Origin: Actinomycetota bacterium
GTDB taxonomy: Bacteria; Actinomycetota; Actinomycetes; S36-B12
NCBI GenBank assembly: GCA_005798555.1
Contig: SYJA01000024.1
Location: 28,735-92,734 of the forward strand
Reading direction: 5' to 3'
Length of the DNA: 64,000 nucleotides
Position numbers and translations under genes: made by a program
Notes under the pieces: generated by a model
Databases searched by the model: none
What the model saw: only the letters and a program-made list of their open reading frames with translations
Told to the model about the DNA's origin: nothing
Part shown: positions 1-64,000 of the stretch, piece after piece
How positions within the stretch are numbered: the stretch's first letter is position 1
Layout: the number at the start of each line of letters is the position of its first letter

Positions 1-188
1 ATTGCCGACGTCGCATCAGGTGCTGACCTCGACTACAACATTGAATGAAAGCGCGACCACGACCAAGACCAGTGGCAACACGCGTCGGGCGGCGTTTGCA
101 CCCACCGCGGCCGCTGCGAAACTCACAACCGCAGGCTATAAACCATGTCCACAAACCACAAAGCCACTTTGCGAATTACCGCCATCGA

Positions 189-677
189 TTAGGGGCGTTG
201 CACGCTATTGGTCACCCCGGCCGCCCCTAGGTGAACCATCAAGACCCGCACCGGCGCGTCGCTCCGATTGGAACCATTTAGCCAAACATTCATGGCATCA
301 ATAAAGGCCGTGCCGGCCGCGAACTCCTTTACTACCCCGGCTTCATACTCGACCGTAAGCGTGCCTTCCAGAATGTATCCGTACAACGGGGTGCGGTATT
401 TGTGCCAGCCGGTTTCCTGACCTGGATCCAGGGCAAGAATCTCGCTCGTGATCTCAGCGGCCTTCTTTTTCGGGTATCGCACCGGTTGATCAAGTACGGT
501 CAAAGCCTGCGCCTCGAGTAAAATATCGGGATCCCCCGCTACCGCGGACGCTGCAGCCACTGCACTTGGGGCCGCGGGAATTGCCGCTTCACCACCTGCC
601 CCGCAACCAGTGATCAAGAGCAGCGCGGCGACTAACCCTGGGGCCAGCCAAACTCCTACTCGCACTTGTGATTTCAT
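189..677 (-). CDS. Putative lipoprotein with cupin-like C-terminal domain
   Basis: 162-aa ORF. N-terminal signal peptide with lipobox LLLITGC. C-terminal cupin-like beta-barrel block (GWHKYRTPLYGYILEGTLTVEYE...VRVLMVHLG). Confidence 0.6.
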   Translation of the reverse strand: MKSQVRVGVWLAPGLVAALLLITGCGAGGEAAIPAAPSAVAAASAVAGDPDILLEAQALTVLDQPVRYPKKKAAEITSEILALDPGQETGWHKYRTPLYGYILEGTLTVEYEAGVVKEFAAGTAFIDAMNVWLNGSNRSDAPVRVLMVHLGAAGVTNSVQRP

Positions 678-748
678 CGGACCTCCAAGAAATCAAACGC
701 TATATCTTAGAAGCCTTAGATAAAGGGGTGTTCAGCATTTCCGACATC

Positions 749-1453
749 ATGAGCTGGCTGAAACCCTCAAGAACCATCCCCGTGACTAGGTGGCGAGCCC
801 CCTCGAGATGGCGCACCAAGCCATCCACCTTCACCATCCTCGTCATCGGCCTTTGGCTCTTTGGCACCGGTGACGGCATGCTGGTGGCTGCCGGTCTAGG
901 GGTGAGCCCGTGGACGGTGCTCGCGCAAGGACTGTCCACGAAATTGCCGATGTCAATTGGGCTTGCCACCTTTCTAGTAAGCGTGCTCGTACTACTGCTG
1001 TGGATTCCATTGCGCGAGCGCCCAGGGCTAGGCACCATCAGCAATGCGATCGTCATCGCACTCGCTTTACAAGTCTCACTTGTTTTCCTGCCGAGGCCTG
1101 AGATATTCGCGCTGCAGTTGGCGGAGGTGCTCATCGGGATCGCCGCGATCGGACTCGGCAGTGGGCTCTACCTGACCACGAACCTCGGACCGGGACCGCG
1201 AGACGGCTGGATGACCGGAATCCACCAGCGCACCGGCTGGCCAGTGCCCGCCGTGCGACTGTCGATTGAGGTCGTTGTCCTTGGCATCGGGTGGTTGCTG
1301 GGCGGTGTAGTTGGGCTTGGCACCGTGCTATTTGCCCTACTCATCGGGCCATCGGTGGGGTACGGCCTGATGATTGTGGGCACGTTTGGCCGCGACCGCA
1401 CGAAACCCGCGGAAAACGTCAGCGGGGATGGGTTTCCAGAGCTTGACGCCTGA
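749..1453 (+). CDS. Integral membrane protein (YczE/YitT-like, about 6 TM)
   Basis: Hydrophobic ORF with GDGMLVAAGLGVSPWTVLAQGLS and TTNLGPGPRDGWM blocks. The ORF-track start at 668 would overlap the divergent gene, so I moved the start to ATG 749. GTG 782 is also possible, so the start is uncertain. Confidence 0.5.
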   Translation: MSWLKPSRTIPVTRWRAPSRWRTKPSTFTILVIGLWLFGTGDGMLVAAGLGVSPWTVLAQGLSTKLPMSIGLATFLVSVLVLLLWIPLRERPGLGTISNAIVIALALQVSLVFLPRPEIFALQLAEVLIGIAAIGLGSGLYLTTNLGPGPRDGWMTGIHQRTGWPVPAVRLSIEVVVLGIGWLLGGVVGLGTVLFALLIGPSVGYGLMIVGTFGRDRTKPAENVSGDGFPELDA

Positions 1454-1517
1454 ACCCCGGTGCACAGCGAAACCGTTATTAAATCCTCATTATTGCGCCA
1501 GAGAGTAAACTCTGCAG

Positions 1518-2597
1518 ATGACTTTGGCCACGCCTGGGAAACCTAAACCCGCAAAGAAGAACCCGTGGCGCAAGATCATCTTCGCTTTAGTGGGTATTGC
1601 GGTGATGGTTTTAGTCTTCGCCTTCCTCTTCCCGCAGTTCGGGGATTACCAGACAGCGCTCACCAAGGTTGCTGCCATGGGGCCGTGGTGGATCGCAGCA
1701 CTCGGTGCCGCCTCGCTGGCCAACATCATCATTTACCCATATACCGGAATAGCCGCGATCCCTAAGTTGTCCTACCGGGCGACGTTCGTGTCGCGCCAAT
1801 CAGGTTTCCTACTCTCTAACGTGGTTCCCGGTGGCGGCGCAGTGGCTGTGGCAACGCAGTACGCGATTTTGGCCAAGTACGGTGTGAACTCGGCTCGTGC
1901 TGCTGCTGCTGTGTCCGCAGACGCGGTATTTACCTACTTATTCACCTTCGGCACGCCGGCCGTCGCTCTGCTCCTGCTGAACATCAATGGCGAATCAGCC
2001 ACCGCATATAACGTGCTGGCGATTATCGGGGTTGTTGTAGTTATTGTCTCCCTGATCTTCGTCATCATCATCCTGCGAAGTGAGGATGGCGCTCGACGCA
2101 TCGGCGCATTCCTAAGCAGGCCAGTTGGCGCAATCTTTATGAAGTTCAAGAAGCCAGCGCCTGACATCACCAGTTCATTGGTCACCTTCCACACCCGGGC
2201 AGCCGAGATGATTGCAACACGCTGGCCGCAGTTGACTATTGCCAACTTCGGTGCGCAATTAGCCCCGATCGGCGTGCTCATTATCGCCCTGGCAGGCCTT
2301 GGTGCCTATCCAGGTGATTTGTCGTTTTTGGAGGTTTTCGCGGCGTTCTCGATTGCGCTACTACTGACCGCGGTTCCACTTACCCCCGGTGGATTGGGTA
2401 CAGTTGATGCCGCGCTCGTCGCACTTCTGATTGGTTTTGGCCTCGATAGCTCGACCGCGATCGCCGCCGATCTGATCTGGCGATTGGCCTGGTTCCTACC
2501 GCAATTACTTGTTGGCCTCGGTGCGCTCGGGATCTATTGGTGGGACCGCCGGCGTCAGCGAGCAGGACACCTACTTGTTGACGAGAGCCTTATCTAG
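1518..2597 (+). CDS. Flippase-like / lysylphosphatidylglycerol-synthase TM-domain family membrane protein (UPF0104-like)
   Basis: 359 aa and polytopic. Basic N-terminus followed by about 8 TM segments. Has the LTPGGLGTVDAALVALL motif typical of this family. Confidence 0.55.
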   Translation: MTLATPGKPKPAKKNPWRKIIFALVGIAVMVLVFAFLFPQFGDYQTALTKVAAMGPWWIAALGAASLANIIIYPYTGIAAIPKLSYRATFVSRQSGFLLSNVVPGGGAVAVATQYAILAKYGVNSARAAAAVSADAVFTYLFTFGTPAVALLLLNINGESATAYNVLAIIGVVVVIVSLIFVIIILRSEDGARRIGAFLSRPVGAIFMKFKKPAPDITSSLVTFHTRAAEMIATRWPQLTIANFGAQLAPIGVLIIALAGLGAYPGDLSFLEVFAAFSIALLLTAVPLTPGGLGTVDAALVALLIGFGLDSSTAIAADLIWRLAWFLPQLLVGLGALGIYWWDRRRQRAGHLLVDESLI

Positions 2598-3984
2598 ATC
2601 CCTGTTTGCTTGTCCGAGCGGTACCACTGTTTGCGGCTTTGCGATGCCCATTGGCGTGCCCGCCTGCGGCACCACCTAAACGCGCGCCTGACGGGCGGTC
2701 AGTAGCGTGTTGACGTGGGCCGCGTTGCCCGCGCGGGCCACCCCGGCCTTGGCGAAAAGTCGGCTTGGCCGGCTTTTCTTTCGGCGGGAACCAAGCGATT
2801 CCCGATGGCTCCTGCGCACCGGTAATTGAAATTAACTGCGCATCACCCGGACGCACCCGAGCCACCGCCGGTTTCACCCCGGCCTTCGAGGTAAGTGCGC
2901 TGATGTGACGCTGCTGGCGCGGTGAGCCCAAAGTCACCACCGTGCCGGATTCACCGGCCCGCGCGGTCCGGCCCGCGCGGTGCAGGTAATCCTTTGGGTC
3001 ATTAGGCGCATCCACATGGACTACCAAACTAATACCGTCGACGTGGATGCCGCGGGCAGCGACATCTGTTGCAACTAGTGCCGGGGTGATGCCGGCGCGG
3101 AAATCGGCGAGGGTGCGCGTCCGCACCGCCTGTGATTTACCACCGTGCAACGCACCAGCAGCAACACCCTGAGACGTCATGTAGTCAGCGAGTCGGTCAA
3201 CGCCCGCTTGGGTGCGGACGAAGAAAATGGTGCGACCAGCACGAGCACCGATTTGCGTGACAACTTCGTTCTTATCAGCCGGGTGCACAAGCAGGACGTG
3301 GTGGTCCATGGTGTCGACTGATGCCTGAGCCGGTGACAGCGAATGCCGAACCGGATCCTTCATATAGCGCTTGATCAACGCATCGACATCGCCGTCAAGT
3401 GTCGCACTGAAAAGTAGTCGTTGGCTGCCCCGACTGGTCAGGTCGAGGATTTCACGAACGATCGGCATGAAACCCATGTCGGCCATTCGATCTGCCTCAT
3501 CGAGTACCGTGAAGGTTACTTTCGAGAGGTCGACTGATCCGCGGTTTACCAAATCGACTAAGCGCCCAGGGGTGGCAACGAGATAATGGACGCCACGATC
3601 AAGAGCCTGAATCTGCTTGATGTACGGCATGCCACCGGCGATCAACCGCCCACGGACCCCGCAGGCATCGGACAGCGGCTGCAGCGCATCGCTGACCTGC
3701 ATGGCGAGTTCACGAGTTGGCACCAAGATCAGGCCAACGGGCTGACGGGGTTCGGCGCGACGGCCACCGAGCTTGGTGAGCATCGCGAGGCCAAAGGCTA
3801 GGGTCTTGCCGGATCCGGTCTGGGCCCGGGCCAGCACATCGCGGCCGGCAACGGCATCAGGAATCGTGGCCGCCTGAATCGGGAATGGCTCCTTGATACC
3901 GGCGCGTTTGAGCACGTCAACCAGAACAGAAGCAATGCCCAAATCGGAAAATTGCACAGCACTCTTAGAAGATTTCGAACTCAT
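2590..3984 (-). CDS. DEAD-box ATP-dependent RNA helicase
   Basis: Ordered motifs: FPIQ (Q motif), AQTGSGKT (Walker A), DEAD, SAT, HRAGRTARAG. Arg/Gly-rich basic C-terminal tail. Start set at ATG 3984 (MSSKSSKSAVQFSDLG) rather than the upstream ORF-track start at 4083. Confidence 0.9.
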   Translation of the reverse strand: MSSKSSKSAVQFSDLGIASVLVDVLKRAGIKEPFPIQAATIPDAVAGRDVLARAQTGSGKTLAFGLAMLTKLGGRRAEPRQPVGLILVPTRELAMQVSDALQPLSDACGVRGRLIAGGMPYIKQIQALDRGVHYLVATPGRLVDLVNRGSVDLSKVTFTVLDEADRMADMGFMPIVREILDLTSRGSQRLLFSATLDGDVDALIKRYMKDPVRHSLSPAQASVDTMDHHVLLVHPADKNEVVTQIGARAGRTIFFVRTQAGVDRLADYMTSQGVAAGALHGGKSQAVRTRTLADFRAGITPALVATDVAARGIHVDGISLVVHVDAPNDPKDYLHRAGRTARAGESGTVVTLGSPRQQRHISALTSKAGVKPAVARVRPGDAQLISITGAQEPSGIAWFPPKEKPAKPTFRQGRGGPRGQRGPRQHATDRPSGARLGGAAGGHANGHRKAANSGTARTSKQGSR

Positions 3985-4122
3985 TAAAAATATCCAATCA
4001 AGACGACAAGCGCGTCTCGATTGTGGTCCGAAATCGACCTCGATGGTGCCAAGACTCGCGTGCAGATGTATTACCGACTTCACAATCTACGCCAGTGCGC
4101 CGAAAACACGAAATCCGCTGAA

Positions 4123-5640
4123 TCAACTGGCGTGTTGCACCTTGGTACCCCCATCAGCCACCGGTACCAGTGCCGGATCAACAACGCACGGCTTGCGGTG
4201 CCAAAACGGTGAGTCCGACACGCGCGAGGCCAGCATGAAGATAATCCCCATCAAGAAGATGAAGGCACCGATTAACAGCGGTGGGCCCACTCCGAACCAG
4301 GATTCACCGGTCGTGGAGTTCGTCGGGTCCGCCATACTCATTCCAGACAACACCAATAGAGCCACCAGCATGATTGAGCCAATGACCGGCCCTACGCCAA
4401 TTAAGAAGAAGGCTCGGCGATTATGCAGCACTTGGCGGCGGTAGTACACGGCGCAAGCAAGTCCGGTGAGCGAGTAGTAAAAGGCAATCAGCATGGAAAG
4501 TGCAGTCACGGAGTCAATTAGCGCATTCGTGCTGATGAGATTAACTCCGACGTACCAAACGATTGCAATCGTCGCAACCCACCAGGTCGACACACTCGGA
4601 GTTTGGGCCGTCGCGGAAATCTTGCCGAAATATTTCGGGATGGCTTGATTGCGGGCCATCGAAAGCGCAGTGCGCGAGGCCGGGATGATCGTGGTCTGAG
4701 TGGACGCCAATGCCGATGTTGCGACCGCTGCTAGGACAATCCACTTCCAACCACCTAAGGCATCACCGGCAACAGTGGCAAAAATCATTTCCTGCTGATC
4801 GGAGTGGGCTGCTAGCAAACTCGGGCCGAGGAATGCCAATACGGCGATGGCCGTCCCGACATAAGTGACAAGTAAAATCCCCGTTGACGCCAACCCGGCA
4901 AGGCCGGGAATTCGCGACGAATCTTTCGTCTCCTCACTTAGGTTGAAAGCTGACTCCCAACCCCAATAAGCAAAAACCCCTAGTAGCAGGGCACCGGTGA
5001 GCGCACCGGAGCCTTGCCCGAAGGGATTGAGCCAGGACCACTCCGGCAACGGAGCACCCGGTGTACCCGAACCGGTGAACGCCCGGATCAGCGCGACGGC
5101 GACCAGAATTAGCAGTCCGCCGATCTGCGCAAGCACCAAGACATTTTGCAGTTTTGAGGTCGCTTCCGTTCCAACTACGCAAATCCAGGTCATGAAGATT
5201 ATGACGACCACCGCGATACCCATTACCAGATATCGATTTTGGGCCATCTCATCCTGACCGAACATCAATAAGGTGAAACGAACTGCGACATCAGCGAGTG
5301 AGCCGACAACTAGCACTCCGGTCACCGCGATGGCCCAGCCACCCAACCACCCCATCCACGGACCCATGGCCCGCGCAACCCACGAGAATGTAGTTCCGCA
5401 GTCCTGATCAACTCTGTTCAAGTAGTTAAATGCTGAGGCAATCAGCAGCATTGGCACGAAGGATGCGATTAGCACGCCGGGTGCATTGACACCGACCAAC
5501 ACGACAATCGGTCCAAGTACTGCAGCAAGTGAATAGGCCGGAGAAGTGGAATTCAAGCCAATCGCCAGTGCATCCACGAAGGTCAGCGAATTGGCCTTGA
5601 GCCTGGGCTGAACCGGGGTAGTTGCAGTTTCGGATGTCAC
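4123..5640 (-). CDS. APC-superfamily amino acid/polyamine permease
   Basis: 505 aa with about 12 TM segments. Composition and length are typical of APC permeases (…NSTSPAYSLAAVLGP…FAYWGWESA…). Confidence 0.8.
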   Translation of the reverse strand: MTSETATTPVQPRLKANSLTFVDALAIGLNSTSPAYSLAAVLGPIVVLVGVNAPGVLIASFVPMLLIASAFNYLNRVDQDCGTTFSWVARAMGPWMGWLGGWAIAVTGVLVVGSLADVAVRFTLLMFGQDEMAQNRYLVMGIAVVVIIFMTWICVVGTEATSKLQNVLVLAQIGGLLILVAVALIRAFTGSGTPGAPLPEWSWLNPFGQGSGALTGALLLGVFAYWGWESAFNLSEETKDSSRIPGLAGLASTGILLVTYVGTAIAVLAFLGPSLLAAHSDQQEMIFATVAGDALGGWKWIVLAAVATSALASTQTTIIPASRTALSMARNQAIPKYFGKISATAQTPSVSTWWVATIAIVWYVGVNLISTNALIDSVTALSMLIAFYYSLTGLACAVYYRRQVLHNRRAFFLIGVGPVIGSIMLVALLVLSGMSMADPTNSTTGESWFGVGPPLLIGAFIFLMGIIFMLASRVSDSPFWHRKPCVVDPALVPVADGGTKVQHAS

Positions 5641-5657
5641 GGTGAAACGCTATCCCC

Positions 5658-6248
5658 ATGACGGGAAGAATATGGCTGATTAGACATGGTGAGACAGCGT
5701 GGAGTCGAGATCTTCGCCATACCGGGCGCACCGACGTGCCGCTCACCGAGATCGGCGAAGACCAAGCTCGAATTGCCGGCCAAGAGTTAGCCGGTGTCAC
5801 CCCCGGTTTGGTGCTCTGCAGCCCACTATCTCGAAGTCGCCAGACCGCCGAGCTTGCCGGCCTGCATCCGGATGAATTCACCGATGACCTCCTCGAGTGG
5901 GATTACGGCTCCTGGGAGGGCCGAACCACCAAGGAAATTCGTGCTGAACAGGGTGATCCGAATTGGGTGGTTTGGCGCCACCAGGTAACCCCGGGCCAGA
6001 CCCCGGGTGAACAACTAACCGATGTGGCCAAGCGAACAGCCCGGGTTATCGATAAATGTCGGCCAATTGTGTCGACAGGTCAGGACTGCGTGCTCGTCGC
6101 GCACGGGCATGTCCTGCGCATCCTGACAGCGACGTGGTTGGGCTTACCACCCATTGATGGCCGGCTCTTCGCACTTGATCCGGCCCGACTATCCGCCCTT
6201 GGGTTCGAGCATGAGCAGCAAGTTATTCGGCAATGGAACGCCGAATAG
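5658..6248 (+). CDS. Histidine phosphatase (phosphoglycerate mutase-like) family protein
   Basis: N-terminal LIRHGETAWS catalytic motif and a second His block, VLVAHGHVLR. 196 aa. Confidence 0.85.
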   Translation: MTGRIWLIRHGETAWSRDLRHTGRTDVPLTEIGEDQARIAGQELAGVTPGLVLCSPLSRSRQTAELAGLHPDEFTDDLLEWDYGSWEGRTTKEIRAEQGDPNWVVWRHQVTPGQTPGEQLTDVAKRTARVIDKCRPIVSTGQDCVLVAHGHVLRILTATWLGLPPIDGRLFALDPARLSALGFEHEQQVIRQWNAE

Positions 6249-6293
6249 CACGCCAGGGACGCACCAACTACCCGCACAAAGTACGCTCACATC

Positions 6294-6485
6294 GTGGATC
6301 CGGTGACCCGTCGGCAATTGCGATTCTCCCTCTTTCTACAGGGCTTCGCCGCCTGCATGATCGGCCTTGCCCTCGCTGTGCGGCTCGTGAATCAAATGCT
6401 CGATCTTTGGACCTTGCTGTTCATCCTCGTGCTAGCGATTGTCATTGCGGCCTTCTTCTTCACCCAGCGTAAGTTGCGGAGCTAA
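6294..6485 (+). CDS. Small two-TM membrane protein (hypothetical)
   Basis: 63-aa ORF with a GTG start and two clear hydrophobic helices. No recognisable family. Confidence 0.3.
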   Translation: MDPVTRRQLRFSLFLQGFAACMIGLALAVRLVNQMLDLWTLLFILVLAIVIAAFFFTQRKLRS

Positions 6486-6490
6486 GTGGT

Positions 6491-6943
6491 ATGGGCGACC
6501 AGATTGGCTTAACGCTGCGCTCAGGACCATGGACTGAAGCCGAAATTCGCGCCTATCTCAACAACATCAGTATTCCGATCAGGCTTGCTACTACCGGAAA
6601 AGCCAACCCGATGGTCCAATCACTTTGGTATTTGTTCGACGACGATGCCCTTTGGTGCTGCACCCAGGCTGACTCCGTGGTGGCCAAACGCCTGCACCAG
6701 AACCCCGGGTGCGGCTTCGAGATAGCTGCCGACCAGCCGCCTTACCGGGGCATTCGGGGCACCGGCATCGCCCATCTCAGTGCCCCTGAGGCCGCCGATC
6801 TGCTGCCGAAACTGTTTGAGCGCTATTCGATCTCAAGTGATTCGCAACTGGCGGCCTGGCTACTTTCACGCGTCGAGCACGAAGTCGCCATCCGAATCGA
6901 CCACCTGACGATCACCTCCTGGGATTATTCCAGCCGCATGTGA
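6491..6943 (+). CDS. Pyridoxamine 5'-phosphate oxidase-like (split-barrel flavin-binding) family protein
   Basis: 150 aa. Pattern IPIRLATTG…PMVQSLWYLFDDDALWCCT…RGIRGTG resembles PNPOx-like split beta-barrel proteins. Confidence 0.5.
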   Translation: MGDQIGLTLRSGPWTEAEIRAYLNNISIPIRLATTGKANPMVQSLWYLFDDDALWCCTQADSVVAKRLHQNPGCGFEIAADQPPYRGIRGTGIAHLSAPEAADLLPKLFERYSISSDSQLAAWLLSRVEHEVAIRIDHLTITSWDYSSRM

Positions 6944-6953
6944 TCACTACGAC

Positions 6954-7724
6954 CTAGGGGCGAGCGCTCAGCCCACCGTCCAACACGAGTAACTGCCCGG
7001 TCATAAACGATGACGCATCACTTGCCAAGAAGATGGCGCCCTCGGCGATCTCACTTGATCGGCCCCAGCGCCCCATCGGCACTTGACTCAACAACCCTTG
7101 CTCAATGGTCTCTTCAGACCTTAAGAAACCCGTGAGGTCGGTCTCGATCCAGCCGGGCACCAAGGCGTTGACCCGCACCCCTTGGGTTGCTACCTCAATC
7201 GCCAAGCTTTGCGTCAGCGAGATCAAGGCGGCCTTCGCAGCCCCATAGTGGGACATCAAAGGCGCACCCCGTAGGCCGGCGACCGAGGCGACATTAATGA
7301 TGGATGCGTTTCCACTCTCAATCAGGGCCGGGAGAGCGGCTTTAATTAGCAGCACGATTGAATCCACATTTAGCGCCATTGTCTTTTGCCAGCCGCTGAA
7401 CTTCATTGATTGCAGGGCTATTGAAAAACTGTTGCCGCCGGCATTGTTGACTAAGACATCAAGACCACCAAGGCCATTTACCGCCTGCTCAACAATGCTG
7501 GACGCAGCCCCATCTTGAGTGACGTCGGCCGCGATCACTACACACTTGCGCCCAAACGCTGACACCTCAGCTTGCAGTGCGAGCAGGGCCTCCGCATTTC
7601 TAGCCGCTACCGCAACATCGGCTCCGGCACGCGCATAACACAGCGCAATATCGCGCCCGATACCTCGCGATGCACCGGTCACGAGGGCGCGCTTACCGGG
7701 CAGACTTCCCGCTGATGAATCCAT
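6954..7724 (-). CDS. SDR-family oxidoreductase (FabG-like)
   Basis: TGASRGIG cofactor motif, NNAG, and catalytic YGAAKAAL (YxxxK). 256 aa. Confidence 0.9.
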   Translation of the reverse strand: MDSSAGSLPGKRALVTGASRGIGRDIALCYARAGADVAVAARNAEALLALQAEVSAFGRKCVVIAADVTQDGAASSIVEQAVNGLGGLDVLVNNAGGNSFSIALQSMKFSGWQKTMALNVDSIVLLIKAALPALIESGNASIINVASVAGLRGAPLMSHYGAAKAALISLTQSLAIEVATQGVRVNALVPGWIETDLTGFLRSEETIEQGLLSQVPMGRWGRSSEIAEGAIFLASDASSFMTGQLLVLDGGLSARP

Positions 7725-7761
7725 TCGACTCCTCCTGCTGATTGTCTGAGCAGTCGAGACT

Positions 7762-7896
7762 CTACCTCGCTGAATTGGTCAGATGGCAATCACAGCGTGC
7801 ACTTGCCGGGAAACTCCCCAGCACCTGCTCGACATGCTCGCCGCAGCCGGTGTAAGTGATCTTCTTGCAGGTTGAACAGGTTGCGGGGCTACACAC
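7762..7896 (-). CDS. Cys-rich micro-protein (44 aa), co-oriented downstream of the CsoR-family gene
   Basis: Not in the ORF track because it is under 60 aa. GTG start at 7896 is preceded by GGAG 7 nt upstream. Translation: VCSPATCSTCKKITYTGCGEHVEQVLGSFPASARCDCHLTNSAR*. It has 6 Cys plus 2 His and lies 51 nt after the regulator stop. Confidence 0.4.
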   Translation of the reverse strand: MCSPATCSTCKKITYTGCGEHVEQVLGSFPASARCDCHLTNSAR

Positions 7897-7947
7897 GGAC
7901 GGGCTCCAGTTCAATAGTTGGGGTCGCTGACATTAATATGACACACA

Positions 7948-8247
7948 TCAGGCCAAGATCAGGAAAAGGCGCTGAAGCTGAGCCGAAACCGCCTCGGCAT
8001 CTGATCGATCCTCTTGAATGCATTCCTTAAGGCTCGAGGAAATCAGCGTAAAAGCAGCGGTATCGATGGCCTTGCCAACCGCCGCGATCTGCGTGACGAC
8101 CTCATCGCAACTGCGGCCGGTCTCAAGCATCTTGATGATGCCGCCAAGTTGGCCCTGGGCCCGCGACAGGCGCTTAATGATCTCCGCAAGGCGCTCTTGA
8201 TCCGATAACACGTGGGCTATTGGCGCTGCTGCCTTCTTGGTAGCCAC
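7948..8247 (-). CDS. CsoR/RcnR/FrmR-family (DUF156) metal- or thiol-sensing transcriptional repressor
   Basis: 99 aa and all-helical. Family core RLSRAQGQLGGIIKMLETGRSCDEV…SSSLKEC, with the two Cys spaced 29 residues apart as in CsoR C36/C65. The His61-equivalent position is Ser. Confidence 0.85.
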   Translation of the reverse strand: MATKKAAAPIAHVLSDQERLAEIIKRLSRAQGQLGGIIKMLETGRSCDEVVTQIAAVGKAIDTAAFTLISSSLKECIQEDRSDAEAVSAQLQRLFLILA

Positions 8248-8286
8248 TCGACCTCCCGGATCCGCGGATTAGCACTGTCTCCTCAA

Positions 8287-8304
8287 GATACCCCATGGGG
8301 TATC
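8287..8304. promoter_or_regulatory. Perfect 18-bp palindrome GATACCCCATGGGGTATC, candidate CsoR-type operator
   Basis: Located 40 bp upstream of the regulator start. G/C-tract inverted repeat of the ATACCCC…GGGGTAT type known for CsoR-family operators. Confidence 0.6.
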
Positions 8305-8315
8305 ACGGGAGCAAT

Positions 8316-9281
8316 TCAACCGGCCGGTTGGTGGGCTAAATACGCCGACTCCAACTCGGCCCGCAGGAAATCACCGAAAACTAGTGGTGGGAAGGCGGGG
8401 GCCTGCCCCGGGGGCACACAACTTGCCAATGGCGCGATCACCGTGCGGACATGTGGGTCAAAGAAAAATGGCACCGAGTACCGCTCCCGGCCGCTGCGGT
8501 TTGTTACGCGGTGCGGAGTCGAGAGCAAGCGCCCATTACTCCACCGGTTGAGCATGTCGCCAACGTTTAGCACAAAGGCACCCGGCATCGGCGTGACATC
8601 AGCCCACCGACCATCGGTGGTCTTGACACTTAACCCGCCCACATCGTCCTGGGCTAGCAAGGTGATCGCCCCGAAATCACGATGCGGCGCTGACCCGTAT
8701 TCGTCGGCCGGGGCGGCCGGCTCCTGGGGCGGATAATGCAGCAACCTGAGCCAGGTGGTTGGTGAGTCAAAGGATTTTGCAAGTTGGCCGTCATCGCCAA
8801 GGCCGGTTGCGATAACCCCGATTAGCGAACGGGCAAACGTGCTCATTGCATCGTGATACTCAAGCATGGCCTGTTGGAACCCGGGCAGGTCGACCGGCCA
8901 CTGGTTGGGTCCGGACAAATACTCCCCCGCGATTACGTCAACATGTGCTGGCCCAAGGTCTCGCATCATCATGAATGATTCACTCTGATTTGGCTTAGTG
9001 ACTTTCTCGAGCGATGAGTTCACGTCAGTCGACGCCTTGAAAGGTATGTATCCGCGGTGCGATGTGTCGAGCTTGATCGCGAGTTTGCGGGCTAAGGGCA
9101 GGTCATGAAATTTGCGGGATTGCTCGAATACGGCCGCCATCAGGTCTGGGGAAACTGGGTGATTGATCACATAGCCGAAGCCGACCTCGCCGTATGCACC
9201 GAGCAGGTCTTGACTGATTTGGTTATCGGCAGCCACCGAGTCACCGAGGCCGCTTAGGTCAATTACCGGGATATCGGGCAT
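8316..9281 (-). CDS. 2-oxoglutarate/Fe(II)-dependent oxygenase (isopenicillin N synthase-like family)
   Basis: HxD…H triad context (SAPHRDFGAITLL … LLSTPHRV) and an RxS motif (RERYSVPFF). 321 aa. Confidence 0.8.
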   Translation of the reverse strand: MPDIPVIDLSGLGDSVAADNQISQDLLGAYGEVGFGYVINHPVSPDLMAAVFEQSRKFHDLPLARKLAIKLDTSHRGYIPFKASTDVNSSLEKVTKPNQSESFMMMRDLGPAHVDVIAGEYLSGPNQWPVDLPGFQQAMLEYHDAMSTFARSLIGVIATGLGDDGQLAKSFDSPTTWLRLLHYPPQEPAAPADEYGSAPHRDFGAITLLAQDDVGGLSVKTTDGRWADVTPMPGAFVLNVGDMLNRWSNGRLLSTPHRVTNRSGRERYSVPFFFDPHVRTVIAPLASCVPPGQAPAFPPLVFGDFLRAELESAYLAHQPAG

Positions 9282-9283
9282 GG

Positions 9284-10426
9284 TCAGGCGCGAAGGCTCG
9301 GCGTGGAGCTGACGGCTGTTAGTTCGCCGGGCAGTGAGACTTCAAGGAGTTGCGCATCCGGGGATACCCCCGTGAGCGCATGCTCTTGATCGGCCGGCAT
9401 CACGAATGAATCCCCAGCTTCCAAGGGTTGATCGGCATGACCGGGCATTACTAATGTCACCGAGCCAGCCATCACGAAAGTGAAGAAGAATTCATTTTCC
9501 ACCAGCGACATCAAGGTGGCGACCCCGGTTGTCGGCCGGATTACCCGCGCGCCAGCGAGCCCGAAGGTGGCGTTCGCGATACCCAGGTCCCGATATTCGA
9601 ACCCCTCATGACGCCACGGCTGCCACGTCGCAAATTCGGCTTGATGCCGCACGAATAATTGGCCATCGAAGATCCGCTCCGGTAATACCTGCGTGGTGGG
9701 CAAGGTGATCGTGTGCTCCGCCAAGGTGTCGTGCTCTGCTGGGCAGCCGATTTCAATGACTTCAAGCCCCGGTGAGCTCTCTAGAACACGGTGACGGATC
9801 TGCGGTGGCTGCAGCACGCAATCCCCGGCGTGCAGAACAAATGGCTCACCTTGATCTTCGTATACGACTTTCACCCAACCGCGATAGCAGAAGATGAGTT
9901 GGAAGCGCACCTGGTGGAAGTGAACGTAATCAGGAACGGGGCCACCATCTGGAATTCTGATGTGCGATGCGATGAACCGACCACCTTGGCGCCCCGGCTC
10001 AAGATCGCGGTATTGCATGCCAGCACGCCCGGTACCCCAGCGGGCATTGCCAAAGACTCTGCTGACAACAAGTGACTGAGCAACCGGCGGCAGCACCATG
10101 CCCGGGGCGGCTTCGACAATGTCGATCAGCGTGCCATTGGGGGCGATAAGTGTCGGGCCAGCATCTAGGACACCCGAGGGCAGCAGGGCCAGATCACGGT
10201 AAGTCAATCGAATGCGACTCGGAGCACATTCACCAGTTATTTCCTGCAACCGCAAGCGCAGCCCGTAGCCGAAAATCACCGCCATTGACGGGCTATCGGC
10301 CGGTGAGATCACCTCAAGTCGAAAACCAAGACTCTTGACGAAAAAAGCCAGGGTCTCATCAAGCCCATTGCACTCAATGACTACTACCCCGGTGGTGGAA
10401 TTCTGAGTATCCGGTGCCATGGTCAA
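9284..10426 (-). CDS. VOC (glyoxalase-like) N-domain plus bicupin protein
   Basis: 380 aa. N-terminal VVVIECNGLDETLAFFVKSLGFRLE is VOC-like. Two cupin barrels follow (…HFHQVRFQLIFCYRGWVKVVYED… and …FFFTFVMAGSVTLVMPG…). Only 2 nt separate it from the 2OG oxygenase. Confidence 0.55.
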   Translation of the reverse strand: MTMAPDTQNSTTGVVVIECNGLDETLAFFVKSLGFRLEVISPADSPSMAVIFGYGLRLRLQEITGECAPSRIRLTYRDLALLPSGVLDAGPTLIAPNGTLIDIVEAAPGMVLPPVAQSLVVSRVFGNARWGTGRAGMQYRDLEPGRQGGRFIASHIRIPDGGPVPDYVHFHQVRFQLIFCYRGWVKVVYEDQGEPFVLHAGDCVLQPPQIRHRVLESSPGLEVIEIGCPAEHDTLAEHTITLPTTQVLPERIFDGQLFVRHQAEFATWQPWRHEGFEYRDLGIANATFGLAGARVIRPTTGVATLMSLVENEFFFTFVMAGSVTLVMPGHADQPLEAGDSFVMPADQEHALTGVSPDAQLLEVSLPGELTAVSSTPSLRA

Positions 10427-10723
10427 ACTTTATGGCCTAAGGAGGCCGAATAGGAACATTAATGTTGACGGCTGCCTCAGGCGCGTTTCGCTATTGCCTT
10501 TTAGCGGTTTCGGTGTTCCCATGGGACCCGCGGCTCATTTTGGGGCCGGCGCTGCAGTGGGAAGGAAAATAAGATGCCTAGTGCGGAAGTCAATGCACCT
10601 GTTAGTTCAGCCGCAACAGATCGGTTGGTTCTTGAGTCTGCCGTACCGACCCCACACCACTCTTGATTTGGGGTCGATTGTTTGAGGTAGTAAGTGGCCT
10701 GCATAAATCACCTGGCTTTCCTG

Positions 10724-10745
10724 TGTCACTGGCCTTGAGGTGACA
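10724..10745. promoter_or_regulatory. Inverted repeat TGTCAC-N10-GTGACA in the chitinase upstream region
   Basis: 6-bp perfect arms, about 190 bp upstream of the GH18 start. TGGCCTGC/TGGCCTTG words are repeated nearby (10694-10701, 10730-10737, 10904-10911). Confidence 0.25.
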
Positions 10746-10932
10746 ACCACCCAGTGCCGAGAAGTGTGGATAACCTCACGTTTTCTACAAGTGTCCGGAA
10801 ATACACAAGGAAATCAACCGTCCGCGGCTCCTGGCTGGGAACTTTCAAGTGGGCTCGTCCGTCCTAATAACGAGTTCCATCCGATAAAAGCCGCAGGCCG
10901 CACACTGGCCTGCCCAAATTAAGGGAGTTCTG

Positions 10933-12711
10933 ATGTCCCCAGTTAAATGCCGAACTGCAACAGCTGTTGTCATCGCGGCAACCACAATTTCTGCGCTGGC
11001 AGTAATCCCTGCCGTGTCGGTGAACGCTGCCACGAATCCGGTGGTGACGAATGGAGTTACCGCGACCACCACGATAAATACCGATTGGAGTTCGGGATAT
11101 TGCGCTGATGTGGCAATTACCACCACCGCAACCACGCCACAAACATGGAGTACTCCTCTGCCAACCGACATCACGATTAATAGCCTGTGGAATGCCAAGA
11201 AATCCATCGACGCCGGCGGCAGTGTCGTAATCAAGGGGGCGGCTTGGAACCCGACGGTTAATGCGGGTACTCCGACATCATTCGGCTACTGCGCCACCCG
11301 AGCTGCCGCGGTAACACCCGCACCGGTTCCTACCGTGACGCCAACGGTGGCACCCACCGCTGCGCCAACCGTTGCACCAACCGTTGCACCAATAACCGGT
11401 ACGCCAGGCAAGACCGTGATCGCACCGTATGTGGATATGGGATTGTGGCCAACGGCGAACCTGGTGAACATGTCCGCGGCTACCGGCGTTCAGGCCGTGA
11501 CCGCCGCATTCGTCGTGCAGGAAGCCGGAAAGGTGTGCTCACCCGCCTGGGGTGGGTATCCCGCTTACACAGTTGGCGGTACCAATGACTTTTACGATGT
11601 CATCGGCGACTTCCAGAGACAAGGTGGCCGGGTGATCCCATCATTTGGTGGAGCTTCCGGATCCGAGCTGGCCAATGCCTGCACGAATGAGGCCAGCCTG
11701 CTGGCTGCCTATAAGAAGGTGGTCGACCGATTCGGCTCTGACCGTATCGACTTCGATATCGAGGGCGCTGATATTGCCAACGCGGTGTCGAACCAGCGGC
11801 GCGCAAAGGTAGTTGCGCAATTGCAAAAGGACTATGCAGCCCAAGGCAAGACTGTTGAGGTCTCCCTAACAGTTCCAGTAATGCCGTACGGCCTCGATAA
11901 CAATGGCCTGCGCACCGTTAAAGAGTTTGCCGCCGCAGGGGTGAATCTTGCGTCAGTAAACGTAATGGCCATGGACTACGGCACCGAGTGGACCGACATG
12001 GGCACGCACGCCATTACCGCGGCCCAGAACACCGCCAGCGCGTTGAAGACGATCCCGGACTACTCGAACCTTTCGAATTCGGCGTTGCTTTCACTTGTTG
12101 GGATCACGCCAATGATCGGGCAAAATGACATCGCCAGCGAGATCTTCACCATCGCTGATACGGCTAAGGTCGCTAAGTTCGTAAAGGACAATGGCGTTGG
12201 CACGCTCGCCTGGTGGGAGATGACACGCGATACGCCGTGCACCTCCACCAGCCAGGGCCTGTACCTCTGCACGAAAATCAATGAACGGCAGTGGGCATTC
12301 GCTAAGGCGTTCATCGCGGGTATGGGTGGGACGGTCCCACCGAATCCGGTACCGACGGCTACGCCAACAGCATCTGCACCCGCAGGTACTGCGGCACTTG
12401 CTATCTCCTTGGCGGTTGGCTCCGATTGGGGTACGGGGCGCACCATGGACCTGGTTATCACCAACACCGGTACTAGATCGGTGTCCACTTGGTCAGTGAC
12501 CATGCCGTGGACAGGTAGCGCCCTTGAGATGTGGAACGCCAAGGGCACCCTTGCCGGCGGCCGGTTGACCGCCACCAACGCCGACTGGAACGGACAGCTG
12601 GCACCCGGTGCATCAGTAACTGTCGGGTTCAATGACGCGGGTACTTTGACCCTGCCCACCACCTGCACTTCCACAGTGGGATCTTGCGTAATCGCGAAGG
12701 GCACTTCGTAG
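10933..12711 (+). CDS. Secreted GH18 chitinase with N- and C-terminal CBM2 carbohydrate-binding modules
   Basis: Signal peptide (…AVSVNA/AT). CBM2-like module (TTINTDWSSGYCADVAIT…FGYCA). Pro/Thr linker. GH18 catalytic core with DRIDFDIEG (DxxDxDxE). Second PT linker and a second CBM2 (…WGTGRTMDLVITNTG…WNGQLAPGASVTVGF…CTSTVGSC). Confidence 0.85.
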   Translation: MSPVKCRTATAVVIAATTISALAVIPAVSVNAATNPVVTNGVTATTTINTDWSSGYCADVAITTTATTPQTWSTPLPTDITINSLWNAKKSIDAGGSVVIKGAAWNPTVNAGTPTSFGYCATRAAAVTPAPVPTVTPTVAPTAAPTVAPTVAPITGTPGKTVIAPYVDMGLWPTANLVNMSAATGVQAVTAAFVVQEAGKVCSPAWGGYPAYTVGGTNDFYDVIGDFQRQGGRVIPSFGGASGSELANACTNEASLLAAYKKVVDRFGSDRIDFDIEGADIANAVSNQRRAKVVAQLQKDYAAQGKTVEVSLTVPVMPYGLDNNGLRTVKEFAAAGVNLASVNVMAMDYGTEWTDMGTHAITAAQNTASALKTIPDYSNLSNSALLSLVGITPMIGQNDIASEIFTIADTAKVAKFVKDNGVGTLAWWEMTRDTPCTSTSQGLYLCTKINERQWAFAKAFIAGMGGTVPPNPVPTATPTASAPAGTAALAISLAVGSDWGTGRTMDLVITNTGTRSVSTWSVTMPWTGSALEMWNAKGTLAGGRLTATNADWNGQLAPGASVTVGFNDAGTLTLPTTCTSTVGSCVIAKGTS

Positions 12712-12741
12712 CAGCAGTGAATACGTACGAGCAACGCAAAG

Positions 12742-12778
12742 CTGAGGGCGGGTCGGGATTCTCCCCGCCCGCCCTCAG
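12742..12778. terminator. Bidirectional stem-loop between convergent genes
   Basis: 11-bp perfect GC-rich stem CTGAGGGCGGG…CCCGCCCTCAG followed by TTATTTG. Sits between the chitinase stop (12711) and the stop of the minus-strand membrane protein gene (12789). Confidence 0.6.
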
Positions 12779-12788
12779 TTATTTGCCG

Positions 12789-13169
12789 TCAGGAGCTGGC
12801 GAAGAACATGCGCGCCTTGCCACCATAAAGCAGGTAGAGAATTATCAGCGCGATGATTATGTCAATTATCCCGTTGACAATAATTTCGCGGCCCGCGAAT
12901 AGGTACGAAATTCCTTTAAGCAGATTTATCACCGTAAAGATCGCCACAATGATCCTTGAGACCCGGTTACCGTCAAAGATACCCTTGGCGACCAATAGGT
13001 AGATGACCCCAATGACAATTGAAACAATGACGCCCCAAATGCCGGCGCCGACCGCATCATTGAGATTGAACAACCCAAGTACCCCAAAGAGCACACCGAG
13101 TAATCCGCTAAGGACGATGATGACCCCAACAAGGGTCACTCCAGCTGGCCGAGATACGCCGTTTGCCAT
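12789..13169 (-). CDS. Small Ile/Gly-rich integral membrane protein (4 TM, hypothetical)
   Basis: 126 aa with four hydrophobic segments. Visibly lower GC than its neighbours. Confidence 0.45.
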   Translation of the reverse strand: MANGVSRPAGVTLVGVIIVLSGLLGVLFGVLGLFNLNDAVGAGIWGVIVSIVIGVIYLLVAKGIFDGNRVSRIIVAIFTVINLLKGISYLFAGREIIVNGIIDIIIALIILYLLYGGKARMFFASS

Positions 13170-13264
13170 GTCTAACCTCTATTCCGTTGTCGAGACTGGG
13201 CCCAAACGTTTCGATCAACCCTTGCACGCCCGCCCCGGCGCACCTAGCTGACGCGCCGCAATCC

Positions 13265-13906
13265 TTAGCCGGTCCGACTAATAACGATGATCTGATCCCC
13301 CGGCCCAAAGGTCACGGACTCATCCTTGGCTGGGTTAAGGCGCAGCCCGGGTGACAGTTTTCCGGCCGCCACCGGCCCATCAACCCCATCAACACACTGG
13401 TAACCAATGGCTATCACGCCCCAATTTCGCGCCTCCGCTACCACCGCCCCGAAGGTGGTGGCTCACCTGGGCACATACCGCTCGGCCGGCAGCTTCTCGC
13501 TGCGCCCGATGATGAGCGTGTGTCCGTGTTCAATGACCGCCGACTGGCCACGCCTTAGTTCTTCGAGCCGCCGTTCGATGGCACTGGAAATCAAACCGAT
13601 GATCGCCGCCCCGATGAAGATGCCGACCAAGGTAATGAGAACACTAAAGACCCGGTATCCGGACCCTTGATCACCGGCGAACGTACCGGCATCGAGATAG
13701 CGGCCCATCGCGAGCCACACCCCTTCGGGGAAGCTGGTCGGCTCATCGCCTGGCCCGAGTCGCAGGAGCCAGGTAACCGTCGAAACCAGCAGCACTAGCA
13801 CGGCGGTCACGGCACCGGGCCAGATCAGGACTACCTAGATGCCGCGCGCCAGGCCATTGTCGAAGCGGTAACGCAGGAGCTGCTTGGGACTAAACCGAGC
13901 GGTCAT
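13265..13906 (-). pseudogene. Relic of a CASTOR/POLLUX-type (RCK-regulated) ion channel
   Basis: A single reading frame gives MTARFSPKQLLRYRFDNGLARGI-TAG(13835-13837)-VVLIWPG…pore-like region…HTLIIGRSEKLPAERYVPR-TGA(13463-13465)-ATTFGAVV…GDQIIVISRTG*. It has two in-frame stops, and the RCK/TrkA-N body between the GHTLIIG start and the TrkA-C-like tail is missing. Confidence 0.6.
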
Positions 13907-13914
13907 GCGCCTCC

Positions 13915-14292
13915 TTAGACATCTGGCGTGGCTGGGTCGGTGATCACCAGAACCCGTAAAGGTATTGAGCCGGTATTCACTAAATTGTGTTCAACCCCCG
14001 GATCCGCAAGCACGGCGTCCCCTGGACCCAACTCCACCGTCACCTTGCCCATCGTGACCTGAGCATTTCCCTCAACAACAAGGTATAACTCGGCCATCGC
14101 CCCATACTCCGGCTCAGATTCGTCATGCGAGTGCGCACCTTCGGTTGCCCCAACTGGCAGTTCCCAGATTTCGAGGTCCATTGACCACGGGTGTGCGCCC
14201 TCGAAATAACGTTGGACTGAAATCTTGCCAACCCCATCGTGCAGTTCCTCGTACGAAAAAACTCCCGCGCCCGCCCTTACGACCCGCACCAC
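13915..14292 (-). CDS. Cupin domain protein
   Basis: 125 aa. Cupin motifs GAHSHDESE…ELYLVVEGNAQV…GDAVLADPGVEHNLVN. Confidence 0.7.
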   Translation of the reverse strand: MVRVVRAGAGVFSYEELHDGVGKISVQRYFEGAHPWSMDLEIWELPVGATEGAHSHDESEPEYGAMAELYLVVEGNAQVTMGKVTVELGPGDAVLADPGVEHNLVNTGSIPLRVLVITDPATPDV

Positions 14293-14318
14293 GATGCCCT
14301 CCCGGGTAAACTGCCCAA

Positions 14319-16274
14319 GTGTTTCCCAACCTGTTTAGCCCCCTTAGTCTAGGTTCGATCACCCTGAAGAACCGAATGTTCTCCTCAGGCCATGACACCG
14401 TGATGGCCGAAAAGGGTCGGGTTGGCGATCGGTTGATCGCTTATCAAAGCGCTCGCGCGGCCGGCGGGGTCGGGCATATCGTGCTTCAGGTCTCCGGGGT
14501 GCATGAGACTGCTGAGTACACGGACAGCGAGTTAATGGCTACCAGCGACGAAGTGATCCCCGGGTACCGCAAAATCGCGGAAGCAATTCATGCCCATGAC
14601 TGCCATGTTTTCGCGCAGCTCTTTCATGGTGGGCGCGAGGTGATGACCACTCCCGACGGGCTCCTAGGAGTTGCTTGGGCGCCATCGGCCATACCCAATG
14701 AGCGATTCCACGTGATGCCTCGGGCCTTGCACATCCCCTTGATCGAGGAAATCGTGCACGGCTTTGGCCTGACCGCGGCGCGAATGGCAACAGCTGGTAT
14801 CGACGGGGTTGAGATAGTGGCCAGTCACGGATACCTGCCTGCGCAATTCATCAACCCCCGTACCAATATTCGTGATGACATTTACGGCGGCTCGTTCGAG
14901 AATCGCATGCGCTTCACGCGCGAGGTACTTGACGCGGTGCGCGCCGCGACCCCCGAGGGTTTCGTCGTCGGCCTTCGTATCAGCCTGGGCGAGCGGGATC
15001 AGGACGGCCTGACGCCGCCTGAGTCAATGCAGGCCTGCCGGTACCTTGCCAATAACGTGGATTACCTCTCGGTGACCGCCGGCAGCAGCGCGACTTATTC
15101 GGGCAGCGTGCACATTGTGCCGCCCATGAACTACCCACCCGGCTATCTCGCGGACCTATCCTCGCAGTTACGCGAGACCGTTGATGTACCAGTCTTCCTT
15201 ACCGGTCGGGTTAATACCCCGGCTGAAGCCGAACGAATCATCTCCGCCGGCAAGGCAGATGCGGTGGCGATGACCCGTGCGCTCATCTGCGATCCACTAC
15301 TGCCCAATAAAGCCCAAGACGGCGAAACCGAAACTATCCGGCTGTGCATTGGCTGTAATCAGGCCTGTATCGGGCACTTCCACCTGGGCGTACCCATCTC
15401 CTGTATTCAATACCCTGAGAGTGGCCGCGAGCGCGAGTTCGGCAGTTTACCGATGACCGCCAACGTGAAACGGGTACTCATTGTCGGTGGCGGACCGGCC
15501 GGCCTGAAAGCCGCCGCAGTTGCGGCCGCACGTGGACATGACGTTGAACTCTGGGAAGCCGCGGCAACCCTTGGTGGTCAGACCCAGTTAGCGCAACTGC
15601 TGCCGGGGCGCGCTGAGTTCGGTGGGATTGTGCCAAATCTTGTCGGCGAGGCAACACGCGCCGGCGCACGAATTTCAACCAATAAAACCGCGGACTACAA
15701 ATTAATTACCGAGTATCAGGCCGATCTTGTGGTGCTCGCAACGGGCGCCTTACCCTATGCCCCGCCCATCGAAACCCTCGATGATGAGGTGAACATCCCG
15801 ATCTTCGATTCCTGGGAAGTGCTGCGTGGGGCCCAATTACCTGCTGGCGCCATTCTCGTCGCTGACTGGCGCGGTGACTGGATCGGCCTCGGGGTCGCCA
15901 CCTTGGTCGCCGAGCGTGGGCACCCGGTAACCCTTTGTGTTCAGGGTTGGACCGCTGGGCACGCGCTGCAGCAATATGTGCGCAAGGAAATGTTGGCTGA
16001 CGCCATCAGGCACCGGGTCAGTATCCGTGACGACCTGCGGATCCGCGGTATCTCCGGTGACACGGTCTACTTGGGCCACACGCTGACCGAAGAGGCCGTG
16101 GAGATATCTGGGGTCTCGGCAATTGTGCTGGCCACCGGCCACCGCGCTAATGACTCGCTCTTCCATGAACTTGCCGAACGCGGAGCAAATGTGCGCCTAA
16201 TTGGCGATGCACTCGCGCCGCGTACAGCCGAGGAGGCCGTATTTGATGGACTTCGGGTCGGCGCGGAGTTTTAG
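14319..16274 (+). CDS. OYE-like FMN / 4Fe-4S / FAD-NAD(P) oxidoreductase (2,4-dienoyl-CoA reductase, DgcA, StcD-type architecture)
   Basis: N-terminal TIM-barrel NADH:flavin oxidoreductase block (LKNRMFSSGH…HGYLPAQF). Cys cluster CIGCNQACIGHF…C. C-terminal VLIVGGGPAGL dinucleotide fold. 651 aa. Confidence 0.85.
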   Translation: MFPNLFSPLSLGSITLKNRMFSSGHDTVMAEKGRVGDRLIAYQSARAAGGVGHIVLQVSGVHETAEYTDSELMATSDEVIPGYRKIAEAIHAHDCHVFAQLFHGGREVMTTPDGLLGVAWAPSAIPNERFHVMPRALHIPLIEEIVHGFGLTAARMATAGIDGVEIVASHGYLPAQFINPRTNIRDDIYGGSFENRMRFTREVLDAVRAATPEGFVVGLRISLGERDQDGLTPPESMQACRYLANNVDYLSVTAGSSATYSGSVHIVPPMNYPPGYLADLSSQLRETVDVPVFLTGRVNTPAEAERIISAGKADAVAMTRALICDPLLPNKAQDGETETIRLCIGCNQACIGHFHLGVPISCIQYPESGREREFGSLPMTANVKRVLIVGGGPAGLKAAAVAAARGHDVELWEAAATLGGQTQLAQLLPGRAEFGGIVPNLVGEATRAGARISTNKTADYKLITEYQADLVVLATGALPYAPPIETLDDEVNIPIFDSWEVLRGAQLPAGAILVADWRGDWIGLGVATLVAERGHPVTLCVQGWTAGHALQQYVRKEMLADAIRHRVSIRDDLRIRGISGDTVYLGHTLTEEAVEISGVSAIVLATGHRANDSLFHELAERGANVRLIGDALAPRTAEEAVFDGLRVGAEF

Positions 16275-17729
16275 CTAGGCGACATTGATGGCGGGCCCAG
16301 GCCCAGCCGACTTAATGAGCCTGGCGCGGTCCTTGCTCCATGATTTGTAAGCGCGGTCGGTGGCCTCGCCAATGATCGATACCATGCGGTCTATTTCCTT
16401 CGCGCCAGAAACCAACGGGGGCGATAGCTGAATAACCGGTTCACCTCGATCGTCCAATCTGCAGAGCAACCCCAATTCGTCCATGTGCCCGGATAGTTCA
16501 TCGCGCAGGAGCCAATTTGCCTCTGCTTCGTCAAACATCTCACGGGTTTCACGATTCTTTACCAACTCGATTGCCCAGAAGAATCCGGCACCGCGGATAT
16601 CGCCAACGAGTGGGTTGGCGCGCAACTCCTGCAGCCTATTTTCAAAATACCCTTCGAGGGTGCGCACATTCTCGAACACCTGCTCACGGTCGTAAATATC
16701 CATGACCTTTAGCGCGATGGCAGTCGAAAGCGGGTGCCCACTGAAGGTTAGTCCGTGCATGTAGGTCACCGCTCCGGTCACAAAAGGCTCGGCAACCCGG
16801 TCATTCATGAGGACGCCACCTAATGGTGCATGGCCCGCCGTCGCCCCTTTGGCAAAAGTAATAAGGTCGGGCCGAGCGGCAAATCGCATCGAGCCAAACC
16901 ACTCACCGACCCGGCCAAAAGCGCTGATGGTTTCGTCGGCCACCAATAAAATCCCGTACCGATCGCATAACTCGCGCAGCCCGGACCAGTAGCCCGCCGG
17001 TGGCGTGAACGCCCCGCCGGAATTCTGCACCGGCTCGGCGATCAGCATCGCGATCTCGTCAGCACCTTCACGAATAATCGTCAGGTGAATTTCATCCAGC
17101 AACGACTTGGTGAAGGCGGCTTCATTCGCACCATCCGGGTGGCGATAAGCATTGGTGTTGCTGACGAAAGATACCGGGATCGGCAACGGCAGGAATGGCT
17201 CCCGACAGTTATCGAGTCCGGTGAGGCTGAGTGCGCCGAGTGAGGTCCCGTGATACGCCAGGTCGCGGGCAATTGCCTTTCGTCGCTGCGGTTGGCCATT
17301 GGCAATGTGCCATTGACGAACCAGTTTCCACGCGGCTTCAACTGCTTCGCCGCCACCGCTGGTGAGAAATAGCCTGGTCATGCCCAGCGGCTCGGCTGCG
17401 CGCGTTAACCGCTCCGCGAGATGTACTGCGGCCGGGTGGGTCAGCGACCAGTTCGGCGAATACACCATTTCCGAAAGTTGCTGCTGGGCTACAGCGCCCA
17501 CCTCAGCCCCGCAGGAGTGGCCGAGGTTAGTGCAGAAGAGGCCGGAGAGCCCATCTAGGTATCGGCGTCCAAAGGAGTCGATGACTTCGCAGCCGTCGCC
17601 GCGAACCATAACCCGGATCGGCCGGTCATCGAAGTCACTTAAATCAGTGAAATTCAAGAGCAGGTGCGCCCGCGCTGCATCTTGGTCCGCGCTAGCGCCC
17701 CGGCGCCGCTTGGTAAGCATTTCCCACAC
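16275..17729 (-). CDS. Class III (omega-type) PLP-dependent aminotransferase
   Basis: 484 aa. Aspartate aminotransferase fold type I, class III pattern (…LTSGGGEAVEAAWK…LVADETISAFGRVGEWF…FAKGATAGHAPLGG). The start is either GTG 17729 or ATG 17720. Confidence 0.9.
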   Translation of the reverse strand: MWEMLTKRRRGASADQDAARAHLLLNFTDLSDFDDRPIRVMVRGDGCEVIDSFGRRYLDGLSGLFCTNLGHSCGAEVGAVAQQQLSEMVYSPNWSLTHPAAVHLAERLTRAAEPLGMTRLFLTSGGGEAVEAAWKLVRQWHIANGQPQRRKAIARDLAYHGTSLGALSLTGLDNCREPFLPLPIPVSFVSNTNAYRHPDGANEAAFTKSLLDEIHLTIIREGADEIAMLIAEPVQNSGGAFTPPAGYWSGLRELCDRYGILLVADETISAFGRVGEWFGSMRFAARPDLITFAKGATAGHAPLGGVLMNDRVAEPFVTGAVTYMHGLTFSGHPLSTAIALKVMDIYDREQVFENVRTLEGYFENRLQELRANPLVGDIRGAGFFWAIELVKNRETREMFDEAEANWLLRDELSGHMDELGLLCRLDDRGEPVIQLSPPLVSGAKEIDRMVSIIGEATDRAYKSWSKDRARLIKSAGPGPAINVA

Positions 17730-17737
17730 CCTTTTGT

Positions 17738-17755
17738 CCTGAACGGTCGTTCAGG
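17738..17755. promoter_or_regulatory. Perfect palindrome CCTGAACGGTCGTTCAGG, candidate TetR operator upstream of the aminotransferase
   Basis: 8-bp arms with a 2-bp spacer, 9-18 bp upstream of the aminotransferase start. A related half-palindrome CTGAACATTCAG lies at 17779-17790. It matches the site at 18517-18534 in 14 of 18 positions. Confidence 0.55.
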
Positions 17756-17810
17756 ATGCTGACAGCATAACATCCTGACTGAACATTCAGCAAGTACCTC
17801 GGGGGCGCGT

Positions 17811-18461
17811 CTATTTTTTCCGTCGACCCCCAGCGGGCCCGGTTTTTTCACCGGCTGGGGAGATCCCAAGCTCCAGTACCGCCGATTGCCACCACAGTTC
17901 AGTGAATTTGCCGGTCGTCATACCCGGCTCGGCCAGGGCCAGCTGGATCGCGAGGCCATCCATCAAGGCGGCCAACCGAAGGACCGAAGCTTTCGGATCG
18001 CTGGCGGCAAAAACCCCGGCGGCCAGTCCTTCGTCAACCACCTGGCGCAAGGCGCCCCGCCACCGGTTATCCAAGGACTCCCTAGCGGCGCGGGCACCAT
18101 CATCGCGGATGGCCCGCACCCACAGTTCCAGCCAGAGCCGCCAATCACCTACGGCCGGGCCATATCCGGCGCCGAGTTCAGCGATATGGCGAAGGCGCGG
18201 TACCGGGCCAACCACCTCACTTAGGTTGCGCTCCAATTCCTCATAGAACTCGTCCTCGAGCAAGGTCAAACTCGCCGCAAGTGCGCCGGCCAGCGAACCG
18301 AAATGATAGAGAACCAGGCCCTGCGAGGTACCGGCCGCCTCCGCAATGTCGGTGACCCTCGTCCCCGCGAACCCACGTTCGCGCACGACGGCGATGGTGG
18401 CGCGCAGGATCCGTCCGCGCCGCTCCTCAGGCGCTTTCGCGGCCAACGTCGCTGCAGCCAT
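17811..18461 (-). CDS. TetR-family transcriptional regulator
   Basis: N-terminal HTH ILRATIAVVRERGFAGTRVTDIAEAAGTSQGLVLYHF. 216 aa. Divergent from the acyl-CoA dehydrogenase operon. Confidence 0.9.
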   Translation of the reverse strand: MAAATLAAKAPEERRGRILRATIAVVRERGFAGTRVTDIAEAAGTSQGLVLYHFGSLAGALAASLTLLEDEFYEELERNLSEVVGPVPRLRHIAELGAGYGPAVGDWRLWLELWVRAIRDDGARAARESLDNRWRGALRQVVDEGLAAGVFAASDPKASVLRLAALMDGLAIQLALAEPGMTTGKFTELWWQSAVLELGISPAGEKTGPAGGRRKK

Positions 18462-18516
18462 CTAACTCCTTGTCGATACTTAGCTCCACCGAGCAGAAAT
18501 CTAACCCATGCGGGTT

Positions 18517-18534
18517 ATTGAACGGTTATTCAGG
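18517..18534. promoter_or_regulatory. ATTGAACGGTTATTCAGG, second copy of the TGAACGG-N-TTCAGG operator motif in the divergent TetR/ACAD promoter region
   Basis: Lies in the 119-bp divergent intergenic region, nested inside a larger inverted repeat CTAACC…GGTTAG (18501-18538). Confidence 0.5.
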
Positions 18535-18580
18535 TTAGGCTGGCGACCATACTGCGACGAAGTCTAGGAGAGTCAAGAAG

Positions 18581-19765
18581 ATGGCTACGGCCCCAGACCC
18601 GAGTAACCCCATGCACCTTGCTGAGTTAAGTGCGCGCGCGGCGATATTCGTCGACGAGGTGCTGATTCCGCACGAAGTTACGGCTGAGCTGGCTGGCGGC
18701 CCGTTGCCCGCAGCAACGCAGCGTCAAATAGCGCAGCGGGCGCTCGAGCATGGTTTACATGGTGGGCTGCACTTGCAGGAGCATGGTGGCAATAGCTGGA
18801 CGACTACCGAGTGGTTTCTCGTGGAAGAGCAACTTGGTCACTCGACTAATGGGGTCTCTTGGTATATCCCGAATGCATACAACGTCTGGAAAGCCGGCAC
18901 GCCCGAGCAAATCGAACGCTGGCTTAAGCCGGCACTTCGAGGTGAACTGCACGACGCCTATGCGGTAACCGAGGCTGATGCTGGCAGTGACCCTTCGGGA
19001 ATTACCACAACCGCCATCAGGTCTGGTGCCGGCAGGTGGTTACTAAATGGCGAAAAGTGGTTCGTAACGTTTGGGTCCGTCGCCAAGGTCATAGTGGTGA
19101 TGGCGCTGGCAGATGATGGCGGTCAGTTGTTGCCTACCCTGTTCGCAGTTCCGGCCGACGCACCCGGTGTTGAGATGATTGCTGACGTTCCTTTCACCCA
19201 CAACTACCCCCATGGCCACCCCACCATGCGATTCACCGACGTTGAACTCACCGACGCCGACATCCTCGGCGGTCTCGGTAATGGTGAGAACCTGCAGCGG
19301 CTTTGGTTCACCGAGGAAAGACTCGGGATTGCCGCGCGCTGCATTGGTGCGATGCAGCGACTAATCGAGGAGTCAGTTGACTGGGCTGCAAACCGCGAAC
19401 AAGGCGGTGCCAGGCTCATCGATCATCAAGGGGTTAGCTTTCCGCTGGCCGACAGCGCAGCAGATGCGGCCGCCGGGCGCCTGCTCGGCTTGGAAGTAGC
19501 CCGGTTGGCTGATGCCGGTGCTGACCCCAAACTGGTGCACGGCAAAGCGTCACTGGCGAAACTCTTTTGCTCGGAAGCGGCCGGCCGGTGCGCCGACCGC
19601 GTGGTGCAGATCTTCGGCGGTCGCGGGTACATGCGCACCACGGCGGCCGAGAGATTCTGGCGCGAACTTAGAGTCGATCGAATCTGGGAGGGTACCTCTG
19701 AGATCCAGCGCCTCGTGGTCGCCCGCTCACTTGAGCGTCGTGGCGTTAAGTCAATGCTCACCTGA
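18581..19765 (+). CDS. Acyl-CoA dehydrogenase family flavoprotein
   Basis: 394 aa. ACAD fold blocks (AYAVTEADAGSDPSG…, …FGGRGYMR…IWEGTSEIQRLVVAR). Confidence 0.9.
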   Translation: MATAPDPSNPMHLAELSARAAIFVDEVLIPHEVTAELAGGPLPAATQRQIAQRALEHGLHGGLHLQEHGGNSWTTTEWFLVEEQLGHSTNGVSWYIPNAYNVWKAGTPEQIERWLKPALRGELHDAYAVTEADAGSDPSGITTTAIRSGAGRWLLNGEKWFVTFGSVAKVIVVMALADDGGQLLPTLFAVPADAPGVEMIADVPFTHNYPHGHPTMRFTDVELTDADILGGLGNGENLQRLWFTEERLGIAARCIGAMQRLIEESVDWAANREQGGARLIDHQGVSFPLADSAADAAAGRLLGLEVARLADAGADPKLVHGKASLAKLFCSEAAGRCADRVVQIFGGRGYMRTTAAERFWRELRVDRIWEGTSEIQRLVVARSLERRGVKSMLT

Positions 19766-19782
19766 TCGGATCTACCTCCAAT

Positions 19783-21801
19783 ATGGATATCTCACGGCTC
19801 ATTAACCCGTGCTCTATTGCCGTGGTTGGAGCGACCGATCGCCCCGGATCCTATGCGCACACCACCTTGCTTAACCTGATTCGAAATGGATATGCAGGAA
19901 CCGTTGTCGGTGTGCACCCAACTCGGCAAGAGGTACTCGGTTTTCGCTGCATACCTAGCCTTGCGGACCTAAGTGCGCCGGCAGCCGCGGTCGTGATCGC
20001 GACCCCGGCCGAATCGGTGCCGGGGTACCTCTTGCAGGCGCGCGAGCTGGGCTGCGGCGGCGCTGTGGTTTTTGCCGCCGGCTTCGCCGAAATCGGCAAT
20101 GACCTAGCCCAAGCAGATCTGATCTCGGCGGCCGGTGGCCTGCCGGTCATCGGTCCCAACGGCAACGGCCTGATATCCGTGCCAGCCAGAGCAGCGATGT
20201 GGGGGGATGCCGCCCAGCTACCAACCGAGGCAGGACCAATTGCCCTGATAACGCAGAGCGGCAATATCGGTGTCGTCCTGCTCGCCCATCGGCAAGGTCT
20301 CGGCCTGCACTCGATCTTCTCCGTTGGTAACTCCGCGGTGGTGGACACCGCGATGTTGATCGAGTCACTTGCCACCACCGATGGTGTCCGGGTCATCGGT
20401 GCCTACCTTGAAAGTGATGGCGAGGGGGCCAGGCTCGCCCGGGCACTTGCCAAGTGCGTACAAAACGATATTCGAGTGGTATTTCTAAAGGCCGGACGCA
20501 GCGAGCGCGGATTAATGGCCGGGGCGGCACACACGGCAGCGGTTGCCGGTGATCAAAGAGTTTTCGAGGCACTTATTGAAGAGGCCGGCGCAGTTCTTGT
20601 TCGAGAGCCGGTTGAACTGATCGAGACGGCACGCGCCCTAGCGATTGGTCGACGTGATGCACGCGGCGCGGCGGTTGTCACCTGCTCAGGCGGCGACGCC
20701 ACCCTCGCGGCGGACCTCGCCGATGACGCCGGGGCGATACTTGCCGACTTTGGCGCCCCGACGCTGGCGGCACTTGCCACCCTACTGCCCGAAACCGCGA
20801 CCGCGACCAATCCCCTCGACCACACTAATTTGGTCTGGGCCGACACCGAGGCCGTCACCGCAATCTGTGAAACTGTGGCCCTTGACCCGGGGGTTGGCCA
20901 TCTGATCTATGTGCAGGACCTACCGCCTGGGCTGCCCGCCGGCCCACGTGCCGAATGGGATGCCACCCGGGCCGGCGGGATTGCCGGCGGCGTGCGGGCA
21001 CAGCTTTCGACGATGCTGGCCAGTTCGATGCCCGGGCAGGAGCCGGATGATGCGGTCGGTGGGCTGGTCTCGGCGATGAAAGCGGTAGCCGCCCTCCAAC
21101 TGCCCGCACCAGATCCTGCGCGGCTACTGCGAATTTCCGAGTGCGCCAACCGGGCACCGGCCAAGGTGGGCAATCAGTACCTCGCCGAGCACTCGGCAAA
21201 GGAGCTACTCAGCGCCGCCGGGATCGCAGTTCCGAAAGCCAAAGTTGTTAGGGGTTCTGCGGCAGCAGCAGCGGCCGCCGTCGAAATTGGTTTCCCGGTT
21301 GCCGTGAAGCTGAGCGCACCCGGGCTCCTCCACAAAAGCGACATCGGCGCTCTGGCCCTTGGCTTGACCGACCCGGCGGCCGTTCACCAGGCGAGCGAAA
21401 AGATGCTGCAAATTGCGGCCCTCCCCGACGATCCCGAATTGTTAGTTGAGGCCATGGTCGACCCCGGTATCGAAATCTTCGTTGCCGCCCATCGCCTCGG
21501 CATCGTGCCCTGTGTTGTCGTTGGGCTAGGTGGGCTCTGGGCCGAGATTATGAATGACGTCGCGGTTATCCCGTTACCCACCGATAGCAATCGGATAGTT
21601 CGCGAAATTGGCCGACTTCGTGGTGCCGTACTGCTCACCGGCGGTCGCGGTCAACAGGGCCCTGCAATCCACGACTTGGCCCAACTCGTGGTCAAAACCG
21701 GAAATCTATTAATGGATGAGCACTGGGCGATGATCGAACTCAATCCCGTCATAGTTACTAACTCAACCGCAATAGCGGTCGATGCCGTTTTTTGCACCTA
21801 G
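19783..21801 (+). CDS. ADP-forming acyl-CoA synthetase (fused CoA-binding, ligase-CoA and ATP-grasp domains; acetate--CoA ligase family)
   Basis: N-terminal CoA-binding block SIAVVGATDRPGSY. Succinyl-CoA-synthetase-like middle domain. C-terminal ATP-grasp (…FPVAVKLSAPGLLHKSDIGALALGL…). 672 aa. Confidence 0.85.
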   Translation: MDISRLINPCSIAVVGATDRPGSYAHTTLLNLIRNGYAGTVVGVHPTRQEVLGFRCIPSLADLSAPAAAVVIATPAESVPGYLLQARELGCGGAVVFAAGFAEIGNDLAQADLISAAGGLPVIGPNGNGLISVPARAAMWGDAAQLPTEAGPIALITQSGNIGVVLLAHRQGLGLHSIFSVGNSAVVDTAMLIESLATTDGVRVIGAYLESDGEGARLARALAKCVQNDIRVVFLKAGRSERGLMAGAAHTAAVAGDQRVFEALIEEAGAVLVREPVELIETARALAIGRRDARGAAVVTCSGGDATLAADLADDAGAILADFGAPTLAALATLLPETATATNPLDHTNLVWADTEAVTAICETVALDPGVGHLIYVQDLPPGLPAGPRAEWDATRAGGIAGGVRAQLSTMLASSMPGQEPDDAVGGLVSAMKAVAALQLPAPDPARLLRISECANRAPAKVGNQYLAEHSAKELLSAAGIAVPKAKVVRGSAAAAAAAVEIGFPVAVKLSAPGLLHKSDIGALALGLTDPAAVHQASEKMLQIAALPDDPELLVEAMVDPGIEIFVAAHRLGIVPCVVVGLGGLWAEIMNDVAVIPLPTDSNRIVREIGRLRGAVLLTGGRGQQGPAIHDLAQLVVKTGNLLMDEHWAMIELNPVIVTNSTAIAVDAVFCT

Positions 21802-23083
21802 TAACCCGGCCCGCCAACTGGACGGTAATTCCCACATTGCCTATGCTTTCAGGGTGAACAATCCAAAAACGTCTGCTCCATTAGACCCGGCTGCCTTAGC
21901 TCAGTCACTAGCGCCATTTGGCGAAAGCCGAATGCTCCCGCCGGAGGCCTACACCTCCCCGGAGGTTTTCGCCTGGGAGAGCGCCAACTTTTTTTCCGGC
22001 TGGCACTGCATTGGACGCAGTGCAGACATTGCCGCCGCTGGCATGCAACGAGCTGACAAAGTAGGTGATACCACCGTGCTGCTTGTTCGCGGCGAGGATC
22101 TGGTCCTGCGTGCGTTTGCCAATGTCTGCCGCCACCGCGGCCACGAGATTCTTCCGTGCGGTGGGTCCACTACGGCTCGGGCAATAACTTGCCCGTACCA
22201 CTCATGGTCCTATCGGCTGGACGGGGATCTTTTCAGCGCAGCCGGCTACCAAGGTGAGTCGAATTTCGATGTTTCCGAATTTCCGCTCAGGGCACTTTGC
22301 GTGCAGGAGTGGCACGGGTGGATCTTCCTCGATCCATCAGGGTCCGCCGGCCCCCTAGGGATGCACCTTGCGGGATTAGAGGAGCGCATCGGCCAATATC
22401 AACCCGAACGACTAGTTGTGATGGCCTCCCACGAGTACGTAATCGAGGCCAACTGGAAGATCATCAATGAGAACTATCAGGAGTGCTACCACTGCACTTC
22501 TATTCATCCCGAACTCTGCCAGGTCAGCCCACCCGAAAGCGGTGAGAATTGGGCTTCGACCCTTGGTTCGTGGGTTGGGGGATGGCAAGACCTCCGTGAT
22601 CACGCTATGACGATGTCACTCGACGGTCACAGCGATGGAGTCCCGATACCGAACCTGTCACCGAGCGAACTTCGGCGCATTGACTACATCGGAGTTTTCC
22701 CGAACCTGCTGGTCAGCCTGCACCCGGATTACCTAATGACGCACCGCGCAATTCCTCTCTCGCCCAATCGCACTTGGGTCGAATGCTCCTGGGCTTTCCC
22801 CCCGGAGGCAATTGCTTCACCAACATTTGATCCCGCCTACGCGGTTGACTTCTGGGATATCACCAACCGCGAGGACTGGACCGCCTGCGAATCCGTCCAG
22901 CGCGGGCTGGAGTCTGGGTTTGCCAAAGCCGGGCCGCTATCACCCGCCGAGGACGCCATCTATCAATTTGTCACGATGGTTGCCCGCGGCTACCTCGGAC
23001 AACCGCTATCGCCCCTGAGTACCTCGGCACCCATTAACGCGGCCAATTCAGACGCTGCGCAAAGTCGGAAAGTGGAACATTGA
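21782..23083 (+). CDS. Rieske [2Fe-2S] non-heme-iron oxygenase, alpha-subunit type
   Basis: Rieske motif CRHRGHEI…CPYHSWSY. Catalytic-domain block NENYQECYHCTSIHPELC. ATG 21782 overlaps the upstream gene by 20 nt, and GTG 21854 is an alternative start. Confidence 0.85.
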   Translation: MPFFAPSNPARQLDGNSHIAYAFRVNNPKTSAPLDPAALAQSLAPFGESRMLPPEAYTSPEVFAWESANFFSGWHCIGRSADIAAAGMQRADKVGDTTVLLVRGEDLVLRAFANVCRHRGHEILPCGGSTTARAITCPYHSWSYRLDGDLFSAAGYQGESNFDVSEFPLRALCVQEWHGWIFLDPSGSAGPLGMHLAGLEERIGQYQPERLVVMASHEYVIEANWKIINENYQECYHCTSIHPELCQVSPPESGENWASTLGSWVGGWQDLRDHAMTMSLDGHSDGVPIPNLSPSELRRIDYIGVFPNLLVSLHPDYLMTHRAIPLSPNRTWVECSWAFPPEAIASPTFDPAYAVDFWDITNREDWTACESVQRGLESGFAKAGPLSPAEDAIYQFVTMVARGYLGQPLSPLSTSAPINAANSDAAQSRKVEH

Positions 23084-23424
23084 TAACTGCCCCGTTCATC
23101 CAAGCAGCGAATGAAGTCGCAGACCTTGAGGACTGGGGGCCGCTAGCCGAAGCCACCGGTGCCCCAATGCAAACCTCCGGGCACACGATGTGGTCTGATG
23201 AAAATAACTGTGAAGCCGGGATCTGGGAGTGCACCGCAGGCCCGTCCTACTGGAGTTTGGAACAAAACGAATTTGTGCACATTTTGTCCGGCAGCATGAC
23301 GGTGACCCCTGATGAAGGCGAAAGGTTCTTCGCAGGTCCCGGCTTCACCTTCTTGGTACCCGTCGGCTGGAAGGGCACCTGGGAGATCCACGAGACCATC
23401 CGAAAGTTGTATGTCCTGTTCTAA
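23080..23424 (+). CDS. Small cupin protein (DUF861/EutQ-like)
   Basis: 114 aa. The TTG start overlaps the Rieske stop (cATTGA). Cupin strand pattern …EFVHILSGSMTVTPDEGE…GFTFLVPVGWKGTWEI. Confidence 0.65.
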   Translation: MITAPFIQAANEVADLEDWGPLAEATGAPMQTSGHTMWSDENNCEAGIWECTAGPSYWSLEQNEFVHILSGSMTVTPDEGERFFAGPGFTFLVPVGWKGTWEIHETIRKLYVLF

Positions 23425-23460
23425 TTATCTGATAGCAGTTGTCAGCCTGCCGCACAGTTC

Positions 23461-23478
23461 AGACCCTTGGCAGGGTCT
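23461..23478. terminator. Short stem-loop AGACCCT-TGGC-AGGGTCT between convergent operons
   Basis: 7-bp perfect stem with a 4-nt loop, located in the 64-bp convergent gap 23425-23488. Confidence 0.35.
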
Positions 23479-23488
23479 AAGCGGTCGG

Positions 23489-25075
23489 TTAGCGCAGATC
23501 CGTAAGCACCTGTTGACTGGCTAACCGGCCCGGTGCGCCGATCACGCAGCCACCCGGGTGGGTGCCGGAACCACACTGGTAGTAACCGCGAATTGGCGTG
23601 CGGTAGTCGCTGTAGCCGGGTGCCGGCCGGAAGAAGTACATCTGATGCGGGAAAAACTCGCCCGCGTAGATATTGCCCTCCGACAGGCCCGTCTTGGCTT
23701 CGATAATGTCGGGAGAGACGATTTCGCGCTGCAACACCAGATCGTTGAAGTTGGGGAAGAAACTTTGGATTGTTGCCTGTACCCGATCGGCCATGCTCTC
23801 CCGCTCCGCCTGCCAAGTGCTGCCCTTGAGCTCATAGGGGGTGTACATCACGTAGCAAGACATCACATGCTTGCCGGGAGGTGCCATATCAGGATCTATT
23901 AGAGATTGAATGCACGCATCCATGTATGGGCGTTCGGAGTACCAGCCATACTTCGCTGCGTCGTAGGCACGCTCCATGTATTCGACGGTCGGCGCCATGT
24001 TGATGAACCCGTGATACTGATCAGTGCGGCCACTGAGCGTGGGGTACTCCGGCAGTCCATCCAGGGCGAAGTTCACTTTTGATGAGACTCCTTGGAAGCG
24101 GAATCGCTTTATAGTTTCCACCAGATCAGCGGGTAGCTCGCGCGGATCGGCGATCTCCAGGAAGGTGCGCCGCGGATCCAGGGAACTCACAACGATCGGT
24201 GCCCGAAATTCAGTGCCGTCGCGCAGGGCAACGCCCTTCACCTCGCCCTTATCGGTAATGAGTTGATCAACGTGCGAGTCCAGCCTAATCTCCGCTCCGT
24301 ACGCCGTAGCTGCTCGGGCCAGCACCTGCGTGAAGCCGCCATTGCCGCCCTTGTGGAAGGACCAGGATCCGCCGAGACCGTCGTGCTCGCCCATTGACAG
24401 ATACAGCCAGTTCATGCCGCTGCCCGGTGACATTGGGCCCAATTTGATTCCCACACAAGCCGCCGAGCAGATCGTGGCCTTGATGATGTCGGACTCAAGG
24501 TAGTCATCGCAGAAGTCCGCGATGCTTCCGGTCAACAGGCGCACCGCGTCGTGGATGACTTTCTTGTCACCGGTGCCTAGATGCTTGAGCAGCCACGCCA
24601 TCCTTTCGACGTCGGCCGGATCATCGCTGAACAGGTTAGGCGGAATCGAGTCAAACAGAGGCCGGATGAACTGGCGCACGCGTGCGGTGTCATGCTCAAA
24701 GCGCTCCATGCCATCAACATCGGCTTTTGAGTGTCGCGCTATTTCCCGGCGATTCAGTCCGGAATCAGGTCCAAGCAAGAAATAATCGCCGTTTTCCATC
24801 GGGGCTAAATGTGAGCGCATCAACAGGGGCATGAATCCATAACGCACTAGATCGAGTTCCTGAATAATCTCGGGGCGCAATAGGCTGAGGGCATAGGAGA
24901 AAGTCGTGAACGAGAAGCCAGGCCGCAGTTCCTCGGTGATCGCGGCACCACCCACTAAGTGTCGCTGTTCAAGGACCAAAACCTTTTTGCCGGCCTTGGC
25001 AAGGTAGGCCGCATTGGTCAGGCCATTGTGGCCGCCGCCGATGACGATAGCGTCATAGTTAAAGGTGTCCGACAT
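23489..25075 (-). CDS. NAD(P)/FAD-dependent oxidoreductase of the phytoene-desaturase (CrtI-like) family
   Basis: N-terminal YDAIVIGGGHNGL…VLVLEQRHLVGGA dinucleotide fold. C-terminal …YYQCGSGTHPGGCVIGAPG. Start set at ATG 25075 (MSDTFNYD), 1 nt after the stop of the upstream GcvT-like gene. Confidence 0.8.
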   Translation of the reverse strand: MSDTFNYDAIVIGGGHNGLTNAAYLAKAGKKVLVLEQRHLVGGAAITEELRPGFSFTTFSYALSLLRPEIIQELDLVRYGFMPLLMRSHLAPMENGDYFLLGPDSGLNRREIARHSKADVDGMERFEHDTARVRQFIRPLFDSIPPNLFSDDPADVERMAWLLKHLGTGDKKVIHDAVRLLTGSIADFCDDYLESDIIKATICSAACVGIKLGPMSPGSGMNWLYLSMGEHDGLGGSWSFHKGGNGGFTQVLARAATAYGAEIRLDSHVDQLITDKGEVKGVALRDGTEFRAPIVVSSLDPRRTFLEIADPRELPADLVETIKRFRFQGVSSKVNFALDGLPEYPTLSGRTDQYHGFINMAPTVEYMERAYDAAKYGWYSERPYMDACIQSLIDPDMAPPGKHVMSCYVMYTPYELKGSTWQAERESMADRVQATIQSFFPNFNDLVLQREIVSPDIIEAKTGLSEGNIYAGEFFPHQMYFFRPAPGYSDYRTPIRGYYQCGSGTHPGGCVIGAPGRLASQQVLTDLR

Positions 25076-25076
25076 G

Positions 25077-26276
25077 TCAGGCGGTCTTCCTCTCGGGGTT
25101 GTAAAAAGGCATGGTGGTGACGGTGGCACGTACGTTTATGTACTCGTGGTTCACGGTTTGCTCAAGGTAGATGTCGGTGCCCGGTTCGGCGTACTTTGGC
25201 TTGACGCGAGCAATGCCGATATGGCGCTGGAGCACAGGTGAATACATGAAACTGGTGGCATAGCCAATACGTTGGTCGTCAGCGCTGTAGAGCATGGACT
25301 CCCACGCCACGGGTAGTTCATCGGGGACCGCAAGGTGGCCACGTGAATCGAAGAGCTCGTAGAAGTCACTCCAGGCCACGGTGATGCCGACCGTGCGCCA
25401 TCGGGAGGAGCCATCGACCCGTTCACGCAATATCGCCTCGCGGCCAATGAACGGTCGACTGTCATCCTCAATGCCTTTGAGGAGCCAGCCGAGGCCTAAC
25501 TCATCGGGTGTGAAGCGATCCTCTGCGGTCCAGGCGTAACGACTGGAGTTGAATTCCACGCCAATGAGCGGCAAGCCCGCCTCAATGCGGGTCATACCAA
25601 GTGCTTCATCGCCGTATGGGCGAATTCCATGCGGCTGCCCGGCCTCAAGAATGGCATCAAGGACTCGCAGTGCATCAGCGGCGGGAATCATCACCTCATA
25701 GCCGAGATCACCACTGAACCCGGTGCGGCTAATTATCACCGGGGTGTTGGCAATTTTCGTTTCAGTAAATCCGAAGTAACGAAGGCCCAAGATATCTGCA
25801 GTTAGAAGTTCGAGGATGTCACGCGACCGTGGCCCTTGGAGTGCCAGTGACGCGTAATCCTCAGTCGCATCGACGATCTCGACGTCGTACAGGCTACTTA
25901 AATTGCTCAAGAAGCCGAAGTTGGGCTCCGCAGCCGTGAGCATGAATTCATCGGCCGAGAAACGAAATAGCACGCCGTCTTCCATGACGAACCCTGCATC
26001 ATCGCACCAGATCGTGTACTGAGCGCGCCCAGGTTTTAGGGTGCGGACATCGCGCGCAAAAACAAAGGAGCACAAAAGCTCAGCATCGCGTCCACGAATC
26101 CAGTATTTGTGAAGCGGCGACGTGTCGAAGAAGCCAGCAGCATTGCGAACGCCAAAGTACTCATGCTTACTCGATAGGTCATATCGAATGGCCGACAGGT
26201 AGCCGGACCAATTGCCCCACATCTGGCATTGGCTCAACTCCGCCAAGCGCGGGTGGAAGGGTGTCGTGCGGATCAT
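25077..26276 (-). CDS. Aminomethyltransferase (GcvT/DmdA-like, folate-binding) family protein
   Basis: 399 aa. GcvT-family blocks (…HEYFGVRNAAGFFDTSPLHKYWIRGRDA…, …ISRTGFSGDLGYEV…). Confidence 0.85.
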   Translation of the reverse strand: MIRTTPFHPRLAELSQCQMWGNWSGYLSAIRYDLSSKHEYFGVRNAAGFFDTSPLHKYWIRGRDAELLCSFVFARDVRTLKPGRAQYTIWCDDAGFVMEDGVLFRFSADEFMLTAAEPNFGFLSNLSSLYDVEIVDATEDYASLALQGPRSRDILELLTADILGLRYFGFTETKIANTPVIISRTGFSGDLGYEVMIPAADALRVLDAILEAGQPHGIRPYGDEALGMTRIEAGLPLIGVEFNSSRYAWTAEDRFTPDELGLGWLLKGIEDDSRPFIGREAILRERVDGSSRWRTVGITVAWSDFYELFDSRGHLAVPDELPVAWESMLYSADDQRIGYATSFMYSPVLQRHIGIARVKPKYAEPGTDIYLEQTVNHEYINVRATVTTMPFYNPERKTA

Positions 26277-26352
26277 CGCTCTCCTTTACTTAGCCGATGG
26301 CTCACCCTAGGGGCTTATTGGACATTTGCGCAATAGCCTCTATCGTATCCGC

Positions 26353-26988
26353 ATGGCCCGGATGACCCCTGATGACCGGCGTGAGGCAATCATCGCCGCC
26401 ACCTTGGCGGTTATGCAGCGCCAGGGCATTGCCGCAACCACTGTCCGCGATGTGGCGGCGGAACTTGGCGCCTCCAGCGGCCTAATCCACCACTACATGG
26501 CCTCGATGGACGAGCTCATCGCCGAAGCCTTCGGGCGGGCGGCCGGTGCTGACCTGCTGGCGACCCGTGCCTTAGTCGAGCAAGGCCAAGATCCACTGGA
26601 ACAATTACGCTTCTTCTTCGACTCCTATACCCGCGCTGACGGGGATTCTGGGATGCAGCTGTGGCTCGATGCGTGGGCCGAAGCCGCTCGACGCCCCGAG
26701 CTTAGGCAAATCTCGCAACTACTAAACCAAGAATGGCAACAACTCATCTGCGGCATCATTGATGGGGGTGTGCGCGCCGGCGTAATGAACTGCGCCGATC
26801 CAGCGGCCGCTGCCTGGCGCATCCTGTCGCTACTGGATGGGCTTCACTTACAGGAGGTGGCGCATGGTGACAGCGTCACCGGGCACCAAGTTACCAAATG
26901 GTCACGCCACGGTGCCGAGATTGAACTTGGCTTGGACCCCGGCACCCTGACTAACTCCTCACAAGGCAATCGTCTAGCGCGGGCCTAG
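26353..26988 (+). CDS. TetR-family regulator (BetI-like context)
   Basis: HTH IIAATLAVMQRQGIAATTVRDVAAELGASSGLIHHY. Divergent from the GcvT-like operon. Start set at ATG 26353 (MARMTPDD). Confidence 0.85.
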   Translation: MARMTPDDRREAIIAATLAVMQRQGIAATTVRDVAAELGASSGLIHHYMASMDELIAEAFGRAAGADLLATRALVEQGQDPLEQLRFFFDSYTRADGDSGMQLWLDAWAEAARRPELRQISQLLNQEWQQLICGIIDGGVRAGVMNCADPAAAAWRILSLLDGLHLQEVAHGDSVTGHQVTKWSRHGAEIELGLDPGTLTNSSQGNRLARA

Positions 26989-26996
26989 TCCACGCA

Positions 26997-27902
26997 CTAG
27001 GTATTCGATGCCGCATAGATACTGGCGATTGCAGCATCAAGAGCCGAGTTGAACTCCGCATCGGTCTGCTGCGCCGACAGACCTTCGGTCAGAGCCCGCG
27101 AGAAACTAGCGGTCATACCGTGATTGCGAGCCAAGCGCGCATTAGCATCAGCACGCGAGTAGCCGCCAGAAAGTGCAACCACGCGGAGAACCCGTGGGTG
27201 CTCGATTAAGTCAAGGTAGAAGTCGTCCCGCTCCGGCAACGTGAGCTTTAGCATGATGTGCTGATCTGCACTTAAGTGATCAAGTGCGGCCATAATTGCT
27301 GGCTTCAATAGGGCTTCCGCGGCCGCCTTCTGCGCACTATTGATGTCCACCTCGGGCTCAATGATCGGGACCAGACCAGCGCCAAGAATCTGGCGGCCAA
27401 CCTCGAACTGCTGGCCCACGACCGCATCGACACCGGTCGGATTTGCTAACTTGATAACCGAACGCATCTTGGTGCCAAATATGCCGTGGGAGTTCGCCCG
27501 CGCCAACAAGTCAGCCAGGTCGGGCATTGGCTTCATCAGCTGAGCGCCATCGACCTCATCTGCCAGACCCTTATCGACTTTCAGGAAAGGCACGATGTGC
27601 TTTTGATTCCACAGATACTCCGCGGTGCCAATGCCATCAATCTGACGATCCATCGTCATCTCAAATAAAATTGCACCGAGGATGCGATCACCGGTGAAAG
27701 CCGGGCTAGTGATGATCCGAGCGCGCATCTGATGAATCAGGTCGAACATCTCGCCTTCACCCGAATATGCGCTCTCTGCAACGCCGTAGAGCATCAAGGC
27801 CTTTGCGGTACTGCCGCCGCTTTGATCGAGTGCCGCGATGAAGCCATCGGCGTTCTTCATCTTGTCGAACTGTTCGATGTTCGCGCTGCCCATGCTGTTC
27901 AC
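26997..27902 (-). CDS. Class I fructose-bisphosphate aldolase
   Basis: 301 aa. [16 protein letters not shown] and PFLKVDKG (Schiff-base Lys region) blocks are typical of bacterial class I FBA. Confidence 0.8.
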
Positions 27903-28063
27903 GATGCATCCCCTCGTCGCAGGTGGTCACCCTCAATTTAGTGCCGGGCCCCTATTCCATTCTGGTGCATGGACTTTTGTGATGCATCGGCCGGTGGCCG
28001 GTGACCGCCTTGCCATTTAGGCGCTTTTCACTTAACCTTCGACCCGATCCTAGGGGAGATTTC

Positions 28064-29083
28064 ATGTGCACGAATTTCAAGGTACCAACCGCCGAGGACG
28101 GCTCGGTCGTAGTGGGCCGCAGCCTCGATTTCCCGCATTTCATGAGTTTTTCCCTATGTGCCACCCCGCGTGATCTCCCCCGGGTGGCCCTCGGCCCGGC
28201 CGGGGTCCCCACCAAGACATGGACCACGCGTCACGGAGTAGTCGGACTTGCGGTGACTGGCATGGATGCCGCGATCATGGACGGCATGAACACCGCCGGC
28301 CTATCCGCCCACCTGCTTTACATGGTCGGTGGCTTTTTCTATGCGCCGGCGGCCCGCGGCGACGGCACCGATGTCAGCCAACTCGAACTGGCCTCCTACC
28401 TGCTATCGACTTGTGCGACCATCGACGAGGTGCGCAAGGCGGTGGCCGAAATCAACATCTGGGGCTGGGATGCCGGCCTGCCTTTCACCCCGCCTGTCCA
28501 CGTGCTCGTGCACGACCGGGATGACTCTGCGGCCATCGAGTTTCGGCCCGACGGGGTCGTGGTTGTCGACAACCCAACTAGTGTCGGAACCAACTCCCCT
28601 TACCTCGAGTGGCACCTGCTGAACTTGAATCACCACACCGGCTTCTCGGCCGAAAACCGCCCGGGGCAACGCGTTCGCACGGGTGACGGTTTGAACATCA
28701 GGAGTCTGGGAGTTGGGTCCGGGCTCCACGGCCTGCCGGGCGACTACACCGGTGCCTCCCGCTTCGTGCGTGCTATCGCCCTTACTACCTTGGCCGAGAC
28801 GCCAACGGACGGCCGCGACGCGGAAATGCTAACCCTGCACGTGCTCAACACCTTCGACGTGCCGCCGGGCATTATCAAAGAGCCTGGGCCTGACCACTCA
28901 ATCGTAAACGAGCTCACCTACGCCGACACGATCGCCAATCTGACTGATCTGCGCTACGCCTATCGCGCCCTCGATGACCCGGAGGTGTATGTGGTAGATC
29001 TAAAAGAGACGGACTTCACCGGTGACAAATCAAGGTTTCGCGCACTCGCGGAACGCGGTGAGTTCACGACCATCAGCCTTTAA
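28064..29083 (+). CDS. Linear amide C-N hydrolase (choloylglycine hydrolase / penicillin V acylase Ntn family)
   Basis: Start set at ATG 28064, preceded by AGGGGAG. The resulting N-terminus MCTNFKV gives the Cys2 Ntn nucleophile. About 340 aa with no signal peptide. Confidence 0.85.
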   Translation: MCTNFKVPTAEDGSVVVGRSLDFPHFMSFSLCATPRDLPRVALGPAGVPTKTWTTRHGVVGLAVTGMDAAIMDGMNTAGLSAHLLYMVGGFFYAPAARGDGTDVSQLELASYLLSTCATIDEVRKAVAEINIWGWDAGLPFTPPVHVLVHDRDDSAAIEFRPDGVVVVDNPTSVGTNSPYLEWHLLNLNHHTGFSAENRPGQRVRTGDGLNIRSLGVGSGLHGLPGDYTGASRFVRAIALTTLAETPTDGRDAEMLTLHVLNTFDVPPGIIKEPGPDHSIVNELTYADTIANLTDLRYAYRALDDPEVYVVDLKETDFTGDKSRFRALAERGEFTTISL

Positions 29084-29089
29084 GGTGCA

Positions 29090-30484
29090 GTGCGAGTGCC
29101 CTCCCCGCTTAGTCGAAGAAGTTTTCTAGGTGCCACCACATTAGTTGCAACCGGGATCGCTACCGGCAACAAATCCGCAATCGCAAGTCTATCCCGGGCA
29201 AGGCTGCCGGACCCGGCCGCATCACTGGTCACGAGGTGGGACACCGATCGATGGTCACGGGGGGCTTACTCGGCGCTGCCCGTTGGTGCAACCGCAGGCA
29301 TTAGGCAGACTCTCGCGCGCGCCATCATTGGCAACCGACTCGTCTTTGCCGGTGAGTACACCGACCCCGAATACCCCGCAACAGTTCAGGGGGCTCTTCG
29401 ATCAGGCCAGCGCGCCGCGCGCGCTTTAATAGCCAACGGTTTCGGGCCCAAGGTCGTAGTTATCGGCGCCGGGATGGCCGGGGTGTCAGCAGCCCACGAT
29501 CTCGCCATCAGTGGCGCCCAGGTGGTGGTGGTTGAGGCCAGGGATCGAATCGGTGGGCGAGTCCAGACGAATACGTCCTGGGGATTGCCCGTCGAAATGG
29601 GTGCCGCTTGGGTGCACGCATTGAAAGCCAACCCGCTAGTGCCCCTTGCGCAGCAAGCCCGGCTTAAATTGATTCCTAGTGACTACGAGAATGAAAGTTT
29701 CCGTGACACCAAGACCGGTCGACCATCACCAAGTGCTAGGCGTGCTTCGATTCTACTGGGTCGCCTCCTGAGCCAACTCGAGAATTCATGGCCGAACCCC
29801 AGCACTTCAGTTGCCTCTTGGTTGCAGCAGCATGGACTGCCAGCCAATCGGTTTTCAACTTGGGCCGTTGAGACCGGCATCGTGCAGGAGTACGGCCTCA
29901 ATGCATCGAGATTGGGTGCCCGGGCCCCCACCGAAGGCGGTGATTACCTAGGTGGTGACGCATTTGTGGCCGGGGGCTACCAGCACATACCTCAATTGCT
30001 GGCCGCCGACCTCGAAATCCAACTTAATTCGCCAGTTGTGAATGTCGACGTATCCCAGGCCAGAAATGCATATGTCACGGTCGAATCCGGCGAAGTATTA
30101 ACCGCAGATGCGGTGGTGGTTGCCGTGCCGGTTACGCTGTTGCAAGCCCAAGCCCCAGGCATCGCTGGCTTGCCGGCAGACATCCAGAGTGCCCTTGGCA
30201 AAATTGCCACCGGAGACCTCGAAAAAGTGATCCTGCGCTATGACGAACAGTGGTGGGGCGCGGAGCGGGTGCTCGGGATAGTCGGCGGCGGGGTGCCTGG
30301 GCAATCAATTCAAACGACGCTGAATTCGGCACTACGCTGGACGGAGTTCTTCGACGTAACTGATGTCGTCGGTGCCCCGGCACTAGTCGGTTTCTCCGGT
30401 GGCAGCGCAGCGCGCACTCGTCCGAAATCGGACTCCGCGTGCGTAGCCGAAGCCATGGCGATGCTGCAGGCAGCGTTTCACTAG
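29090..30484 (+). CDS. Tat-signal flavin-containing amine oxidase with apparently circularly permuted domain order
   Basis: Twin-arginine signal LSRRSFLGATTLVATG. Next comes a block normally found at the C-terminus of amine oxidases (LVTRWDTDRWSRGAYS…RLVFAGEYT…VQGALRSGQRAA). The normal N-terminus follows (VVVIGAGMAGVSAAHDL…VVVVEARDRIGGRV … GAAWVH). The ORF ends at …AMAMLQAAFH*. Confidence 0.8.
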   Translation: MRVPSPLSRRSFLGATTLVATGIATGNKSAIASLSRARLPDPAASLVTRWDTDRWSRGAYSALPVGATAGIRQTLARAIIGNRLVFAGEYTDPEYPATVQGALRSGQRAARALIANGFGPKVVVIGAGMAGVSAAHDLAISGAQVVVVEARDRIGGRVQTNTSWGLPVEMGAAWVHALKANPLVPLAQQARLKLIPSDYENESFRDTKTGRPSPSARRASILLGRLLSQLENSWPNPSTSVASWLQQHGLPANRFSTWAVETGIVQEYGLNASRLGARAPTEGGDYLGGDAFVAGGYQHIPQLLAADLEIQLNSPVVNVDVSQARNAYVTVESGEVLTADAVVVAVPVTLLQAQAPGIAGLPADIQSALGKIATGDLEKVILRYDEQWWGAERVLGIVGGGVPGQSIQTTLNSALRWTEFFDVTDVVGAPALVGFSGGSAARTRPKSDSACVAEAMAMLQAAFH

Positions 30485-30501
30485 GTGGGGTTACCCGTTA
30501 A

Positions 30502-32022
30502 CTACTTCATGTCCGCAACTCTGATCAGGCCCTTAAGAACTCCGACATAACCAACACCATCTGGCGCTAGGTACAACGAGGCGTAGGAGTTGTTGAACCC
30601 GCTACCCGTACCCGCTAGCTTGCTGTAAACCACCTCACCGGTGCGGTAATCCAGTGCCGTCCAGTACCATCGATCAATCTTGCCTGGCCCTTTCGGCTTG
30701 GTGTAGGTGTAGATCAAGCCGGTCGCGGCCGAGAACTTGGGAACCACGCTAGGAGCACTTACCTCAGAATTTGTCCAGACCTTCTTGCAGGTGCCATCAG
30801 CCTGCACATCAACCCTCGCAAAGCCAGGGGTTGTGGTCTTACCCCCGGTGACAGATTTGACGCTCAAGTTCCCGTAATTGTTCTCGACAATTAGCGAACT
30901 ACCGATTGAGATAAGTGAATTCTCGGTAATGCTCGCATTCTTGTCGAAAACGGGCGCTGAGCAGACTTCACGAGCTGCGGCATTAACTGCCGTGTTATAC
31001 ACGACTACGTTCATTGGATTGGCGTTGTCTGTAATTGCTACCCGACCACCGGACATCACCGTCGGACTGGTGCCGGAACCTGCACTCTTTGCACCAGGCT
31101 TTTGCACGCCATCATTTTCATATACGATGCGCCAACTTGATGTTGGCAAGCCAGCAACCGCATCGAAGCGATACATCGCAATGTTACTAACGATGTAGAC
31201 GCCCCCAGTCTCATCCATCGAGAACGACTGCGTAATTCCCTCACCTGAAAGTCTTATGGTCTGGCTCTTTCCGGTTTGCGGGTTCAGGGCACCGACCAGT
31301 CCCTGGGTTGTGACGAACCAGATATTGCCATTGAAGTCTGGCAATGCAGACAAAATCGAATCTCCACTGGCCGCGAAGGTAGGTTGACCTGCAGTGATCG
31401 ATGTCGCAAGATCGATATCGCTAACTGGCTTAAATGAATACTTCGAGCCAGTACGTGCCAATTCGAAGGTGATGATGTGCCGGTCGGCCGTCGCCACGAC
31501 GGCCCGGTCCTGATTGTCGAGATAGAAGTAACCCCCCGACAATTCGGTGTAGTCCCGATTCGACAAAGCGCCACCCGGGGTGGGGCGATTGGTTAGGTTG
31601 TATCGAGTTAAGACCTTCAACGAATCTGGATCCATGAGAGTCAAGTAGGCAGGAGTCTGCGGAGTCAAGCAAATTGCAACTAGCTGGCCTGCTGCATTGA
31701 AAGTGATACTTGCGCACTCACCACCTGCAACCTGTGAAGTGACCTTGGTGTTCTTACCCAACGGTCCGGCCCACTGATACGAGTCCGACATGTAGGTGTC
31801 GTTATGGATATTCGACTTACCCACCGGTGCCAGGTACGGGTTAGTCGGGACCACCGGCATCGAGACCTGGTTTGCCTTCGCCGCGCTGCCAATGAACTTG
31901 GTGGCGCTGCTATACCCGGGGCCGTCAGGAATTGGCTTGGCGTATGCCCAGCCACCTGAGGTTGCGGCGAGCACCGCAGCAACTAGGACGACAGCAACTC
32001 TGGCACGAACAACTCTTTTCAT
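30502..32022 (-). CDS. Secreted protein of unknown function (repetitive beta-rich, possibly propeller-like)
   Basis: 506 aa. Clear Sec signal (MKRVVRARVAVVLVAAVLAATSGGWAYA/KP). Gly/Ser/Thr/Asn-rich beta-strand-like periodicity. No motif I can name. Confidence 0.5.
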   Translation of the reverse strand: MKRVVRARVAVVLVAAVLAATSGGWAYAKPIPDGPGYSSATKFIGSAAKANQVSMPVVPTNPYLAPVGKSNIHNDTYMSDSYQWAGPLGKNTKVTSQVAGGECASITFNAAGQLVAICLTPQTPAYLTLMDPDSLKVLTRYNLTNRPTPGGALSNRDYTELSGGYFYLDNQDRAVVATADRHIITFELARTGSKYSFKPVSDIDLATSITAGQPTFAASGDSILSALPDFNGNIWFVTTQGLVGALNPQTGKSQTIRLSGEGITQSFSMDETGGVYIVSNIAMYRFDAVAGLPTSSWRIVYENDGVQKPGAKSAGSGTSPTVMSGGRVAITDNANPMNVVVYNTAVNAAAREVCSAPVFDKNASITENSLISIGSSLIVENNYGNLSVKSVTGGKTTTPGFARVDVQADGTCKKVWTNSEVSAPSVVPKFSAATGLIYTYTKPKGPGKIDRWYWTALDYRTGEVVYSKLAGTGSGFNNSYASLYLAPDGVGYVGVLKGLIRVADMK

Positions 32023-32070
32023 TCTACTTGCTTACACTATTTTTGATCGAAGTCAAATCGGAGCGGCAGA

Positions 32071-32256
32071 TTGAACTTTCACATGAGCAGCCCCACCCGA
32101 TATCTCGTCGCCTTCGCTATCACCGGTGCGCTGGTCTGCGCCACCGCGATCCCCGCCTCTGCCCTTGTCTCTGCGGCGGCCGGTGTTATCACTGCGAGTT
32201 GGGGAAAGGGATCACCTGACTTCACCGACCCTCTGGTGCCGCCCCTTGCTTACTAG
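32071..32256 (+). CDS. Signal-peptide-bearing 61-aa ORF, probably the 5' part of a split secreted protein
   Basis: TTG start with GGAG 7 nt upstream. Signal peptide YLVAFAITGALVCATAIPASA. Stops at TAG 32254-32256. Confidence 0.3.
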   Translation: MNFHMSSPTRYLVAFAITGALVCATAIPASALVSAAAGVITASWGKGSPDFTDPLVPPLAY

Positions 32257-32258
32257 TT

Positions 32259-32624
32259 ATGAATTCCCCGACCGGGGGCGGGCTCGACGCGGCCACCGCT
32301 ACATTCACCATTCCCACCATCCCACTCGGCCAAACTGCCAAGTTCGCACGTGTCTGGAATAAGACTCCGCAGACGGTCACCGAAGGCAAGACGTATGTGA
32401 TGGGTGCCCCGAAACTCAAGACCAATAAAGGCAAGTTGGTGACTTTTAAGATCGCTACTGGATCTAATCTGTGCACGGTTGTCAAAGATTCGAGTAAGGG
32501 CTGGCTGCTGAGAGTCGGCAAGAAGACGGGTGAGTGCAGTGTCACTGCCACGTCAGCCGCAGTTCCACCTAACTTCGCCGCACTCAATACCGCCTCATAT
32601 TGGACGGTAGTGAGGCCCTCTTAA
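32259..32624 (+). CDS. 121-aa beta-rich domain with two Cys, probably the 3' part of the same split secreted protein
   Basis: No signal peptide and no SD before ATG 32259. Ig-like strand pattern with a Cys pair (…NLCTVVKD…TGECSVTATS…). Its frame is shifted relative to the 32071 ORF. Confidence 0.35.
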   Translation: MNSPTGGGLDAATATFTIPTIPLGQTAKFARVWNKTPQTVTEGKTYVMGAPKLKTNKGKLVTFKIATGSNLCTVVKDSSKGWLLRVGKKTGECSVTATSAAVPPNFAALNTASYWTVVRPS

Positions 32625-32650
32625 TGCACCCCTGCAATTAGACTTGAGCA

Positions 32651-33478
32651 GTGATCGAGCATCCAACCGCTAGTGCACGGCAATTACAGGATGTTGTCGC
32701 GGCTGGATTCTCCCGCGGTGTGATACCAAGTCTGGCCCATTATCGAACCCCTGAGCAAAGCGCCGCATGGCGTGCGGTCGCCACCTCATTTTTTGACCGA
32801 GCTCCCGGTCGCAGCGCTTTCGATGACGTCTACACCGAAATCGCCGCGAACTGCCCGGGAACTCCAGTGCACGTAATCGCACTCGGCTGCGGTGATGGCT
32901 CCAAGGAGGAAGCCCTTGTCCGCAATTTGCGCCTGGCCGGTCTCGACGTGGCGGTCACTCTTGCGGATATCTCGCCCTCATTACTTGAGTTAGCCGGTGC
33001 ACGTCAAGAGGCGATAGAACATGTACTAGTCCTTACTTCGATCGCCTGCGATATCACCACGGTCGGCGGCTCACTCGCCGATCTAATCGAGTACCTGCCC
33101 GGGCGGCGAGTTATCACCATGTTCGGTGTGCTGCCTGGGCTGACCACGATGTCTGCCTTCGAGTCCGTGGCATCGCTGATGCGCGACGGTGATCTTTTTG
33201 CCTTCAGTGGCAATATGTTGCCCGATGGGGCGGGTGAGATCGAGCGCCTGTGTAATTTCTACGCGACCGGATCTGCGCATGACTGGATGGCCTTGGTGTT
33301 CAGCGGTGCCGGGATTGACACTGAATCCTTGAGTTGGTCAGTTGCGCCGGCCTACGCCTCAGAAATTTTCGCCGTTGCCACCGTAAGCGTAAAAGCCGAA
33401 GTGCTGCGAGATTGCGTGGCAAATGTCGGCGATTTTGCACTCCAACTCGAGGCTGGCCAGATCATCGACACCTTTTAG
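32651..33478 (+). CDS. Putative SAM-dependent methyltransferase with EgtD-like (Methyltransf_33-type) layout
   Basis: 275 aa. VHVIALGCGDGSKEEALV (SAM-binding glycine loop followed by Lys, as in EgtD). Also …ADISPSLLE…, …RRVITMFGVLPGL…, …GDLFAFSGN…. The assignment is tentative. Confidence 0.4.
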   Translation: MIEHPTASARQLQDVVAAGFSRGVIPSLAHYRTPEQSAAWRAVATSFFDRAPGRSAFDDVYTEIAANCPGTPVHVIALGCGDGSKEEALVRNLRLAGLDVAVTLADISPSLLELAGARQEAIEHVLVLTSIACDITTVGGSLADLIEYLPGRRVITMFGVLPGLTTMSAFESVASLMRDGDLFAFSGNMLPDGAGEIERLCNFYATGSAHDWMALVFSGAGIDTESLSWSVAPAYASEIFAVATVSVKAEVLRDCVANVGDFALQLEAGQIIDTF

Positions 33479-33596
33479 ATCACACAGGCACTCGTCGGAG
33501 TCACTAACTGATCTCACCGAAAGCCTGGGCTTGAACTTGATCTGCCTGCGGCTGTCCGACAGTGGCGAGGAAGGCGTGGTGCTTGCCCGCAAATGA

Positions 33597-34474
33597 TTAT
33601 GGCAGCGCCTGGATCGTTCTAAGGACCGCGCGAACCTTCGGCACCTCATGAGTGCGATAAAGATTCGTACGCCCGAGGGCCGCGAGGACCGCAAAGAAGG
33701 TTTCGATATCGCGATATTGCTCCTCGAAATACTCATACCCGGCAAGCAGAGCCTTGCAAACCGGGTAGCCCAATCCACGGAGTCTAAAGCTTGTGAGCAG
33801 CGTCAGTACTTGATGCTCCAACCGCTCCTGCCCACCACGTGGTGAGCTCACTAATGGATCAATGAAGACTCTGGTCACCCCGGCGGTTTCGGCTGCTTCA
33901 ATCCGGGTGGCGAAATGCTCGAGCATGCGTTCGGTGAAATCGATCCCGTTACTGAAATCCCTAACCTCGCGAATATTGGTGCCCTGCACGTAGCACATGA
34001 TTATCGTTGCATCGTAGGCAGCGGCCAGTTGGAATATCTCGGACTCATGCTCTCGGCCCGTCAGGTTGAGCACATTGGCGCCAGCTGACAGGCAGGCCTT
34101 GACTACCGTGGGGGAATAGGTCTCGGCCAAACAAGAATTCCTTCAGCGCGCAGCCCTTCGATCACCGGCACCAGCACGGCTATCTGTGCGGCCGCGTTAA
34201 CTGTCGCCGTCTCGGCCATCGTCGCTTCCGCCCCCAGATCAACGATGTCGGCTCCCTCGGCGGCTAGCTTGCGACCTCGGGCAACCGCTGACTTTGTTGT
34301 CAACGAGATACTTTCTCGATACCAAGAGTCATGCGAGAGGTTGATGACACCCATAATTGCCGGCTCCGCATCAAAATCAAATGCCCGGCCGCCGATCTCG
34401 AACGCGGCGATCGGCGCATGGATCTCAGCGCCAAACTTCTGCTCGATCTCTGCCAAGGACGAAAGTGAAAGCAT
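33597..34474 (-). pseudogene. Pterin-binding (dihydropteroate synthase-like) protein, frameshifted
   Basis: The N-part (34103-34474) reads MGVINLSHDSWY…GADIVDLGAE…EGILV and runs out of frame. The C-part (33597-34130) reads AETYSPTVVKACLSAGANVLNLTG…RVFIDP… in the -1 frame. The switch occurs at the GTTTGG site near 34127-34134. Confidence 0.7.
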
Positions 34475-34509
34475 ATTGGAATCCTAGGAACTCTTACGGG
34501 TCAGCGCAA

Positions 34510-35348
34510 TCAAGCCAAGGTAACAAGTGCAACACCAGCCAGAATTACCAGAATCGCCATGTATTGAACCGGCTTCAGCACCTGCTTGAGAATCACCGCC
34601 GCCAGGATTGTCGTAATGACAGGGGCCAGTGACGCGAGCACGGAATCAAGTGAGACCATGCCGATCGTCGTGGAGAACGAATACGACCAAGTTGATGCTG
34701 CGTCCAAGAAGCCAATGGCAAGGAGCACCAGCATGATGCGCTTCGAGACCCCACCCAATGAACGGGTGAATATCGCGGCAACCGCCAATGGAATGACAAT
34801 CGTGGCCTCCATAACGACCGAGGTTTCAAGCACACTACCCGCACTCCCTAAGTCAAGGGTGACGAAGATCAACCCATACGAAACGCTTCCAACGGCGGCA
34901 AGGACAAATGGCCTTGCCCCGTTCGGCTGCCGCGCAACTCAGGTGCGCTAACAAGGATGACTCCTCCGATACAGGCCGCGATACCAAGTAGTTGACCCCG
35001 GTTTGGGTAGATCCCTTGCACCACGTCAAAGGCAATCGGTACCAGGACCGATAGCGAGGTAATGCCCGAGATGACCCCCATTCGCCCTTTGGACAATGCT
35101 GTGAAAAAAGCAATGTTGCCGATCAGTGCACACACCCCGCTGACCGCGCCCCACCCGACTTCCGGTCCTGACAGGGACCATGAGTGCTGCCCGGTGAGGA
35201 CCAAGGCGTAAATCAAGCCGGCGAACAGTGCGCCGAAACCGGTGACCGCGTATACCGATAACCGGCGTGTGGTAAAACCGCCAAGAAAGCTCGCAGAGCC
35301 ACCCGTCAGGCTAGACAGTAACGCGAAGAGGCTGGCCCACGGCTTTAC
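34510..35348 (-). pseudogene. DMT/EamA-family transporter, frameshifted in the inter-domain linker and lacking a canonical start
   Basis: EamA repeat 1 (…WASLFALLSSLTGGSASFLGG…IAACIGGVILVSAPE) and repeat 2 (…RPFVLAAVGSVSYGLIFVTLD…VILAGVALVTLA) lie in different frames, with the switch between about 34870 and 34940. The first in-frame canonical start is a TTG that falls inside TM2. Confidence 0.6.
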
Positions 35349-35497
35349 GATATCGCCCTTCCTCGGCCGACGAGGTGCTTTCCGCCACTCACCGCACTGT
35401 CGCAGGCGTACCCGTAGGGCTCGCTAGGATACGAAGACGTGATGCCGCGCCCTGACTACGTTTCCCGCGGGCTTGGCACAACTTGTGGAGGAAACTG

Positions 35498-36583
35498 ATG
35501 TCCGAGATTGTTCGCGGGGTTATCGCCAAGGCAAAAGGTGCGCCTGTCTTGATCGAAGACATTGTGATTCCCGATCCAGGGCCAGGCGAGGTAAAGGTGA
35601 AAATCGCCGCATGCGGGGTATGCCACACCGACTTGCACTACCGTGAAGGCGCAATCAACGATCAATTCCCCTACTTACTCGGGCATGAGGCCGCCGGCTT
35701 TGTTGATGAAGTTGGCGGGGGCGTTTTTGAGGTTCAGCCCGGTGATTACGTCATCTTGAACTGGCGCGCAGTGTGTGGCGATTGTCGAGCTTGCCGGCGC
35801 GGCCGGCCGTGGTACTGCTTCAACACCCACAACGCCGACGCCAAAATGACGCTTGTTGATGGCACCGAATTGAGCCCCGCGCTTGGTATCGGAGCATTTG
35901 CCGACAAGACGCTAGTCGCGGCCGGCCAATGCACCAAAGTGGACCGCAGAGCCCCGGCCCAGGTTGCGGGGCTCCTCGGCTGCGGTGTGATGGCTGGGCT
36001 CGGCGCTGCAATTAACACGGGTAACGTCAGCCGCGGCGACACCGTCGCGGTGATCGGCTGCGGTGGAGTAGGCGACGCCGCCATCGCCGGGGCCAGATTG
36101 GCGGGGGCCCGAACGATCATTGCCGTCGACATAGATGATCGCAAGCTCGAACTAGCCCGGGAATTCGGGGCAACTCACACCGTCAATTCTCGCAACCGTG
36201 ACGCCGTCGAAGGTATCCAGGAATTCACTAGCGGCTTCGGTGCAGATGTCGTGATCGACGCGGTAGGGCGCCCCGAGACCTACGAGGCTGCCTTTTACGG
36301 TAGAGACCTCGCCGGCACCGTCGTTCTTGTTGGTGTTCCTGATCCGACGATGAGGCTGGATCTCCCGCTCATTGATGTCTTCGGGCGTGGCGGTTCACTC
36401 AAGTCGAGTTGGTACGGCGACTGCCTCCCATCGCGGGACTTCCCGATGTTGATTGATCTTTATCTCCAAGGCAGACTGCCTTTGGACCGATTTGTCTCTG
36501 AGGAAATTGCCCTCGATCAAGTTGAGGCGGCTTTCGAGAAGATGCACCGCGGTGAAGTGCTCCGTTCAGTAGTCGTACTCTGA
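35498..36583 (+). CDS. Class III Zn-dependent alcohol dehydrogenase, S-(hydroxymethyl)mycothiol/formaldehyde dehydrogenase-like
   Basis: GGAGGA SD before ATG 35498. [15 protein letters not shown] and [10 protein letters not shown] (structural Zn) motifs, plus GCGGVG NAD fold. Confidence 0.85.
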
Positions 36584-37209
36584 TGTCTCCACGTGTTGAT
36601 GTGCTTGTCACGAGCGGCACATTCTCGCTCGATGGTGGTACCTGGGAAGTGGATAACAATGTCTACCTGATCGGCGACGACTACGAGGTATTGGTTATTG
36701 ACCCTGCTCATGATCACCAAGTGATTCTTGAGGCGATCGGTGACCGTGAGGTCGCTGGGATCATCTGCACGCACGGCCACGATGATCACATTGGCCAAGC
36801 CGTCGCTATCGCAGAGCTGACGGGGGCATCGATCCGGTTACACCCGGGCGACCTGATGCTGTGGGAGGTGGTCCACCCAGGAGTCGTACCCACCGAACTA
36901 AGTGACGGCGACATCATCAAGGTTGCTGGGATTTCAGTGAAAGTGCTTCATACTCCGGGCCATTCCCCAGGCGGAGTCTGCCTGCACATCCCAGAAATCG
37001 ATGTTCTGATTTCCGGTGACACCCTCTTCCAGGGCGGACCTGGCGCGACCGGAAGATCATTTAGTGACTTCCCCACGATCCTTGACTCAATACGCGAGAA
37101 GATTCTGACCCTTCCGAGCGGCACCAAAGTGCTCCCTGGGCACGGTGGTGAAACTACTGTCGGAGATGAGTCGGCCGATTATCAGGATTGGGTCGACCGA
37201 GGTCACTGA
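36583..37209 (+). CDS. MBL-fold metallo-hydrolase
   Basis: TGATG overlap with the upstream ADH. HxHxDH motif (CTHGHDDHIG) and a later HTPGHSPG. 208 aa. Confidence 0.85.
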   Translation: MSPRVDVLVTSGTFSLDGGTWEVDNNVYLIGDDYEVLVIDPAHDHQVILEAIGDREVAGIICTHGHDDHIGQAVAIAELTGASIRLHPGDLMLWEVVHPGVVPTELSDGDIIKVAGISVKVLHTPGHSPGGVCLHIPEIDVLISGDTLFQGGPGATGRSFSDFPTILDSIREKILTLPSGTKVLPGHGGETTVGDESADYQDWVDRGH

Positions 37210-37312
37210 CCGCGAAATCTTGAACTAGGGCGTGCCAGACCTGGCATCGGCGGGCAACTGCCGTGCCCGGCCTGCAGTTCCACTGGTCGGCGCATTGGGG
37301 TAGTCTTCCGGT

Positions 37313-37504
37313 ATGGCCCTATACACCTGCCCAAAGTGCAATATGTCCGTCAACACCACCTGTGGTGCATGCAGCGCTGACTTAGCCGATGCGACGCTCA
37401 CCAAAGACGACGGCTCAACCGTTGCGATTTCACAGTGCCCAAATGGGCACGGGAAAATCAAGTCTCCCCTTTGCTGCGGCGCTGATATGAGTTGCTCGGT
37501 TTAG
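37313..37504 (+). CDS. Cys-rich small protein (zinc-ribbon-like N-terminus, CC-containing C-terminus)
   Basis: 63 aa: YTCPKCNMSVNTTCGAC…CPNGHGKIKSPLCCGADMSC. It has 9 Cys plus 2 His and no family I can name. Confidence 0.45.
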   Translation: MALYTCPKCNMSVNTTCGACSADLADATLTKDDGSTVAISQCPNGHGKIKSPLCCGADMSCSV

Positions 37505-37719
37505 TTTTCAGGCTCAGCCAAGCGCCCCTCTAGGTGCTGCTCCATTGCCGATTATTCGGTGCAATTGGGTCAAGTCATGCCCCTGCCGGTCCAATATGCA
37601 GTAGATATAGGGTACGTGCCGCCAAAAAGGAGTAGGCCATCTCTATCCTGCAGGAAGTAGCCGTTGGCGAGCCCGACCCAATAGGCGGGCGGCAGGTCAA
37701 TGGCTCGACTCTCAAACTC

Positions 37720-38673
37720 GTGGGCAGTAAGGTACTGCGCGCTTTCATCACCCTCGCCTTCGTTGTCATTTTTAATTTCTTCCTCTTTCGCATGCTGCCC
37801 GGTGACCCGATCGGCCTCTACGCGCGTGGGCGCAACCAGGACCCGGAGCAACTAGTTGAGTTGCGCAGGGCGCTGAATAAACCCCTGCTGGAGCAGTTCC
37901 TCACCTATCTCCGCAACCCGTTCGATTCAACAATCGACTCGACTCGCTTTTCCAGACCGGTCTGGGAGATGATCGGCGAGCGAGTTTGGCCCACCCTCTT
38001 GCTCCTCGGTACCGCCATCTTGTTGGCGTCACTCATCGGCATCTGGATCGGCATCCGTGCCGGCTGGAAGCCTGGTGGCAGGTTTGATCGCATGTCGACG
38101 AGCACCACGTTGATCCTCTACTCCATGCCGGAGTTTTGGCTCGGCATGATGCTGCTTATCGTCTTCTCGGTTGGTGCTTTTGGTATCCCCGGGATGTTTC
38201 CGGTTGGCGGGATTGCCAGCCCCGGAGTCGACACCTCTAGCCCGGTGGGCTGGCTGAACGTGCTGCGGCATCTGGTGCTGCCCTGCACGACCCTGGTGCT
38301 TATCTATCTGGCCGACTACGCCTTGGTCATGCGCGCCTCCCTGATTGACGAACGCAGGCAGGAGTACTTGACCCTCGCTCGCGCTAAGGGCCTGCGCGAC
38401 ACCTCGGTACGCAAGCGTCATGCAGTGCCAAATGCCTTACTGCCGACCGTCACCTTGATTTTCTTGTCATTAGGTTTCGTAGTGACCGGCGCGATCACCG
38501 TGGAGACCGTTTTCTCCTGGCCGGGACTAGGTCTACTCACCTATGAGGCACTGCGCGGGCCGGATATTCCACTCTTGCAAGCGATCTTCTTGATGTTCTC
38601 CATCGCCGTTATCGTCGCTAACCTCATCGCGGAACTGCTCTATGTGGTATTCGATCCGCGGGTTCGCTCATGA
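37720..38673 (+). CDS. ABC transporter permease (Opp/Dpp B-type)
   Basis: GTG start. N-terminus …FLFRMLPGDP. EAA-loop region ARAKGLRDTSVRKRHAVPNALLP. 317 aa. Confidence 0.9.
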   Translation: MGSKVLRAFITLAFVVIFNFFLFRMLPGDPIGLYARGRNQDPEQLVELRRALNKPLLEQFLTYLRNPFDSTIDSTRFSRPVWEMIGERVWPTLLLLGTAILLASLIGIWIGIRAGWKPGGRFDRMSTSTTLILYSMPEFWLGMMLLIVFSVGAFGIPGMFPVGGIASPGVDTSSPVGWLNVLRHLVLPCTTLVLIYLADYALVMRASLIDERRQEYLTLARAKGLRDTSVRKRHAVPNALLPTVTLIFLSLGFVVTGAITVETVFSWPGLGLLTYEALRGPDIPLLQAIFLMFSIAVIVANLIAELLYVVFDPRVRS

Positions 38674-39545
38674 GTATTTCTACCCAGCGCCGGCGTCTGG
38701 CAGTGGCCCGATTCGCAAATTCATTTCGCAAGGATCGAAGTGGAATGACCGGCGTGGTGATCCTCGCAGTTTTTATCGCCACCGCGATCTTGGCACCGAT
38801 TCTCATCCCGGATGCGGCCCTTGACGTCACCAAGGCCGACGGCGGCAGGTTCGAAGGACCGTCCCTCGGCTACCCACTCGGCACCGATGAATCCGGGCGT
38901 TCCGTCTTGCTGCTGCTTGCCTGGGGCACCCGCATCTCGCTCACTGTCGGCATCGCCGCCACCATTATTTCGATGGTGCTTGGCACCGCATTCGGCATCG
39001 CCGCCGGTCACTTTCGCGGCGCCGGCAGTCATGCTCTGGTCGGCGTGACCGACTGGTTCCTCGTCATTCCCTTCCTTCCCCTGGCGATTGTGCTAGCGAC
39101 CGTATTGGGGCCGAGCACCACCAATCTCATCATCGTCATCGGCATCACCTCCTGGGCCGGCACGGCACGACTTATCCGGGCGCAAACCCTCTCCATCGAA
39201 GGGCGTCCGTACCTGGAACGGTCCAAAGCGCTGGGTGCCGGAAACTGGTACCAGATGTCGCGCCACGTATTGCCCAATGTCTTTCCGTTGGTGCTCGCCA
39301 ACACGACATTGACGGTTGCCATCGTCATCTTGTCCGAGACCACGCTGTCATTCCTTGGGCTCGGCGATCCCCAAGCACCATCTTGGGGGGCCTTGCTTGA
39401 CCGGGCATTCTCATCAGGTGCGGTGAGCCGCGGCGCTTGGTGGTACGTGCTGCCACCAGGTATCTGCGTTGTCCTGGTCGTCCTCGCGTTCACCCTCGTC
39501 GGCCGCGCGATGGAGCGCATCGTGGACCCCCGGCGGGCCTCATGA
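38670..39545 (+). CDS. ABC transporter permease (Opp/Dpp C-type)
   Basis: 4-nt overlap with the upstream permease. PLGTDESGRSVL and ERSKALGAGNWYQMSRHVLPN blocks. 291 aa. Confidence 0.9.
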   Translation: MSISTQRRRLAVARFANSFRKDRSGMTGVVILAVFIATAILAPILIPDAALDVTKADGGRFEGPSLGYPLGTDESGRSVLLLLAWGTRISLTVGIAATIISMVLGTAFGIAAGHFRGAGSHALVGVTDWFLVIPFLPLAIVLATVLGPSTTNLIIVIGITSWAGTARLIRAQTLSIEGRPYLERSKALGAGNWYQMSRHVLPNVFPLVLANTTLTVAIVILSETTLSFLGLGDPQAPSWGALLDRAFSSGAVSRGAWWYVLPPGICVVLVVLAFTLVGRAMERIVDPRRAS

Positions 39546-40519
39546 CACTACTGCAGTTCCGCGACCTCAGCGTTGACTACACCTCAAATGACGGCATCGT
39601 GCCTGCTGTTCGCGGTGTGACACTGGGTGTCGAAGCTGGTGAAATTCTAGGTATCGCCGGTGAGTCCGGGTGCGGCAAGACCACCTTGGCATCCACCGTG
39701 CTGCGCTTACTGCCCGATAGCGCGCAAGTGCGCGGCGAAGTCCTCCTTGATGATATCGATATCTTGACGATGAAGTGGGGCCCGCTACGTGCGGTGCGCT
39801 GGTCGCAGGCAGCCATCGTTTTTCAGGGCGCCTTGCACGCACTTAATCCGGTTCAGCGAATTGGTGATCAGATCGCGGAGCCGATTCGGCTACATCAGAG
39901 CGTGGCCGAAAAGCAGATCAATACCAGAGTGGATGAACTACTGACTCAAGTCGGTCTGCCTGCATCCCGGGCAAAGTCATACCCGCACCAGCTTTCCGGC
40001 GGGCAGCGTCAGCGGGTAATGATTGCGATGGCGTGAGCATGCAAACCCGCCCTGATCATCGCCGATGAGCCCACTACTGCACTTGATGTGATGGTGCAGG
40101 CCCAGGTACTTGAACTACTGACCGGACTCGTACGCGATCTCGGTACCGGGCCAGCTGGTGGCATGGGCATGATTCTCATCAGTCACGACCTTGGGGTGCT
40201 CGGCACTACCTGCGACCGCATTGCTGTTATGTACGCCGGGCAGGTCATCGAGTCTGGCCCGGCACTTGAGATCTTCGACAATCCAAAGCACCCTTACACC
40301 CGCGCACTTGCTGCCGCATTCCCGCGGGTCGGTGACCCGGCGGCTAGATACGCGCCCACCGGGCTGCCCGGTGATCCGCCCTACCCCGGTTACCTGCCTA
40401 ACGGCTGCGCATTTCACCCACGCTGCCCCATCGCCGCCCCGGCCTGCAGCCAGGGCTCCCCGGCCCTCGTCGAGGTGGCACCGCGCCGGATGGCCGCTTG
40501 TTTCGAGGTCGACAGATGA
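39542..40519 (+). pseudogene. Opp/Dpp D-type ABC ATPase interrupted by an in-frame TGA
   Basis: ATGA-coupled start (MTLLQFRDLSV). Walker A GESGCGKT and [14 protein letters not shown], then TGA at 40034-40036, then the same frame continues [18 protein letters not shown] (Walker B) … GCAFHPRCP. Confidence 0.85.
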
Positions 40520-41433
40520 TCATCTCGGCGCAGGATTTATCGGTTTGCTTCGGTGGCCGGGTGTGGGCAGTCGACGGAGTTGATCTTGACATACCCGCCG
40601 GTGAGATAGTCGCACTTGTCGGTGAGTCCGGCTGCGGTAAGACCACTCTCGCGCGCACGCTGCTCGGCTTGGAAAGACCGACTTCGGGAACGGTGTCCTT
40701 CGAAGGGAAACCACTAGCGTATTCGACAAAAGCGCTGAAGCAGTACCGGTCACAAGTGCAGTTGATCTTGCAAGATCCCCTCGGTGCGCTAAATCCAAGG
40801 CACACCGTCTACGACGCGGTGGCAGAAGGTTTGCGGGTGCAGAGCATACCCGGAGACGAAACTGCTCTAGTTGCAGATGCCCTCTCGCGCGCCGGTCTCA
40901 GACCACCGGAACGCTTCTTCATGCGCTTCCCGCATGAGCTATCGGGGGGCCAACGGCAGCGCGTGGTAATTGCTGGTGCGCTGGTACTAAATCCACGTGT
41001 ACTGATCGCTGATGAGCCAGTCTCCAGCCTCGATGCCTCGGTGCGCGGTGAGATTCTCAGTCTCTTGCTCTCACTTCGTGAGGAGTTGGGGCTGACGGTG
41101 CTAGTAGTAACCCATGACCTAGGCCTCGCATGGAATATCGCCGACCGGGTTGCGGTGATGTATCTCGGGCGCATCGTCGAAACCGGCCCGACAGCAGAGC
41201 TACTCACCGATCCGCAACACCCCTACACGAGGGCGCTGCTCTCGGTCGTACCGGATATTTCTCGGACCGAGCCGATCGTGCTGGTAGGCGAGGCACCGGA
41301 TCCAGCTCGCATCCCGGGCGGTTGCCGGTTCCATCCGCGCTGCCCTGAGATCCTGGAGCAGTGCGCTAACACTCCCCTGCCTATCCTCACCCCGTCCAGA
41401 GGTCACGTTGCCGCATGTCTGCGTGCCCAATAA
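40516..41433 (+). CDS. Opp/Dpp F-type ABC ATPase
   Basis: ATGA-coupled start at 40516. [29 protein letters not shown], and a C-terminal GCRFHPRCP oligopeptide-type extension. Confidence 0.9.
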   Translation: [305 protein letters not shown]

Positions 41434-41494
41434 TTGACTGATAGCGTCCCACCTCGTAGCCAATTCTGAGCGTGTCACTCCCGAAGGGAAAGCA

Positions 41495-43885
41495 GTGCAG
41501 TCATTTCGCGTCGTAGTCATTGGCGGGGGAATAACCGGCACCAGCGTGCTCTACCACTTAGCTCTTAAGGGCTGGACCGATATCGCACTCATCGAACGCA
41601 CCGAACTCACCGCGGGATCCAGTTGGCATGCGGCTGGCGGGTTTCACGCCATCAATAACGACACCGTCGTCGCCGCGCTGCAAAGTTACACCATTTCCAT
41701 GTACCCAAAAGTGGCCGAGGAGAGCGGCGTCGACATCGGTCTGAAACTATCCGGCGGCATTGAACTCGCCAGCACCCCAGAACGAATGCGCTGGCTCAAG
41801 GCCGAGGTCGCTTGGCATGAAATGATGGGGCACGAGGGCGTGCGCCTGATGGACGTTGACGAAATCGTTGACCTCGTACCAATTGTCAACCCAGAGGGTT
41901 TGACCGGCGGGCTATTTGATCCTGACGAGGGCAACCTCGACCCAAATGGCGCGGTCTATGCCTATGCCGGTGCCGCTCGTAAACGCGGCGCCACGATCAT
42001 CACCCATAACCGCGTGCTCGGCATGAAGCGCACCCGCGCCGGGTGGGAACTCGAAACCGAGCAGGGCCCGATCCTGACCGAACATGTGGTGAACGCCGCC
42101 GGCATGTGGGGGCGCAAGGTTGGCAACATGGTTGGCATCAACCACCCGGTCACCCCGATCCTGCATCACTACCTGGTCACCGAAGACGTACCGGAGATCA
42201 TGGCTATCGATTGGGCGATGCCGGCTGTCACGGATCTTGAAGGCTGGACTTACCTGCAACGTGAACAAAATGGCGCGGTACTTGGTGTCTACGAATCAAA
42301 TCCCGCGCACTGGCATCCCGAAGGTGCTCCGTGGGATTACGGCGCAAAATTGCTGCCGCCAGATATCGACCGGATTGCCACCGAGTTGGAGATCGGGTTC
42401 GCACGCTTCCCGGCCCTTGCCAGCGCGGGCATCAAGCGCTGGGTTCATGGCGCATTCGCCATTACCCCGGACGGCAACCCCCTTGTTGGTCCGGTGCGCG
42501 GTCTGCCCGGGTATTGGGCGGCCGCAGGTGTCATGGCCGGGTATTCGCAAGGCGCCGCGGTCGGTCTAGCGATCGCGAACTGGATCGTCGACGGTGACCC
42601 TGGCGATGATGTCTATGCCATGGATGTGGCCAGGTTCGGTGATTGGGCCGCATCGGACGACTACCTACTGGCCACCACTTACCAGTTTTATGCTCGACGA
42701 TTCTTGACCACCTACCCGCATGAGCAACTACCGGCCGGACGACCGCTGCACACCACACCGGCGTATGCGGACCTCAAGGCCGCAGGTGCCCAGTTCGGCG
42801 CCACCTGGGGCCTGGAGGTGCCCCAATTCTTCGGACCTTTGGACTTCGAGCATATGCCGTCACTGCAGCGGGACAATGCCTTCCCGCATATCGCACGCGA
42901 GGTGGCGGCTGTTCGAAATGACGTTGGCGCATATGAAACCGGCGTCTACTCCCGCTACCAGATCAGTGGTCCCGGTGCCGCCGCGTGGCTCGACAACCTG
43001 CTTGCCGGGCGCATTCCCGCAGTCGGTCGCATGGGGCTCACGCCGATGCTGCATCCAAAAGGCACCCTCATGGGCGACCTATCAGTTACCCGCCTGGCGG
43101 AGGATCGCTTCTGGGTTATCGGCTCCTACTACCTCCAAGAATGGCACCAGCGCTGGTTCACCGAGAACCTCGTCGATGACGTGACGATCGAGAACCTCTC
43201 CGATGCCTGGCTCGGTTTCGCGGTTTCTGGGCCCCGGTCACGTGATGTGGTAGCACATTTGACCGGCCAAGATATGTCGACTTTCAGGTTCATGGACGCT
43301 CGACTGATCGATGACATGCTCAGCGACGGCATGCTCATTGCGCGAATGTCACTTGCCGGCGAACTCGGCTATGAATTGACAGTTCCTGCAGACAAGCAGG
43401 CTGAACTTTGGCGCCGGCTCGCTGGGCTCGGTGTCACCCCCATTGGCGACAGAGCAATCGATAGTTTGCGCATTGAAAAGGGCTTCGGTATCTGGTCCGC
43501 CGAATTCACCCAGGCATATACCCCCGGGGAGACCGGCCTAGATCGTTTCATCGACTGGGACAAGGGCGACTTCATCGGACGCGAGGCCGCGCTGGCGGAA
43601 CGGGCTCGCGGTGCCGCAAGGCAGTTGGTGACACTGGATCTCGGTGCTACCGAGTCTGATGCGGTGGGCGACGAACCGGTCTGGTTGGGTGCGCGAGTCG
43701 TCGGTATCGTCACGTCTGGCTCCTACGGCCACCATGTCGGCAGCAGCCTGGCCCTCGCCTTGGTCGACACTGAGGTTGTCGAAAGCGGTGCGAAGGTCGA
43801 GGTCTCGGTAATCGGTGAACGCCAACTCGCCCGGATCCTCACCGAACCCGCCTACGACCCCAGCGGCTCGAGGATGCGCGGCTAG
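41495..43885 (+). CDS. Dimethylglycine/sarcosine dehydrogenase-like enzyme (DAO-type FAD domain fused to GcvT folate domain)
   Basis: VVVIGGGITGTS dinucleotide fold. SSWHAAGG (covalent-FAD His context). C-terminal aminomethyltransferase domain (…RMSLAGELGYELTV…LRIEKGF…). 796 aa. Confidence 0.85.
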   Translation: MQSFRVVVIGGGITGTSVLYHLALKGWTDIALIERTELTAGSSWHAAGGFHAINNDTVVAALQSYTISMYPKVAEESGVDIGLKLSGGIELASTPERMRWLKAEVAWHEMMGHEGVRLMDVDEIVDLVPIVNPEGLTGGLFDPDEGNLDPNGAVYAYAGAARKRGATIITHNRVLGMKRTRAGWELETEQGPILTEHVVNAAGMWGRKVGNMVGINHPVTPILHHYLVTEDVPEIMAIDWAMPAVTDLEGWTYLQREQNGAVLGVYESNPAHWHPEGAPWDYGAKLLPPDIDRIATELEIGFARFPALASAGIKRWVHGAFAITPDGNPLVGPVRGLPGYWAAAGVMAGYSQGAAVGLAIANWIVDGDPGDDVYAMDVARFGDWAASDDYLLATTYQFYARRFLTTYPHEQLPAGRPLHTTPAYADLKAAGAQFGATWGLEVPQFFGPLDFEHMPSLQRDNAFPHIAREVAAVRNDVGAYETGVYSRYQISGPGAAAWLDNLLAGRIPAVGRMGLTPMLHPKGTLMGDLSVTRLAEDRFWVIGSYYLQEWHQRWFTENLVDDVTIENLSDAWLGFAVSGPRSRDVVAHLTGQDMSTFRFMDARLIDDMLSDGMLIARMSLAGELGYELTVPADKQAELWRRLAGLGVTPIGDRAIDSLRIEKGFGIWSAEFTQAYTPGETGLDRFIDWDKGDFIGREAALAERARGAARQLVTLDLGATESDAVGDEPVWLGARVVGIVTSGSYGHHVGSSLALALVDTEVVESGAKVEVSVIGERQLARILTEPAYDPSGSRMRG

Positions 43886-44703
43886 AAGTAGCCACGGACT
43901 AAGTCCCTCATAAAGGGATTCATGATGTCTTGGGTATGGCCGTAGATCGAGCAGTGGCCCATGCCCTCAAAGAGGTGGAATGTTGCTCCGGGCGCGAGTG
44001 CCGCAACTTCTTCGCCGTCTTGGGGCACCGCCTGCACGTCCTGGTCAAATGCAATTACGTGCATGGGCACCATGCAGGTCTTCAGCTGCTCGCGCTGGTC
44101 GAAGAGCACGCACGGCTCCCATTGCGCAATCAGTGAATCCTCCGCGGTGTCAGTCTCGTAGTACTCGAGGAGTTCATCGCGCAGCTTCGGCCAAAGCACC
44201 GGGTCGCCCAGAACGCGGGCCGGGTAGTACATCGCGGCGTAATGGATGACCGCCATCATGCCGTCAAGGCGGTTACCCGCACGACGCCATTCGATTTCCG
44301 CCATCTGGTAATCCCAGGTCCAGCCCCGGCTCACCGCACCGGTGCCCATCGTGATCACGCACGCGATTAGGTCAGGTCGATCTATCGCCACCTGCTGCAC
44401 GATGCCGCCCCCGAACGACAACCCGATGATTGCCACCGGCGGGGTGCAGACCTCCTCGATCAGGTCGACCACATCTTGCGAAAAGTCAGCAACCGTCCAC
44501 GGCAGCGGTTGCTCTGAGGTGGTCTGGCCGACCCCGCGGCAATCGAAGGTGGTGTTGCGGAACTCACCCTCGAAATACGGCACCTGGTAGGCATCCCAGG
44601 ACCCGATGGTGCCGCCGGCACCCGAAACCCAAACGATGTCAGGTCCGTCGCCAACCTGCTTGTAGTGAATGCGTGCGGAGCGGCCCTCGACGAACTGCCC
44701 CAT
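43882..44703 (-). CDS. Alpha/beta-fold hydrolase
   Basis: 273 aa. Nucleophile elbow GLSFGG and a C-terminal His (GMGHCS). Confidence 0.8.
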   Translation of the reverse strand: MGQFVEGRSARIHYKQVGDGPDIVWVSGAGGTIGSWDAYQVPYFEGEFRNTTFDCRGVGQTTSEQPLPWTVADFSQDVVDLIEEVCTPPVAIIGLSFGGGIVQQVAIDRPDLIACVITMGTGAVSRGWTWDYQMAEIEWRRAGNRLDGMMAVIHYAAMYYPARVLGDPVLWPKLRDELLEYYETDTAEDSLIAQWEPCVLFDQREQLKTCMVPMHVIAFDQDVQAVPQDGEEVAALAPGATFHLFEGMGHCSIYGHTQDIMNPFMRDLVRGYF

Positions 44704-44706
44704 CGG

Positions 44707-46659
44707 CTACTCGCGGTCTTCGCTGGTCGCAGACCGCCGCATCCGCAGCAACAGCACCACGACGATGACTATCGCCAGGGCGGCAACCAGTCCAATGATC
44801 AGACCGGTGCTGTTGCCACCGGATGCGGCCGCTGGTTGCGCTGCGGAGTCGGTGCCACCCGCAGACGGACTCGGCGCGGCGCTAGCCCCCGGCTCAGTAC
44901 TTGGGGCGGCTGATTCCGCGGCACTGGCAGCTAAAACCGGCTCCACGGCAAAGTGCGACCACGTGCCCCACTGATAGATCAAGGTACCGGTGTCCTTTGG
45001 TTGCTGCACCCATCCGGTGAACCGATCATTGCGATATGCCTCAAGGCCATTGGCGTAGTAGGTGATCATGTAGACCGCATCGTCGTACAGCATTTGCTCC
45101 ATGCGCTTGACGATCTCCTGGCGCGCAGCGAAGTCGGTCTCCTGCGCCTGTTGATCAAAGAGCTTGTCGTACTCCGGATTGCAGTAGAAGGAGTCAGACA
45201 AGTTGGCATAGATCGTGCCATCTTCCTCGTAGGATCGATTACCGCAGGTGAATGTGGAGAGCATGTAATTAGGGTCGGGCTCAACACCCCAGCCCCACTC
45301 GAACATGTCGAAGTTACCTTGGCCGACTATCTCGTAGAGTGCATCCTCACTCACACCCTTGAGCTTTACCTCGACACCAATATCCTTGAAGTAGGCCTGC
45401 ACGAACTCCGCTGACTTCTGCGAACTGGAGTCATCGGACTCGGTGCGATAAAGCAGGCGGAAGCTCAACCTGTTGCCGTCGGCGTCAGCGCGGACACCGT
45501 CATCGCCCAACGGGAACCCGGCCGCGTCAAGTAGCTGCCCGGCTTTGGCCGGGTCGTACCCGAATGGGTTCACCGGGTCTAGATGCCACTGCGGGTAGAG
45601 CGGCGGGATAACCGTGGTACCCGGTTGACCTTGGCCATCCAAGACCCTGTCGACGATCGCCTGCCTGTCGATCGCCCAGCTCAAAGCCTGGCGAATCGCC
45701 TTGTTCTTCAGCAGCGGATTGCCATCGCCAATCGGGGTGCCATCGGCAAGTGCCGCACCGCTGTTGAAGGCGACCTCACTGTAACTTGCCGGGGTTGAGG
45801 AAACCGTGGTGATTTCGGGGATCCCTTGCAGGGATTCATAGACGCCGAGATCCAAACCATGCGCTAGGTCGATCTCCCCGGACTTAAGGGCTTGCCCAAG
45901 TGCATCCGGGTTGTTGAAGACTTTGTAAATAATCTCATCGACCGGCCGCTTACCGGCGTACCAGTTTGGATTCGCCTGGAATCTGGTGAATTGACCGGGC
46001 CGGTGCTCCACCATGACATAAGGACCCGAACCCACCGTGGGTGACTGGGGGGTGCCGATATTGGTGTACTTGCGCACCTCCTTGCCGTCTATCGACTCCC
46101 AGATGTGCTTGGGGAGGATGAATACGAAGAGATGGTCCATCACCGGATTCGGCTTGGATATTTCGATTCGTACTGTTAGCTCATCAACCGCTTCGGCGCC
46201 CACCATGCTGGTGACATACGAGCCGAAATTGGTCTTCTCATACTTGCCGTTGATAATCCGGTTGAAGGTGTAGGCCACATCTTCTGCGGTTATCGGCACG
46301 CCATCACTCCACTTCATCCCGGGGCGTAGCTTGTAGGTCCAGGACTTCTTGTCGGCCGACTCCTCCCATGATTCGGCAAGCCCCGGGACGATCGAGAAAT
46401 CATCGGCCGCGTATTGCGTCAACGTCGGGTATTGCAGGGTGAAAGTCTCATACGCGAGCGATGACAGCCCGGTGAAGGGGTTCGCCGAGTCGATATCCTC
46501 GCCAATCCCGATTGTTAATACCACCGGCTCGTCGGCCGCGGCAATCGGCGAGACTGCTAGCGGTAAACCAACTAGGACAGCCAGAAAACCGGCGGTGATA
46601 ATGCGGATGCGCGACACCTGCACTCCTAATGGGTTGAACTGGGGTTGGCTAAGACTCAA
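44707..46659 (-). CDS. ABC transporter substrate-binding protein, family 5 (peptide/nickel/opine type) with C-terminal transmembrane anchor
   Basis: Sec signal (…SPIAAA/DEP) and an SBP_bac_5-like body. An Ala/Ser/Pro linker and a hydrophobic helix LIIGLVAALAIVIVVVLLL follow, then RMRRS. Confidence 0.85.
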   Translation of the reverse strand: MSLSQPQFNPLGVQVSRIRIITAGFLAVLVGLPLAVSPIAAADEPVVLTIGIGEDIDSANPFTGLSSLAYETFTLQYPTLTQYAADDFSIVPGLAESWEESADKKSWTYKLRPGMKWSDGVPITAEDVAYTFNRIINGKYEKTNFGSYVTSMVGAEAVDELTVRIEISKPNPVMDHLFVFILPKHIWESIDGKEVRKYTNIGTPQSPTVGSGPYVMVEHRPGQFTRFQANPNWYAGKRPVDEIIYKVFNNPDALGQALKSGEIDLAHGLDLGVYESLQGIPEITTVSSTPASYSEVAFNSGAALADGTPIGDGNPLLKNKAIRQALSWAIDRQAIVDRVLDGQGQPGTTVIPPLYPQWHLDPVNPFGYDPAKAGQLLDAAGFPLGDDGVRADADGNRLSFRLLYRTESDDSSSQKSAEFVQAYFKDIGVEVKLKGVSEDALYEIVGQGNFDMFEWGWGVEPDPNYMLSTFTCGNRSYEEDGTIYANLSDSFYCNPEYDKLFDQQAQETDFAARQEIVKRMEQMLYDDAVYMITYYANGLEAYRNDRFTGWVQQPKDTGTLIYQWGTWSHFAVEPVLAASAAESAAPSTEPGASAAPSPSAGGTDSAAQPAAASGGNSTGLIIGLVAALAIVIVVVLLLRMRRSATSEDRE

Positions 46660-46684
46660 GTTGGCTGGCTACTTCCCTTTTCTA

Positions 46685-47743
46685 TCAGTCCTTGAGCCGA
46701 GCCCGCAACCAACTTCTGATATCCAGTGAGTTGTCTTCCATTGGCCCATACCAACCGCCTCGGAAATAACGTGATGACATCCCGCGCTGGACCGCTTCGC
46801 AGATGCTCCAGTCCTGAAGATTGACTAGATCCCACAGATCCCCGGCATCGGCAGGGTTAAAGGTCGACCTCGCTGCCTCAATGGGTGCAAAGAGTAGTTC
46901 GCAAACGACGCGGGTGCTATTTGCCGAAAGCGGTACGAGTACATAGGAGGCCGCATGCTCGGCCGACAGACTCAGCATTAGGTTCGGGTAGATCAATTCG
47001 CCCTTGTGCCTTACCCGCTCATGCTCATCAAGATCTGGGAATGGAGCGCGATCGGTCGTGCCACTCATCGTGAAAGTCCAAGCGCCCTCGCGGTGCGGGA
47101 CTCCGTCCACCCACGGGATGTCAATCCCCCCACCGCCAAAGGCGGGCACCAGCCGGCAGAGCTCAGGATGTACCGGGCCGCAGTGGTAGCACTCGTTGTA
47201 ATTCTCGGCGATTACTTTCCAATTGGCCTGGACGTCATAGGTGAAGCGCAATCCAACGACGAGTTCGGCCAGCGGATAACGCTTTACCCGCTCGGGGACT
47301 GCGCCGAGTTGCACCAGCAGCGGCTCGCTTGGGGCTTCGGCCAGCCAAAGCCAACCGCCCCATTGCGCAGCCGCCAGCGCCGTCAATGCAAACTCTGCCG
47401 GGTTGACGTCTTCGGTATGCGGTGCGTGCAGGAGTGATCCATCTAAGGCATATGTCCAAGAGTGGTACGGGCACCGGAGTGCCTTCATTTCGCAGGGCGT
47501 ACTGTCAATCGGCAAGATCTGCGAACCGCGATGGCGGCACACGTTGGCGTGTGCGTGCAAGGTGCCGTCATTGGTGACAATGATGGACTCACCGTAGTAA
47601 TCAATCACTGCCGCGCGCCCAGCCTGGGTGAGGCCGAGTTCATCAAGGCGCCCGATACAGGTCCACTGACCGCGCAGCATGTCGCGCTCGCGCAAAAAGG
47701 TCTCCGGGTCCACGTAGTACTCACGCGACAGGGCGGCTTCCAT
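46685..47743 (-). CDS. Rieske [2Fe-2S] non-heme-iron oxygenase, alpha-subunit type (paralog of 21782-23083)
   Basis: CRHRGSQI…CPYHSWTY Rieske motif and an AENYNECYHCGPVHPELC block. 352 aa. Confidence 0.85.
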   Translation of the reverse strand: MEAALSREYYVDPETFLRERDMLRGQWTCIGRLDELGLTQAGRAAVIDYYGESIIVTNDGTLHAHANVCRHRGSQILPIDSTPCEMKALRCPYHSWTYALDGSLLHAPHTEDVNPAEFALTALAAAQWGGWLWLAEAPSEPLLVQLGAVPERVKRYPLAELVVGLRFTYDVQANWKVIAENYNECYHCGPVHPELCRLVPAFGGGGIDIPWVDGVPHREGAWTFTMSGTTDRAPFPDLDEHERVRHKGELIYPNLMLSLSAEHAASYVLVPLSANSTRVVCELLFAPIEAARSTFNPADAGDLWDLVNLQDWSICEAVQRGMSSRYFRGGWYGPMEDNSLDIRSWLRARLKD

Positions 47744-47759
47744 GGGCCAAGTATGCCCG

Positions 47760-49601
47760 CTAGGCCCGCGGAAAGGACCGCTGCCACCGGGGTTCTGCTA
47801 CCAGCTCGGATCCATCGTGCACGGTGATAGCCACCGTGACCTCGTAGGTATCCCCAGTCGTCACAATGTCCAGCACGGATCGGACGGTCGCTGCCACCTC
47901 CGAAAAGCGAAGGCTGAACTCCACATCCGAATGGGCCCGCTGCTCGAAGGTGCGGGTGTCAACACTGACCCACCCGTCATAACGTTCACTTGCCGAACCA
48001 AATGGGGTTTCGTAATCCGATCGGGAGCCCACCACGCACCGCGTTCGGTGGCTCACGACATCTTGCTCGATGCGCCAGGTGACACCCTCACTATCCTCAC
48101 TTGACGAGGGGGCGCCCGGCCGGAATTCAGGTACCGGAAGGCTCGGGTCGCAGTGATAGATCGGCAGGGTGATAGTGGCCGCGCGCAGGGTTAGGGTCCC
48201 GGGGCCAGCCGGCGCAACCACATTGGGCCAATCGGCTCCGGCCACACTCACCCGAAGGGTGCGACCGGCCTGCCACTGCCACGCCGTCGCCTCAAGTTCC
48301 ACATCTACTACCCCGCTTGGGCCAACCAGGAGGGTGCCGCGGGTTACCAGGGTCGAGGTGCCATCGGGTGCCACATCACACAGGCGCACGGCAATGATCG
48401 GATGCGGGCAGGTGGCGGTGACATCGGCACGCAGGTGTGCGTTACCGGCGATCTCTAGTGGCGCGGTAATCGGGATATCCCAGGTAAGTGACGCAGCGTC
48501 ATCGAAGCGCTGATCATCGGGCTGGCCATAAGGCAGGTGGCCCGCGCAGGAAATCCAGGCGGCGATGCCGATATCCGGGCGGACCACATAAGTTGGCTGG
48601 TCGGACAACGCGATTGCGAGTTCACTTGAGCGAGCAGATGGCCAAGTATCAGAGCGCCACTGCCCCGGCACCGTATCGAGAACCGGATCAGGGGCGTGCG
48701 AAAAACGGCAGAACCAAGTATGCGGTAGCTGCCAGGTAGTCGAGCCTTCGCGCAAGTGCTCGTCGAAGAACGCCGCGATCTCGATGATGTGATCGATCCG
48801 CGGGCCCGGAGCACTCGAGGTGGGCGCAGCATGCGCCCACGGGCCAGCCAGCAGTCGGGTCGGTGCACCGATGGCAGCGACAGTACGAAAGGATGTATTG
48901 CGGTAGCCGTCAGCCCAGCCCGCGATGATCATCGTTGGAATGTCAATGCGGTCATAATCCGGGCGGACCGAACCGTGTCGCCAATAAGCATCATCAACTG
49001 GGTGCGAGAGCCACGTGAAAAGCCACGGTTCATTTGATTCAATCCGGCGCACCCACTCCTCGCGCCAGGACTCGCCCCAGACCTCGGGCACCGGTGGCAG
49101 CAGATTCATCGGAGCCATGTAGTGGCAGTAGTCGACAATGTCTAGCCACTTGCGCGCACCGCCCATCTGGTGCACATCGTCGGTGAATCGATCATCGGTT
49201 GCGTAGATAGGCACGATGGCCTTCAGGTGCGCCGGCCGTTCGCAAGCCAACTGGAAGGAATTGAAGCCACCGTAGGAAGTGCCGAACATCCCGATATTGC
49301 CGGTGCACCAGGGCTGGTTGGCCAACCAGGTGATGACCTCGGCTAGATCGCTTTGCTCCACGATCGGGTATTCATCAGTAGCAAACCCGCCGCTACTGCC
49401 AGTGCCCCTTACGTCGACACGCGCCACGGCATACCCAAATTCCCTGGCGAAGCGCTCGTACTCAGGGCGCCAGCCTGAGGTCATGTCATCCTTGCGATAT
49501 GGCAGAGCTTCAAGAATACAAGGTGCCGGCTGTTTCGCAGGTAAGAAAAGAGTGACCGATAGACAAACACCATCACGCATAGTGACGTAATCGCGAATCA
49601 A
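47760..49601 (-). CDS. CocE/NonD-family (X-Pro dipeptidyl-peptidase S15-like) hydrolase
   Basis: 613 aa. MRDGVCLSVTLFLP… N-terminus, GTSYGG nucleophile elbow, and a C-terminal beta-sandwich. TTG start with AGGAGA 6 nt upstream. Confidence 0.85.
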   Translation of the reverse strand: MIRDYVTMRDGVCLSVTLFLPAKQPAPCILEALPYRKDDMTSGWRPEYERFAREFGYAVARVDVRGTGSSGGFATDEYPIVEQSDLAEVITWLANQPWCTGNIGMFGTSYGGFNSFQLACERPAHLKAIVPIYATDDRFTDDVHQMGGARKWLDIVDYCHYMAPMNLLPPVPEVWGESWREEWVRRIESNEPWLFTWLSHPVDDAYWRHGSVRPDYDRIDIPTMIIAGWADGYRNTSFRTVAAIGAPTRLLAGPWAHAAPTSSAPGPRIDHIIEIAAFFDEHLREGSTTWQLPHTWFCRFSHAPDPVLDTVPGQWRSDTWPSARSSELAIALSDQPTYVVRPDIGIAAWISCAGHLPYGQPDDQRFDDAASLTWDIPITAPLEIAGNAHLRADVTATCPHPIIAVRLCDVAPDGTSTLVTRGTLLVGPSGVVDVELEATAWQWQAGRTLRVSVAGADWPNVVAPAGPGTLTLRAATITLPIYHCDPSLPVPEFRPGAPSSSEDSEGVTWRIEQDVVSHRTRCVVGSRSDYETPFGSASERYDGWVSVDTRTFEQRAHSDVEFSLRFSEVAATVRSVLDIVTTGDTYEVTVAITVHDGSELVAEPRWQRSFPRA

Positions 49602-49643
49602 GGCCCATCTCCTAAGTACGTTGCGAGTTCACAAACAGTTCAT

Positions 49644-49946
49644 CTAACTCAATGGCCGCAGGATAATTCTGTTTGACATAACCCTCCCATCCACGGACTT
49701 GAAGTAGATATACATCTTGCGGGGAGTCTTTCGGCGCCAGGTGAAATTGCCCGAGGAGTCAACAATGACTAACAAGGAGCCCTCGAGGTACTCGGTTTGC
49801 CCCGGGAACCTCACCCACGGCTTGACAATGGAACCTTCGGTAAATCCGACAGTGGAGCCCTTAACTAGCAGCCCTTCCCCTACTCGCTCACCCTCGATTA
49901 CGATAGTGCCCTTACCACTGTATCTGCGGGTACCGATGTAATCTGC
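49644..49946 (-). other. 100-codon open frame with no start codon, a likely out-of-frame C-terminal domain of the upstream secreted hydrolase
   Basis: Translation: ADYIGTRRYSGKGTIVIEGERVGEGLLVKGSTVGFTEGSIVKPWVRFPGQTEYLEGSLLVIVDSSGNFTWRRKTPRKMYIYFKSVDGRVMSNRIILRPLS*. It opens 35 nt before the 827-aa ORF stops, and the first canonical start is far inside it. Confidence 0.5.
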
Positions 49947-52395
49947 TTACCGCCGCCGTAGCCTTTAAGCCCGCTTGTCCAGTATCTGGAATTGCGACGA
50001 TGGCACCGGCGCCGACACCAACCACGGTTACGTTGACGACCAATTGGCCGGCCGAGTTGGTACGGCCATTCGTGATGGTATTGCCACCGACGAAGCGCGC
50101 GGTGCCGGTCGCCGAGACCCGAACTTCTTGATCGAAGATCGGCTTATCGTTGGCATCGAGCACGGTGATTGTCAGTGGGCTAGTTGCATCAGCGCCCAAG
50201 AGCAAAGCATTGGGTGTAATCGTTATTTTCGCGGGCACACTCGCCGCTGCAGTCGGTGGGCCAGATATGCGAACCGGACTGTAGCTAAGTGGTGCAGTCC
50301 CCGACAGGATGCCGGCGCAGTCAGCACCCCTCAAGGTTTGGCAGATCGAACCTAGTGCACCGAAGTATCCGGATCCTGAGGTCAAGGCTTTGGGGCTGCT
50401 GATGTCGCCGTACCAAACCAGGGAGAAGTTGTCGGCACCCCTTGAGAACTGGCACACAACCAGTTCGGTTTGCGGTGAAGCGCATTTCTGCAGTTGCGCA
50501 CCGATGAGCCAATCGTAGGTGGCACGCCAAGCCTGCTGTTCCTCAACGGCGCTCGGGGTTAGCTGAATGCCGAATACGCCGTCGGCCCTCTTGGTCCATG
50601 CGTACCAGAACGTTGACCCAAAGCCATATCGCACCGAATCAATGTAGGTTCGCGAAATGAGGGCCATTGACTTGTCACCCCAAAGATCGACCTTGCCTTC
50701 ACCGAGGCCAGCCAGACCGTAGTTCACTTCTGAGTCAAAGACCGTGGTGAATGGTGCTCCCGCCAGTGCCAGCATCGTGCGGAACTGACCAATACCCTTG
50801 ATGCGATCATCAGCCCCACCCGAGGCGGTCGGGTACGAGTGCACTGAATAGGCATCGGCTGGCCAATTTCGCTTCTTTAATTCAGCTAGATACTCCGGGA
50901 AGAAAGTCCCGAAGGACCCGGTCGCTCGCGAGGTGGTGTTGGCTGCTACCACGAGTGCACTCGGGTTGCACTTACGTATCTCCTCGAAGGCGGCAAGGGT
51001 GAGATCGGCCATCTGTGCCGGGGTACCGCCATAGAACGTGGGTAGATTCGCCTCGTTCCATACTTCATAAGCGGTGATCGAAGGCCCGTACCTGCACGAG
51101 ACTTCGCGCACGTAACTGCGCCAGTCAGCGATGTTCGTCGGGTTGTCGGTGACACCCCCGCTGCCGGCCCAGGCCGGGGTACCGCCAAGCACCATCATCA
51201 CTTTGGCGTTCAATACCTGCGCCGTCTCGATCTGCTTTTGAAGTTTGCGCCAGACGAAAGTGCCCTTGGTGGGCTCAAGATCTCGCCACTTGGTTTCGGT
51301 ATCCCACAGGCGCACATAGCCAACGGGCACACTCGGGATGGTGGCCGGATCGGTTGGCCCTTCGGTGCCGCTGGCAACATCGCTGAACCAATCGGCTGGT
51401 GCGTGGATACCGAATAAATCACGACCCACGGCCGGACTAGTTGGCGCGCTGTATGAAGTTAGGATCATTGGGCTGGCCACTGCAACTTCAGATGCAATTT
51501 GCGGAACAGCGACCACGTCATATTGGGCTGCTTCATTCGGGACGGAGTAGCTATTCGAACAGATTGCCTGCACCGGTGATGGCTCGCTCGCGCAGGACGA
51601 AATCGTGACTTGAAAGTTAGCGAATACCGCTGGCGACAAACTCAGCCCCCACGATTTGGCATTCAATAAGGTGGCAACCGTCCACGACTCGAAGAAGGTC
51701 GGGTACTTGCGCTTCAGGGCCGCAAGTTCGACGGTGTTCAGGTCAGGGTTTGCAACAACCTGATTGATTTTCCTATTCGCGATCAAGCCGAGGCGCGACA
51801 ACAATTGAATGTATGAGATCATCCGACGGAAGTGGTCTTGTGTTGCACCAATTGTGGCGGGCTTCGATCTCGCCTTCTTGCTTGTTCCGACGGTGACCAC
51901 CGAGGTCGTGTATGCCGCGCGCTGAGCCGGCGTCCAAAGGTAGGCGCCCTGCCCGTACACATAAAGGTCGGGCAGTATCTTCCCGAGTTTGACCTTAGCC
52001 GCTTGATTGGTGGTACTCGCCCCGAAATCAAGTGACCATGTACCGCCGCTGAGTTTGCACCCAGCCCCGACCCGCGGCTTCTTCGTGGCAAGTTTGATGA
52101 GCATCTGGTTGCGCAGGGTGCACCCGCGCTTGTCCTTGGTCTTGGCGGTCAAGGACGGAAACAGCCCCGGCTTGAAGCCGACACGTAGTGGTGAAACCGC
52201 GGGAATCGTCGCCAAGATCGCGGCCGGGGTGCCGGTGGCCGCCGTCGTAGCGCTGGCCACCGCGCGCGTTGTTGAACCTGGTGCGCCAGCGGGGGGGGCA
52301 GCGGGCGCCATCGGCTGCGCTGCGGCCTGGGCTGCCGGGGCCAGCGGAGCCGTGAGACAAAGCCCCAGCACTAAGACGACCAGTTGTTTGCGCAT
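49912..52395 (-). CDS. Large secreted multidomain glycoside hydrolase (clan GH-A TIM barrel) with Ig-like domain
   Basis: Signal peptide followed by an Ala/Pro tract. Cys-containing N-domain. TIM-barrel block …LWDTETKWRDLEPTKGTFVW…YEVWNEAN (NE acid/base). C-terminal Big-like domain (ITITPNALLLGADATSPLTITVLDANDKPI…). It is probably 3'-truncated by a frameshift. Confidence 0.65.
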   Translation of the reverse strand: MRKQLVVLVLGLCLTAPLAPAAQAAAQPMAPAAPPAGAPGSTTRAVASATTAATGTPAAILATIPAVSPLRVGFKPGLFPSLTAKTKDKRGCTLRNQMLIKLATKKPRVGAGCKLSGGTWSLDFGASTTNQAAKVKLGKILPDLYVYGQGAYLWTPAQRAAYTTSVVTVGTSKKARSKPATIGATQDHFRRMISYIQLLSRLGLIANRKINQVVANPDLNTVELAALKRKYPTFFESWTVATLLNAKSWGLSLSPAVFANFQVTISSCASEPSPVQAICSNSYSVPNEAAQYDVVAVPQIASEVAVASPMILTSYSAPTSPAVGRDLFGIHAPADWFSDVASGTEGPTDPATIPSVPVGYVRLWDTETKWRDLEPTKGTFVWRKLQKQIETAQVLNAKVMMVLGGTPAWAGSGGVTDNPTNIADWRSYVREVSCRYGPSITAYEVWNEANLPTFYGGTPAQMADLTLAAFEEIRKCNPSALVVAANTTSRATGSFGTFFPEYLAELKKRNWPADAYSVHSYPTASGGADDRIKGIGQFRTMLALAGAPFTTVFDSEVNYGLAGLGEGKVDLWGDKSMALISRTYIDSVRYGFGSTFWYAWTKRADGVFGIQLTPSAVEEQQAWRATYDWLIGAQLQKCASPQTELVVCQFSRGADNFSLVWYGDISSPKALTSGSGYFGALGSICQTLRGADCAGILSGTAPLSYSPVRISGPPTAAASVPAKITITPNALLLGADATSPLTITVLDANDKPIFDQEVRVSATGTARFVGGNTITNGRTNSAGQLVVNVTVVGVGAGAIVAIPDTGQAGLKATAAVSRLHRYPQIQW

Positions 52396-52446
52396 ACCCG
52401 CACCCTAACCTACCCAATGTCGGCCAAGCGGCTTCGGGTCAAAAAT

Positions 52447-52888
52447 ATGGAAACCAGCGAATCGGTGGTGAGCTACCTTTCCTTTATGGCGGCCGCACCG
52501 AGTGGCGATGGGTTCTCATTTTGGCATGGCATATCAATGCGGACGGCAACCAGAGTGTGGGCCTACATCGGACTCAACAGTTGGCGGACCCGCCGGTCAG
52601 ATAGTCGTCATGCACCGAGAGCTTGTCGAGCGATGCCGGTGGTTCAGCCAGCAGCGGTTCTTGCATGCCCTGAACTTCTGCATGATCTTGCCGGGCCCCG
52701 AGGCCCAGCAACTGGCCACCTATCTGGGCTGGCTGATGCACGGCACTCGTAGCGGGGTTATCGCCGGCTCACTTTTTGTCATCCCTAGCTTTTTCGCGAT
52801 GCTCTTCCTCGCCGCCGCCTACGCAATCTTCGACGACATTGCCAGGGCAGAGGGCTCATTGTTCGGCCTACAGGCTGCTGCTACCTGA
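52447..52888 (+). pseudogene. chrA: Chromate transporter remnant (frameshifted and 3'-truncated)
   Basis: …RVWAYIGLNS in one frame, then GGPAGQIVVMHRELVERCRWFSQQRFLHALNFCMILPGPEAQQLATYLGWLMHGTRSG… in another, with the switch near 52576-52587. Only about 150 of the roughly 400 expected codons remain. Confidence 0.7.
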
Positions 52889-53458
52889 GCGAGCCGCACA
52901 CCTTGGGAAAATACCGCCTGAATGTGCGATGTATCGGAAGTATTGCGGCTCGACGCAAAGCGAGAGGCGCCATAAGGGTTTTCGCTGACCTTGCGAACAT
53001 GGTCATTGGGATATCCGAGCGGCATGATCAAAGTTCCCCAATGAAAGAAATGATTATTAATTGCAAGGATGGTGGACTCGAGGCCACCATGCTGGGTCGA
53101 TACGCTGGTAAAAGGCGTCGCAACTTAATTGGCTAAGGCTCCTTGCGCCCACAGCCCCCCGGTGGTGTCCAAGAAGGCTTTGAGCCGGCTTGCTGGTCCG
53201 CCAAATCTGGTGGGTGAGCCTAGGGCGATGCCATCTGCCCACTCCAGATCGGTCAAGCTCGCAAATTCATCGGAGGCGGTATCAACAAATTTCTGCCAAG
53301 CCGCATTACTCGTGATTGCGTCCGCAGGTGCAGGCTCGTGGACACGCAATACCTTGGTTTCGACACCTAGGCTCTCCGCACCTTCCGAAAGGTTATGTGC
53401 AAGGCTTGCGACGTTCCCGGTAGCGGAATAATAGCTTATCGCGATACTTGGCCTTCAA
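52819..53458 (-). pseudogene. wrbA: NAD(P)H:quinone oxidoreductase (flavodoxin-like WrbA) with in-frame TAA and a disturbed 5' end
   Basis: ISYYSATGNVASLAHNLSEGAE…[43 protein letters not shown](53125-53127)-VATPFTSVSTQHGGLESTILAINNHFFHWGTLIMPLGYP…NPYGAS, all in one frame. The N-terminus needs a 1-nt correction near 53446 to reach TTG 53458. Confidence 0.75.
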
Positions 53459-53737
53459 GCCAAGCATGTTTCCCTTCAGTGTTTGGGCAGGGCTTTCGCC
53501 GTATTTTGCTCGATAAAGTTGAGCAGTTCGATTAAGATGCGTAAATCCGACTCTGTAGGTGAGGGTGGCAACCATGCACTGATCCGCGACGGTCAGTGAC
53601 TCACTGGGTTCAGTCGCTGCCAGATCTTCGGTCGCCAAGATCAAAGCGTTGAGGAGGCTGTCTTGCATGACGTCCAAGAACTTATGAGCTACTTGAATTG
53701 GTTTTTTCGGGGGCATGGTTGATGCATATTCCCCCAC
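53393..53737 (-). CDS. Short ORF carrying only the second AraC-type HTH, possibly a regulator fragment
   Basis: 114 aa. …SLTVADQCMVATLTYRVGFTHLNRTAQLYRAKYGESPAQ resembles the C-terminal HTH of AraC/XylS regulators. There is no ligand domain, and its 3' end overlaps the wrbA 5' region. Confidence 0.3.
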   Translation of the reverse strand: MGEYASTMPPKKPIQVAHKFLDVMQDSLLNALILATEDLAATEPSESLTVADQCMVATLTYRVGFTHLNRTAQLYRAKYGESPAQTLKGNMLGLKAKYRDKLLFRYRERRKPCT

Positions 53738-54345
53738 AAACTGCGGCAGGTGTGCATTAGATACTGCGTACCGCTTTTGGAAACATTGCCGTAGTTAGTT
53801 GTTGATTTGACGCCGTCACCCCACACCTTTTACGTTGCCTTTGCAAGTTTTCTGGGTCGCTTGCAATTACGAATGCATCTTTCAATGGGTCAGGATGCAT
53901 GACAGTGTTATTGGTGAATGAAAGCAAGAAGCCTCAAGTTAGGTATGACGGTTTGGCGTGATAGTCGTGGCTGACCCCACAGGTCCTAATGGAATCGTGG
54001 CGATCACCCGATCACCTGTTGGCGGCGCCTCAACGATGACGTCACCGCCGTATCGGACGAATACGAAACGCGAGGAAGGCATCTTGATCATTGCAACCTT
54101 GCCCCTTAACGAGGCTTCCTTGGTCAGGACCACGTGGGGAGTTGTTCGTTCGGCTACTTCGTCACAGAGGACTTGAGTACTGGTGCTTGTCAAGTAAAAA
54201 TTCGGAGGCGTTGGTTGAGCGGGTGATTTCGTACTGCCGGATAACACCACCGAAGACCTCCCCGCCGCACCCTGAGGATTTTGACGACACACTAGGCACT
54301 GGCAGCGAAGAAGGGCTTCAATTTAGCGGTTTTGCCGCAATCGCC

Positions 54346-55446
54346 TTACCTCGGCAGTCGAACACCCTTGGCTTCGAGTCGCGGGATTACCTCTTCGGCA
54401 AAATACGGCAATTCCCCGGCGTAATCGAAGAAGGACAGTGTCATCCCGCCAAATCCGGCTTTCGAGAACCTCTCGATCTCATCAGCCACCTGGTCAGGGG
54501 AGCCAATGATTGGGCAGGACCCATGTCCGCCAGCAAATCGCTCCCGGAACATGGACAACATCTCCGGGGTGAATGACTGAGCATGCATGCCTTGAAGGGT
54601 CATCAGGTTGTCTACCGCACCCCAGTCCGCGTTTTCCTCCGCGTAGTAGTGCAGGAAATCCTTGGCCTCTTCTTCCGTAGGGCGTACGACGCAATATCCA
54701 AGGGTGAACACTCCCGCATCACGGTGGTATTCGTCTTTGGCCTGCGTGGTCACAGTTTTCACGACTTCAGCGCCATCGTCCGGCCCACCAACAATTGTGA
54801 AAACGAAATTGGCATTGCGGGCGGCAAACTCCCGACCCTGCGCGGATGATCCGGCATTGAGAATCGGAATCATTCCGTCAAAGGGCTTGGGCAAGCCTTC
54901 AACATGTTCCAACTGGAAGAACTTGCCGTCCCAGTCGAAGATGCCCTCGGTCGTCCAAATCTTCTCGACGATGTCAAACCACTCCTGCGCGTAGGCGTAT
55001 CGATCATCGTGATCCTGCGGTAGTTCTATTCCAAACGTGTCATACTCGGGTTTATTCCAACCCGCCACGACATTTAGGCCCGCTCGACCCTTGCCCACTT
55101 GGTCAACTGTCGCCATTTGCTTTGCGACAACGATTGGGTGGTTGTAGGCGGTGTGAATCGTTGCAAAAACTGATAGCCGCTTGGTGTTGGCAAGAATGCT
55201 GGCGGCCCAAACCGTTGGGTCCAACACCGAGCCGTGAAAGTTAGTCTCACCGCCGTAGCCGATCCAGCGGGCGATCGGCAGCAGGAAATCAATCCCGACT
55301 TCGTCGGCAATCTTGGCTAACCGCAGATTGTCATCCCAACTCGCGCTCCAGCGATCAGGAGCCTTCGAGACGGCCATACCCCCGGAACAGTTGGCCGAGA
55401 AGAGGCCTAACTTGAAATCTTTACCGTCAAGCAGTGGCTTAACCAT
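54346..55446 (-). CDS. LLM-class (luciferase-like, RutA/SfnG-like) flavin-dependent monooxygenase
   Basis: Start set at ATG 55446, preceded by AGGAGAA. KLGLFSANCSGG…, …GRAGLNVVAGWNKPEYDTFG…. About 366 aa. Confidence 0.85.
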   Translation of the reverse strand: MVKPLLDGKDFKLGLFSANCSGGMAVSKAPDRWSASWDDNLRLAKIADEVGIDFLLPIARWIGYGGETNFHGSVLDPTVWAASILANTKRLSVFATIHTAYNHPIVVAKQMATVDQVGKGRAGLNVVAGWNKPEYDTFGIELPQDHDDRYAYAQEWFDIVEKIWTTEGIFDWDGKFFQLEHVEGLPKPFDGMIPILNAGSSAQGREFAARNANFVFTIVGGPDDGAEVVKTVTTQAKDEYHRDAGVFTLGYCVVRPTEEEAKDFLHYYAEENADWGAVDNLMTLQGMHAQSFTPEMLSMFRERFAGGHGSCPIIGSPDQVADEIERFSKAGFGGMTLSFFDYAGELPYFAEEVIPRLEAKGVRLPR

Positions 55447-55722
55447 GGCGTTCTCCTGATCTGGTTGGTGCGCTGAGCCTAGTTTTAAATTGGACCTCAA
55501 GGGCCCGCCGGCCTATCCAAATAGCGCCGTGACTGATCCAGTTTGCGTCCAGCCGGCATTTTTCCGGAAAATTGTGAATTTCACCCACAAAAGCACTGGG
55601 ATTAGGTAACACTATGAACACATTTTATAGCGCTTTATTAACGCACGGCAGAATTCCGGCATAGTTGGAACTTGCTCGTTAGCACCTGACAGTGAATTTC
55701 CCTTGGAATCAAAGGAGAGCAA

Positions 55723-57012
55723 ATGAAGAGAACTAAGACCGCTGGCATCCTGGCGGTAGCGGCAAGCCTGAGCCTCGTGCTCGCGGGCTGCGCCTCCACC
55801 TCAACCTCTTCGGAGGCACCCGCCGCAACCGAGGCGGCGGCGCCGGCCGAAGCGGCGCCGGCCGAAGCTGCCCCATCTGAAGCGGCCCCAGCCGCGGCGG
55901 CTGAGTGCACCGAACCAATCATCATCGGTTCGGCAATGGCACAGACCGGCTTCATGTCACCATTTGATGTGCCCGCTTTGGACACCGCACGTATTGCTAT
56001 AGACAAGGCTAATGCTGAAGGTGGCGTGCTCGGCTGCCAGTTGGAACTCGTCGCAGTTGATGGCGAAACCAACCCTGATAAGGGCGCGCAAATCGCTACC
56101 GACCTGATTTCCCAAGGCGCAAAGATGCTCTTGGTTACCTGCGACTATGACATAAATGCCAAAGCCTCACAGGTTGCTCAGGATGCAGGTGTCCTCGTTA
56201 TTGCCCCATGCGTGGGTGACACGATCATGGGACCTGATGCTGGTTTGACCCTCGGGTTCTCCCTTGGTTCGGCTGTTCCTGGCGAAGCAGCAATCATGGC
56301 CGAATATGCATTCGAGAAATTCGGTCCCAACGCTGCCCTGTTCAAGGACATGTCAATCAAGTACACCCAAAATCAGTGCAAGGTGTTCGAAGAGCGTTGG
56401 ACCCAACTCGGTGGCAAGGTCGTTGCCGCCCCTGAGTTCAGCCAAACACCAGAAGGCACACTTGCATCTCCGGTCACCGCACAGGTGAAGGAAATCAAGG
56501 ATTCCAAGCCAGACGTTGTTGCCTTGTGCTCGTACCCAGGCGGTGGCGCTGAAGCCGCTGCTGCACTACGCGCCGGCGGCGTCGAAACGCCTGTCATCTC
56601 GGGCTTCGGCATGGATGGTGCGTTCTGGCTCGGAGCGGTTCCGGATCTCTCGGAGTTCTACTTCGTCACCTACGCATCTGTCTTCGGCGATGACCCCAAC
56701 CCCAAGGTCGCTGCACTACTCGCTGCCTACAAGGAGCTCACGGGCAGTGATGCAGCAACCAGCGGCTTGGTCACCGGCGCATCAAGCATCGAGGCCTTCA
56801 AGCTCGCTGCCGAGCAGGCTGGTTCCACCGATGGGGCCGCCCTGGCTGCTGCGTTGGAGGCATTTAACGCAGTTGATCTGACAGCTGGACCGACTAGCTT
56901 CTCGCCCGAGTTGCACGTAAACGTGACTCGTCCGATGGCGGTCATGGAAGTACAAAAGGGTAAGCACGCGTTTATCGAGTATCGGGCCGCAGAACAGCCC
57001 ATCCTCAACTAG
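55723..57012 (+). CDS. Liv-type (Peripla_BP_6) ABC substrate-binding lipoprotein
   Basis: Lipobox SLVLAGCAS. A (P/S)AEAA-repeat linker is followed by a type I periplasmic-binding fold. 429 aa. Confidence 0.9.
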   Translation: MKRTKTAGILAVAASLSLVLAGCASTSTSSEAPAATEAAAPAEAAPAEAAPSEAAPAAAAECTEPIIIGSAMAQTGFMSPFDVPALDTARIAIDKANAEGGVLGCQLELVAVDGETNPDKGAQIATDLISQGAKMLLVTCDYDINAKASQVAQDAGVLVIAPCVGDTIMGPDAGLTLGFSLGSAVPGEAAIMAEYAFEKFGPNAALFKDMSIKYTQNQCKVFEERWTQLGGKVVAAPEFSQTPEGTLASPVTAQVKEIKDSKPDVVALCSYPGGGAEAAAALRAGGVETPVISGFGMDGAFWLGAVPDLSEFYFVTYASVFGDDPNPKVAALLAAYKELTGSDAATSGLVTGASSIEAFKLAAEQAGSTDGAALAAALEAFNAVDLTAGPTSFSPELHVNVTRPMAVMEVQKGKHAFIEYRAAEQPILN

Positions 57013-57020
57013 TCGGTAAC

Positions 57021-57061
57021 GGCAGGCTGTGGAGATATCACTTCTATCTCCACAGCCTGCC
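57021..57061 (+). terminator. Perfect 17-bp stem / 7-nt loop hairpin just after the binding-protein gene (intra-operon attenuator or stabiliser)
   Basis: GGCAGGCTGTGGAGATA-TCACTTC-TATCTCCACAGCCTGCC, 9 nt after the stop codon. There is no clear U tract downstream. Confidence 0.5.
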
Positions 57062-57126
57062 GCTTATCTAGGTAAAGTCCTTTCTGTGATCACCACCCAG
57101 AACACTCGCACTTTCAGGAGATAGCC

Positions 57127-57873
57127 GTGACACAGATGCTTGAGGCTGTGTCGATTGTGAAGTCCTTCGGCGCGATCCGGGTCCTTGAAGATGTCACGGT
57201 AACCGTGCGCAAAGGTGAAATCGTTGGCCTCCTTGGCCCCAATGGCGCTGGCAAAACCACCCTGCTCAACATCATGGCCGGCTATGAAACCCAAAACTCT
57301 GGGACGGTTTCAATTGATGGAGGATGCATTGACAGTTTGCCACCGGAAGCCAGGACCAAGGCCGGTCTGGCTCGAACCTTTCAGTCGGGAAGGTTATTCC
57401 CCGAGCTCTCGGTAACTGAAAACGTGGTGCTTGGTGCCATCGGAGCTGGCGCGTCGATCAAAGTCGCAAATCGGCGGGCCCTCGATGCACTTGAAATGCT
57501 CGGACTCACAGCGGTAATGATGCAGCCGGCTACCGGTCTGTCCCACGGACTATCACGCCTAGTCGGACTCGCCCGAGCGCTCACGGCCAACCCCGAGTAC
57601 CTCATCATGGACGAACCCGCCGCTGGCCTGAATAACCACGAGACCCCAGCCCTGCTTGCGGCACTTGAAAGTATCCAGCGTGAGTCTGGCTGCGGCATGC
57701 TGCTAATCGAACACAATGTCGGCCTGGTAGCAGATGCCTGCTCAAGAGTATTTGTCCTAGCTTCTGGTGAGCTACTTTTCGAAGGTCCGCCCGAGGACGC
57801 TTTGGCCGACGAGGCCGTGCTATCTGCCTACTTGGGTGATGCCACCATGGGATTACCTGGCGGCATCGCATGA
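57127..57873 (+). CDS. Branched-chain-amino-acid-type ABC ATPase (LivG-like)
   Basis: GTG start with a GGAGA SD. GPNGAGKTT, LSHGLSRLVGLARAL, and Walker B YLIMDEPAAGL. Confidence 0.9.
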   Translation: MTQMLEAVSIVKSFGAIRVLEDVTVTVRKGEIVGLLGPNGAGKTTLLNIMAGYETQNSGTVSIDGGCIDSLPPEARTKAGLARTFQSGRLFPELSVTENVVLGAIGAGASIKVANRRALDALEMLGLTAVMMQPATGLSHGLSRLVGLARALTANPEYLIMDEPAAGLNNHETPALLAALESIQRESGCGMLLIEHNVGLVADACSRVFVLASGELLFEGPPEDALADEAVLSAYLGDATMGLPGGIA

Positions 57874-58595
57874 GTCTTCTTAGCGTTCGCGGTCTCCAAG
57901 CCGGATACGGAAAAGTTCAAGTCCTGTTCAATGGGCATATCGAGGTCGAACCCGGTGAACTCGTGGGCATCGTTGGTCCAAATGGGGCCGGTAAGTCCAC
58001 ATTCTTGGGTGCGTTGGCCGGATCGGTAAGACCATCAAGCGGATCTATTGAATTTCAAGGTACTTCCATTCGAGGAAGGAAACCCGAGGACATCGTGCGT
58101 CTGGGCCTCGCCCTTGTCCCGGAGGGTAGAGCGATCTTCACCGACCTGACCGTAACCGAGAACCTGCGCTTGGGGCTAACCGGTCGGCGGGATAAATCCG
58201 GGTCCGCGAAGGCGATCGCGGAAGTCACCGAGTTATTTCCCGTTCTCGCCAGCCACCGGGGCCACCAGGCCGGGTTACTCAGCGGCGGGCAGCAGCAGCA
58301 GCTTGCCATCGCCCGGGCACTTGTCTCCGAGCCTAAACTTCTGATGTTGGACGAACCGAGCCTGGGCCTGTCCCCGACGGTAATCCAAGATGTCTTTGGG
58401 GTGCTGAACAAGATCCAAGAACTTGGAACCGCAATTATCGTTGTTGAGCAACGTGCACACCTAATCATGAGCGTTGCGTCTCGCACGCTGGTGATGCGTG
58501 AGGGTCACGTGCGGGCAACCCTTACTCGAGAGGACGCCCGGGACGAGACAAAGTTGGCAGCCGCGTACTTTGGCACCGGCGAGGACCGCGAATGA
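57870..58595 (+). CDS. Branched-chain-amino-acid-type ABC ATPase (LivF-like)
   Basis: 4-nt overlap with the upstream gene. GPNGAGKST, LSGGQQQQLAIARAL, LLMLDEPSLGL. Confidence 0.9.
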   Translation: MSLLSVRGLQAGYGKVQVLFNGHIEVEPGELVGIVGPNGAGKSTFLGALAGSVRPSSGSIEFQGTSIRGRKPEDIVRLGLALVPEGRAIFTDLTVTENLRLGLTGRRDKSGSAKAIAEVTELFPVLASHRGHQAGLLSGGQQQQLAIARALVSEPKLLMLDEPSLGLSPTVIQDVFGVLNKIQELGTAIIVVEQRAHLIMSVASRTLVMREGHVRATLTREDARDETKLAAAYFGTGEDRE

Positions 58596-59464
58596 TTCAG
58601 ACCATTCTCGACGCACTCAGCTATGGCGGCCTGTACGGGTTGGCCGCACTTGGCATTGGCTTGGTGTTCGGGGTTATGCGCCTGGTGAACTTTGCCCACG
58701 GTGAGCTCATCGCAATCGGTGCCTACCTGATGATCATCACCATTGATCTCGGACTGCCACTCAGCATCATCATTGCCGTTGCAGGAACCGCAGCGCTCGC
58801 ACTCCTAATGGAGTTAAGTGTTTTCAAGAGACTCCGGTTGGCCGGACCATCAGTGCTACTGATCGCATCATTCGGCGTGAGTATCTTCCTCCAGAGGTCC
58901 TACGAAATTATCTTCGGCGCACTCCCGATATCGGGCCAGATCGCCCCGTGGATGTCAGGGGTAATTGAATTTGGCGATACTACGATCACGCGCGGCAGCA
59001 TCCTCACGATAATTCTCGCATTAGCTCTGTTAGCGGGCATGCGCTTCTTGGTCGAAAACACGACATTGGGATTACAGATCCGCGCCGCATCGAGTGATTT
59101 TCAGACAGCTCGGCTTTTAGGTGTTCGGTCGAACTACGTTATTGGTACCGCATTTGTTTTCAGTGGGGTTTTGGCAGCAGCGGTCGCATTCGTGTTGGTC
59201 ACCCAACGAGGCTCAGTTGACCCGCTCTTCGGGGTGAACATCACGATCTTGGCTTTGGTCGGGACGGTGATTGGCGGCCTCGGTAGTTTGCAGGGGGCGG
59301 CTCTAGGTGGGTTTGCTGTCGGCGCGACGATCAGTTTATTGAATTCATTCTTGGGTAACTATCGGGTTTATTCCTATACCTGGCTTTTTATTCTGGTAAT
59401 CATCGTGCTGCTCATCAGGCCCAGTGGGCTGATTTCCAATAAGGCATTCAAGGAGCGTGCCTGA
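58592..59464 (+). CDS. Branched-chain-amino-acid-type ABC permease (LivH-like)
   Basis: 4-nt overlap with the upstream gene. 290 aa and polytopic. N-terminus …YGGLYGLAALGIGLVFGVMRLVNFAHGE. Confidence 0.9.
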   Translation: MIQTILDALSYGGLYGLAALGIGLVFGVMRLVNFAHGELIAIGAYLMIITIDLGLPLSIIIAVAGTAALALLMELSVFKRLRLAGPSVLLIASFGVSIFLQRSYEIIFGALPISGQIAPWMSGVIEFGDTTITRGSILTIILALALLAGMRFLVENTTLGLQIRAASSDFQTARLLGVRSNYVIGTAFVFSGVLAAAVAFVLVTQRGSVDPLFGVNITILALVGTVIGGLGSLQGAALGGFAVGATISLLNSFLGNYRVYSYTWLFILVIIVLLIRPSGLISNKAFKERA

Positions 59465-60570
59465 TGTCCAATGGCCTATTACCTTCACGGCAACTAATTG
59501 GAGTCACCCGCTTCCATTGGCAGCAACTCTTAGGCCCGATAGTCGTGGTCATCGCAGTGTCGTACCTAACCAGCGGGGTTTCGGCATCTTTTAGCTATCT
59601 CACCGAGGGCGCCTTGGCATTACTGGTGATGGTGCTGAGTCTGCAGGTTTTCATCGGCAACAGTGGGGTGCTGTCATTTGGGCAAGCTGCGTTTGCCATG
59701 GTTGGTGGGTTCGCTTCAGGACTCCTCACCGCACCGGTAAAAATCAAAGAGAACGTTCTGGACGGACTCTGGGAGCCACTGAAAGCCGTGAACATGGGGA
59801 TCTGGCCAAGCCTGGTGATCGCCGTCTTAGTCGGCGCCCTCTTTGCCTTCGTCACCGGATTGCTCTTGATGCGTCTGAGCGGGCTCGCGGCCGGGATCGC
59901 CACATTTGCTCTCCTAATGGTTGCAGATAACGTCTTTTTCAACTGGAAACTGATCGGCCCTGGACCACAGGTGATGCCGCAAGTTCCAAAGTTCGCATTC
60001 GTTGACGAATCCATCGTGTTGACGGTGATCGTGATTATCGTCGTCTACTTTTTCGGGATTTCCCGGCGTGGTCGACTCCTAAGAGCTACTCGAGAAGATG
60101 CTCTAGCCGCACGTGCACTCGGGGCAAGTGTGTGGCACCTTCGGGTGCTGTTCTTCACCGTGTCAGGCGGCATCGCAGCGCTTAGCGGCGCAATGTATGC
60201 ACACCATGCCGGTGCCGTGACCGCCCGCGACTTTTATCTCGGCTTCACGTTCACGACCCTCGCAATGCTTATCATCGGCGGCGCATCAAGCCTGTGGGGT
60301 GCCGTAGTCGGGACCATTTTAGTTACCGCGATTGGTCAGGTGCTTTTAGTGCTCGAAGGCGGGGTCACCTTTGGCTCCGTTGAAGTCACCTTGCCGAACG
60401 GGGCTAGGGGTTTGGTAATTGCCGCCGCTCTTGTTGTTATTCTGATTTGGCGGCCCAAAGGCGTCACCGGCGGAAAGGAATTCAATTTGCCGTTCCTAAA
60501 TCGCAAATCAGCCGCCGCCCACGATTCGCACGTCCAACGCACGGACGCCAACATGAACATCAAGCCCTAA
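59464..60570 (+). CDS. Branched-chain-amino-acid-type ABC permease (LivM-like)
   Basis: 1-nt overlap (TGATG). 368 aa and polytopic, with …GNSGVLSFGQAAFAMVGGF…. Confidence 0.9.
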   Translation: MSNGLLPSRQLIGVTRFHWQQLLGPIVVVIAVSYLTSGVSASFSYLTEGALALLVMVLSLQVFIGNSGVLSFGQAAFAMVGGFASGLLTAPVKIKENVLDGLWEPLKAVNMGIWPSLVIAVLVGALFAFVTGLLLMRLSGLAAGIATFALLMVADNVFFNWKLIGPGPQVMPQVPKFAFVDESIVLTVIVIIVVYFFGISRRGRLLRATREDALAARALGASVWHLRVLFFTVSGGIAALSGAMYAHHAGAVTARDFYLGFTFTTLAMLIIGGASSLWGAVVGTILVTAIGQVLLVLEGGVTFGSVEVTLPNGARGLVIAAALVVILIWRPKGVTGGKEFNLPFLNRKSAAAHDSHVQRTDANMNIKP

Positions 60571-60595
60571 CACCTAAATTGGAAGGATTACCGCT

Positions 60596-61366
60596 ATGAC
60601 TGATCTCAACTCATTGGGCACCGCTATCGCGACGGGTTCCGTCGAGGTGATTGACTTAACTTCACCATTGCATTCCGGTACGCCAGTTCTCGCCTTGCCG
60701 GCGGACTTCGGCCAGACTGCAATCTTCCAGCTCGAGGAGATAAGTCGATACGACGATCGCGGACCTGCGTGGTACTGGAACAATATCCACACCGGTGAGC
60801 ACACCGGAACCCATCTTGATGCGCCAATTCACTGGGTAACAGGCCAGGACAAAGATGACGTGAGCCAGGTCCCACCGCAGCGCCTCATCGGGCCCGCGGT
60901 CGTCATTGATAAAACCGCTGAGGTTGCAGCGAACCCGGACTACTGCCTAACCCTGGCTGACGTTAAGGCCTGGGAGGCCGAGAACGGCGATATCCCTGCG
61001 CATTCATGGGTGCTTTTTCGCACCGGTTGGTCAAAGTTCGGTGATGATCCCGTTGCGTTTGCCAACGCGGACGAAAATGGACCGCATACCCCGGGGGTGG
61101 CACCCGAAGCTGCTAAGTATCTTTCCGAAACTCAAATCCTTGGCTGGGGAGTCGAAACTGTTGGCACCGACGCTGGTGGTGCGATGGGTTTTGACCCACC
61201 CTTCCCCTGCCACAACATGTTCATGGGTGCCAACAAGTGCGGTGTCACGCAATTGCGCAACCTAGACAAGTTGCCGATCAAGGGCGCAGTAGTCGTAGTT
61301 GCACCGCTGCCCATCGTCAAGGGCTCGGGAAGTCCGTGCCGGGTCCTTGCGCTGGTGCAGGAGTAG
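60596..61366 (+). CDS. Cyclase-family protein (kynurenine formamidase-like metal hydrolase)
   Basis: HTGEHTGTHLDAPIHW motif. 256 aa. It is the last gene of the Liv-type operon. Confidence 0.8.
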   Translation: MTDLNSLGTAIATGSVEVIDLTSPLHSGTPVLALPADFGQTAIFQLEEISRYDDRGPAWYWNNIHTGEHTGTHLDAPIHWVTGQDKDDVSQVPPQRLIGPAVVIDKTAEVAANPDYCLTLADVKAWEAENGDIPAHSWVLFRTGWSKFGDDPVAFANADENGPHTPGVAPEAAKYLSETQILGWGVETVGTDAGGAMGFDPPFPCHNMFMGANKCGVTQLRNLDKLPIKGAVVVVAPLPIVKGSGSPCRVLALVQE

Positions 61367-61409
61367 GGGTTTTTGCCACCGCCTGTTGCGTGCGACCGGG
61401 GAGCGCTGA

Positions 61410-63002
61410 TTACTTGTTTCGCTCGAGTGCACGGGTCAGCGCTCTGCCGGACTCATCTGCTAGTGCTGCACTTCGAAGTTCCTTGATTATCGAAGCCGGG
61501 TCACTAGCCTTAATTGCTATTGGCAGGTAGTCCATTATTGCTTCGAAATTGCGCATACCATTGGCATGGGTATCTCCGTACCCCTTGATCAGTTGTTGGC
61601 ACAAACACACCTGGTAGGCCAATTCGGGGTTCGTCACGGCCAGGTCAGCTACCCGTCCCAGCCAGTGGTCGATGCGACTTTGCTCGATCCCAAAGCGAAG
61701 TGATCGGCGGCGCAGTGGCCTAAGCCTTGCCAGCACATACAAGACGGTGAATCCCCAGACCGAGGACGTTTGAATCTTTATCCCTTTATGGGTGATCTTG
61801 AAAACCAGCCACTGGAAGAGTTTCGAGCCCAGGAGCAATCGCCCAAGTTTCGTCGGCAGGGTGTCGGTTATCTCTTCAATCTGCGGATGAAGGAACTCAC
61901 GGACTTGAACCATTTCAACTTCCGTGGCCCGAGATTCCGCTCGAACCCTGTCAAAACGTACTTTGCGAGTCTTATGGAAGGCCACGCGGATGGTGTCCTC
62001 GTACGTCATCCAAAGCGCCGTGTAACGGGCGGCCTCAACGGTCAACTTGAAGTCTTGCGTTGAATCGACAATCGCGATTCGTGCCACCCGGTCGAGCAAC
62101 TGCTCGGCGTACTCCCCGTCTTGATATTCCGCGGTTCGCTTAATACCCTCAACCAGCACGTAGCGCGCTTGCTCCGGAAACGCAGATCTGATTCGCAGCG
62201 CACAATCGGTCAGTTTCGGACCAACAAGTGAACTCGGATCCTTGATGGCGCGCTCTACTTTCACAGGGTCCGGGCCGGGGTCTTCGGTTTCCGGAGGCCG
62301 TGCCCCAATGGTTACTTCAACCACCGGTCGCTCCGCCGCCAACGCAGCCTTGAACCCGGCGTCAAAGGCGGCCAAGCTGGCCTCAATGCCCTTCCCCCCG
62401 GCTCGAATGACCTCCTCGCATTGTTCACGAGAAAACGGCATTACCCGAGCTGCCGCAATGGCTCCAAACAAGCAGGCACTGATCACACTGCCGTTGTCCA
62501 GGGCCAATTTATTGAAGTCAGCCCGGATGAACCGCTTAGCAGACAGCTTCGCTGCGTCGATGAGCCCCTGTGACTCAATGCGGCCGTCACCCATAGCGGT
62601 GCGCTCCGGCATTGAATAAACCCGGTTGGTCGAAGCAATCAACGTCGTGCGATCAGGTGTGCAAAAACCTCTTTGGATCGCTCTGCCCGACTCCATTAGC
62701 TCAGAGGCCACGGCGATATCGACTTCACCAGGTGTCGGCATCGTGCTGAGAATTGGCTCTGGCTGGTTTGGATCATCGCTAATCTTGCGCAGTATTTCTA
62801 CGTAATAAACCGTTGTGCCCGTGCGTTGTGCGACCCCGGCCACCGAAGTGTTCTGGGCGAAATAACCATTGCGCTCGGCCACCGCGACAACCCAGTCGGC
62901 GAGTACTCCACCACCCTCCCCGCCCATTGCCAAGATCGCCATCGTGATTGGCCGGGTAACCCCTGGCACTGGCGTACTGGCCTTGAGGTCAACACTTGTC
63001 AT
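61410..63002 (-). CDS. iorB: Indolepyruvate:ferredoxin oxidoreductase beta-subunit family protein (long form)
   Basis: N-terminal POR-gamma-like domain (ILAMGGEGGGVLADW…) plus a long C-terminal helical extension. 4-nt overlap with the upstream alpha-subunit gene. Confidence 0.75.
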   Translation of the reverse strand: MTSVDLKASTPVPGVTRPITMAILAMGGEGGGVLADWVVAVAERNGYFAQNTSVAGVAQRTGTTVYYVEILRKISDDPNQPEPILSTMPTPGEVDIAVASELMESGRAIQRGFCTPDRTTLIASTNRVYSMPERTAMGDGRIESQGLIDAAKLSAKRFIRADFNKLALDNGSVISACLFGAIAAARVMPFSREQCEEVIRAGGKGIEASLAAFDAGFKAALAAERPVVEVTIGARPPETEDPGPDPVKVERAIKDPSSLVGPKLTDCALRIRSAFPEQARYVLVEGIKRTAEYQDGEYAEQLLDRVARIAIVDSTQDFKLTVEAARYTALWMTYEDTIRVAFHKTRKVRFDRVRAESRATEVEMVQVREFLHPQIEEITDTLPTKLGRLLLGSKLFQWLVFKITHKGIKIQTSSVWGFTVLYVLARLRPLRRRSLRFGIEQSRIDHWLGRVADLAVTNPELAYQVCLCQQLIKGYGDTHANGMRNFEAIMDYLPIAIKASDPASIIKELRSAALADESGRALTRALERNK

Positions 63003-64000
63003 ACTGCATCAATTCCAAGTCGCTGCTTTTCAATACCCTTTTGCAACCAGCCGATGTAACGGTGACGGACCCAGAGTTTGGACTTGTCCCACCAACTTGG
63101 ATTGTAGATCACTTCGGTGCGGTAGAAGGACGGGCAGAGGGCGGCCGCGTGCGCGTTCTCACCACAGAGGCCACAGCCCACACAGGTTTCCAGCACCACC
63201 GCGATTGGGTCCTGGCGAAGCGGATCCGGGTTCGGGCCGATGGTTAGCGACGGACACCCCGAGATTCGAATACAGGAATGATCACCGGTGCAGGTTTCCG
63301 GATCCACCCCATACAGTTCGCGAACTACTCGTTTGCCGTCCTTTATCTTCTTCGCGCGAGCTGGTTTCTCGCGGCGTTCACGATTCAGGGTGCACTCACT
63401 TTGGGCGACAATTACTTTGGGCCCTTTTTCTTGCGTCGTTAAGGCTTCCTTGAAGAGGTCACGCATTTCGGCCACTTTGAAAGTGTCGGTCATCGTGCGC
63501 GCCCACTTGACGCCAATGCCGCGCACTGCCCGTTCGATGGGGTGATTGGTCGAACGACTTGGGGTCTCGGCCCGAGATGACAGCAAATCCTGGCCCCCGG
63601 TGGCCGCGCTGTAGGCGTTATCCACCACGACAAGGAGTTGATCGTTTTCATTGAAGACAGCATTACCAACTCCGCTGGTGAGGCCGTTATGCCAAAACCC
63701 GCCATCGCCCATAAACGCAATAGTTCGCTTGTCGGCATCTTTTGCATTGAATGCGGATCCGCTGGCGGAGCCCAGGCCGTAGCCCATGGTGGTAGCACCG
63801 ACATTAAATGGTGCGTTGATGGAGAACAGGTGACAGCCAATATCGGCACTTACGATGTGCGGACCAAGTTCGCGCTCGGCCAGTTTTAGTGCCGCAAAAA
63901 TTGGTCGCTCGGGGCAGCCGGTGCAAAAGCCCGGCGGCCGGCCCTGGACAAGTTCAGGTGAGATTCGCGGCGCAAATGGGCTTCGTGGGTCGCTGTCCTC
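62999..64000 (-). CDS. iorA: Indolepyruvate:ferredoxin oxidoreductase alpha subunit (TPP-binding, 2x[4Fe-4S]); 5' end lies beyond the window
   Basis: The frame is open to the window edge (…FCTGCPERPIFAALK…DIGCHLFS…). TPP motif FMGDGGFWHNGL. Ferredoxin-type Cys clusters CTGDHSCIRISGCP and CVGCGLCGENAHAAALCP. Confidence 0.8.
   Translation of the reverse strand, partial: EDSDPRSPFAPRISPELVQGRPPGFCTGCPERPIFAALKLAERELGPHIVSADIGCHLFSINAPFNVGATTMGYGLGSASGSAFNAKDADKRTIAFMGDGGFWHNGLTSGVGNAVFNENDQLLVVVDNAYSAATGGQDLLSSRAETPSRSTNHPIERAVRGIGVKWARTMTDTFKVAEMRDLFKEALTTQEKGPKVIVAQSECTLNRERREKPARAKKIKDGKRVVRELYGVDPETCTGDHSCIRISGCPSLTIGPNPDPLRQDPIAVVLETCVGCGLCGENAHAAALCPSFYRTEVIYNPSWWDKSKLWVRHRYIGWLQKGIEKQRLGIDAV

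Follow-up and report, generated by a model that had tools for sequence, protein, structure and literature searches.

The inducers of CsoR-family repressors are diverse (PMC8643695). In actinomycetes, SSN cluster 3 of this family holds x-C-x-C candidate persulfide sensors (PMC8643695), with ScCsoR (SCO0620) from Streptomyces coelicolor as the characterised member (PMC7533328, PMC8643695). ScCsoR, whose cysteine pair is Cys37/Cys66, binds ATACCn6GGTAT and is released by polysulfide; its circuit comprises a PDO-rhodanese, TauE and a rhodanese, and the paper on it reports no small Cys-rich ORF (PMC7533328). In Staphylococcus aureus, Enterococcus faecalis and Streptococcus, CstR (SSN clusters 4 and 10) is an x-C-x-C dithiol sensor using the same operator type. 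The Firmicute cst clusters contain TusA/DsrE-type carriers, the cst operons of E. faecalis and S. mitis also carry a CoADR-rhodanese gene (coaP), and the 'orphan' CstR SPD_0073 of S. pneumoniae D39 has lost its cargo by a precise deletion as compared to S. mitis (PMC8643695).

Here we describe a locus that resembles these systems in its repressor and operator. It lies in a 64-kb window, i.e. the whole stretch of DNA that was analysed (Table 1). With a probability of about 0.7, it represents a cst-like (reactive-sulfur-species) operon in reduced form, belonging to a freshwater actinobacterium and consisting of a CstR-type repressor, a palindromic operator and a Cys-rich microprotein. Unlike the ScCsoR circuit, the operon in the window has lost, or lacks, all enzymes, and in place of the carriers of the Firmicute clusters it encodes the microprotein.

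Table 1. Features of the locus and their positions in the window
Feature	Position	Strand	Basis
SDR-family oxidoreductase, 256 aa	6954..7724	-	adh_short_C2 E=9e-62; 37 nt downstream of micro-ORF
Micro-ORF, 44 aa, GTG start, TAG stop	7762..7896	-	homologues, invariant Cys/His columns, pN/pS, AF2
51-nt spacer, matches last ~19 codons of the L006 CoADR-rhodanese gene; holds micro-ORF RBS	7897..7947	-	blastn breakpoints, alignment, tblastn
CstR-like (x-C-S-C) CsoR-family repressor, 99 aa	7948..8247	-	GTG start at 8247; RBS GGGAGG 8257-8252; PF02583
Predicted promoter: -35-like TTGCTC 8314-8309, 18-nt spacer, -10-like TATCTT 8290-8285	8285..8314	-	inferred from sequence and cross-locus geometry
Operator, perfect 18-bp palindrome GATACCCCATGGGGTATC; core ATACC-n6-GGTAT at 8288-8303	8287..8304		sequence scan and cross-locus conservation

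The repressor and its operator

The regulator matches the PF02583 profile (DUF156, Trns_repr_metal) with E=9.7e-21 and 74.4 bits against a cut-off of 22.8, and its 99 residues lie in the range of ~90-110 aa of the CsoR/RcnR superfamily. Ten CsoR-family chains in the PDB match it; the best ones, 7mq1 and 7mq3, both figure in the S. pneumoniae CstR paper (PMC8643695). The identity to Firmicute CstR amounts to ~40% across 73 residues. Cys47 and Cys76 are its sensing residues, and four positions ahead of the latter stands Ser72, which aligns with Asn in chain 7mq1 and with His61 of M. tuberculosis CsoR. The replacement of this copper ligand by serine had been pointed out in the earlier note and is borne out, the C-S-C site being present in 119 of the 120 closest homologues listed. 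The cysteine pair also shows the CsoR spacing claimed there, but the count of C-x29-C was wrong, as 28 residues lie between the two (C-x28-C, spacing 29).

With two cysteines at X and Z and no metal ligand at W or Y, the regulator follows the pattern of the CstR-type SSN clusters 3, 4 and 10. Ser72 at the Y position departs from the x-C-H-C ligand set of Cu(I)-sensing CsoR, and copA or copZ genes, whose adjacency marks copper sensors (GNN criterion of PMC8643695), are not found next to the regulator; the orthologous loci carry rhodanese and CoADR-rhodanese genes. The Ni/Co-sensor patterns of RcnR and InrS (H-C-H-H / H-C-H-C) are likewise interrupted at Y, and the alignment with InrS pairs His12 of the regulator with InrS residue 19, which is not a ligand position. 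The N-terminus, M-A-T-K, has neither His3 nor Pro2; this start and the serine at Y deviate from the FrmR formaldehyde-sensor pattern (P-C-H-x), and the regulator scores 29.8 with the NCBIfam FrmR profile, whose cut-off is 133.

Compared by published features, the regulator shares with ScCsoR the PF02583 family, a Cys spacing of 29 (Cys37/Cys66 vs Cys47/Cys76), the lack of a His ligand, autoregulation (predicted in the window), a 16-bp ATACC-n6-GGTAT site at the promoter and the control of rhodanese-type genes, the last in its case by orthologues. An orthologue with 69% identity heads an operon of rhodanese, CoADR-rhodanese and thioredoxin genes, and in the loci L001-L005, whose regulators show this same amino acid identity, the neighbours are a rhodanese, a CoADR-rhodanese and an SQR-like gene. 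The window regulator and those of the Nanopelagicaceae have Ser as the Y residue, the remaining co-located regulators Gly. The fingerprint had earlier been judged closer to that of CstR-like members than to that of copper sensors, and both the x-C-S-C site and the operons headed by the orthologues agree with this. Taken together, the sequence comparisons support a placement of the regulator in the His-less x-C-x-C (CstR-like) branch and not among the copper sensors. It is a further member of an already known sensor class. The W-X-Y-Z motif alone is insufficient to read inducer specificity in the CsoR family (PMC8643695); we infer persulfide or polysulfide as the inducer.

The perfect palindrome described in the earlier note is present and is the sole match in 64 kb even if up to 3 mismatches are allowed (0.03 expected). 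Its distance from the regulator, given there as 40 bp, corresponds to 39 nt between palindrome and GTG codon. The core reads ATACCCCATGGGGTAT, has the form of the experimentally defined ScCsoR site, lies at the regulator's own predicted promoter, cst/ScCsoR-type operators being located at own or target promoters, and resembles the S. mitis cst operator ATATACCCTTATGGGGTATAT (PMC8643695). It is kept upstream of the orthologous regulators in L001-L009. A strict sigma-70 promoter scan gave no match; the promoter was placed by cross-locus alignment instead. In 48 aligned promoters, the operator lies between TTGnnn and an overlapping TATnnT formed by the 3' end of the operator. In the window, the 18-nt promoter spacer holds the left part of the operator, and the -10-like element shares its last 4 nt. 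This conservation supports the palindrome as a bona fide CsoR/CstR-type operator overlapping the predicted promoter. As it fills the spacer between -35 and -10 and overlaps the -10 element of the repressor's own promoter, bound repressor would block transcription.

In the circuit proposed here, the reduced dithiol form of the repressor would bind the palindrome and shut off the regulator gene, the micro-ORF and probably the SDR gene. Upon build-up of persulfide or polysulfide, Cys47 and/or Cys76 would become persulfidated or cross-linked, the repressor would leave the DNA and the operon would be switched on. The 44-aa Cys-rich protein would then be the promoter-distal cargo that was retained in the window lineage.

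The Cys-rich micro-ORF and its family

The micro-ORF product, VCSPATCSTCKKITYTGCGEHVEQVLGSFPASARCDCHLTNSAR, comprises 44 aa, among them 6 Cys and 2 His, the stop codon being located at 7762-7764. A 44-codon ORF beginning 51 nt past the regulator stop with GGAG-N7-GTG had been noticed before, and we find it at exactly this place (GGAG 7907-7904, GTG 7896). The mechanical ORF list contains a 50-aa TTG version; since the homologues start exactly at M-C-S-P, the GTG start is supported over TTG.

Phmmer with the microprotein retrieved 332 representative clusters, and a profile search 2534. Relatives of 38-56 aa were found in 513 species genomes and 68 actinobacterial plasmids and also in some fungi. 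As to the recurrence next to CsoR-like genes, which the earlier note proposed to check, a CsoR-family gene lies within 6 kb of the micro-ORF at 20 of 80 loci. A word-indexed protein search with the 50-aa ORF had yielded no match; this is an artefact of sensitivity, given the hundreds to thousands of relatives retrieved by phmmer and by the profile. The window peptide itself is absent from a collection of 15 billion proteins. Gene callers usually skip the family, and in the public gene calls on contigs with an identical regulator the micro-ORF is uncalled. Among the microprotein matches listed, 120 of 120 are without a Pfam domain, and all are named 'hypothetical'. Pfam gave no match for 24 members even at E<=10, the sole NCBIfam match had E=0.71, and the PDB profile search reached E 0.67 at best. 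Literature searches on the peptide motifs and on Rv1766/CsoR brought up no description of the microprotein.

The ligand pattern of the family, C2-x4-C7-x2-C10-x7-C18-x2-H21-x13-C35-x-C37(H38), is invariant across 350 unique sequences apart from an exchange between C37 and H38. His38 is present in 25 of the 28 members without Cys37, which points to ligand-like covariation. G17, G19, K12, T14, P30 and R34 are conserved as well, length and M-C start are fixed, and the 38-aa core can be written as M-C-x-P-x2-C-x2-C-x-K-x-T-[YW]-x-G-C-G-x-H...R-C-x-C. The pN/pS ratio is 0.11-0.22. The micro-ORF is a genuine, conserved gene.

In the AF2 model (pLDDT 80.5), strands at residues 3-6 and 13-16 are followed by a helix at 19-26. 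A Foldseek search with this model gave nothing significant (best E=3); the nearest folds are all zinc fingers. Domain fusions were considered as Rosetta-stone evidence and discarded, since in most of the longer members the extra length is a mis-called N-terminal extension or a low-complexity tail. One member, P0229, continues into the C-terminal half of a rhodanese; it has the look of a frameshift chimera and was set aside.

Genomic context and the probably trimmed operon

The 80 loci analysed for context were gathered with a narrow alignment (A3) and are biased to members with K-x-T-[YW]-T-G-C-G-x-H or M-C-[SQ]-[PR]-A. At 57 of these independent loci an operator is found whose end lies 0-150 bp ahead of the micro-ORF (mode 34-43 bp), the chance expectation being 0.011 per locus (~1 locus in 80). 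Seven further loci have an operator-like site with 1-2 mismatches, and at nine further ones the operator precedes an upstream operon gene. Within 6 kb, rhodanese genes are found at 42 loci, PDO-like genes at 21 and TauE genes at 15. CoADR-like genes were counted at 22 of the 80, a loose figure since the custom HMM probably also takes generic pyridine-nucleotide-disulfide oxidoreductases, and 23 loci have no sulfur gene inside 6 kb. The immediate neighbours of the micro-ORF include Rhodanese (8+13), Pyr_redox_2 (4+7), Lactamase_B (4) and Thioredoxin (4), and Rhodanese accounts for 15 of 67 operator-adjacent genes; in GC-rich loci these neighbours come from crude ORF-based calls that may include some wrong-strand ORFs. 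All CsoR-family regulators co-located with micro-ORFs have the C-[S/G]-C site.

Plasmid pLDW-10 of A. crystallopoietes provides an annotated case, in which the micro-ORF lies between an MBL-rhodanese and a DsrE gene, with a metal-sensitive regulator, a rhodanese and TauE adjoining. Other carriers that are in culture include Nakamurella multipartita, Sinomonas atrocyanea and Rhodococcus erythropolis PR4 (pREL1). The orthologous operon of the Nanopelagicaceae has the order regulator, rhodanese, CoADR/rhodanese, micro-ORF, thioredoxin, methyltransferase; these bacteria have two operator-headed operons, each with its own micro-ORF paralogue adjoining a Pyr_redox_2-family enzyme (SQR-like or CoADR-rhodanese). 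The placement of the sites supports a co-regulation of the micro-ORF with the CstR-like operator. We propose that across Actinomycetota the micro-ORF family is the gene most consistently found behind ATACC-n6-GGTAT operators, typically first in rhodanese, persulfide-dioxygenase or CoADR-rhodanese operons. Since such sites also serve Cu-sensing CsoR/RicR proteins (PMC7533328), a CstR-like cognate regulator of stand-alone micro-ORFs is only putative.

In the window itself, gene and domain content agree with the earlier statement that the regulator is followed by no gene for CopA/CopZ or a sulfurtransferase. Genes for a sulfurtransferase, SQR or PDO were not detected anywhere in the 64 kb, which makes a physiological sulfur role in the source organism indirect. 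The other neighbours of the regulator are, according to Pfam, an SDR, a 2OG oxygenase, a cupin and a PNPOx-like protein, and no known RNA element was found in the region (Rfam, best E=0.98). The micro-ORF had been taken for the only cargo of the regulator. In that form the reading lacks support, as strain L006 (93-97% nucleotide identity) carries a 562-aa CoA-disulfide-reductase-rhodanese gene between regulator and micro-ORF, and as the SDR gene follows without a terminator; the view of the regulon covers the 64-kb window, and further operators may lie elsewhere in the genome. The hairpin in the spacer between micro-ORF and SDR is no better than shuffled sequences (z=-1.5). Their adjacency is kept in L006, L007 and L009 and rare elsewhere (SDR at 4 of 79 downstream neighbours), and the SDR gene is possibly co-transcribed with the micro-ORF.

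The blastn breakpoints lie at 7950/7921 in the window and at 4307/5976 in L006, and the remnant in the spacer shows 78% identity over the last 14 aa of the CoADR-rhodanese. On this alignment, the spacer is probably the scar of a ~1.65-kb deletion. As the CoADR-rhodanese is present both in L006 and in the Nanopelagicaceae operon, the window looks trimmed and most likely represents a trimmed cst-like operon. The gene is absent in the window, L007, L008 and L009 and present only in L006 among these five relatives; simple parsimony within the clade would therefore favour acquisition by L006, and the shared 51-nt spacer is compatible with either loss or gain. CoADR-rhodanese genes are shared between the cst operons of E. 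faecalis and S. mitis and the loci L006 and L001, and the relation of the window to L006 parallels that of the S. pneumoniae orphan to S. mitis.

Possible functions of the microprotein

The protein would most likely be a metal-thiolate mini-domain with a CxxC knuckle in a beta-hairpin and Cys/His at a helix N-terminus; Cys2 at the N-terminus together with C35 and C37 or H38 would form a second site. Metal binding is a prediction based on the Cys/His pattern together with a 44-residue AF2 model. Treble-clef and zinc-ribbon mini-domains and the 3Cys-1His [2Fe-2S] sites of CDGSH proteins serve as structural comparators. The modelled CxxC knuckle followed by Cys-x2-His at the helix N-terminus is like the former, and C7, C10, C18 and H21 form a 3Cys-1His set like that of CDGSH. 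However, the motif spacing differs from that of CDGSH, the conserved C2/C35/C37 triad is without counterpart, and no structural match is significant. TusA and DsrE carriers are alpha/beta domains of ~75-130 aa with one active Cys. The microprotein resembles them as a small protein encoded beside rhodanese/PDO genes, and its conserved N-terminal C-x-P loosely recalls the CPxP of TusA, but with its 38-aa core and seven putative metal ligands it matches them neither in sequence nor in fold.

Our best guess is a redox-active or thiol-reactive peptide, probably metal-bound; the earlier guesses of a copper chaperone or a metallothionein receive no support from genomic context. Such a peptide would probably act in sulfane-sulfur handling, either accepting or carrying persulfide for enzymes of the rhodanese type or working as a metal/thiol switch that reacts with persulfides. 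More specifically, but tentatively and at clearly less than even odds, we consider the Cys-rich core a new class of metal-thiolate microprotein that reaches plasmids and fungi and would be a core, so far unseen effector of the actinobacterial CstR-like persulfide regulon, serving as dedicated sulfane-sulfur acceptor/carrier or persulfide-triggered metal switch together with rhodanese, PDO and CoADR-type enzymes; the N-terminal Cys, exposed by Met excision, would be part of the active or metal site.

With the regulation unchanged, the protein could alternatively serve as a buffer or switch for Zn (or Fe-S), guarding or re-balancing metal pools under the attack of sulfide or persulfide on metal sites, or it could assist flavoprotein disulfide reductases (SQR-like, CoADR) as a small redox partner. 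We regard this as possible, if rather unlikely. The Cys/His pattern and the exchange of C37 for H38 suggest metal ligands and not a single relay Cys, the non-significant fold neighbours point the same way, both Nanopelagicaceae operons pair their own paralogue with a Pyr_redox_2-family enzyme, and homologues occur in fungi, which have no cst operon. On the other hand, no neighbour domain is more common than rhodanese, which is a module for sulfur transfer, and the metal is itself a prediction from sequence and model.

It is improbable that the repressor senses another thiol-reactive signal (aldehyde, quinone or hypochlorite), with the flanking oxidoreductases as cargo (the SDR downstream, the 2OG-Fe(II) oxygenase and bicupin upstream) and the micro-ORF as a passenger. 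The diversity of CsoR-family inducers, the lack of sulfur enzymes in the window and the SDR following without terminator in conserved adjacency would fit. However, Pro2, which the FrmR mechanism needs, is missing, the SDR association is restricted to a small clade, the oxygenase lies upstream of the operator, and the orthologues with 69% identity keep the C-S-C site and control rhodanese/CoADR-rhodanese genes.

A further comparator is given by the Cu(I)-sensing CsoR/RicR repressors and MymT, a small Cys-rich protein of the RicR regulon. They share the repressor family and operator class with the locus in the window, and MymT, being controlled by an operator of this family, sets a precedent for the architecture. 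A two-Cys repressor that senses Cu(I) or another metal despite the serine, with the microprotein as a Cu(I) metallothionein or chaperone like MymT in M. tuberculosis, would also agree with the 6-7 Cys/His within 38 residues, the Cys37/His38 swap and the few identical Amycolatopsis/Prauserella copies that adjoin Caa3_CtaG-like and NicO genes. Yet the His ligand is missing in nearly all close homologues listed and in every co-located regulator, the context is one of sulfur genes, and the 80 loci yielded a single HMA-like and a single P-type ATPase motif as compared to rhodanese at 42, and the top neighbour families include neither HMA nor E1-E2 ATPase. An hhalign comparison of the family with MymT gave a probability of 8%, i.e. 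no detectable homology. On the grounds of ligand, neighbourhood and homology the copper hypothesis, very improbable in our view, was set aside. It is hardly credible at all that the micro-ORF is a chance ORF, or a Cys-rich leader or attenuator through which downstream sulfur genes would respond to the supply of cysteine or Cys-tRNA: it is often the first, promoter-proximal ORF of sulfur operons and usually skipped by gene callers, but its non-Cys residues, length and M-C start are conserved, pN/pS is 0.1-0.2, the AF2 fold is confident, fungal homologues exist, and the gene is also found behind enzymes or on its own, as it is in the window.

Overall, reactive sulfur sensing of the CstR type is well studied in Firmicutes and barely in Actinomycetota, and ScCsoR is essentially the only characterised one of ~3,000 members of SSN cluster 3. 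Behind the cluster-3-type operator, the most consistent partner appears to be an unannotated Cys-rich microprotein and not an enzyme; it looks like an apparently undescribed core component of actinobacterial reactive-sulfur regulons. It offers an experimental target for persulfide handling in actinobacteria, including abundant freshwater acI-type plankton, Rhodococcus, Arthrobacter and Amycolatopsis. The finding bears on whether a metal-thiolate microprotein connects sulfur stress with metal homeostasis, and on the number of regulon members that escape notice because micro-ORFs are passed over in gene calling. The locus in the window, with repressor and microprotein only, would be a natural 'minimal' version, handy for studying the role of the microprotein without the enzymes.

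A CstR-like regulator and its operator

The 99-aa regulator matched PF02583 (E=9.7e-21) and contains Cys47 and Cys76, with Ser72 occupying the position of the Cu(I)-ligand His. The earlier note had described two Cys at CsoR spacing and a Ser at this position; these residues are present, but the spacing is C-x28-C instead of the proposed C-x29-C. Among the database matches listed, 119 of the 120 closest homologues have C-S-C at the sensing positions X-Y-Z. The best solved-structure match is 7mq1/7mq3, in which Asn replaces the His; the S. pneumoniae CstR paper (PMC8643695) mentions both entries. The regulator was also checked for the residues that define Ni/Co sensors and formaldehyde sensors, and has neither set. 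A 69%-identical orthologue in Nanopelagicaceae (loci L001-L005) is the first gene of a sulfur-type operon with a rhodanese, a CoA-disulfide reductase (CoADR)-rhodanese fusion (TIGR03385, E=2e-135, plus a Rhodanese domain), a thioredoxin and a methyltransferase; a second operon upstream includes a weakly SQR-like flavoprotein. Ser72, the C-S-C homologues and the sulfur-gene operons of the orthologues speak against a copper sensor. The protein belongs with the CstR-like (x-C-x-C) repressors of the family, which lack the His, as the earlier note had favored.

In a similarity network, about 3,175 actinomycete sequences with an x-C-x-C motif make up 'cluster 3' of candidate persulfide sensors, which takes in S. 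coelicolor ScCsoR and Rv1766 (PMC8643695). In EMSA, ScCsoR bound a 16-bp ATACC-n6-GGTAT site, and polysulfide released it from the DNA (PMC7533328). Its Cys37 and Cys66 are spaced by 29, as are Cys47 and Cys76 here, and the core of the window palindrome has exactly the same ATACC-n6-GGTAT form. This perfect palindrome, already recognized in the earlier note, is the sole match to GATACCCCATGGGGTATC in the 64-kb window with up to 3 mismatches permitted (0.03 expected). A half-site-like match, ATACCATTGGCATGGGTAT at window 61555-61573, has a 9-nt spacer in place of the operator's n6 and probably arose by chance. When 48 micro-ORF promoters were aligned, a TTGnnn element was found upstream, and the 3' end of the operator makes a TATnnT -10 element; the operator therefore occupies the spacer and runs into the -10 element. 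The window promoter (TTGCTC, 18 nt, TATCTT) is in the same register. The regulator and its operator are a new member of the actinomycete CstR-like cluster 3, a known kind.

All relevant genes of the locus lie on the minus strand. No terminator-like element was found between the micro-ORF and the following short-chain-type oxidoreductase (SDR) gene, which may be co-transcribed with it; this adjacency is restricted to the window's small clade. Directly upstream of the operon, a bicupin and a 2OG-Fe(II) oxygenase are encoded on the same strand, neither of which matched NCBIfam models. The -35 region of the promoter inferred for the regulator shares sequence with the oxygenase stop codon, so that transcripts might read through into the operon.

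Features of the locus and its surroundings (window coordinates)
Feature	Position	Strand	Remarks
CBM2-GH18-CBM2 protein, 592 aa	10933-12711	+	secreted, chitinase-like; Pro/Thr/Ala-rich linkers
Bicupin (380 aa) and oxygenase together	8316-10426	-	
2OG-Fe(II) oxygenase, 321 aa	8316-9281	-	immediately upstream of the operon
Perfect palindrome GATACCCCATGGGGTATC	8287-8304		in 68-bp oxygenase-regulator gap
Regulator ORF, 99 aa	8247-7948	-	GTG start, preceded by GGGAGG
Regulator-micro-ORF spacer			51 nt
Micro-ORF, 44 codons	7896 (GTG) to stop at 7762-7764	-	GGAG-N7-GTG
SDR gene	7724-6954	-	37 nt after micro-ORF

A conserved family of Cys-rich microproteins

A word-indexed protein search with the micro-ORF returned no relatives. 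Exhaustive phmmer yielded 332 representative clusters, a profile search 2,534 clusters at 90% identity, and a genome scan detected relatives in 513 species-representative genomes. Nearly all family members begin at M-C-[S/R/Q]-P, the same start as the GTG-initiated 44-codon ORF proposed previously, which is therefore preferred over the mechanical 50-aa TTG ORF. Across 350 unique sequences the spacing C2-x4-C7-x2-C10-x7-C18-x2-H21-x13-C35-x-C37 is invariant, and G17, G19, K12, T14, P30 and R34 are likewise conserved; pN/pS in the window's own clade is 0.11-0.22. Conservation and purifying selection show the micro-ORF to be a genuine gene, and the large family to which it belongs has no name. 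His38 is present in 25 of the 28 members without Cys37, an exchange of the kind that would be expected of a metal ligand.

An AlphaFold2 model from a 62-sequence alignment (pLDDT 80.5) places the C7-x2-C10 knuckle on a beta-hairpin and the beginning of a helix at C18/H21. Searches of Pfam, NCBIfam, PDB sequences and PDB folds gave nothing significant; the fold neighbours below significance were small zinc fingers without exception. Named homologues among the matches listed are 'hypothetical' throughout, and the micro-ORF is not called in public contigs with an identical regulator. It also occurs on 68 actinobacterial plasmids (34 from Rhodococcus, 16 from Clavibacter, others from Arthrobacter, Nocardia and mycobacteria), most of which have no feature annotated at the match. 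As no curated family covers the microprotein and its motifs were not printed in the literature searched, the family appears to be undescribed.

Microprotein lengths cluster at ~38 aa and ~53-57 aa, and about a third have a hydrophobic-basic tail. Each Nanopelagicaceae locus encodes two paralogues (L001:2125-2238 and L001:6355-6525): one of 37 aa directly after an operator and before the SQR-like flavoprotein, and one of 56 aa after the CoADR-rhodanese gene, with a C-terminal ...GFFAKLFGGKK tail. 'Hypothetical' homologues in the P0256/P0241 set of database proteins come from many strains of the black yeast Hortaea werneckii (76 aa) and from an assembly of the bdelloid rotifer Didymodactylos carnosus.

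Linkage of the micro-ORF to operator and sulfur genes

In 80 micro-ORF loci gathered by peptide similarity alone, the micro-ORF is linked across Actinomycetota to the operator and to sulfur genes. ATACC-N4-7-GGTAT ends 0-150 bp 5' of the micro-ORF start in 57 loci, most commonly at 34-43 bp, compared with 0.011 such sites per equivalent stretch in the rest of the same loci. Seven further loci have a 1-2-mismatch operator at unchanged spacing, a match reached by <1% of random 160-bp windows, and in another nine, the window's relatives among them, the operator precedes the upstream gene of the same operon. The Nanopelagicaceae have two copies of one operator sequence (ATACCCCTAGGGGTAT), each at the head of an operon with its own micro-ORF paralogue.

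Immediate neighbours match chiefly Rhodanese (8 upstream, 13 downstream), Pyr_redox_2 (4 and 7), Lactamase_B (4) and Thioredoxin (4); Rhodanese accounts for 15 of 67 genes beside any operator in these loci. A custom-HMM census counted 42 loci with rhodanese, 21 with persulfide dioxygenase (PDO)-like genes, 15 with TauE and 20 with a CsoR-family gene. All co-located regulators have C-[S/G]-C and none has the His; copper genes are nearly absent (one HMA-like and one P-type ATPase motif in 80 loci). Plasmid pLDW-10 of Arthrobacter crystallopoietes, which has a RefSeq annotation, carries the micro-ORF without annotating it, flanked by genes for an MBL-fold-rhodanese and a DsrE protein; a metal-sensitive regulator, a rhodanese and TauE adjoin.

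Six Amycolatopsis and Prauserella loci (L062, L065, L068, L069, L070, L072) from six different species or genera share an identical 55-aa microprotein, an identical operator and an identical C-G-C regulator in the same relative positions; neighbours match Caa3_CtaG and NicO, with TauE, rhodanese and PDO a few kb away. This locus looks like a horizontally moving island. Elsewhere (L014, L019, L027 and others), PIG-L (GlcNAc-PI de-N-acetylase-like), GT4 glycosyltransferase and class-III aminotransferase genes, not sulfurtransferases, flank the micro-ORF. The enzymes MshB and MshA of mycothiol biosynthesis belong to the PIG-L and GT4 families, a hint that these loci may be connected with the metabolism of low-molecular-weight thiols. 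The database protein P0229 combines the first 34 microprotein residues with the C-terminal half of a rhodanese (…CKSGYRS…); a frameshift or an assembly error probably produced this chimera of neighbouring genes, which still underlines their adjacency.

A missing enzyme gene and the proposed mechanism

The MAG contig L006, 93-97% identical to the window at the nucleotide level on both sides, has a 562-aa CoADR-rhodanese gene between regulator and micro-ORF, with its stop codon overlapping micro-ORF codons 2-3. The 51-nt window spacer is homologous to the final ~19 codons of this gene, and the order regulator-(rhodanese)-CoADR/rhodanese-microORF recurs in farther lineages (L001-L005, L016, L026); therefore, a ~1.65-kb deletion in the window lineage is the most economical reading. 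As a caveat, the gene is also absent from L007, L008 and L009, and the window has its junction in common with L008 and L009; alternatively, L006 may have regained the gene by recombination after a single older deletion, or may itself have gained it. In S. pneumoniae D39, which compared with S. mitis has lost rhdA-coaP-rhdB by a precise deletion, CstR is an orphan (PMC8643695), a parallel to the window regulator, which lacks the CoADR-rhodanese gene relative to L006. The earlier suggestion that the micro-ORF is the only cargo has to be corrected, given this gene in L006 and the same-strand SDR gene in the window; the observations of the note are confirmed, and its main interpretation stands in a considerably extended form.

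By analogy with characterized relatives, a persulfide or polysulfide would act as inducer and derepression would proceed via modification of Cys47/Cys76. We assign a probability of about 0.8 to the regulatory part of the mechanism. Residue pattern and model suggest that the microprotein might hold metal(s) through C7/C10/C18/H21 and C2/C35/C37-or-H38 and handle sulfane sulfur alongside rhodanese-type enzymes. Such a specific carrier or switch role is tentative, the main alternative being a metal buffer or redox partner.

Overall, the locus is a variant of a known system, and its micro-ORF family looks like a core part of these regulons that annotation systematically misses.

Follow-up and report, generated by a model that had tools for sequence, protein, structure and literature searches.

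The window, a 64-kb stretch of DNA from an uncultured, freshwater-type, Nanopelagicales-related actinobacterium (not a proteobacterium), raised the question of what a concentration of N-demethylase-type enzymes does there and how its two Rieske oxygenases receive electrons. The earlier note had described five such enzyme types between positions 14319 and 47743 and had suggested that the Rieske proteins depend either on a reductase encoded elsewhere or on an unconventional partner. We found that all five types were real open reading frames with strong family matches and that, by these matches, they belonged to the families used in N-demethylation of the betaine, dimethylglycine and sarcosine type. 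On balance, it was reasonably probable that two conserved modules serve to break down at least one N-methylated compound of the quaternary ammonium (betaine) type and that their reductase is encoded in trans.

Gene content of the two modules

Families were assigned to every gene of the island from Pfam, NCBIfam and PDB matches. The region fell into two conserved modules. Between them lay some 10 kb of unrelated genes and pseudogenes (26997-37209), including a class I FBA that scored above its curated cut-off. Module I began with a Cupin_2 protein (13915-14292, minus strand; Pfam E 7.5e-15) encoded divergently from an OYE (FMN)/4Fe-4S/FAD-NAD(P) flavoprotein of the FadH-TMADH-DgcA architecture (14319-16274, plus strand). 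They were followed by a class III (omega-amine) aminotransferase (16275-17729, minus; Aminotran_3 E 1.5e-77) and by the first of two BetI-type TetR regulators (17811-18461, minus; TetR_N and TetR_C_6), which matched the BetI model with 64 bits, below the cut-off.

Divergent from this regulator was the Rieske1 operon on the plus strand. Namely, it encoded an acyl-CoA dehydrogenase (ACAD; 18581-19765; Acyl-CoA_dh_N/M/1), a fused alpha/beta NDP-forming acyl-CoA synthetase (19783-21801; CoA_binding_2, Succ_CoA_lig and ATP-grasp_5), the oxygenase Rieske1 (21782-23083; Rieske and Ring_hydroxyl_A in Pfam) and an EutQ-like Cupin_3 protein (23080-23424; Pfam E 6e-19). The ACAD and synthetase genes were translationally coupled to Rieske1: the 3' end of the synthetase gene overlapped the Rieske1 start by 20 nt, and the Cupin_3 start overlapped the Rieske1 stop. 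The ACAD had no NCBIfam equivalog (top match acryloyl-CoA reductase, 160 bits against a cut-off of 640), and the best specific model for the synthetase gave 278 bits against 1200. The module ended with a stand-alone GcvT-family (folate-binding aminomethyltransferase-like) protein (25077-26276, minus; GCV_T and GCV_T_C), whose stop adjoined the start of a CrtI/amine-oxidase-like FAD flavoprotein (FADox; 23489-25075, minus; Amino_oxidase, DAO and NAD_binding_8; 528 aa in the gene call of an identical metagenome contig), and with the second TetR regulator (26326-26988, plus; TetR_N and TetR_C_6). The top NCBIfam match of the GcvT protein was the C-terminal domain of TMAO demethylase (221 bits, below cut-off).

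Module II encoded a Dpp-type ABC importer, with two Dpp/Opp-type permeases and two ATPases assigned by Pfam (37720-41433, plus) and a family 5 (peptide/opine/nickel-type) solute-binding protein (44707-46659, minus; SBP_bac_5 E 1.6e-97). Two importers had been reported for 14319-47743; the Dpp-type lay inside this range and the other, of Liv type, outside it at 55723-60570. The remaining genes were a fused DMGDH-like FAD oxidoreductase/folate-binding demethylase (41495-43885, plus), an alpha/beta hydrolase (43882-44703, minus; Abhydrolase_6/1, no NCBIfam equivalog), the second oxygenase, Rieske2 (46685-47743, minus; Rieske and Ring_hydroxyl_A), and, upstream of it, a CocE/NonD-family (S15) ester/amide hydrolase (47760-49601, minus; Peptidase_S15 and PepX_C) that exceeded the TIGR00976 cut-off (194 bits against 66). 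The ACAD, the synthetase, both cupins and the CocE/NonD hydrolase had been missing from the earlier list. Translation of the first ATPase gene ran into an in-frame TGA (40034-40036), and this nonsense codon counts against the pathway proposed below; an otherwise 99.9% identical contig had TTA at this place and an intact ATPase gene of 325 aa.

The OYE protein (Oxidored_FMN E 4e-61, Pyr_redox_2) combined an OYE TIM barrel, a cluster motif C-x2-C-x3-C-x11-C aligned to the 4Fe-4S cysteines of FadH, and C-terminal FAD/ADP-binding domains, the layout of TMADH, DgcA and StcD. Its PDB matches ranked FadH (1ps9, 249 bits) above NCR (225), histamine DH (195) and TMADH (167), and the NCBIfam mycofactocin-type OYE_2 model gave 581 bits, below the cut-off of 793. 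What we take to be the position of the covalent-FMN cysteine of TMADH appeared to be H-D, not H-C. Homologs with 52-56% identity in Shinella, Paracoccus and Rhodococcus were flanked by cupin genes and sat in amine, aldehyde or hydroxyproline-type catabolic clusters; no Sinorhizobium meliloti pSymA record was among the best 30 plasmid matches. Being nearer by sequence to enoyl-CoA reductases, this protein may belong to the acyl-CoA arm of the pathway.

The DMGDH-like protein carried DAO, FAO_M, GCV_T and GCV_T_C in one chain (E 1e-59 to 1e-13), the same four-domain architecture as in DMGDH/DMGO and the pAO1 gamma-N-methylaminobutyrate oxidase. It matched mammalian DMGDH structures over residues 6-787 (E 1e-142), with 480 bits to the rat and human enzymes and 268 bits to Arthrobacter DMGO. 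In contrast to the DMGDH/DMGO systems, there was no nearby ETF gene. The adjacent GcvT and CrtI-like proteins (23489-26276), which the earlier note had already paired, looked like a split counterpart of DMGDH with a different flavoprotein fold; in the literature sources searched, we found no characterisation of such a pair.

Relationships of the Rieske oxygenases and conservation of their neighborhoods

Rieske1 and Rieske2 were 38% identical and both contained the blocks CRHRG...CPYHSW and ENY-x-ECYHC-x3-HPELC, as had been noticed before. The [2Fe-2S] ligands C-x-H...C-x-x-H were present in both, and C116/H118/C137/H140 were invariant in a 12-sequence alignment, as were the bridging E234 and the C235-x-x-C238 pair (ENYQECYHC in Rieske1, ENYNECYHC in Rieske2). 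The Rieske1 iron ligands H237/H242 (E-C-Y-H-C-x3-H) and D365 were invariant in this alignment as well, and D365 is the putative carboxylate ligand of a mononuclear-iron 2-His-1-carboxylate site. A bridging Glu followed by Cys-x-x-Cys beside the iron site is the signature of Group V (E205/C206/C209 in CntA, C202/C205 in Stc2; PMC10952381). Both proteins carry this signature of quaternary-ammonium oxygenases and, judged by their sequences, are predicted to oxidize a quaternary ammonium substrate. No open reading frame for a beta subunit (Ring_hydroxyl_B or HcaF-like) was found anywhere in the window.

The possibility that these proteins cluster with aromatic-ring dioxygenases did not hold, since Stc2 and CntA were far closer to both (E 1e-40 to 1e-27 in the PDB, against 1e-18 or weaker; Stc2, CntA and 3n0q scored 142-96 bits, and no aromatic ring oxygenase more than 71). 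The top matches were Stc2 and CntA for Rieske1, and CntA, 3n0q and Stc2 for Rieske2. They stood near Stc2 and CntA but were not GbcA equivalogs, with 172 bits for Rieske1 and 132 bits for Rieske2 against the NF058607 cut-off of 670. Thus, assignment of specific substrates was not justified, and every equivalog model of specific function was far below cut-off (GbcA, ACAD and synthetase alike).

The GbcA/GbcB (Pseudomonas) and BmoA/BmoB systems share with the window an alpha-only Group V oxygenase that takes one N-methyl group off a quaternary amine, subsequent DMGDH-type and sarcosine-oxidase-type steps, and BetI/TetR-type regulation nearby. Unlike in GbcA/GbcB, no GbcB-type reductase was adjacent, and Rieske1 shared its transcript with two genes for which glycine betaine catabolism has no need, those of the ACAD and the NDP-forming acyl-CoA synthetase. 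Stc2 from S. meliloti pSymA was the best or near-best PDB match of Rieske1 (3vca and 4qup, E 2e-40) and has the Cys-x-x-Cys and bridging Glu in common with both window proteins, and in the Stc2/StcD system the Rieske step is followed by an OYE/Fe-S flavoprotein step, StcD having the architecture of the 14319-16274 protein. However, identity to Stc2 was only 29% and 24%. The nearest reference Rieske protein (35% and 33%) came from a plasmid of Priestia. There, its cluster also encoded SolA, the glycine cleavage system, a DMGDH-like protein and a BCCT transporter, and it likewise had no PDR reductase.

CntA/CntB (YeaW/YeaX) shared the Group V fold and motifs, with 6y8j as the best match of Rieske2 (E 2e-28) and identity to YeaW of 34% and 28%. 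Carnitine is the substrate of CntA, and E. coli YeaW accepts gamma-butyrobetaine as well (PMC8364193). Such omega-trimethylammonio acids would suit the aminotransferase/CoA-ligase/ACAD context. In contrast to a demethylase, CntA releases trimethylamine, and it was conceivable, though improbable, that the window Rieskes do the same: C-N cleavage would give trimethylamine and an aldehyde, the carbon skeleton would go to the CoA ligase and ACAD, and the methylamines would go to the flavin and folate enzymes. CntA scored equally with Stc2 for both proteins, the OYE architecture is common to trimethylamine dehydrogenase, and an ATP-dependent gamma-butyrobetaine-CoA ligase is known (S. meliloti BcoAB; PMC8364193). 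Moreover, an annotated but not characterised cluster on Rhodococcus rhodochrous pNit (betT, Rieske, SSADH, PDR/VanB, aminobutyraldehyde DH, OYE and cupin) would fit conversion of gamma-butyrobetaine to trimethylamine and succinic semialdehyde by its Group V Rieske, PDR reductase and succinate-semialdehyde dehydrogenase together with the OYE. This actinobacterial cluster resembled ours in its OYE protein (54% identical), its cupin (related to the Cupin_3 protein, E 9e-12) and its Group V Rieske (31% and 30%), but it had its own PDR/VanB reductase along with a BCCT transporter and aldehyde dehydrogenases and lacked the ACAD, synthetase, GcvT and DMGDH-like genes. In the window, we found no aldehyde dehydrogenase gene, the DMGDH-like enzyme and the class III aminotransferase require nitrogen still bound to the carbon skeleton, the OYE was closer to FadH than to TMADH, and the Priestia cluster was of the glycine-betaine-to-glycine type. 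These points argued against a CntA-like reaction.

The modules also recurred in other genomes. The aminotransferase/TetR/ACAD-synthetase-Rieske arrangement was found on five independent actinobacterial contigs (L001-L004 and L012; Rieske identity 63-78%), with the aminotransferase adjoining the unit and the position of the first TetR kept; DMGDH-like and OYE genes were often nearby. The ACAD-synthetase-Rieske operon is an uncharacterised arrangement. Rieske2, whose homologs in Mycolicibacterium and Longivirga had 64-66% identity, recurred with the family 5 binding protein and a second Rieske gene in seven genomes (L028, L039, L041, L046-L048 and L051), usually with the S15 hydrolase, which was kept with Rieske2 in five related loci. 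In 33 of 80 related loci, FADox homologs lay within 10 kb of the Rieske gene. Operons of the form GcvT-FADox-FADox-Rieske occurred in Gemmatimonadota, Acidobacteriota and Bacteroidota; one oxygenase and two flavoenzymes would match three methyl groups.

Since the modules recurred in distant genomes, their clustering was not a matter of chance. Accidental co-location of unrelated pathways (e.g., polyamine, amino acid or peptide catabolism), with Rieskes that do not act on methylated amines, was unlikely. The 10 kb of unrelated genes and pseudogenes would fit it, as would the sub-threshold scores of the specific models and the transporters, which were not OpuA, ProX or BCCT but peptide importers (Dpp) in the window and Pot-like polyamine importers in relatives. 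However, the Group V catalytic signature was conserved, in several phyla the Rieske genes were again accompanied by genes for DMGDH-like, GcvT and FADox proteins, and both TetR regulators were BetI-type.

Electron supply of the oxygenases

An adjacent PDR-type reductase (FMN/FAD-NAD and plant-type 2Fe-2S) is the usual feature of two-component Group V systems, and in the characterised proteobacterial systems it is encoded in the cluster directly 3' of the oxygenase gene. Namely, yeaX directly follows yeaW, and in S. meliloti stc2 has the reductase gene stc4 and the flavin-reductase-like stc3 immediately behind it. None of these three had a homolog in the window, and the claim that no recognisable Rieske reductase or ferredoxin is encoded there was borne out. 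Genes for FNR/PDR-type, GR-type or flavin reductases and ferredoxins were found neither by Pfam on all window open reading frames of at least 100 aa and on 101 leftover frames of at least 40 aa nor by cysteine-motif scans, and phmmer with Stc4, Stc3, YeaX, HcaC, HcaD, two actinobacterial PDR reductases and a TrxR-like FNR as seeds hit no window frame. The suggestion that a dedicated reductase could lie just outside also failed: on a 99.9-100% identical 356-kb metagenome contig, there was none within about 8.5 kb on the upstream side or 5 kb on the downstream side. This absence concerns gene organisation and not catalysis, and therefore does not exclude Group V membership.

Lack of a reductase gene nearby is characteristic of this Rieske clade. 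Within 10 kb of the Rieske gene, a PDR-type reductase was found in only 1 of 80 related loci, Fer4 proteins were found in three and HcaD-type reductases in none. Like the proteobacterial systems, the Rhodococcus cluster keeps a PDR-type reductase among its genes. The window had no ETF gene either, which the dehydrogenases would need, and the island thus appeared generally dependent on electron carriers encoded in trans. The evidence therefore favored the first option of the earlier note: the reductase gene most likely lies at another place in the genome.

The second option, an unconventional partner encoded in the cluster (the CrtI-like flavoprotein, or the OYE protein as an NAD(P)H-to-Rieske reductase), was very unlikely. 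It would agree with the lack of a classical reductase in 79 of the 80 loci. The CrtI-like flavoprotein was the commonest conserved neighbor of this clade, often directly 5' of the Rieske gene, but it had one Rossmann motif only and lacked both an Fe-S motif and an NAD(P)H domain of its own, and its pairing with GcvT, as two paralogs in other phyla, fits substrate-oxidising demethylases. The OYE protein, which the earlier note had proposed as donor, has an NAD(P)H-type domain, FAD, 4Fe-4S and FMN and so a complete internal electron wire, and the contigs of the L001/L003 family had OYE genes close to the module. Nevertheless, its nearest solved relative was FadH, only one of the 80 related loci had it near the Rieske gene, it was absent from L012, and other homologs sat in clusters without any Rieske gene. 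A role as Rieske reductase was not supported, the pNit homolog sharing its cluster with both a Group V Rieske and a PDR/VanB reductase.

Predicted degradation route

With a trans-encoded reductase, the steps would follow one another in this order. A quaternary nitrogen has no lone pair and is not attackable by flavin amine oxidases; these enzymes are therefore incapable of the first step. A Group V oxygenase (Rieske1 in module I, Rieske2 in module II) would hydroxylate the carbon beside the quaternary nitrogen, so that the first methyl group leaves as formaldehyde or the C-N bond is cleaved. The Rieske proteins would be reduced by a redox partner from elsewhere, probably shared, and ETF would likewise come from elsewhere. 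The resulting tertiary and secondary amines would be demethylated by flavoenzymes, with transfer of the one-carbon unit to tetrahydrofolate; candidates were the fused DMGDH-like enzyme and the pair of CrtI-like flavoprotein and stand-alone GcvT, and the OYE/Fe-S flavoprotein may be a further one. The class III aminotransferase would then take off the primary amine, and the synthetase and ACAD would activate and oxidise the carbon skeleton, roles that we infer only from co-transcription with Rieske1.

Module II would add Dpp-type uptake and two hydrolases, which points to import of a conjugate, an ester or an amide, that would be split before the other steps. Since unrelated genes and pseudogenes lie between the modules, they may serve different substrates. 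Finally, the two BetI-type TetR repressors would control module I.

Gene content of the two modules

The gene map was based on the ORF listing and on Pfam and NCBIfam scans of all ORFs of at least 100 aa. The first module started with a cupin_2 gene (13915-14292, reverse strand), a flavoprotein gene combining OYE, 4Fe-4S and FAD/NAD domains (14319-16274, forward), and reverse-strand genes for a class III aminotransferase (16275-17729) and a BetI-type TetR regulator (17811-18461). These were followed on the forward strand by an acyl-CoA dehydrogenase (ACAD, 18581-19765), an NDP-forming acyl-CoA synthetase (19783-21801), the first Rieske oxygenase alpha subunit (Rieske1, 21782-23083) and a cupin_3 protein (23080-23424). 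The latter four genes were 17 nt apart or overlapped and, therefore, formed one operon. The module was completed by a CrtI/amine-oxidase-like flavoprotein (23489-25075) and a stand-alone GcvT protein (25077-26276), both on the reverse strand, and by a second BetI-type TetR gene (26326-26988, forward). The repeat tool gave no convincing shared inverted repeat in the regulatory regions as a TetR operator; a short palindrome, TAACCCatgcGGGTTA, was spotted by eye at ~18502-18517.

The second module comprised Dpp-type permeases and ATPases (37720-41433) and a DMGDH-like fusion (41495-43885) on the forward strand and, on the reverse strand, an alpha/beta hydrolase (43882-44703), a family 5 binding protein (44707-46659), the second Rieske oxygenase (Rieske2, 46685-47743) and a CocE/NonD hydrolase (47760-49601). 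The genes named in the earlier note were right, although the ACAD and the synthetase had been overlooked. Moreover, the second of the two ABC importers that it had counted within the cluster was located outside the range it gave, at 55723-60570.

The two modules were separated by ~10 kb of other material on both strands (26997-37209). Namely, this region encoded a class I FBA (above the curated cut-off), a choloylglycine-hydrolase-family protein, an amine oxidase, a zinc ADH, a metallo-beta-lactamase-fold protein and two proteins without a family match. It also contained a pterin-binding (DHPS/methyltransferase-like) gene frameshifted into two reverse-strand ORFs (33597-34474 and 34510-35423) and, next to it, a split EamA transporter gene; both genes looked like pseudogenes. 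Two long reverse-strand ORFs with little or no family match (30502-32022, 506 aa, and 49912-52395, 827 aa, with a weak Big_1 match) were unrelated to the demethylase cluster, as was a secreted GH18 chitinase with two CBM2 domains and Pro/Thr linkers (10933-12711, forward).

Two small Cys-rich ORFs were also observed. The first one (37304-37501, forward, 63 aa) was located upstream of the Dpp permease genes, in a gap of 0.5 kb, had about nine cysteines (MALYTCPKCNMSVNTTCGACS…CPNGHGKIKSPLCCGADMSC) and no Pfam match, and contained an imperfect 16-nt inverted repeat at 37426-37459; it could encode a small metal-binding protein or not be a gene. The second one (56 aa, …CSTCKKITYTGCGEHVEQV…CDC) adjoined a CsoR/RcnR-type metal-sensing repressor (7765-8268, reverse; Trns_repr_metal, E 1e-20), and the two may form a small metal-responsive unit.

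By exact-protein look-ups, the window was 99.9-100% identical to the ENA metagenome contig ERZ27257035 k141_241848, which is 356 kb long, and to contigs of two NCBI assemblies. The Rieske proteins had their closest named relatives in MAGs labelled Candidatus Nanopelagicales bacterium (89% identity for Rieske2 and 77% for Rieske1) and, thus, the host was an uncultured actinobacterium rather than a proteobacterium. The first Dpp-type ABC ATPase gene (39542-40519, forward) had an in-frame TGA at 40034-40036, just upstream of Walker B (…RVMIAMA*ACKPALIIADEPT…). The ENA contig, otherwise 99.9% identical, had TTA (Leu) at this codon and an intact 325-aa gene, so the TGA was due either to a nonsense SNP at the strain level or to a sequencing error.

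Group V affiliation of the Rieske proteins

Rieske1 and Rieske2 shared 38% identity. The best solved relatives of both were Stc2, CntA and the Ruegeria protein 3n0q (E 1e-40 to 1e-27), and aromatic ring dioxygenases were far weaker matches. In an alignment with ten relatives, the Rieske ligands, both iron-binding histidines and the motif N-Y-x-E-C-Y-H-C were invariant. This motif included the bridging glutamate and the Cys-x-x-Cys pair, which are hallmarks of the quaternary-ammonium oxygenases of Group V (PMC10952381). The proposal that the cluster served methylated-amine demethylation was supported.

The scores against the GbcA equivalog model were 172 bits for Rieske1 and 132 bits for Rieske2, below the cut-off of 670. 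Identity to Stc2, E. coli YeaW and the Rhodococcus plasmid homolog was 24-34%, and the nearest reference was the Rieske protein of a Priestia megaterium plasmid cluster (35% for Rieske1 and 33% for Rieske2). Since the hallmark motif was kept, equivalog status was not reached and identity to the references was low, we assigned both proteins, by sequence, to new subfamilies of Group V. It also follows that 'gbcA' calls made for these genes by annotation pipelines over-assign function.

The reference cluster on the Priestia plasmid (5269-19067 of that locus) was compact, with DMGDH-like, SolA, Group V Rieske, BCCT transporter and gcvPB/PA/H/T genes, and looked like a glycine betaine-to-glycine pathway. 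It had a TrxR-like NAD(P)/FAD oxidoreductase in place of a PDR reductase, a hint that in Gram-positive bacteria these oxygenases are served by reductases of other types.

Electron supply to the oxygenases

To our knowledge, aerobic breakdown of quaternary amines is understood almost wholly from Proteobacteria, where the oxygenase and reductase genes are adjacent. In the reference clusters, stc2-stc4-stc3 and yeaW-yeaX were contiguous, and on the Rhodococcus plasmid pNit the PDR/VanB gene was 3 kb from the Rieske gene. The earlier note had recognised neither a reductase nor a ferredoxin in the window, and our searches confirmed this. Pfam found no Fer2, FAD_binding_6, NAD_binding_1, Flavin_Reduct, Reductase_C or small Fer4 protein in the window ORFs of at least 100 aa, nor any in a further 101 ORFs (at least 40 aa) outside the assigned genes. 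This latter set gave only two matches, namely the Fer4 domain of a 2-oxoacid:ferredoxin oxidoreductase at the window end and a disrupted gene of the WrbA-like flavodoxin fold (52822-53454). Phmmer searches of the window ORFs with Stc4 and Stc3 (pSymA), YeaX (E. coli), PDR/VanB (Rhodococcus pNit) and the PDR-like ORF of Gordonia at E up to 1, and with HcaC, HcaD and a TrxR-like FNR at E up to 1e-3, gave no match. Regex scans of the window for small ferredoxins yielded only out-of-frame or antisense junk.

A reductase gene just outside the window was another possibility, which failed within the available flanks of the identical contig. The 8.5 kb upstream held only Moa genes and a CoxSML-type molybdoenzyme with a Fer2_2 subunit of its own; the ~5 kb downstream held IorA and two amine oxidases. 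The two-gene indolepyruvate/2-oxoacid:ferredoxin oxidoreductase (530 aa and 722 aa) ran on the reverse strand through 61410-64000 and beyond (10815-14572 of the extended locus L008), followed by the two amine-oxidase-family genes. It shows that the host has ferredoxin-dependent metabolism, with no ferredoxin gene nearby. The WrbA-like NAD(P)H:quinone oxidoreductase belonged to gene debris at 52396-54345, together with a chromate-transporter fragment and an AraC-type HTH fragment; since independent assemblies (Logan and NCBI) gave the same short gene calls, this decay was real and not an assembly artefact.

We also scanned one genome per GTDB species and obtained 80 loci with Rieske1 relatives and flanks of up to 10 kb, mostly from Actinomycetota and also from Gemmatimonadota, Acidobacteriota, Verrucomicrobiota, Chloroflexota and others. 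A PDR-type reductase was present in a single locus (Gordonia jinhuaensis), an HcaD-type reductase in none, and dicluster Fer4 proteins in three. When the 10 most plausible of 40 motif candidates were checked singly in Pfam, only the Gordonia ORF was genuine; a set scan of those 28 of the others that were located in these loci gave the three Fer4 proteins and nothing else relevant. In both HcaC matches, a Rieske domain was fused to an unrelated protein. Screening for GR-type reductases by Rossmann motif returned 229 mostly spurious ORFs and was replaced by the HcaD seed. Thus, the absence of a linked reductase was not specific to this genome but clade-wide. The ETF gene was absent from the window as well, and enzymes of the ACAD and DMGDH types would need ETF. 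With both absent, the simplest reading was that the island relies on electron carriers encoded elsewhere, which was one of the two options in the earlier note.

Its candidate for the other option, the OYE protein as electron donor to the Rieske centers, was unsupported. This protein had the architecture of the FadH/TMADH/DgcA/StcD group, and its four cluster cysteines aligned with those of FadH. Its closest match by sequence was E. coli 2,4-dienoyl-CoA reductase, ahead of 2-naphthoyl-CoA reductase and, next, of histamine and trimethylamine dehydrogenases. Plasmids of Shinella, Rhodococcus and Paracoccus aminophilus encoded homologs with 52-56% identity, always with adjacent cupin genes and in an amine, hydroxyproline or succinate-semialdehyde context. 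On Rhodococcus rhodochrous pNit, the cluster of the homolog had a dedicated PDR/VanB reductase besides betT and a Group V Rieske gene; this, and the presence of the OYE gene at only one of the 80 related loci, argued against such a role. The protein might instead take part in amine oxidation or reduce the enoyl-CoA made by the ACAD. The pairing of this OYE/Fe-S subfamily with small cupins was consistent across Actinomycetota and Alphaproteobacteria (13915-14292 with 14319-16274 in the window, and comparison loci L097, L098, L101 and L102), and the Shinella cluster had three cupins.

Conserved units and possible substrates

The aminotransferase/TetR/ACAD-synthetase-Rieske unit was found in five independent actinobacterial contigs (63-78% Rieske identity), where the next gene encoded a DAO-family oxidase, a cupin or an unknown protein. 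Near the unit, these relatives had a polyamine-type ABC importer, a DMGDH-like gene and, in the L001 and L003 contigs, an OYE flavoprotein. The combination of Rieske2, the family 5 binding protein and a second Rieske gene recurred in seven genomes, usually with the CocE/NonD hydrolase. Literature searches gave nothing relevant on the ACAD-synthetase-Rieske arrangement. In summary, the system was of a known kind; its operon arrangement was uncharacterised, and it shared with its clade the lack of a linked reductase. Such an absence is common among Rieske systems and would not greatly surprise a specialist.

Several genes gave clues to the substrate. The class III aminotransferase suggested an omega-amine, and not glycine, as the end product. 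The synthetase and the ACAD suggested a skeleton that is a carboxylic acid with at least 3 carbons, and the hydrolases and peptide-type importer of the second module suggested a conjugate of the ester or amide type. Omega-trimethylammonio acids (gamma-butyrobetaine, beta-alanine betaine) and choline or carnitine esters were reasonable candidates, as leads and not results. A link to S. meliloti BcoAB/BcoC was rejected: the synthetase had a homolog with 33% identity on a rhizobial plasmid, but in an unrelated context. An ATP-dependent gamma-butyrobetaine-CoA ligase does exist in S. meliloti (PMC8364193).

We also considered, as a long shot, one joint reading of both features. It would posit a large Group V clade, mostly outside Proteobacteria (Actinomycetota, Gemmatimonadota, Acidobacteriota, Verrucomicrobiota and others), that lacks the canonical PDR-type reductase and may receive electrons from an unrecognised partner, such as the co-conserved CrtI-like flavoprotein. 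It would also include a CoA-dependent route for omega-trimethylammonio acids, where the oxygenase of the ACAD/NDP-forming synthetase/Rieske operon may act on, or beside, a CoA thioester.

Quaternary amines, for example glycine betaine, carnitine, gamma-butyrobetaine and choline derivatives, serve as major sources of carbon and nitrogen and as trimethylamine precursors. Our results showed that abundant uncultured actinobacteria have distinct oxygenase subfamilies, almost never with an adjoining reductase, in differing operon contexts: with an acyl-CoA synthetase and an ACAD, with a split flavoprotein/GcvT demethylase, or with ester or amide hydrolases. For reconstitution, the redox partner will have to be identified separately or replaced by a surrogate. 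The first two contexts were worth experimental work, and the aminotransferase-TetR-ACAD-synthetase-Rieske unit was a concrete candidate for a new betaine degradation route.

The CrtI-like flavoprotein was the commonest specific neighbour of the Rieske clade (33 of the 80 loci), and its names in the sources were only 'phytoene dehydrogenase-like' or 'NAD(P)/FAD-dependent oxidoreductase'. Full removal of three N-methyl groups would take one oxygenase, two amine-oxidising flavoenzymes and a folate-binding protein. The oxygenase would have to act first, because flavin amine oxidases cannot oxidise a quaternary nitrogen. A conserved operon of GcvT, a CrtI-like flavoprotein, a second such flavoprotein and a Group V Rieske gene, with no reductase, was observed in Gemmatimonadota, Acidobacteriota and Bacteroidota (L058, L066, L071, L076, L077, L080, L081, L086 and L087, at ~5-11 kb in each locus), and seems to form a complete, uncharacterised cassette for tri-demethylation.

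Follow-up and report, generated by a model that had tools for sequence, protein, structure and literature searches.

Group-V Rieske oxygenases, such as CntA (carnitine), GbcA/BmoA (glycine betaine) and Stc2 (stachydrine), have a CxH...CxxH Rieske motif, a His-His-carboxylate iron site, a bridging Glu and a Cys pair around the first iron-binding His. An aromatic residue at the position of CntA Tyr203 marks subgroup Va (C–N cleavage), whereas Asn marks subgroup Vb (N-demethylation). In the route from glycine betaine via dimethylglycine and sarcosine to glycine (GbcAB, DgcAB/DMGO, Sox), a Rieske demethylase is followed by folate-linked flavin demethylases. The Cai (E. coli), Bco (S. meliloti) and Bbu (Emergencia timonensis) systems carry a charged carboxylate as a CoA thioester on an ACAD-family flavoenzyme, with betaine-type regulators and transporters near (PMC8364193, PMC2131755). 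DddX is an ATP-dependent DMSP lyase with a cation–pi Trp391 immediately following NPLD, a catalytic Glu432 and Phe435 (PMC8163506). In soils and lakes, methylated amines and betaines are major sources of carbon, nitrogen and C1 units; what becomes of them sets the release of trimethylamine and formaldehyde. Here, we describe an actinomycetotal operon that brings together a group-V Rieske oxygenase, a DddX-related ADP-forming ligase, an acyl-CoA dehydrogenase (ACAD) and a DUF861 cupin, a combination that matches no described pathway. As the original prediction had supposed, no description of this arrangement or cluster was found in the literature.

A four-gene operon and its products

The locus lies in a 64,000-nucleotide stretch of DNA from an Actinomycetota bacterium (the window). 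ORF and Pfam analysis identified four plus-strand ORFs, encoding an ACAD, a fused ADP-forming CoA ligase, a Rieske oxygenase and a DUF861/Cupin_3 protein, and the Pfam and NCBIfam matches upheld the four-gene observation and the family calls made originally. All assignments are at the family level, as every NCBIfam score is far below the equivalog cut-off, and no curated family model naming these proteins was reached. The genes form a single operon, as tightly packed as originally noted, under a divergent BetI-like TetR repressor (17811–18461, minus strand; Pfam/NCBIfam and synteny). The ACAD and ligase genes are separated by a 17-nt gap (19766–19782), exactly as first described. By contrast, the 20-nt overlap between the ligase and Rieske genes, which presupposed a Rieske start at ATG 21782, is probably unreal. 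Homologues of the Rieske protein are mostly 385–410 aa long, three related loci (L001, L085 and L004) have an ATG at the exact aligned position of GTG 21854, and L004 has an in-frame TGA directly 5′ of that ATG. Thus, the gene most likely starts at GTG 21854 (21854–23083, 409 aa), leaving a 52-nt spacer, and ATG 21782 is the less likely start. The TTG start of the cupin gene at 23080, overlapping the Rieske stop codon (TTGA), was borne out and is sound, since homology to relatives begins at residue 2. No plus-strand terminator-like site was found within 18581–23424. A hairpin core at 23461–23478, where the cupin and CrtO-like genes converge (−24.7 kcal/mol, with z no better than −1.6), gives a weak hint of what is possibly a bidirectional terminator.

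The ACAD (18581–19765, plus strand), preceded by an AGGAGA Shine–Dalgarno sequence, has all three ACAD domains (PF02771, PF02770 and PF00441; E 3e-44) and, within IWEGTSEIQ, Glu370 as the canonical catalytic base. Its top NCBIfam matches are the acryloyl-CoA reductase AcrC (160 bits), prolyl-PCP dehydrogenase (152 bits) and CaiA (134 bits). AcrC is the top match for both ACAD versions, but no equivalog cut-off is reached (160 versus 640 for AcrC). Hundreds of ACAD homologues with 73–91% identity are present in metagenomes.

The second gene (19783–21801, plus strand) encodes a fused alpha–beta ADP-forming acyl-CoA ligase, referred to here as type A, with CoA_binding_2, Succ_CoA_lig and ATP-grasp_5 domains (PF13380, PF13607 and PF13549; E 7e-40). 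Its domains and phosphohistidine loop are those of the NDP-forming acyl-CoA synthetase (ACD) superfamily, and His250 (GAAHTAA; GAAHTAAVAGD) aligns with the phosphohistidine of 4-hydroxybutyrate and 3-hydroxypropionate ligases and with His292 of DddX. The best solved relatives are 4-hydroxybutyrate-CoA ligase (220 bits), 3-hydroxypropionate-CoA ligase (207 bits) and DddX (186 bits). The DddX signature is absent from the window ligase: Thr348 occupies the column of Trp391, with Trp352 four residues on, and the 432–435 loop is deleted. The window ligase lacks the EFDGD loop; it has the motif NPLDHTNLVW, and its aromatic residue after NPLD is found in unrelated rhizobial ligases too. A far-clade ligase type, encoded outside the window, is only 28% identical to it, over the N-terminal ~300 residues that align. 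For the far-clade representative L060, DddX is the best solved relative over the full length (267 bits versus 212 and 184 bits for the hydroxy-acid ligases); this type keeps Trp391 (NPLDxWG) and has an invariant Asp at the column of DddX Glu432.

The third gene (21854–23083, plus strand) encodes the alpha subunit of a group-V, quaternary-amine type Rieske oxygenase (Pfam Rieske and Ring_hydroxyl_A, E 2e-50; Rieske domain, E 1e-14), and, as in other group-V systems, there is no beta subunit gene. All 20 sequences compared keep the [2Fe-2S] ligands C92-R-H94 and C113-P-Y-H116. The iron ligands H213/H218, the bridging E210 and the Cys pair C211/C214 (E210-C211-Y-H213-C214-TSI-H218) align column by column with CntA E205/C206/H208/C209/H213 and with Stc2, and the motif ENYQECYHC-x3-H contains both the group-V Cys pair and the cation–pi Tyr. 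This invariant Tyr208 stands at the position of CntA Tyr203, amid neighbours of the demethylase type. The residue may be a lineage trait, since the second Rieske protein of the window shares it. Homologues carry the JGI annotation ‘glycine betaine catabolism A’, but the window protein scores 172.5 bits against the GbcA equivalog NF058607 (cut-off 670), matching only the N-terminal half of the model. There is no FNR-type reductase partner in the window or among the conserved neighbours, and no ETF gene is encoded nearby.

The last gene (23080–23424, plus strand) encodes a small EutQ-like cupin of the DUF861/Cupin_3 family (PF05899, E 6e-19), modeled by AF2 as a single small barrel with a pLDDT of 95. 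The top Foldseek matches are the uncharacterised DUF861 structures 3bcw, 3es4 and 3myx, followed by EutQ. The protein lacks the His metal-binding motif (HxH...E...H) and has only one near-invariant His, and Trp49-x-Cys51 (WEC) is invariant. The cupin gene is always placed after that of a C–N-oxidising enzyme, which is the Rieske protein here and elsewhere DAO (28 loci, with one fusion). The cupin probably handles the reactive product of that enzyme, be it a carbinolamine, an imine or an aldehyde.

Conservation and co-regulation across Actinomycetota

The window operon is a trimmed copy of an Actinomycetota-wide regulon, which elsewhere also includes a PotABCD-like importer and DMGO-like/sarcosine-oxidase-like (DAO) and CrtO-like flavoenzymes. 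A search with the Rieske protein yielded at least ~600 candidate stretches, and synteny was assessed in 82 genomic loci with a related Rieske gene, counting neighbours within 10 kb. The most frequent were ACAD (49 of 82), an ABC ATPase (44), DAO (35), TetR (32), the ligase (32), the cupin (30), CrtO-like proteins (30) and SBP with permeases (25). When the count was restricted to the 47 loci flanked by 8 kb or more on either side, ACAD was present in 30, the ligase in 21 and the cupin in 23. Synteny in relatives had been set beforehand as the test on which the prediction would fall, and it was found: ACAD, ligase and Rieske genes are colinear in 12 genome loci plus L085–L087, and all four families occur together in 16 of the 82 loci, in three gene orders and two Actinomycetota classes. 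The orders group Nanopelagicales-type MAGs with Kineosporia, Streptosporangiaceae with Acidimicrobiia, and Mycolicibacterium with Nocardioides. Spacers are 9–57 nt between ACAD and ligase and 43–157 nt between ligase and Rieske genes.

The genes that travel with the operon encode PotABCD-like importers, class-III aminotransferases, sarcosine-oxidase-like and CrtO-like flavoenzymes and BetI-like TetRs. The transporter operon ends with a DMGO-like gene in 10 loci and with the Rieske gene in Mycolicibacterium; the DMGO-like protein matches dimethylglycine dehydrogenase/oxidase with 437 and 347 bits. Three loci (L008, L012 and L013) lack the ACAD and ligase and keep the Rieske protein, importer and DMGO-like protein. 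ECH, thioesterase, CoA-transferase and aldehyde dehydrogenase are not among the conserved neighbours, and an ECH gene is found in L090 alone.

Taken as a whole, the window is an amine-catabolic gene island. Beside the repressor gene, a class-III, pyruvate-type omega-aminotransferase (16275–17729, minus strand; Pfam/NCBIfam and operator) has its nearest relatives among amine, putrescine, GABA and polyamine:pyruvate transaminases. Downstream, genes for a CrtO/phytoene-desaturase-family FAD oxidoreductase (23489–25129, minus strand) and a GcvT-like folate-binding protein (25077–26276, minus strand), the latter being the first of the pair, are accompanied by their own BetI-like TetR (26326–26988); this pair (23489–26276) accompanies the Rieske gene in L001, L014–L016 and L021. 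A Cupin_2 protein (13915–14292, minus strand) and an OYE and Pyr_redox_2 flavoprotein with trimethylamine-dehydrogenase domain architecture (14319–16274, plus strand) are associated in the closest relatives only. The PotABCD-like importer and an orthologous DMGO-like gene are absent from the window.

The aminotransferase gene shares the operator of the ACAD operon, and conserved palindromic operators are confined to promoters of the genes of this set. Candidate TetR operator O1 (TGAACGGTTATTCA, 18519–18532) lies in the divergent TetR/ACAD promoter region and O2 (TGAACGGTCGTTCA, 17740–17753) just 5′ of the aminotransferase gene. The O1 motif, yTGAAC-N4-RTTCAG, for which 0.16 matches are expected by chance in the window, occurs at the same position in 10 relatives, and the position of O2 is likewise kept in 10 relatives. 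In 1.47 Mb of related loci, all 20 exact matches to the O1/O2 motif are at O1- or O2-type positions, and CTGAAC-N4-RTTCAG is confined to the regions preceding the ACAD operon and the aminotransferase gene. Furthermore, ACTGA-N4-TCAGT has 65 exact matches versus 0.26 expected, all in ACAD<>DAO, CrtO<>TetR, AT/ATPase<>SBP or TetR/Rieske promoter regions. Of 35 far-clade loci, 33 have the variant GACTGTATGGTCAGTC 5–100 nt 5′ of their Rieske gene, compared with 17 of 410 control windows.

Proposed pathway

The originally suggested link to amines or betaines is supported by the group-V Rieske signature, BetI-like repressors, N-demethylase-type flavoenzymes, omega-transaminases and the PotD-like importer. 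We tentatively propose that the regulon degrades an imported cationic N-methylated, probably quaternary, amino-carboxylate by N-dealkylation, transamination and CoA activation/dehydrogenation. This reading is plausible but somewhat short of probable, and we infer both its step order and its substrate. Substrates might be omega-trimethylammonio acids of the beta-alanine-betaine, gamma-butyrobetaine or valerobetaine type. The Rieske oxygenase, using O2 and electrons from a reductase encoded elsewhere, would hydroxylate the carbon next to the charged nitrogen, so that the first N-alkyl group is lost. The remaining methyls would be removed by flavin amine oxidases or dehydrogenases (DMGO-like, DAO and CrtO-like candidates), with the C1 unit captured by folate-binding domains where present, and the primary amino group by the omega-transaminase. 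The ACD ligase would then join the short carbon skeleton to CoA as a thioester, converting ATP to ADP, and the ACAD would introduce or remove an alpha,beta double bond to give an ordinary short acyl-CoA for housekeeping metabolism. Consistently, the lack of a conserved hydratase, thioesterase and aldehyde dehydrogenase suggests that the CoA intermediates are ordinary.

Several observations count against this reading. Tyr208 is the Va (C–N cleavage) signature and not the Asn of Vb demethylases. The PotD/PotF-like binding protein suggests a polyamine-like substrate rather than a zwitterionic betaine. An aldehyde dehydrogenase, required between transaminase and ligase, is absent from the regulon, and neither a Rieske reductase nor ETF is encoded near the operon, with the importer and DMGO-like orthologue missing from the window. 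Moreover, the far-clade ligase resembles DddX most, and DddX acts on the charged substrate itself.

A possible, if rather doubtful, alternative is a widespread and so far undescribed aerobic route in Actinomycetota from soil and fresh water, in which a charged amino- or onium-carboxylate would be processed as a CoA thioester by the DddX-related ACD ligase, possibly a ligase-lyase, and the ACAD, together with a new group-V Rieske clade and a catalytic DUF861 cupin. The substrate might be a C3–C5 betaine or come from a methylated polyamine, as its oxidised arm. Should this hold, the cupin family would gain its first function, and betaines would be broken down here without release of trimethylamine.

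In a route along the lines of the original prediction, the ligase would activate the betaine itself. Gamma-butyrobetaine, for example, would be activated as by S. meliloti BcoAB and converted by the ACAD to crotonobetainyl-CoA, as by BcoC/CaiA; housekeeping beta-oxidation would yield glycine betaine, on which the Rieske protein would act as a GbcA-like demethylase, and the last steps (dimethylglycine to sarcosine, glycine and glyoxylate) would fall to the DMGO-like/DAO enzymes and transaminase. Indeed, both the gamma-butyrobetaine:CoA ligase BcoAB (PMC8364193) and CoA-dependent gamma-butyrobetaine routes (PMC2131755) exist. The CaiA match of the ACAD, the JGI label of the Rieske homologues and the scores of the DMGO-like protein agree with such a route, and the three loci without ACAD and ligase are as expected of an optional front-end module. 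However, crotonobetainyl-CoA hydratase, carnitine dehydrogenase, BKACE and thioesterase are not conserved in the regulon, and the route is somewhat disfavoured by the lack of the hydratase and thioesterase of known gamma-butyrobetaine CoA routes. Furthermore, the Rieske protein reaches 172 bits where GbcA requires 670 and carries Tyr in place of the Asn of GbcA and Stc2, and the importer is PotD-like rather than of the ProX/OpuAC or BCCT type. We consider this route unlikely.

Also improbable is beta-elimination, in which a DddX-like ligase puts CoA on a 3-onium- or 3-amino-propionate and eliminates the leaving group to give acryloyl-CoA, which the ACAD reduces like AcrC, while the Rieske protein, flavoenzymes and transaminase take the released or remaining amine. 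Candidate substrates would be beta-alanine betaine, N-methyl-beta-alanines, the oxidised aminopropyl arm of a (methylated) polyamine, or DMSP. Such chemistry would suit the far-clade ligase, with its DddX match, retained Trp391 and invariant Asp aligned with Glu432, as well as the two ACAD versions, which both match AcrC best; an importer of the PotD kind and transaminases of the polyamine type are compatible with it. Known DMSP lyases include cupins, and the Arthrobacter homologues of the cupin adjoin a BCCT transporter. The type A ligase of the window fits poorly, given its low identity to the far-clade type, its DddX score, its missing EFDGD loop and an aromatic residue common to unrelated rhizobial ligases. 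Likewise, the ACAD is far from the AcrC cut-off, and plain polyamines or DMSP need neither folate-linked demethylase domains nor a group-V Rieske protein.

Finally, it is very unlikely that the neighbours are coincidental, the Rieske protein and cupin serving ordinary glycine-betaine or methylamine catabolism alongside a generic short-chain fatty-acid ACAD and ligase: although these two are nearest to short-chain enzymes, three loci lack them and the window is an amine-catabolic island, the grouping is found again in two Actinomycetota classes and in three layouts with rearranged gene order, the pair and the amine-oxidising genes have common operators, and the spacers span 9–57 and 43–157 nt, with no internal terminator in the window operon.

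Comparison with known systems

Uncultured Actinomycetota of fresh water and soil commonly carry this regulon. Solving its pathway would show what several proteins now annotated as ‘family protein’ do, establish a new clade among the quaternary-amine oxygenases, test the reach of DddX-type ligase-lyase chemistry to nitrogen compounds and provide the candidate operator and repressor pair as a ready biosensor for its substrate.

Among solved relatives, the Rieske protein matches Stc2 (143 bits) and CntA (137 bits; PMC7948474) best. It is about one third identical to CntA, GbcA and Stc2 and forms a separate clade, with the N-terminal half nearer CntA and the C-terminal half nearer Stc2. Unlike these proteins, it combines a Va-position Tyr with demethylase-type neighbours and has no adjacent CntB/GbcB/Stc3-type reductase; none of the known group-V systems has an ACAD and a CoA ligase in its operon, as this one does. 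The ligase shares with DddX the fused CoA-binding and ATP-grasp architecture and the phosphohistidine, but is divergent and nearer the archaeal 4-hydroxybutyrate and 3-hydroxypropionate ligases, and DddX clusters carry dddB, dddC and dddT and no Rieske, ACAD or cupin gene.

The likeness to Cai, Bco and Bbu would lie in the CoA thioester of a charged carboxylate on an ACAD-family flavoenzyme, with betaine-type regulators and transporters close by. Those systems rely on CoA transferases or AMP-type ligases with hydratase and thioesterase, or on the O2-independent lyase BbuA, and are without Rieske protein, DUF861 cupin, transaminase and PotD-like importer, whereas a CaiD/BcoD-type hydratase, a thioesterase and a class-III CoA transferase are not among the conserved neighbours here. 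DMSP demethylation by DmdABCD follows a similar logic of demethylase, CoA ligase and ACAD, and a GcvT-family protein is encoded 1.6 kb downstream of the operon. However, DmdB is AMP-forming while the ligase here is ADP-forming, the crotonase DmdD is absent, and the GcvT-like protein scores 107 bits as DmdA (cut-off 410); a sulfur substrate is unlikely because of the transaminase and amine oxidases. With glycine betaine catabolism the regulon would share folate-linked flavin demethylases that act after a Rieske demethylase, and with the Pseudomonas Spu polyamine uptake and transamination module it shares a PotD-like ABC importer and a pyruvate-type polyamine transaminase. Both of these are without ACAD, ACD ligase, CrtO-like flavoenzyme and cupin, all of which are here under one operator.

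Gene organization

All four + strand ORFs between positions 18581 and 23424 have strong family matches. The first (18581–19765) encodes an acyl-CoA dehydrogenase (ACAD) with all three ACAD domains and is followed by genes for a fused α-β ADP-forming (ACD-type) acyl-CoA ligase (19783–21801) composed of CoA_binding_2, Succ_CoA_lig and ATP-grasp_5, a Rieske + Ring_hydroxyl_A oxygenase subunit and a 114-aa Cupin_3/DUF861 protein (23080–23424). Two of the tight junctions of the original prediction were reproduced: the ACAD–ligase gap is 17 nt, and the TTG start of the cupin gene overlaps the Rieske stop codon (TTGA), a start supported by homology to relatives, which begins at cupin residue 2. By contrast, the 20-nt overlap of ligase and Rieske genes proposed from ATG 21782 is most likely a 52-nt spacer. 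Most Rieske homologues are 385–410 aa long, and an ATG is found exactly at the position of GTG 21854 in three relatives, one with an in-frame stop just upstream; thus, the Rieske gene most likely spans 21854–23083. No terminator-like site was found on the + strand within the operon, a weak hairpin lies 3′ of the cupin gene, and neither Rfam families nor tRNAs were detected across the window.

Conservation of the gene neighbourhood

A one-genome-per-species scan yielded 80 loci with Rieske relatives (56–91% identity), nearly all from Actinomycetota, and contig look-ups added two more. Proteins of the window and of two relatives were mapped onto these 82 loci, and a neighbour was counted if it lay within 10 kb of the Rieske gene. 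ACAD is present in 49 of the 82 loci, a PotA-like ABC ATPase in 44, a sarcosine-oxidase-like flavoenzyme (DAO) in 35, TetR and the ACD ligase in 32 each, the cupin and a CrtO-like flavoenzyme in 30 each, a PotD-like binding protein with permeases in 25 and a class-III aminotransferase in 23. Many of the loci end early; in the 47 that extend at least 8 kb to each side of the gene, ACAD is found 30 times, the ligase 21 and the cupin 23 times. The survey of neighbourhood conservation called for by the original prediction recovers the ACAD, ligase, Rieske and cupin families together in 16 loci.

Three recurring layouts can be distinguished. In the near clade (the window, Nanopelagicales-type MAGs and Kineosporia), the aminotransferase gene (16275–17729, − strand, in the window) and the TetR gene (17811–18461, −) are divergent from ACAD–ligase–Rieske, which is followed by the cupin, DAO or neither; a PotABCD-like importer comes next, the last gene of its operon being dimethylglycine-oxidase (DMGO)-like. 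The far clade (Streptosporangiaceae and Acidimicrobiia) has the Rieske gene, ACAD on the opposite strand, DAO–cupin, a CrtO-like–ligase operon and TetR. In Mycolicibacterium and Nocardioides, the ligase and CrtO-like genes are divergent from TetR, the ATPase and aminotransferase form one operon, the binding protein, two permeases and the Rieske protein are encoded in another, and ACAD is absent nearby; in Mycolicibacterium komossense (L070), the PotD-like binding protein gene is at 6945–8045. Cultured carriers include Kineosporia sp. R_H_3, which has the complete ACAD–ligase–Rieske layout, M. komossense DSM 44078 and Nocardioides agariphilus KCTC 19276. In 23 of the Streptosporangiaceae loci (L020–L082), a glutathione-peroxidase gene lies 3′ of the Rieske gene, which suggests peroxide stress from the adjacent oxidases.

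In the closest relatives of the window (L001 and L085–L087), the importer and the DMGO-like gene are located between the cupin and CrtO-like genes; the window lacks them. This block of ∼7 kb, with a PotABCD-like importer and an 816-aa DMGO-like protein (11550–18400 in L001, 14798–21161 in L085), is represented in the window by only a 64-nt spacer (23424–23489), implying loss or relocation of the importer here. In L001, the PotD-like binding protein is encoded at 12788–14086. The window's own DMGO-like gene is a 32% paralogue.

Shared operators and co-regulation

Two copies of the motif yTGAAC-N4-RTTCAG are present in the window, one at 18519–18532, in the divergent TetR/ACAD promoter region, and one at 17740–17753, just upstream of the aminotransferase gene (0.16 matches expected by chance). 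In 1.47 Mb of related loci, 20 out of 20 exact matches fall at those same two positions. The other layouts carry a palindrome, ACTGA-N4-TCAGT, which shares the CTGA/TCAG half-sites with the window motif at a different spacing. It has 65 exact matches in 49 loci versus 0.26 expected under a mononucleotide model, all 65 in the promoter regions between divergent ACAD and DAO, CrtO-like and TetR, or aminotransferase/ATPase and binding-protein genes, or in TetR/Rieske promoter regions. Moreover, the variant GACTGTATGGTCAGTC precedes the Rieske gene by 5–100 nt in 33 of 35 loci of the far clade, compared with 17 of 410 control windows. This distribution of predicted operators places Rieske, ACAD, DAO–cupin, CrtO-like–ligase, transaminase and importer genes in a single TetR regulon, and is the strongest evidence that ACAD and the ligase work with the Rieske enzyme and not merely beside it.

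Two other sites deserve mention. The perfect palindrome TAACCCATGCGGGTTA (18502–18517), which adjoins the 18519–18532 site and on the − strand also scores as a terminator-like hairpin, was rejected as an operator: it is unconserved in relatives and its 2-mismatch matches are at chance level. In the ligase–Rieske spacer, AACTGGACGGTAATTC (21816–21831) is similar to GACTGGATGTTCAGTC, an operator of the far clade that precedes the Rieske gene in three loci (L017, L018 and L081). All four aligned relatives keep TGGACG, and three of them the full core CTGGACG; the site may be a remnant or a weak internal operator or promoter.

Properties of the encoded proteins

The Rieske protein is a member of the quaternary-amine oxygenases (group V). 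Column by column, its motif ENYQECYHC-x3-H aligns with those of CntA (DNYMECYHC) and Stc2 (ENNRECYHC), the bridging Glu and the Cys pair are present, and Tyr208 occupies the cation-π position of CntA Tyr203, which is Asn in the demethylases Stc2 and GbcA. Overall, identity to either CntA or Stc2 is only about one third, the N-terminal half being nearer to CntA and the C-terminal half to Stc2, and the protein scores 172 bits against the GbcA model, far below the cut-off of 670; it therefore forms a separate clade. No Rieske reductase, ferredoxin or ETF was found among window ORFs of at least 150 aa or conserved ORF clusters in 83 sequences, several of the seemingly ‘conserved’ clusters being antisense artefacts.

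The window encodes a second group-V-like Rieske oxygenase (46685–47743, −, 352 aa) that is 38% identical to the first and has a similar motif, ENYNECYHC, also with Tyr. Its neighbourhood (41495–43885, +; 44707–46659, −; 47760–49601, −; 37720–41433, +) includes an Opp/Dpp-type peptide ABC transporter, an S15 X-Pro dipeptidyl peptidase and a DMGO-like DAO + GcvT protein, and the group may be a system of its own, dedicated to N-methylated peptides or amino acids. Of the two ABC ATPase ORFs at 39437–41433, the first (39437–40036) stops inside the ABC domain, ∼460 nt before the next, and may be a frameshift or pseudogene.

In ACAD, Glu370 of the motif IWEGTSEIQ is retained as the canonical catalytic base. 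The enzymes most closely related to it are of the short-chain or small-ring type, namely, AcrC, prolyl-PCP dehydrogenase, cyclohexanecarboxyl-CoA dehydrogenase, CaiA and SCAD, although all scores are far under the curated cut-offs. Assignment as a glutaryl-CoA dehydrogenase found no specific support, GCDH structures scoring ∼90 bits versus ∼135–155 bits for short-chain ACADs.

The window ligase has the phosphohistidine (His250) and, among solved structures, matches archaeal 4-hydroxybutyrate-CoA ligase (220 bits), 3-hydroxypropionate-CoA ligase (207 bits) and the DMSP lyase DddX (186 bits), in this order. A tblastn search of a plasmid collection with the ligase returned only ∼33–39% matches, from Rhizobium, Sulfitobacter and Antarctobacter and all in unrelated contexts, and these do not allow identification with the published DddX-like enzyme. 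The Trp following NPLD was considered as a sign of a cationic substrate and judged weak, since a rhizobial ligase from another context has Phe at that position.

The cupin is confidently modeled by AF2 as a single barrel (pLDDT 95) with no His-rich metal site. Sequence comparison with the PDB, AF2 with Foldseek, profile searching across 1.84 billion representatives and a Pfam scan of the long matches together retrieved only DUF861 proteins that are uncharacterised, EutQ, tandem cupins and one TIM fusion, and no informative fusion beyond a single DAO–cupin protein. The gene always lies directly 3′ of a C–N-oxidising enzyme (Rieske in the subclade of the window, DAO in 28 other loci, fused once), and the protein probably handles the reactive product of that enzyme. 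In Arthrobacter sp. H14-L1 (L088, 3833–8113), three tandem Cupin_3/EutQ-like genes, one encoding a protein 62% identical to the window's cupin, immediately precede the gene for a 706-aa BCCT betaine/carnitine/choline transporter, an independent link of this cupin family to betaine-type solutes.

Other genes of the window

Immediately downstream, GcvT-like and CrtO/phytoene-desaturase-family FAD genes (23489–26988) form an operon with its own divergent BetI-like TetR; the pair resembles an unusually composed, split amine demethylase with a folate link. As listed, the CrtO-like ORF shares 53 nt with the GcvT-like gene, and in L001 the start directly follows the GcvT stop. At 13915–16274 lies a 651-aa OYE + Pyr_redox_2 flavoprotein of trimethylamine-dehydrogenase/StcD-like architecture, whose best NCBIfam match is ‘mycofactocin system FadH/OYE 2’ (581/793 bits); together with an adjoining divergent Cupin_2 gene, it shows linkage with the regulon in the closest relatives alone. 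A Zn-dependent alcohol dehydrogenase directly followed by a metallo-β-lactamase-fold hydrolase (35483–37209), a pairing typical of thiol-dependent formaldehyde detoxification, fits a formaldehyde-releasing island. The class-I-aldolase-like gene, choloylglycine-hydrolase-family linear amide hydrolase and flavin amine oxidase at 26997–30484 constitute another predicted amine or amide catabolic unit. A 177-aa ORF (33597–34130) matching only the middle of a pterin-binding domain may be a gene fragment. The 2OG-Fe(II) oxygenase, 380-aa bicupin (Cupin_2 + Cupin_3) and GH18 chitinase with CBM2 at 8316–12711 are, as far as seen, unrelated to the operon.

Proposed function

The Rieske family and its cation-π Tyr, the BetI-like repressors, the folate-linked demethylase-type enzymes and the sarcosine-oxidase/ThiO-like DAO point to an imported cationic N-methylated compound as the most likely substrate of the regulon. 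We tentatively favor a five-step pathway. The Rieske enzyme would oxidize the substrate adjacent to the charged nitrogen, and the remaining N-demethylation would be flavin-dependent; the last gene of the transporter operon is DMGO-like (437 bits to dimethylglycine dehydrogenase), the window has a GcvT-like partner, and DAO resembles sarcosine oxidase/ThiO. Transamination would follow. The window's transaminase has its nearest relatives among amine, putrescine, GABA and polyamine:pyruvate transaminases, implying that a primary amine arises along the pathway; in the other two layouts, its place is taken by a different, GSA-aminomutase-like class-III subfamily. The short carbon skeleton would then be ligated to CoA and passed to ACAD. 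Among neighbours across related loci, the regulon has no conserved hydratase, thioesterase, aldehyde dehydrogenase, ETF or Rieske reductase, which suggests ordinary short acyl-CoAs as the CoA intermediates, handed on to housekeeping enzymes.

The lack of a dedicated hydratase or thioesterase also weighs against activation of the betaine itself, in which a CoA-bound betaine would be shortened to glycine betaine in the style of γ-butyrobetaine, BcoAB and CaiA and then demethylated by the Rieske enzyme. Such a route would account for relatives without the ACAD–ligase pair, but it also sits poorly with the low GbcA score, and we regard it as unlikely. An equally doubtful route is β-elimination, with a DddX-like ligase-lyase converting 3-onium- or 3-amino-propionate to acryloyl-CoA and ACAD acting as an AcrC-like reductase. 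Consistent with this, the importer is of the polyamine type, and the ligase of the far clade has DddX as its closest full-length match (267 bits), with Trp391 conserved and an invariant Asp in the Glu432 column; the ligase of the window, however, is of a divergent type that lacks these features. Finally, coincidental placement of ACAD and the ligase beside Rieske and cupin genes is highly improbable, being contradicted both by the shared operators and by repeated re-association after rearrangement.

Comparison with known systems

Full-text literature searches turned up no description of the cluster, and none of the four proteins is covered by an NCBIfam equivalog (release of June 2026). Each enzyme is assignable to a known family, and the logic of the regulon is similar to that of known betaine, polyamine and DMSP pathways. 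No described system is known to unite a group-V Rieske oxygenase, an ACAD, an ACD ligase and a DUF861 cupin under the control of a single repressor.
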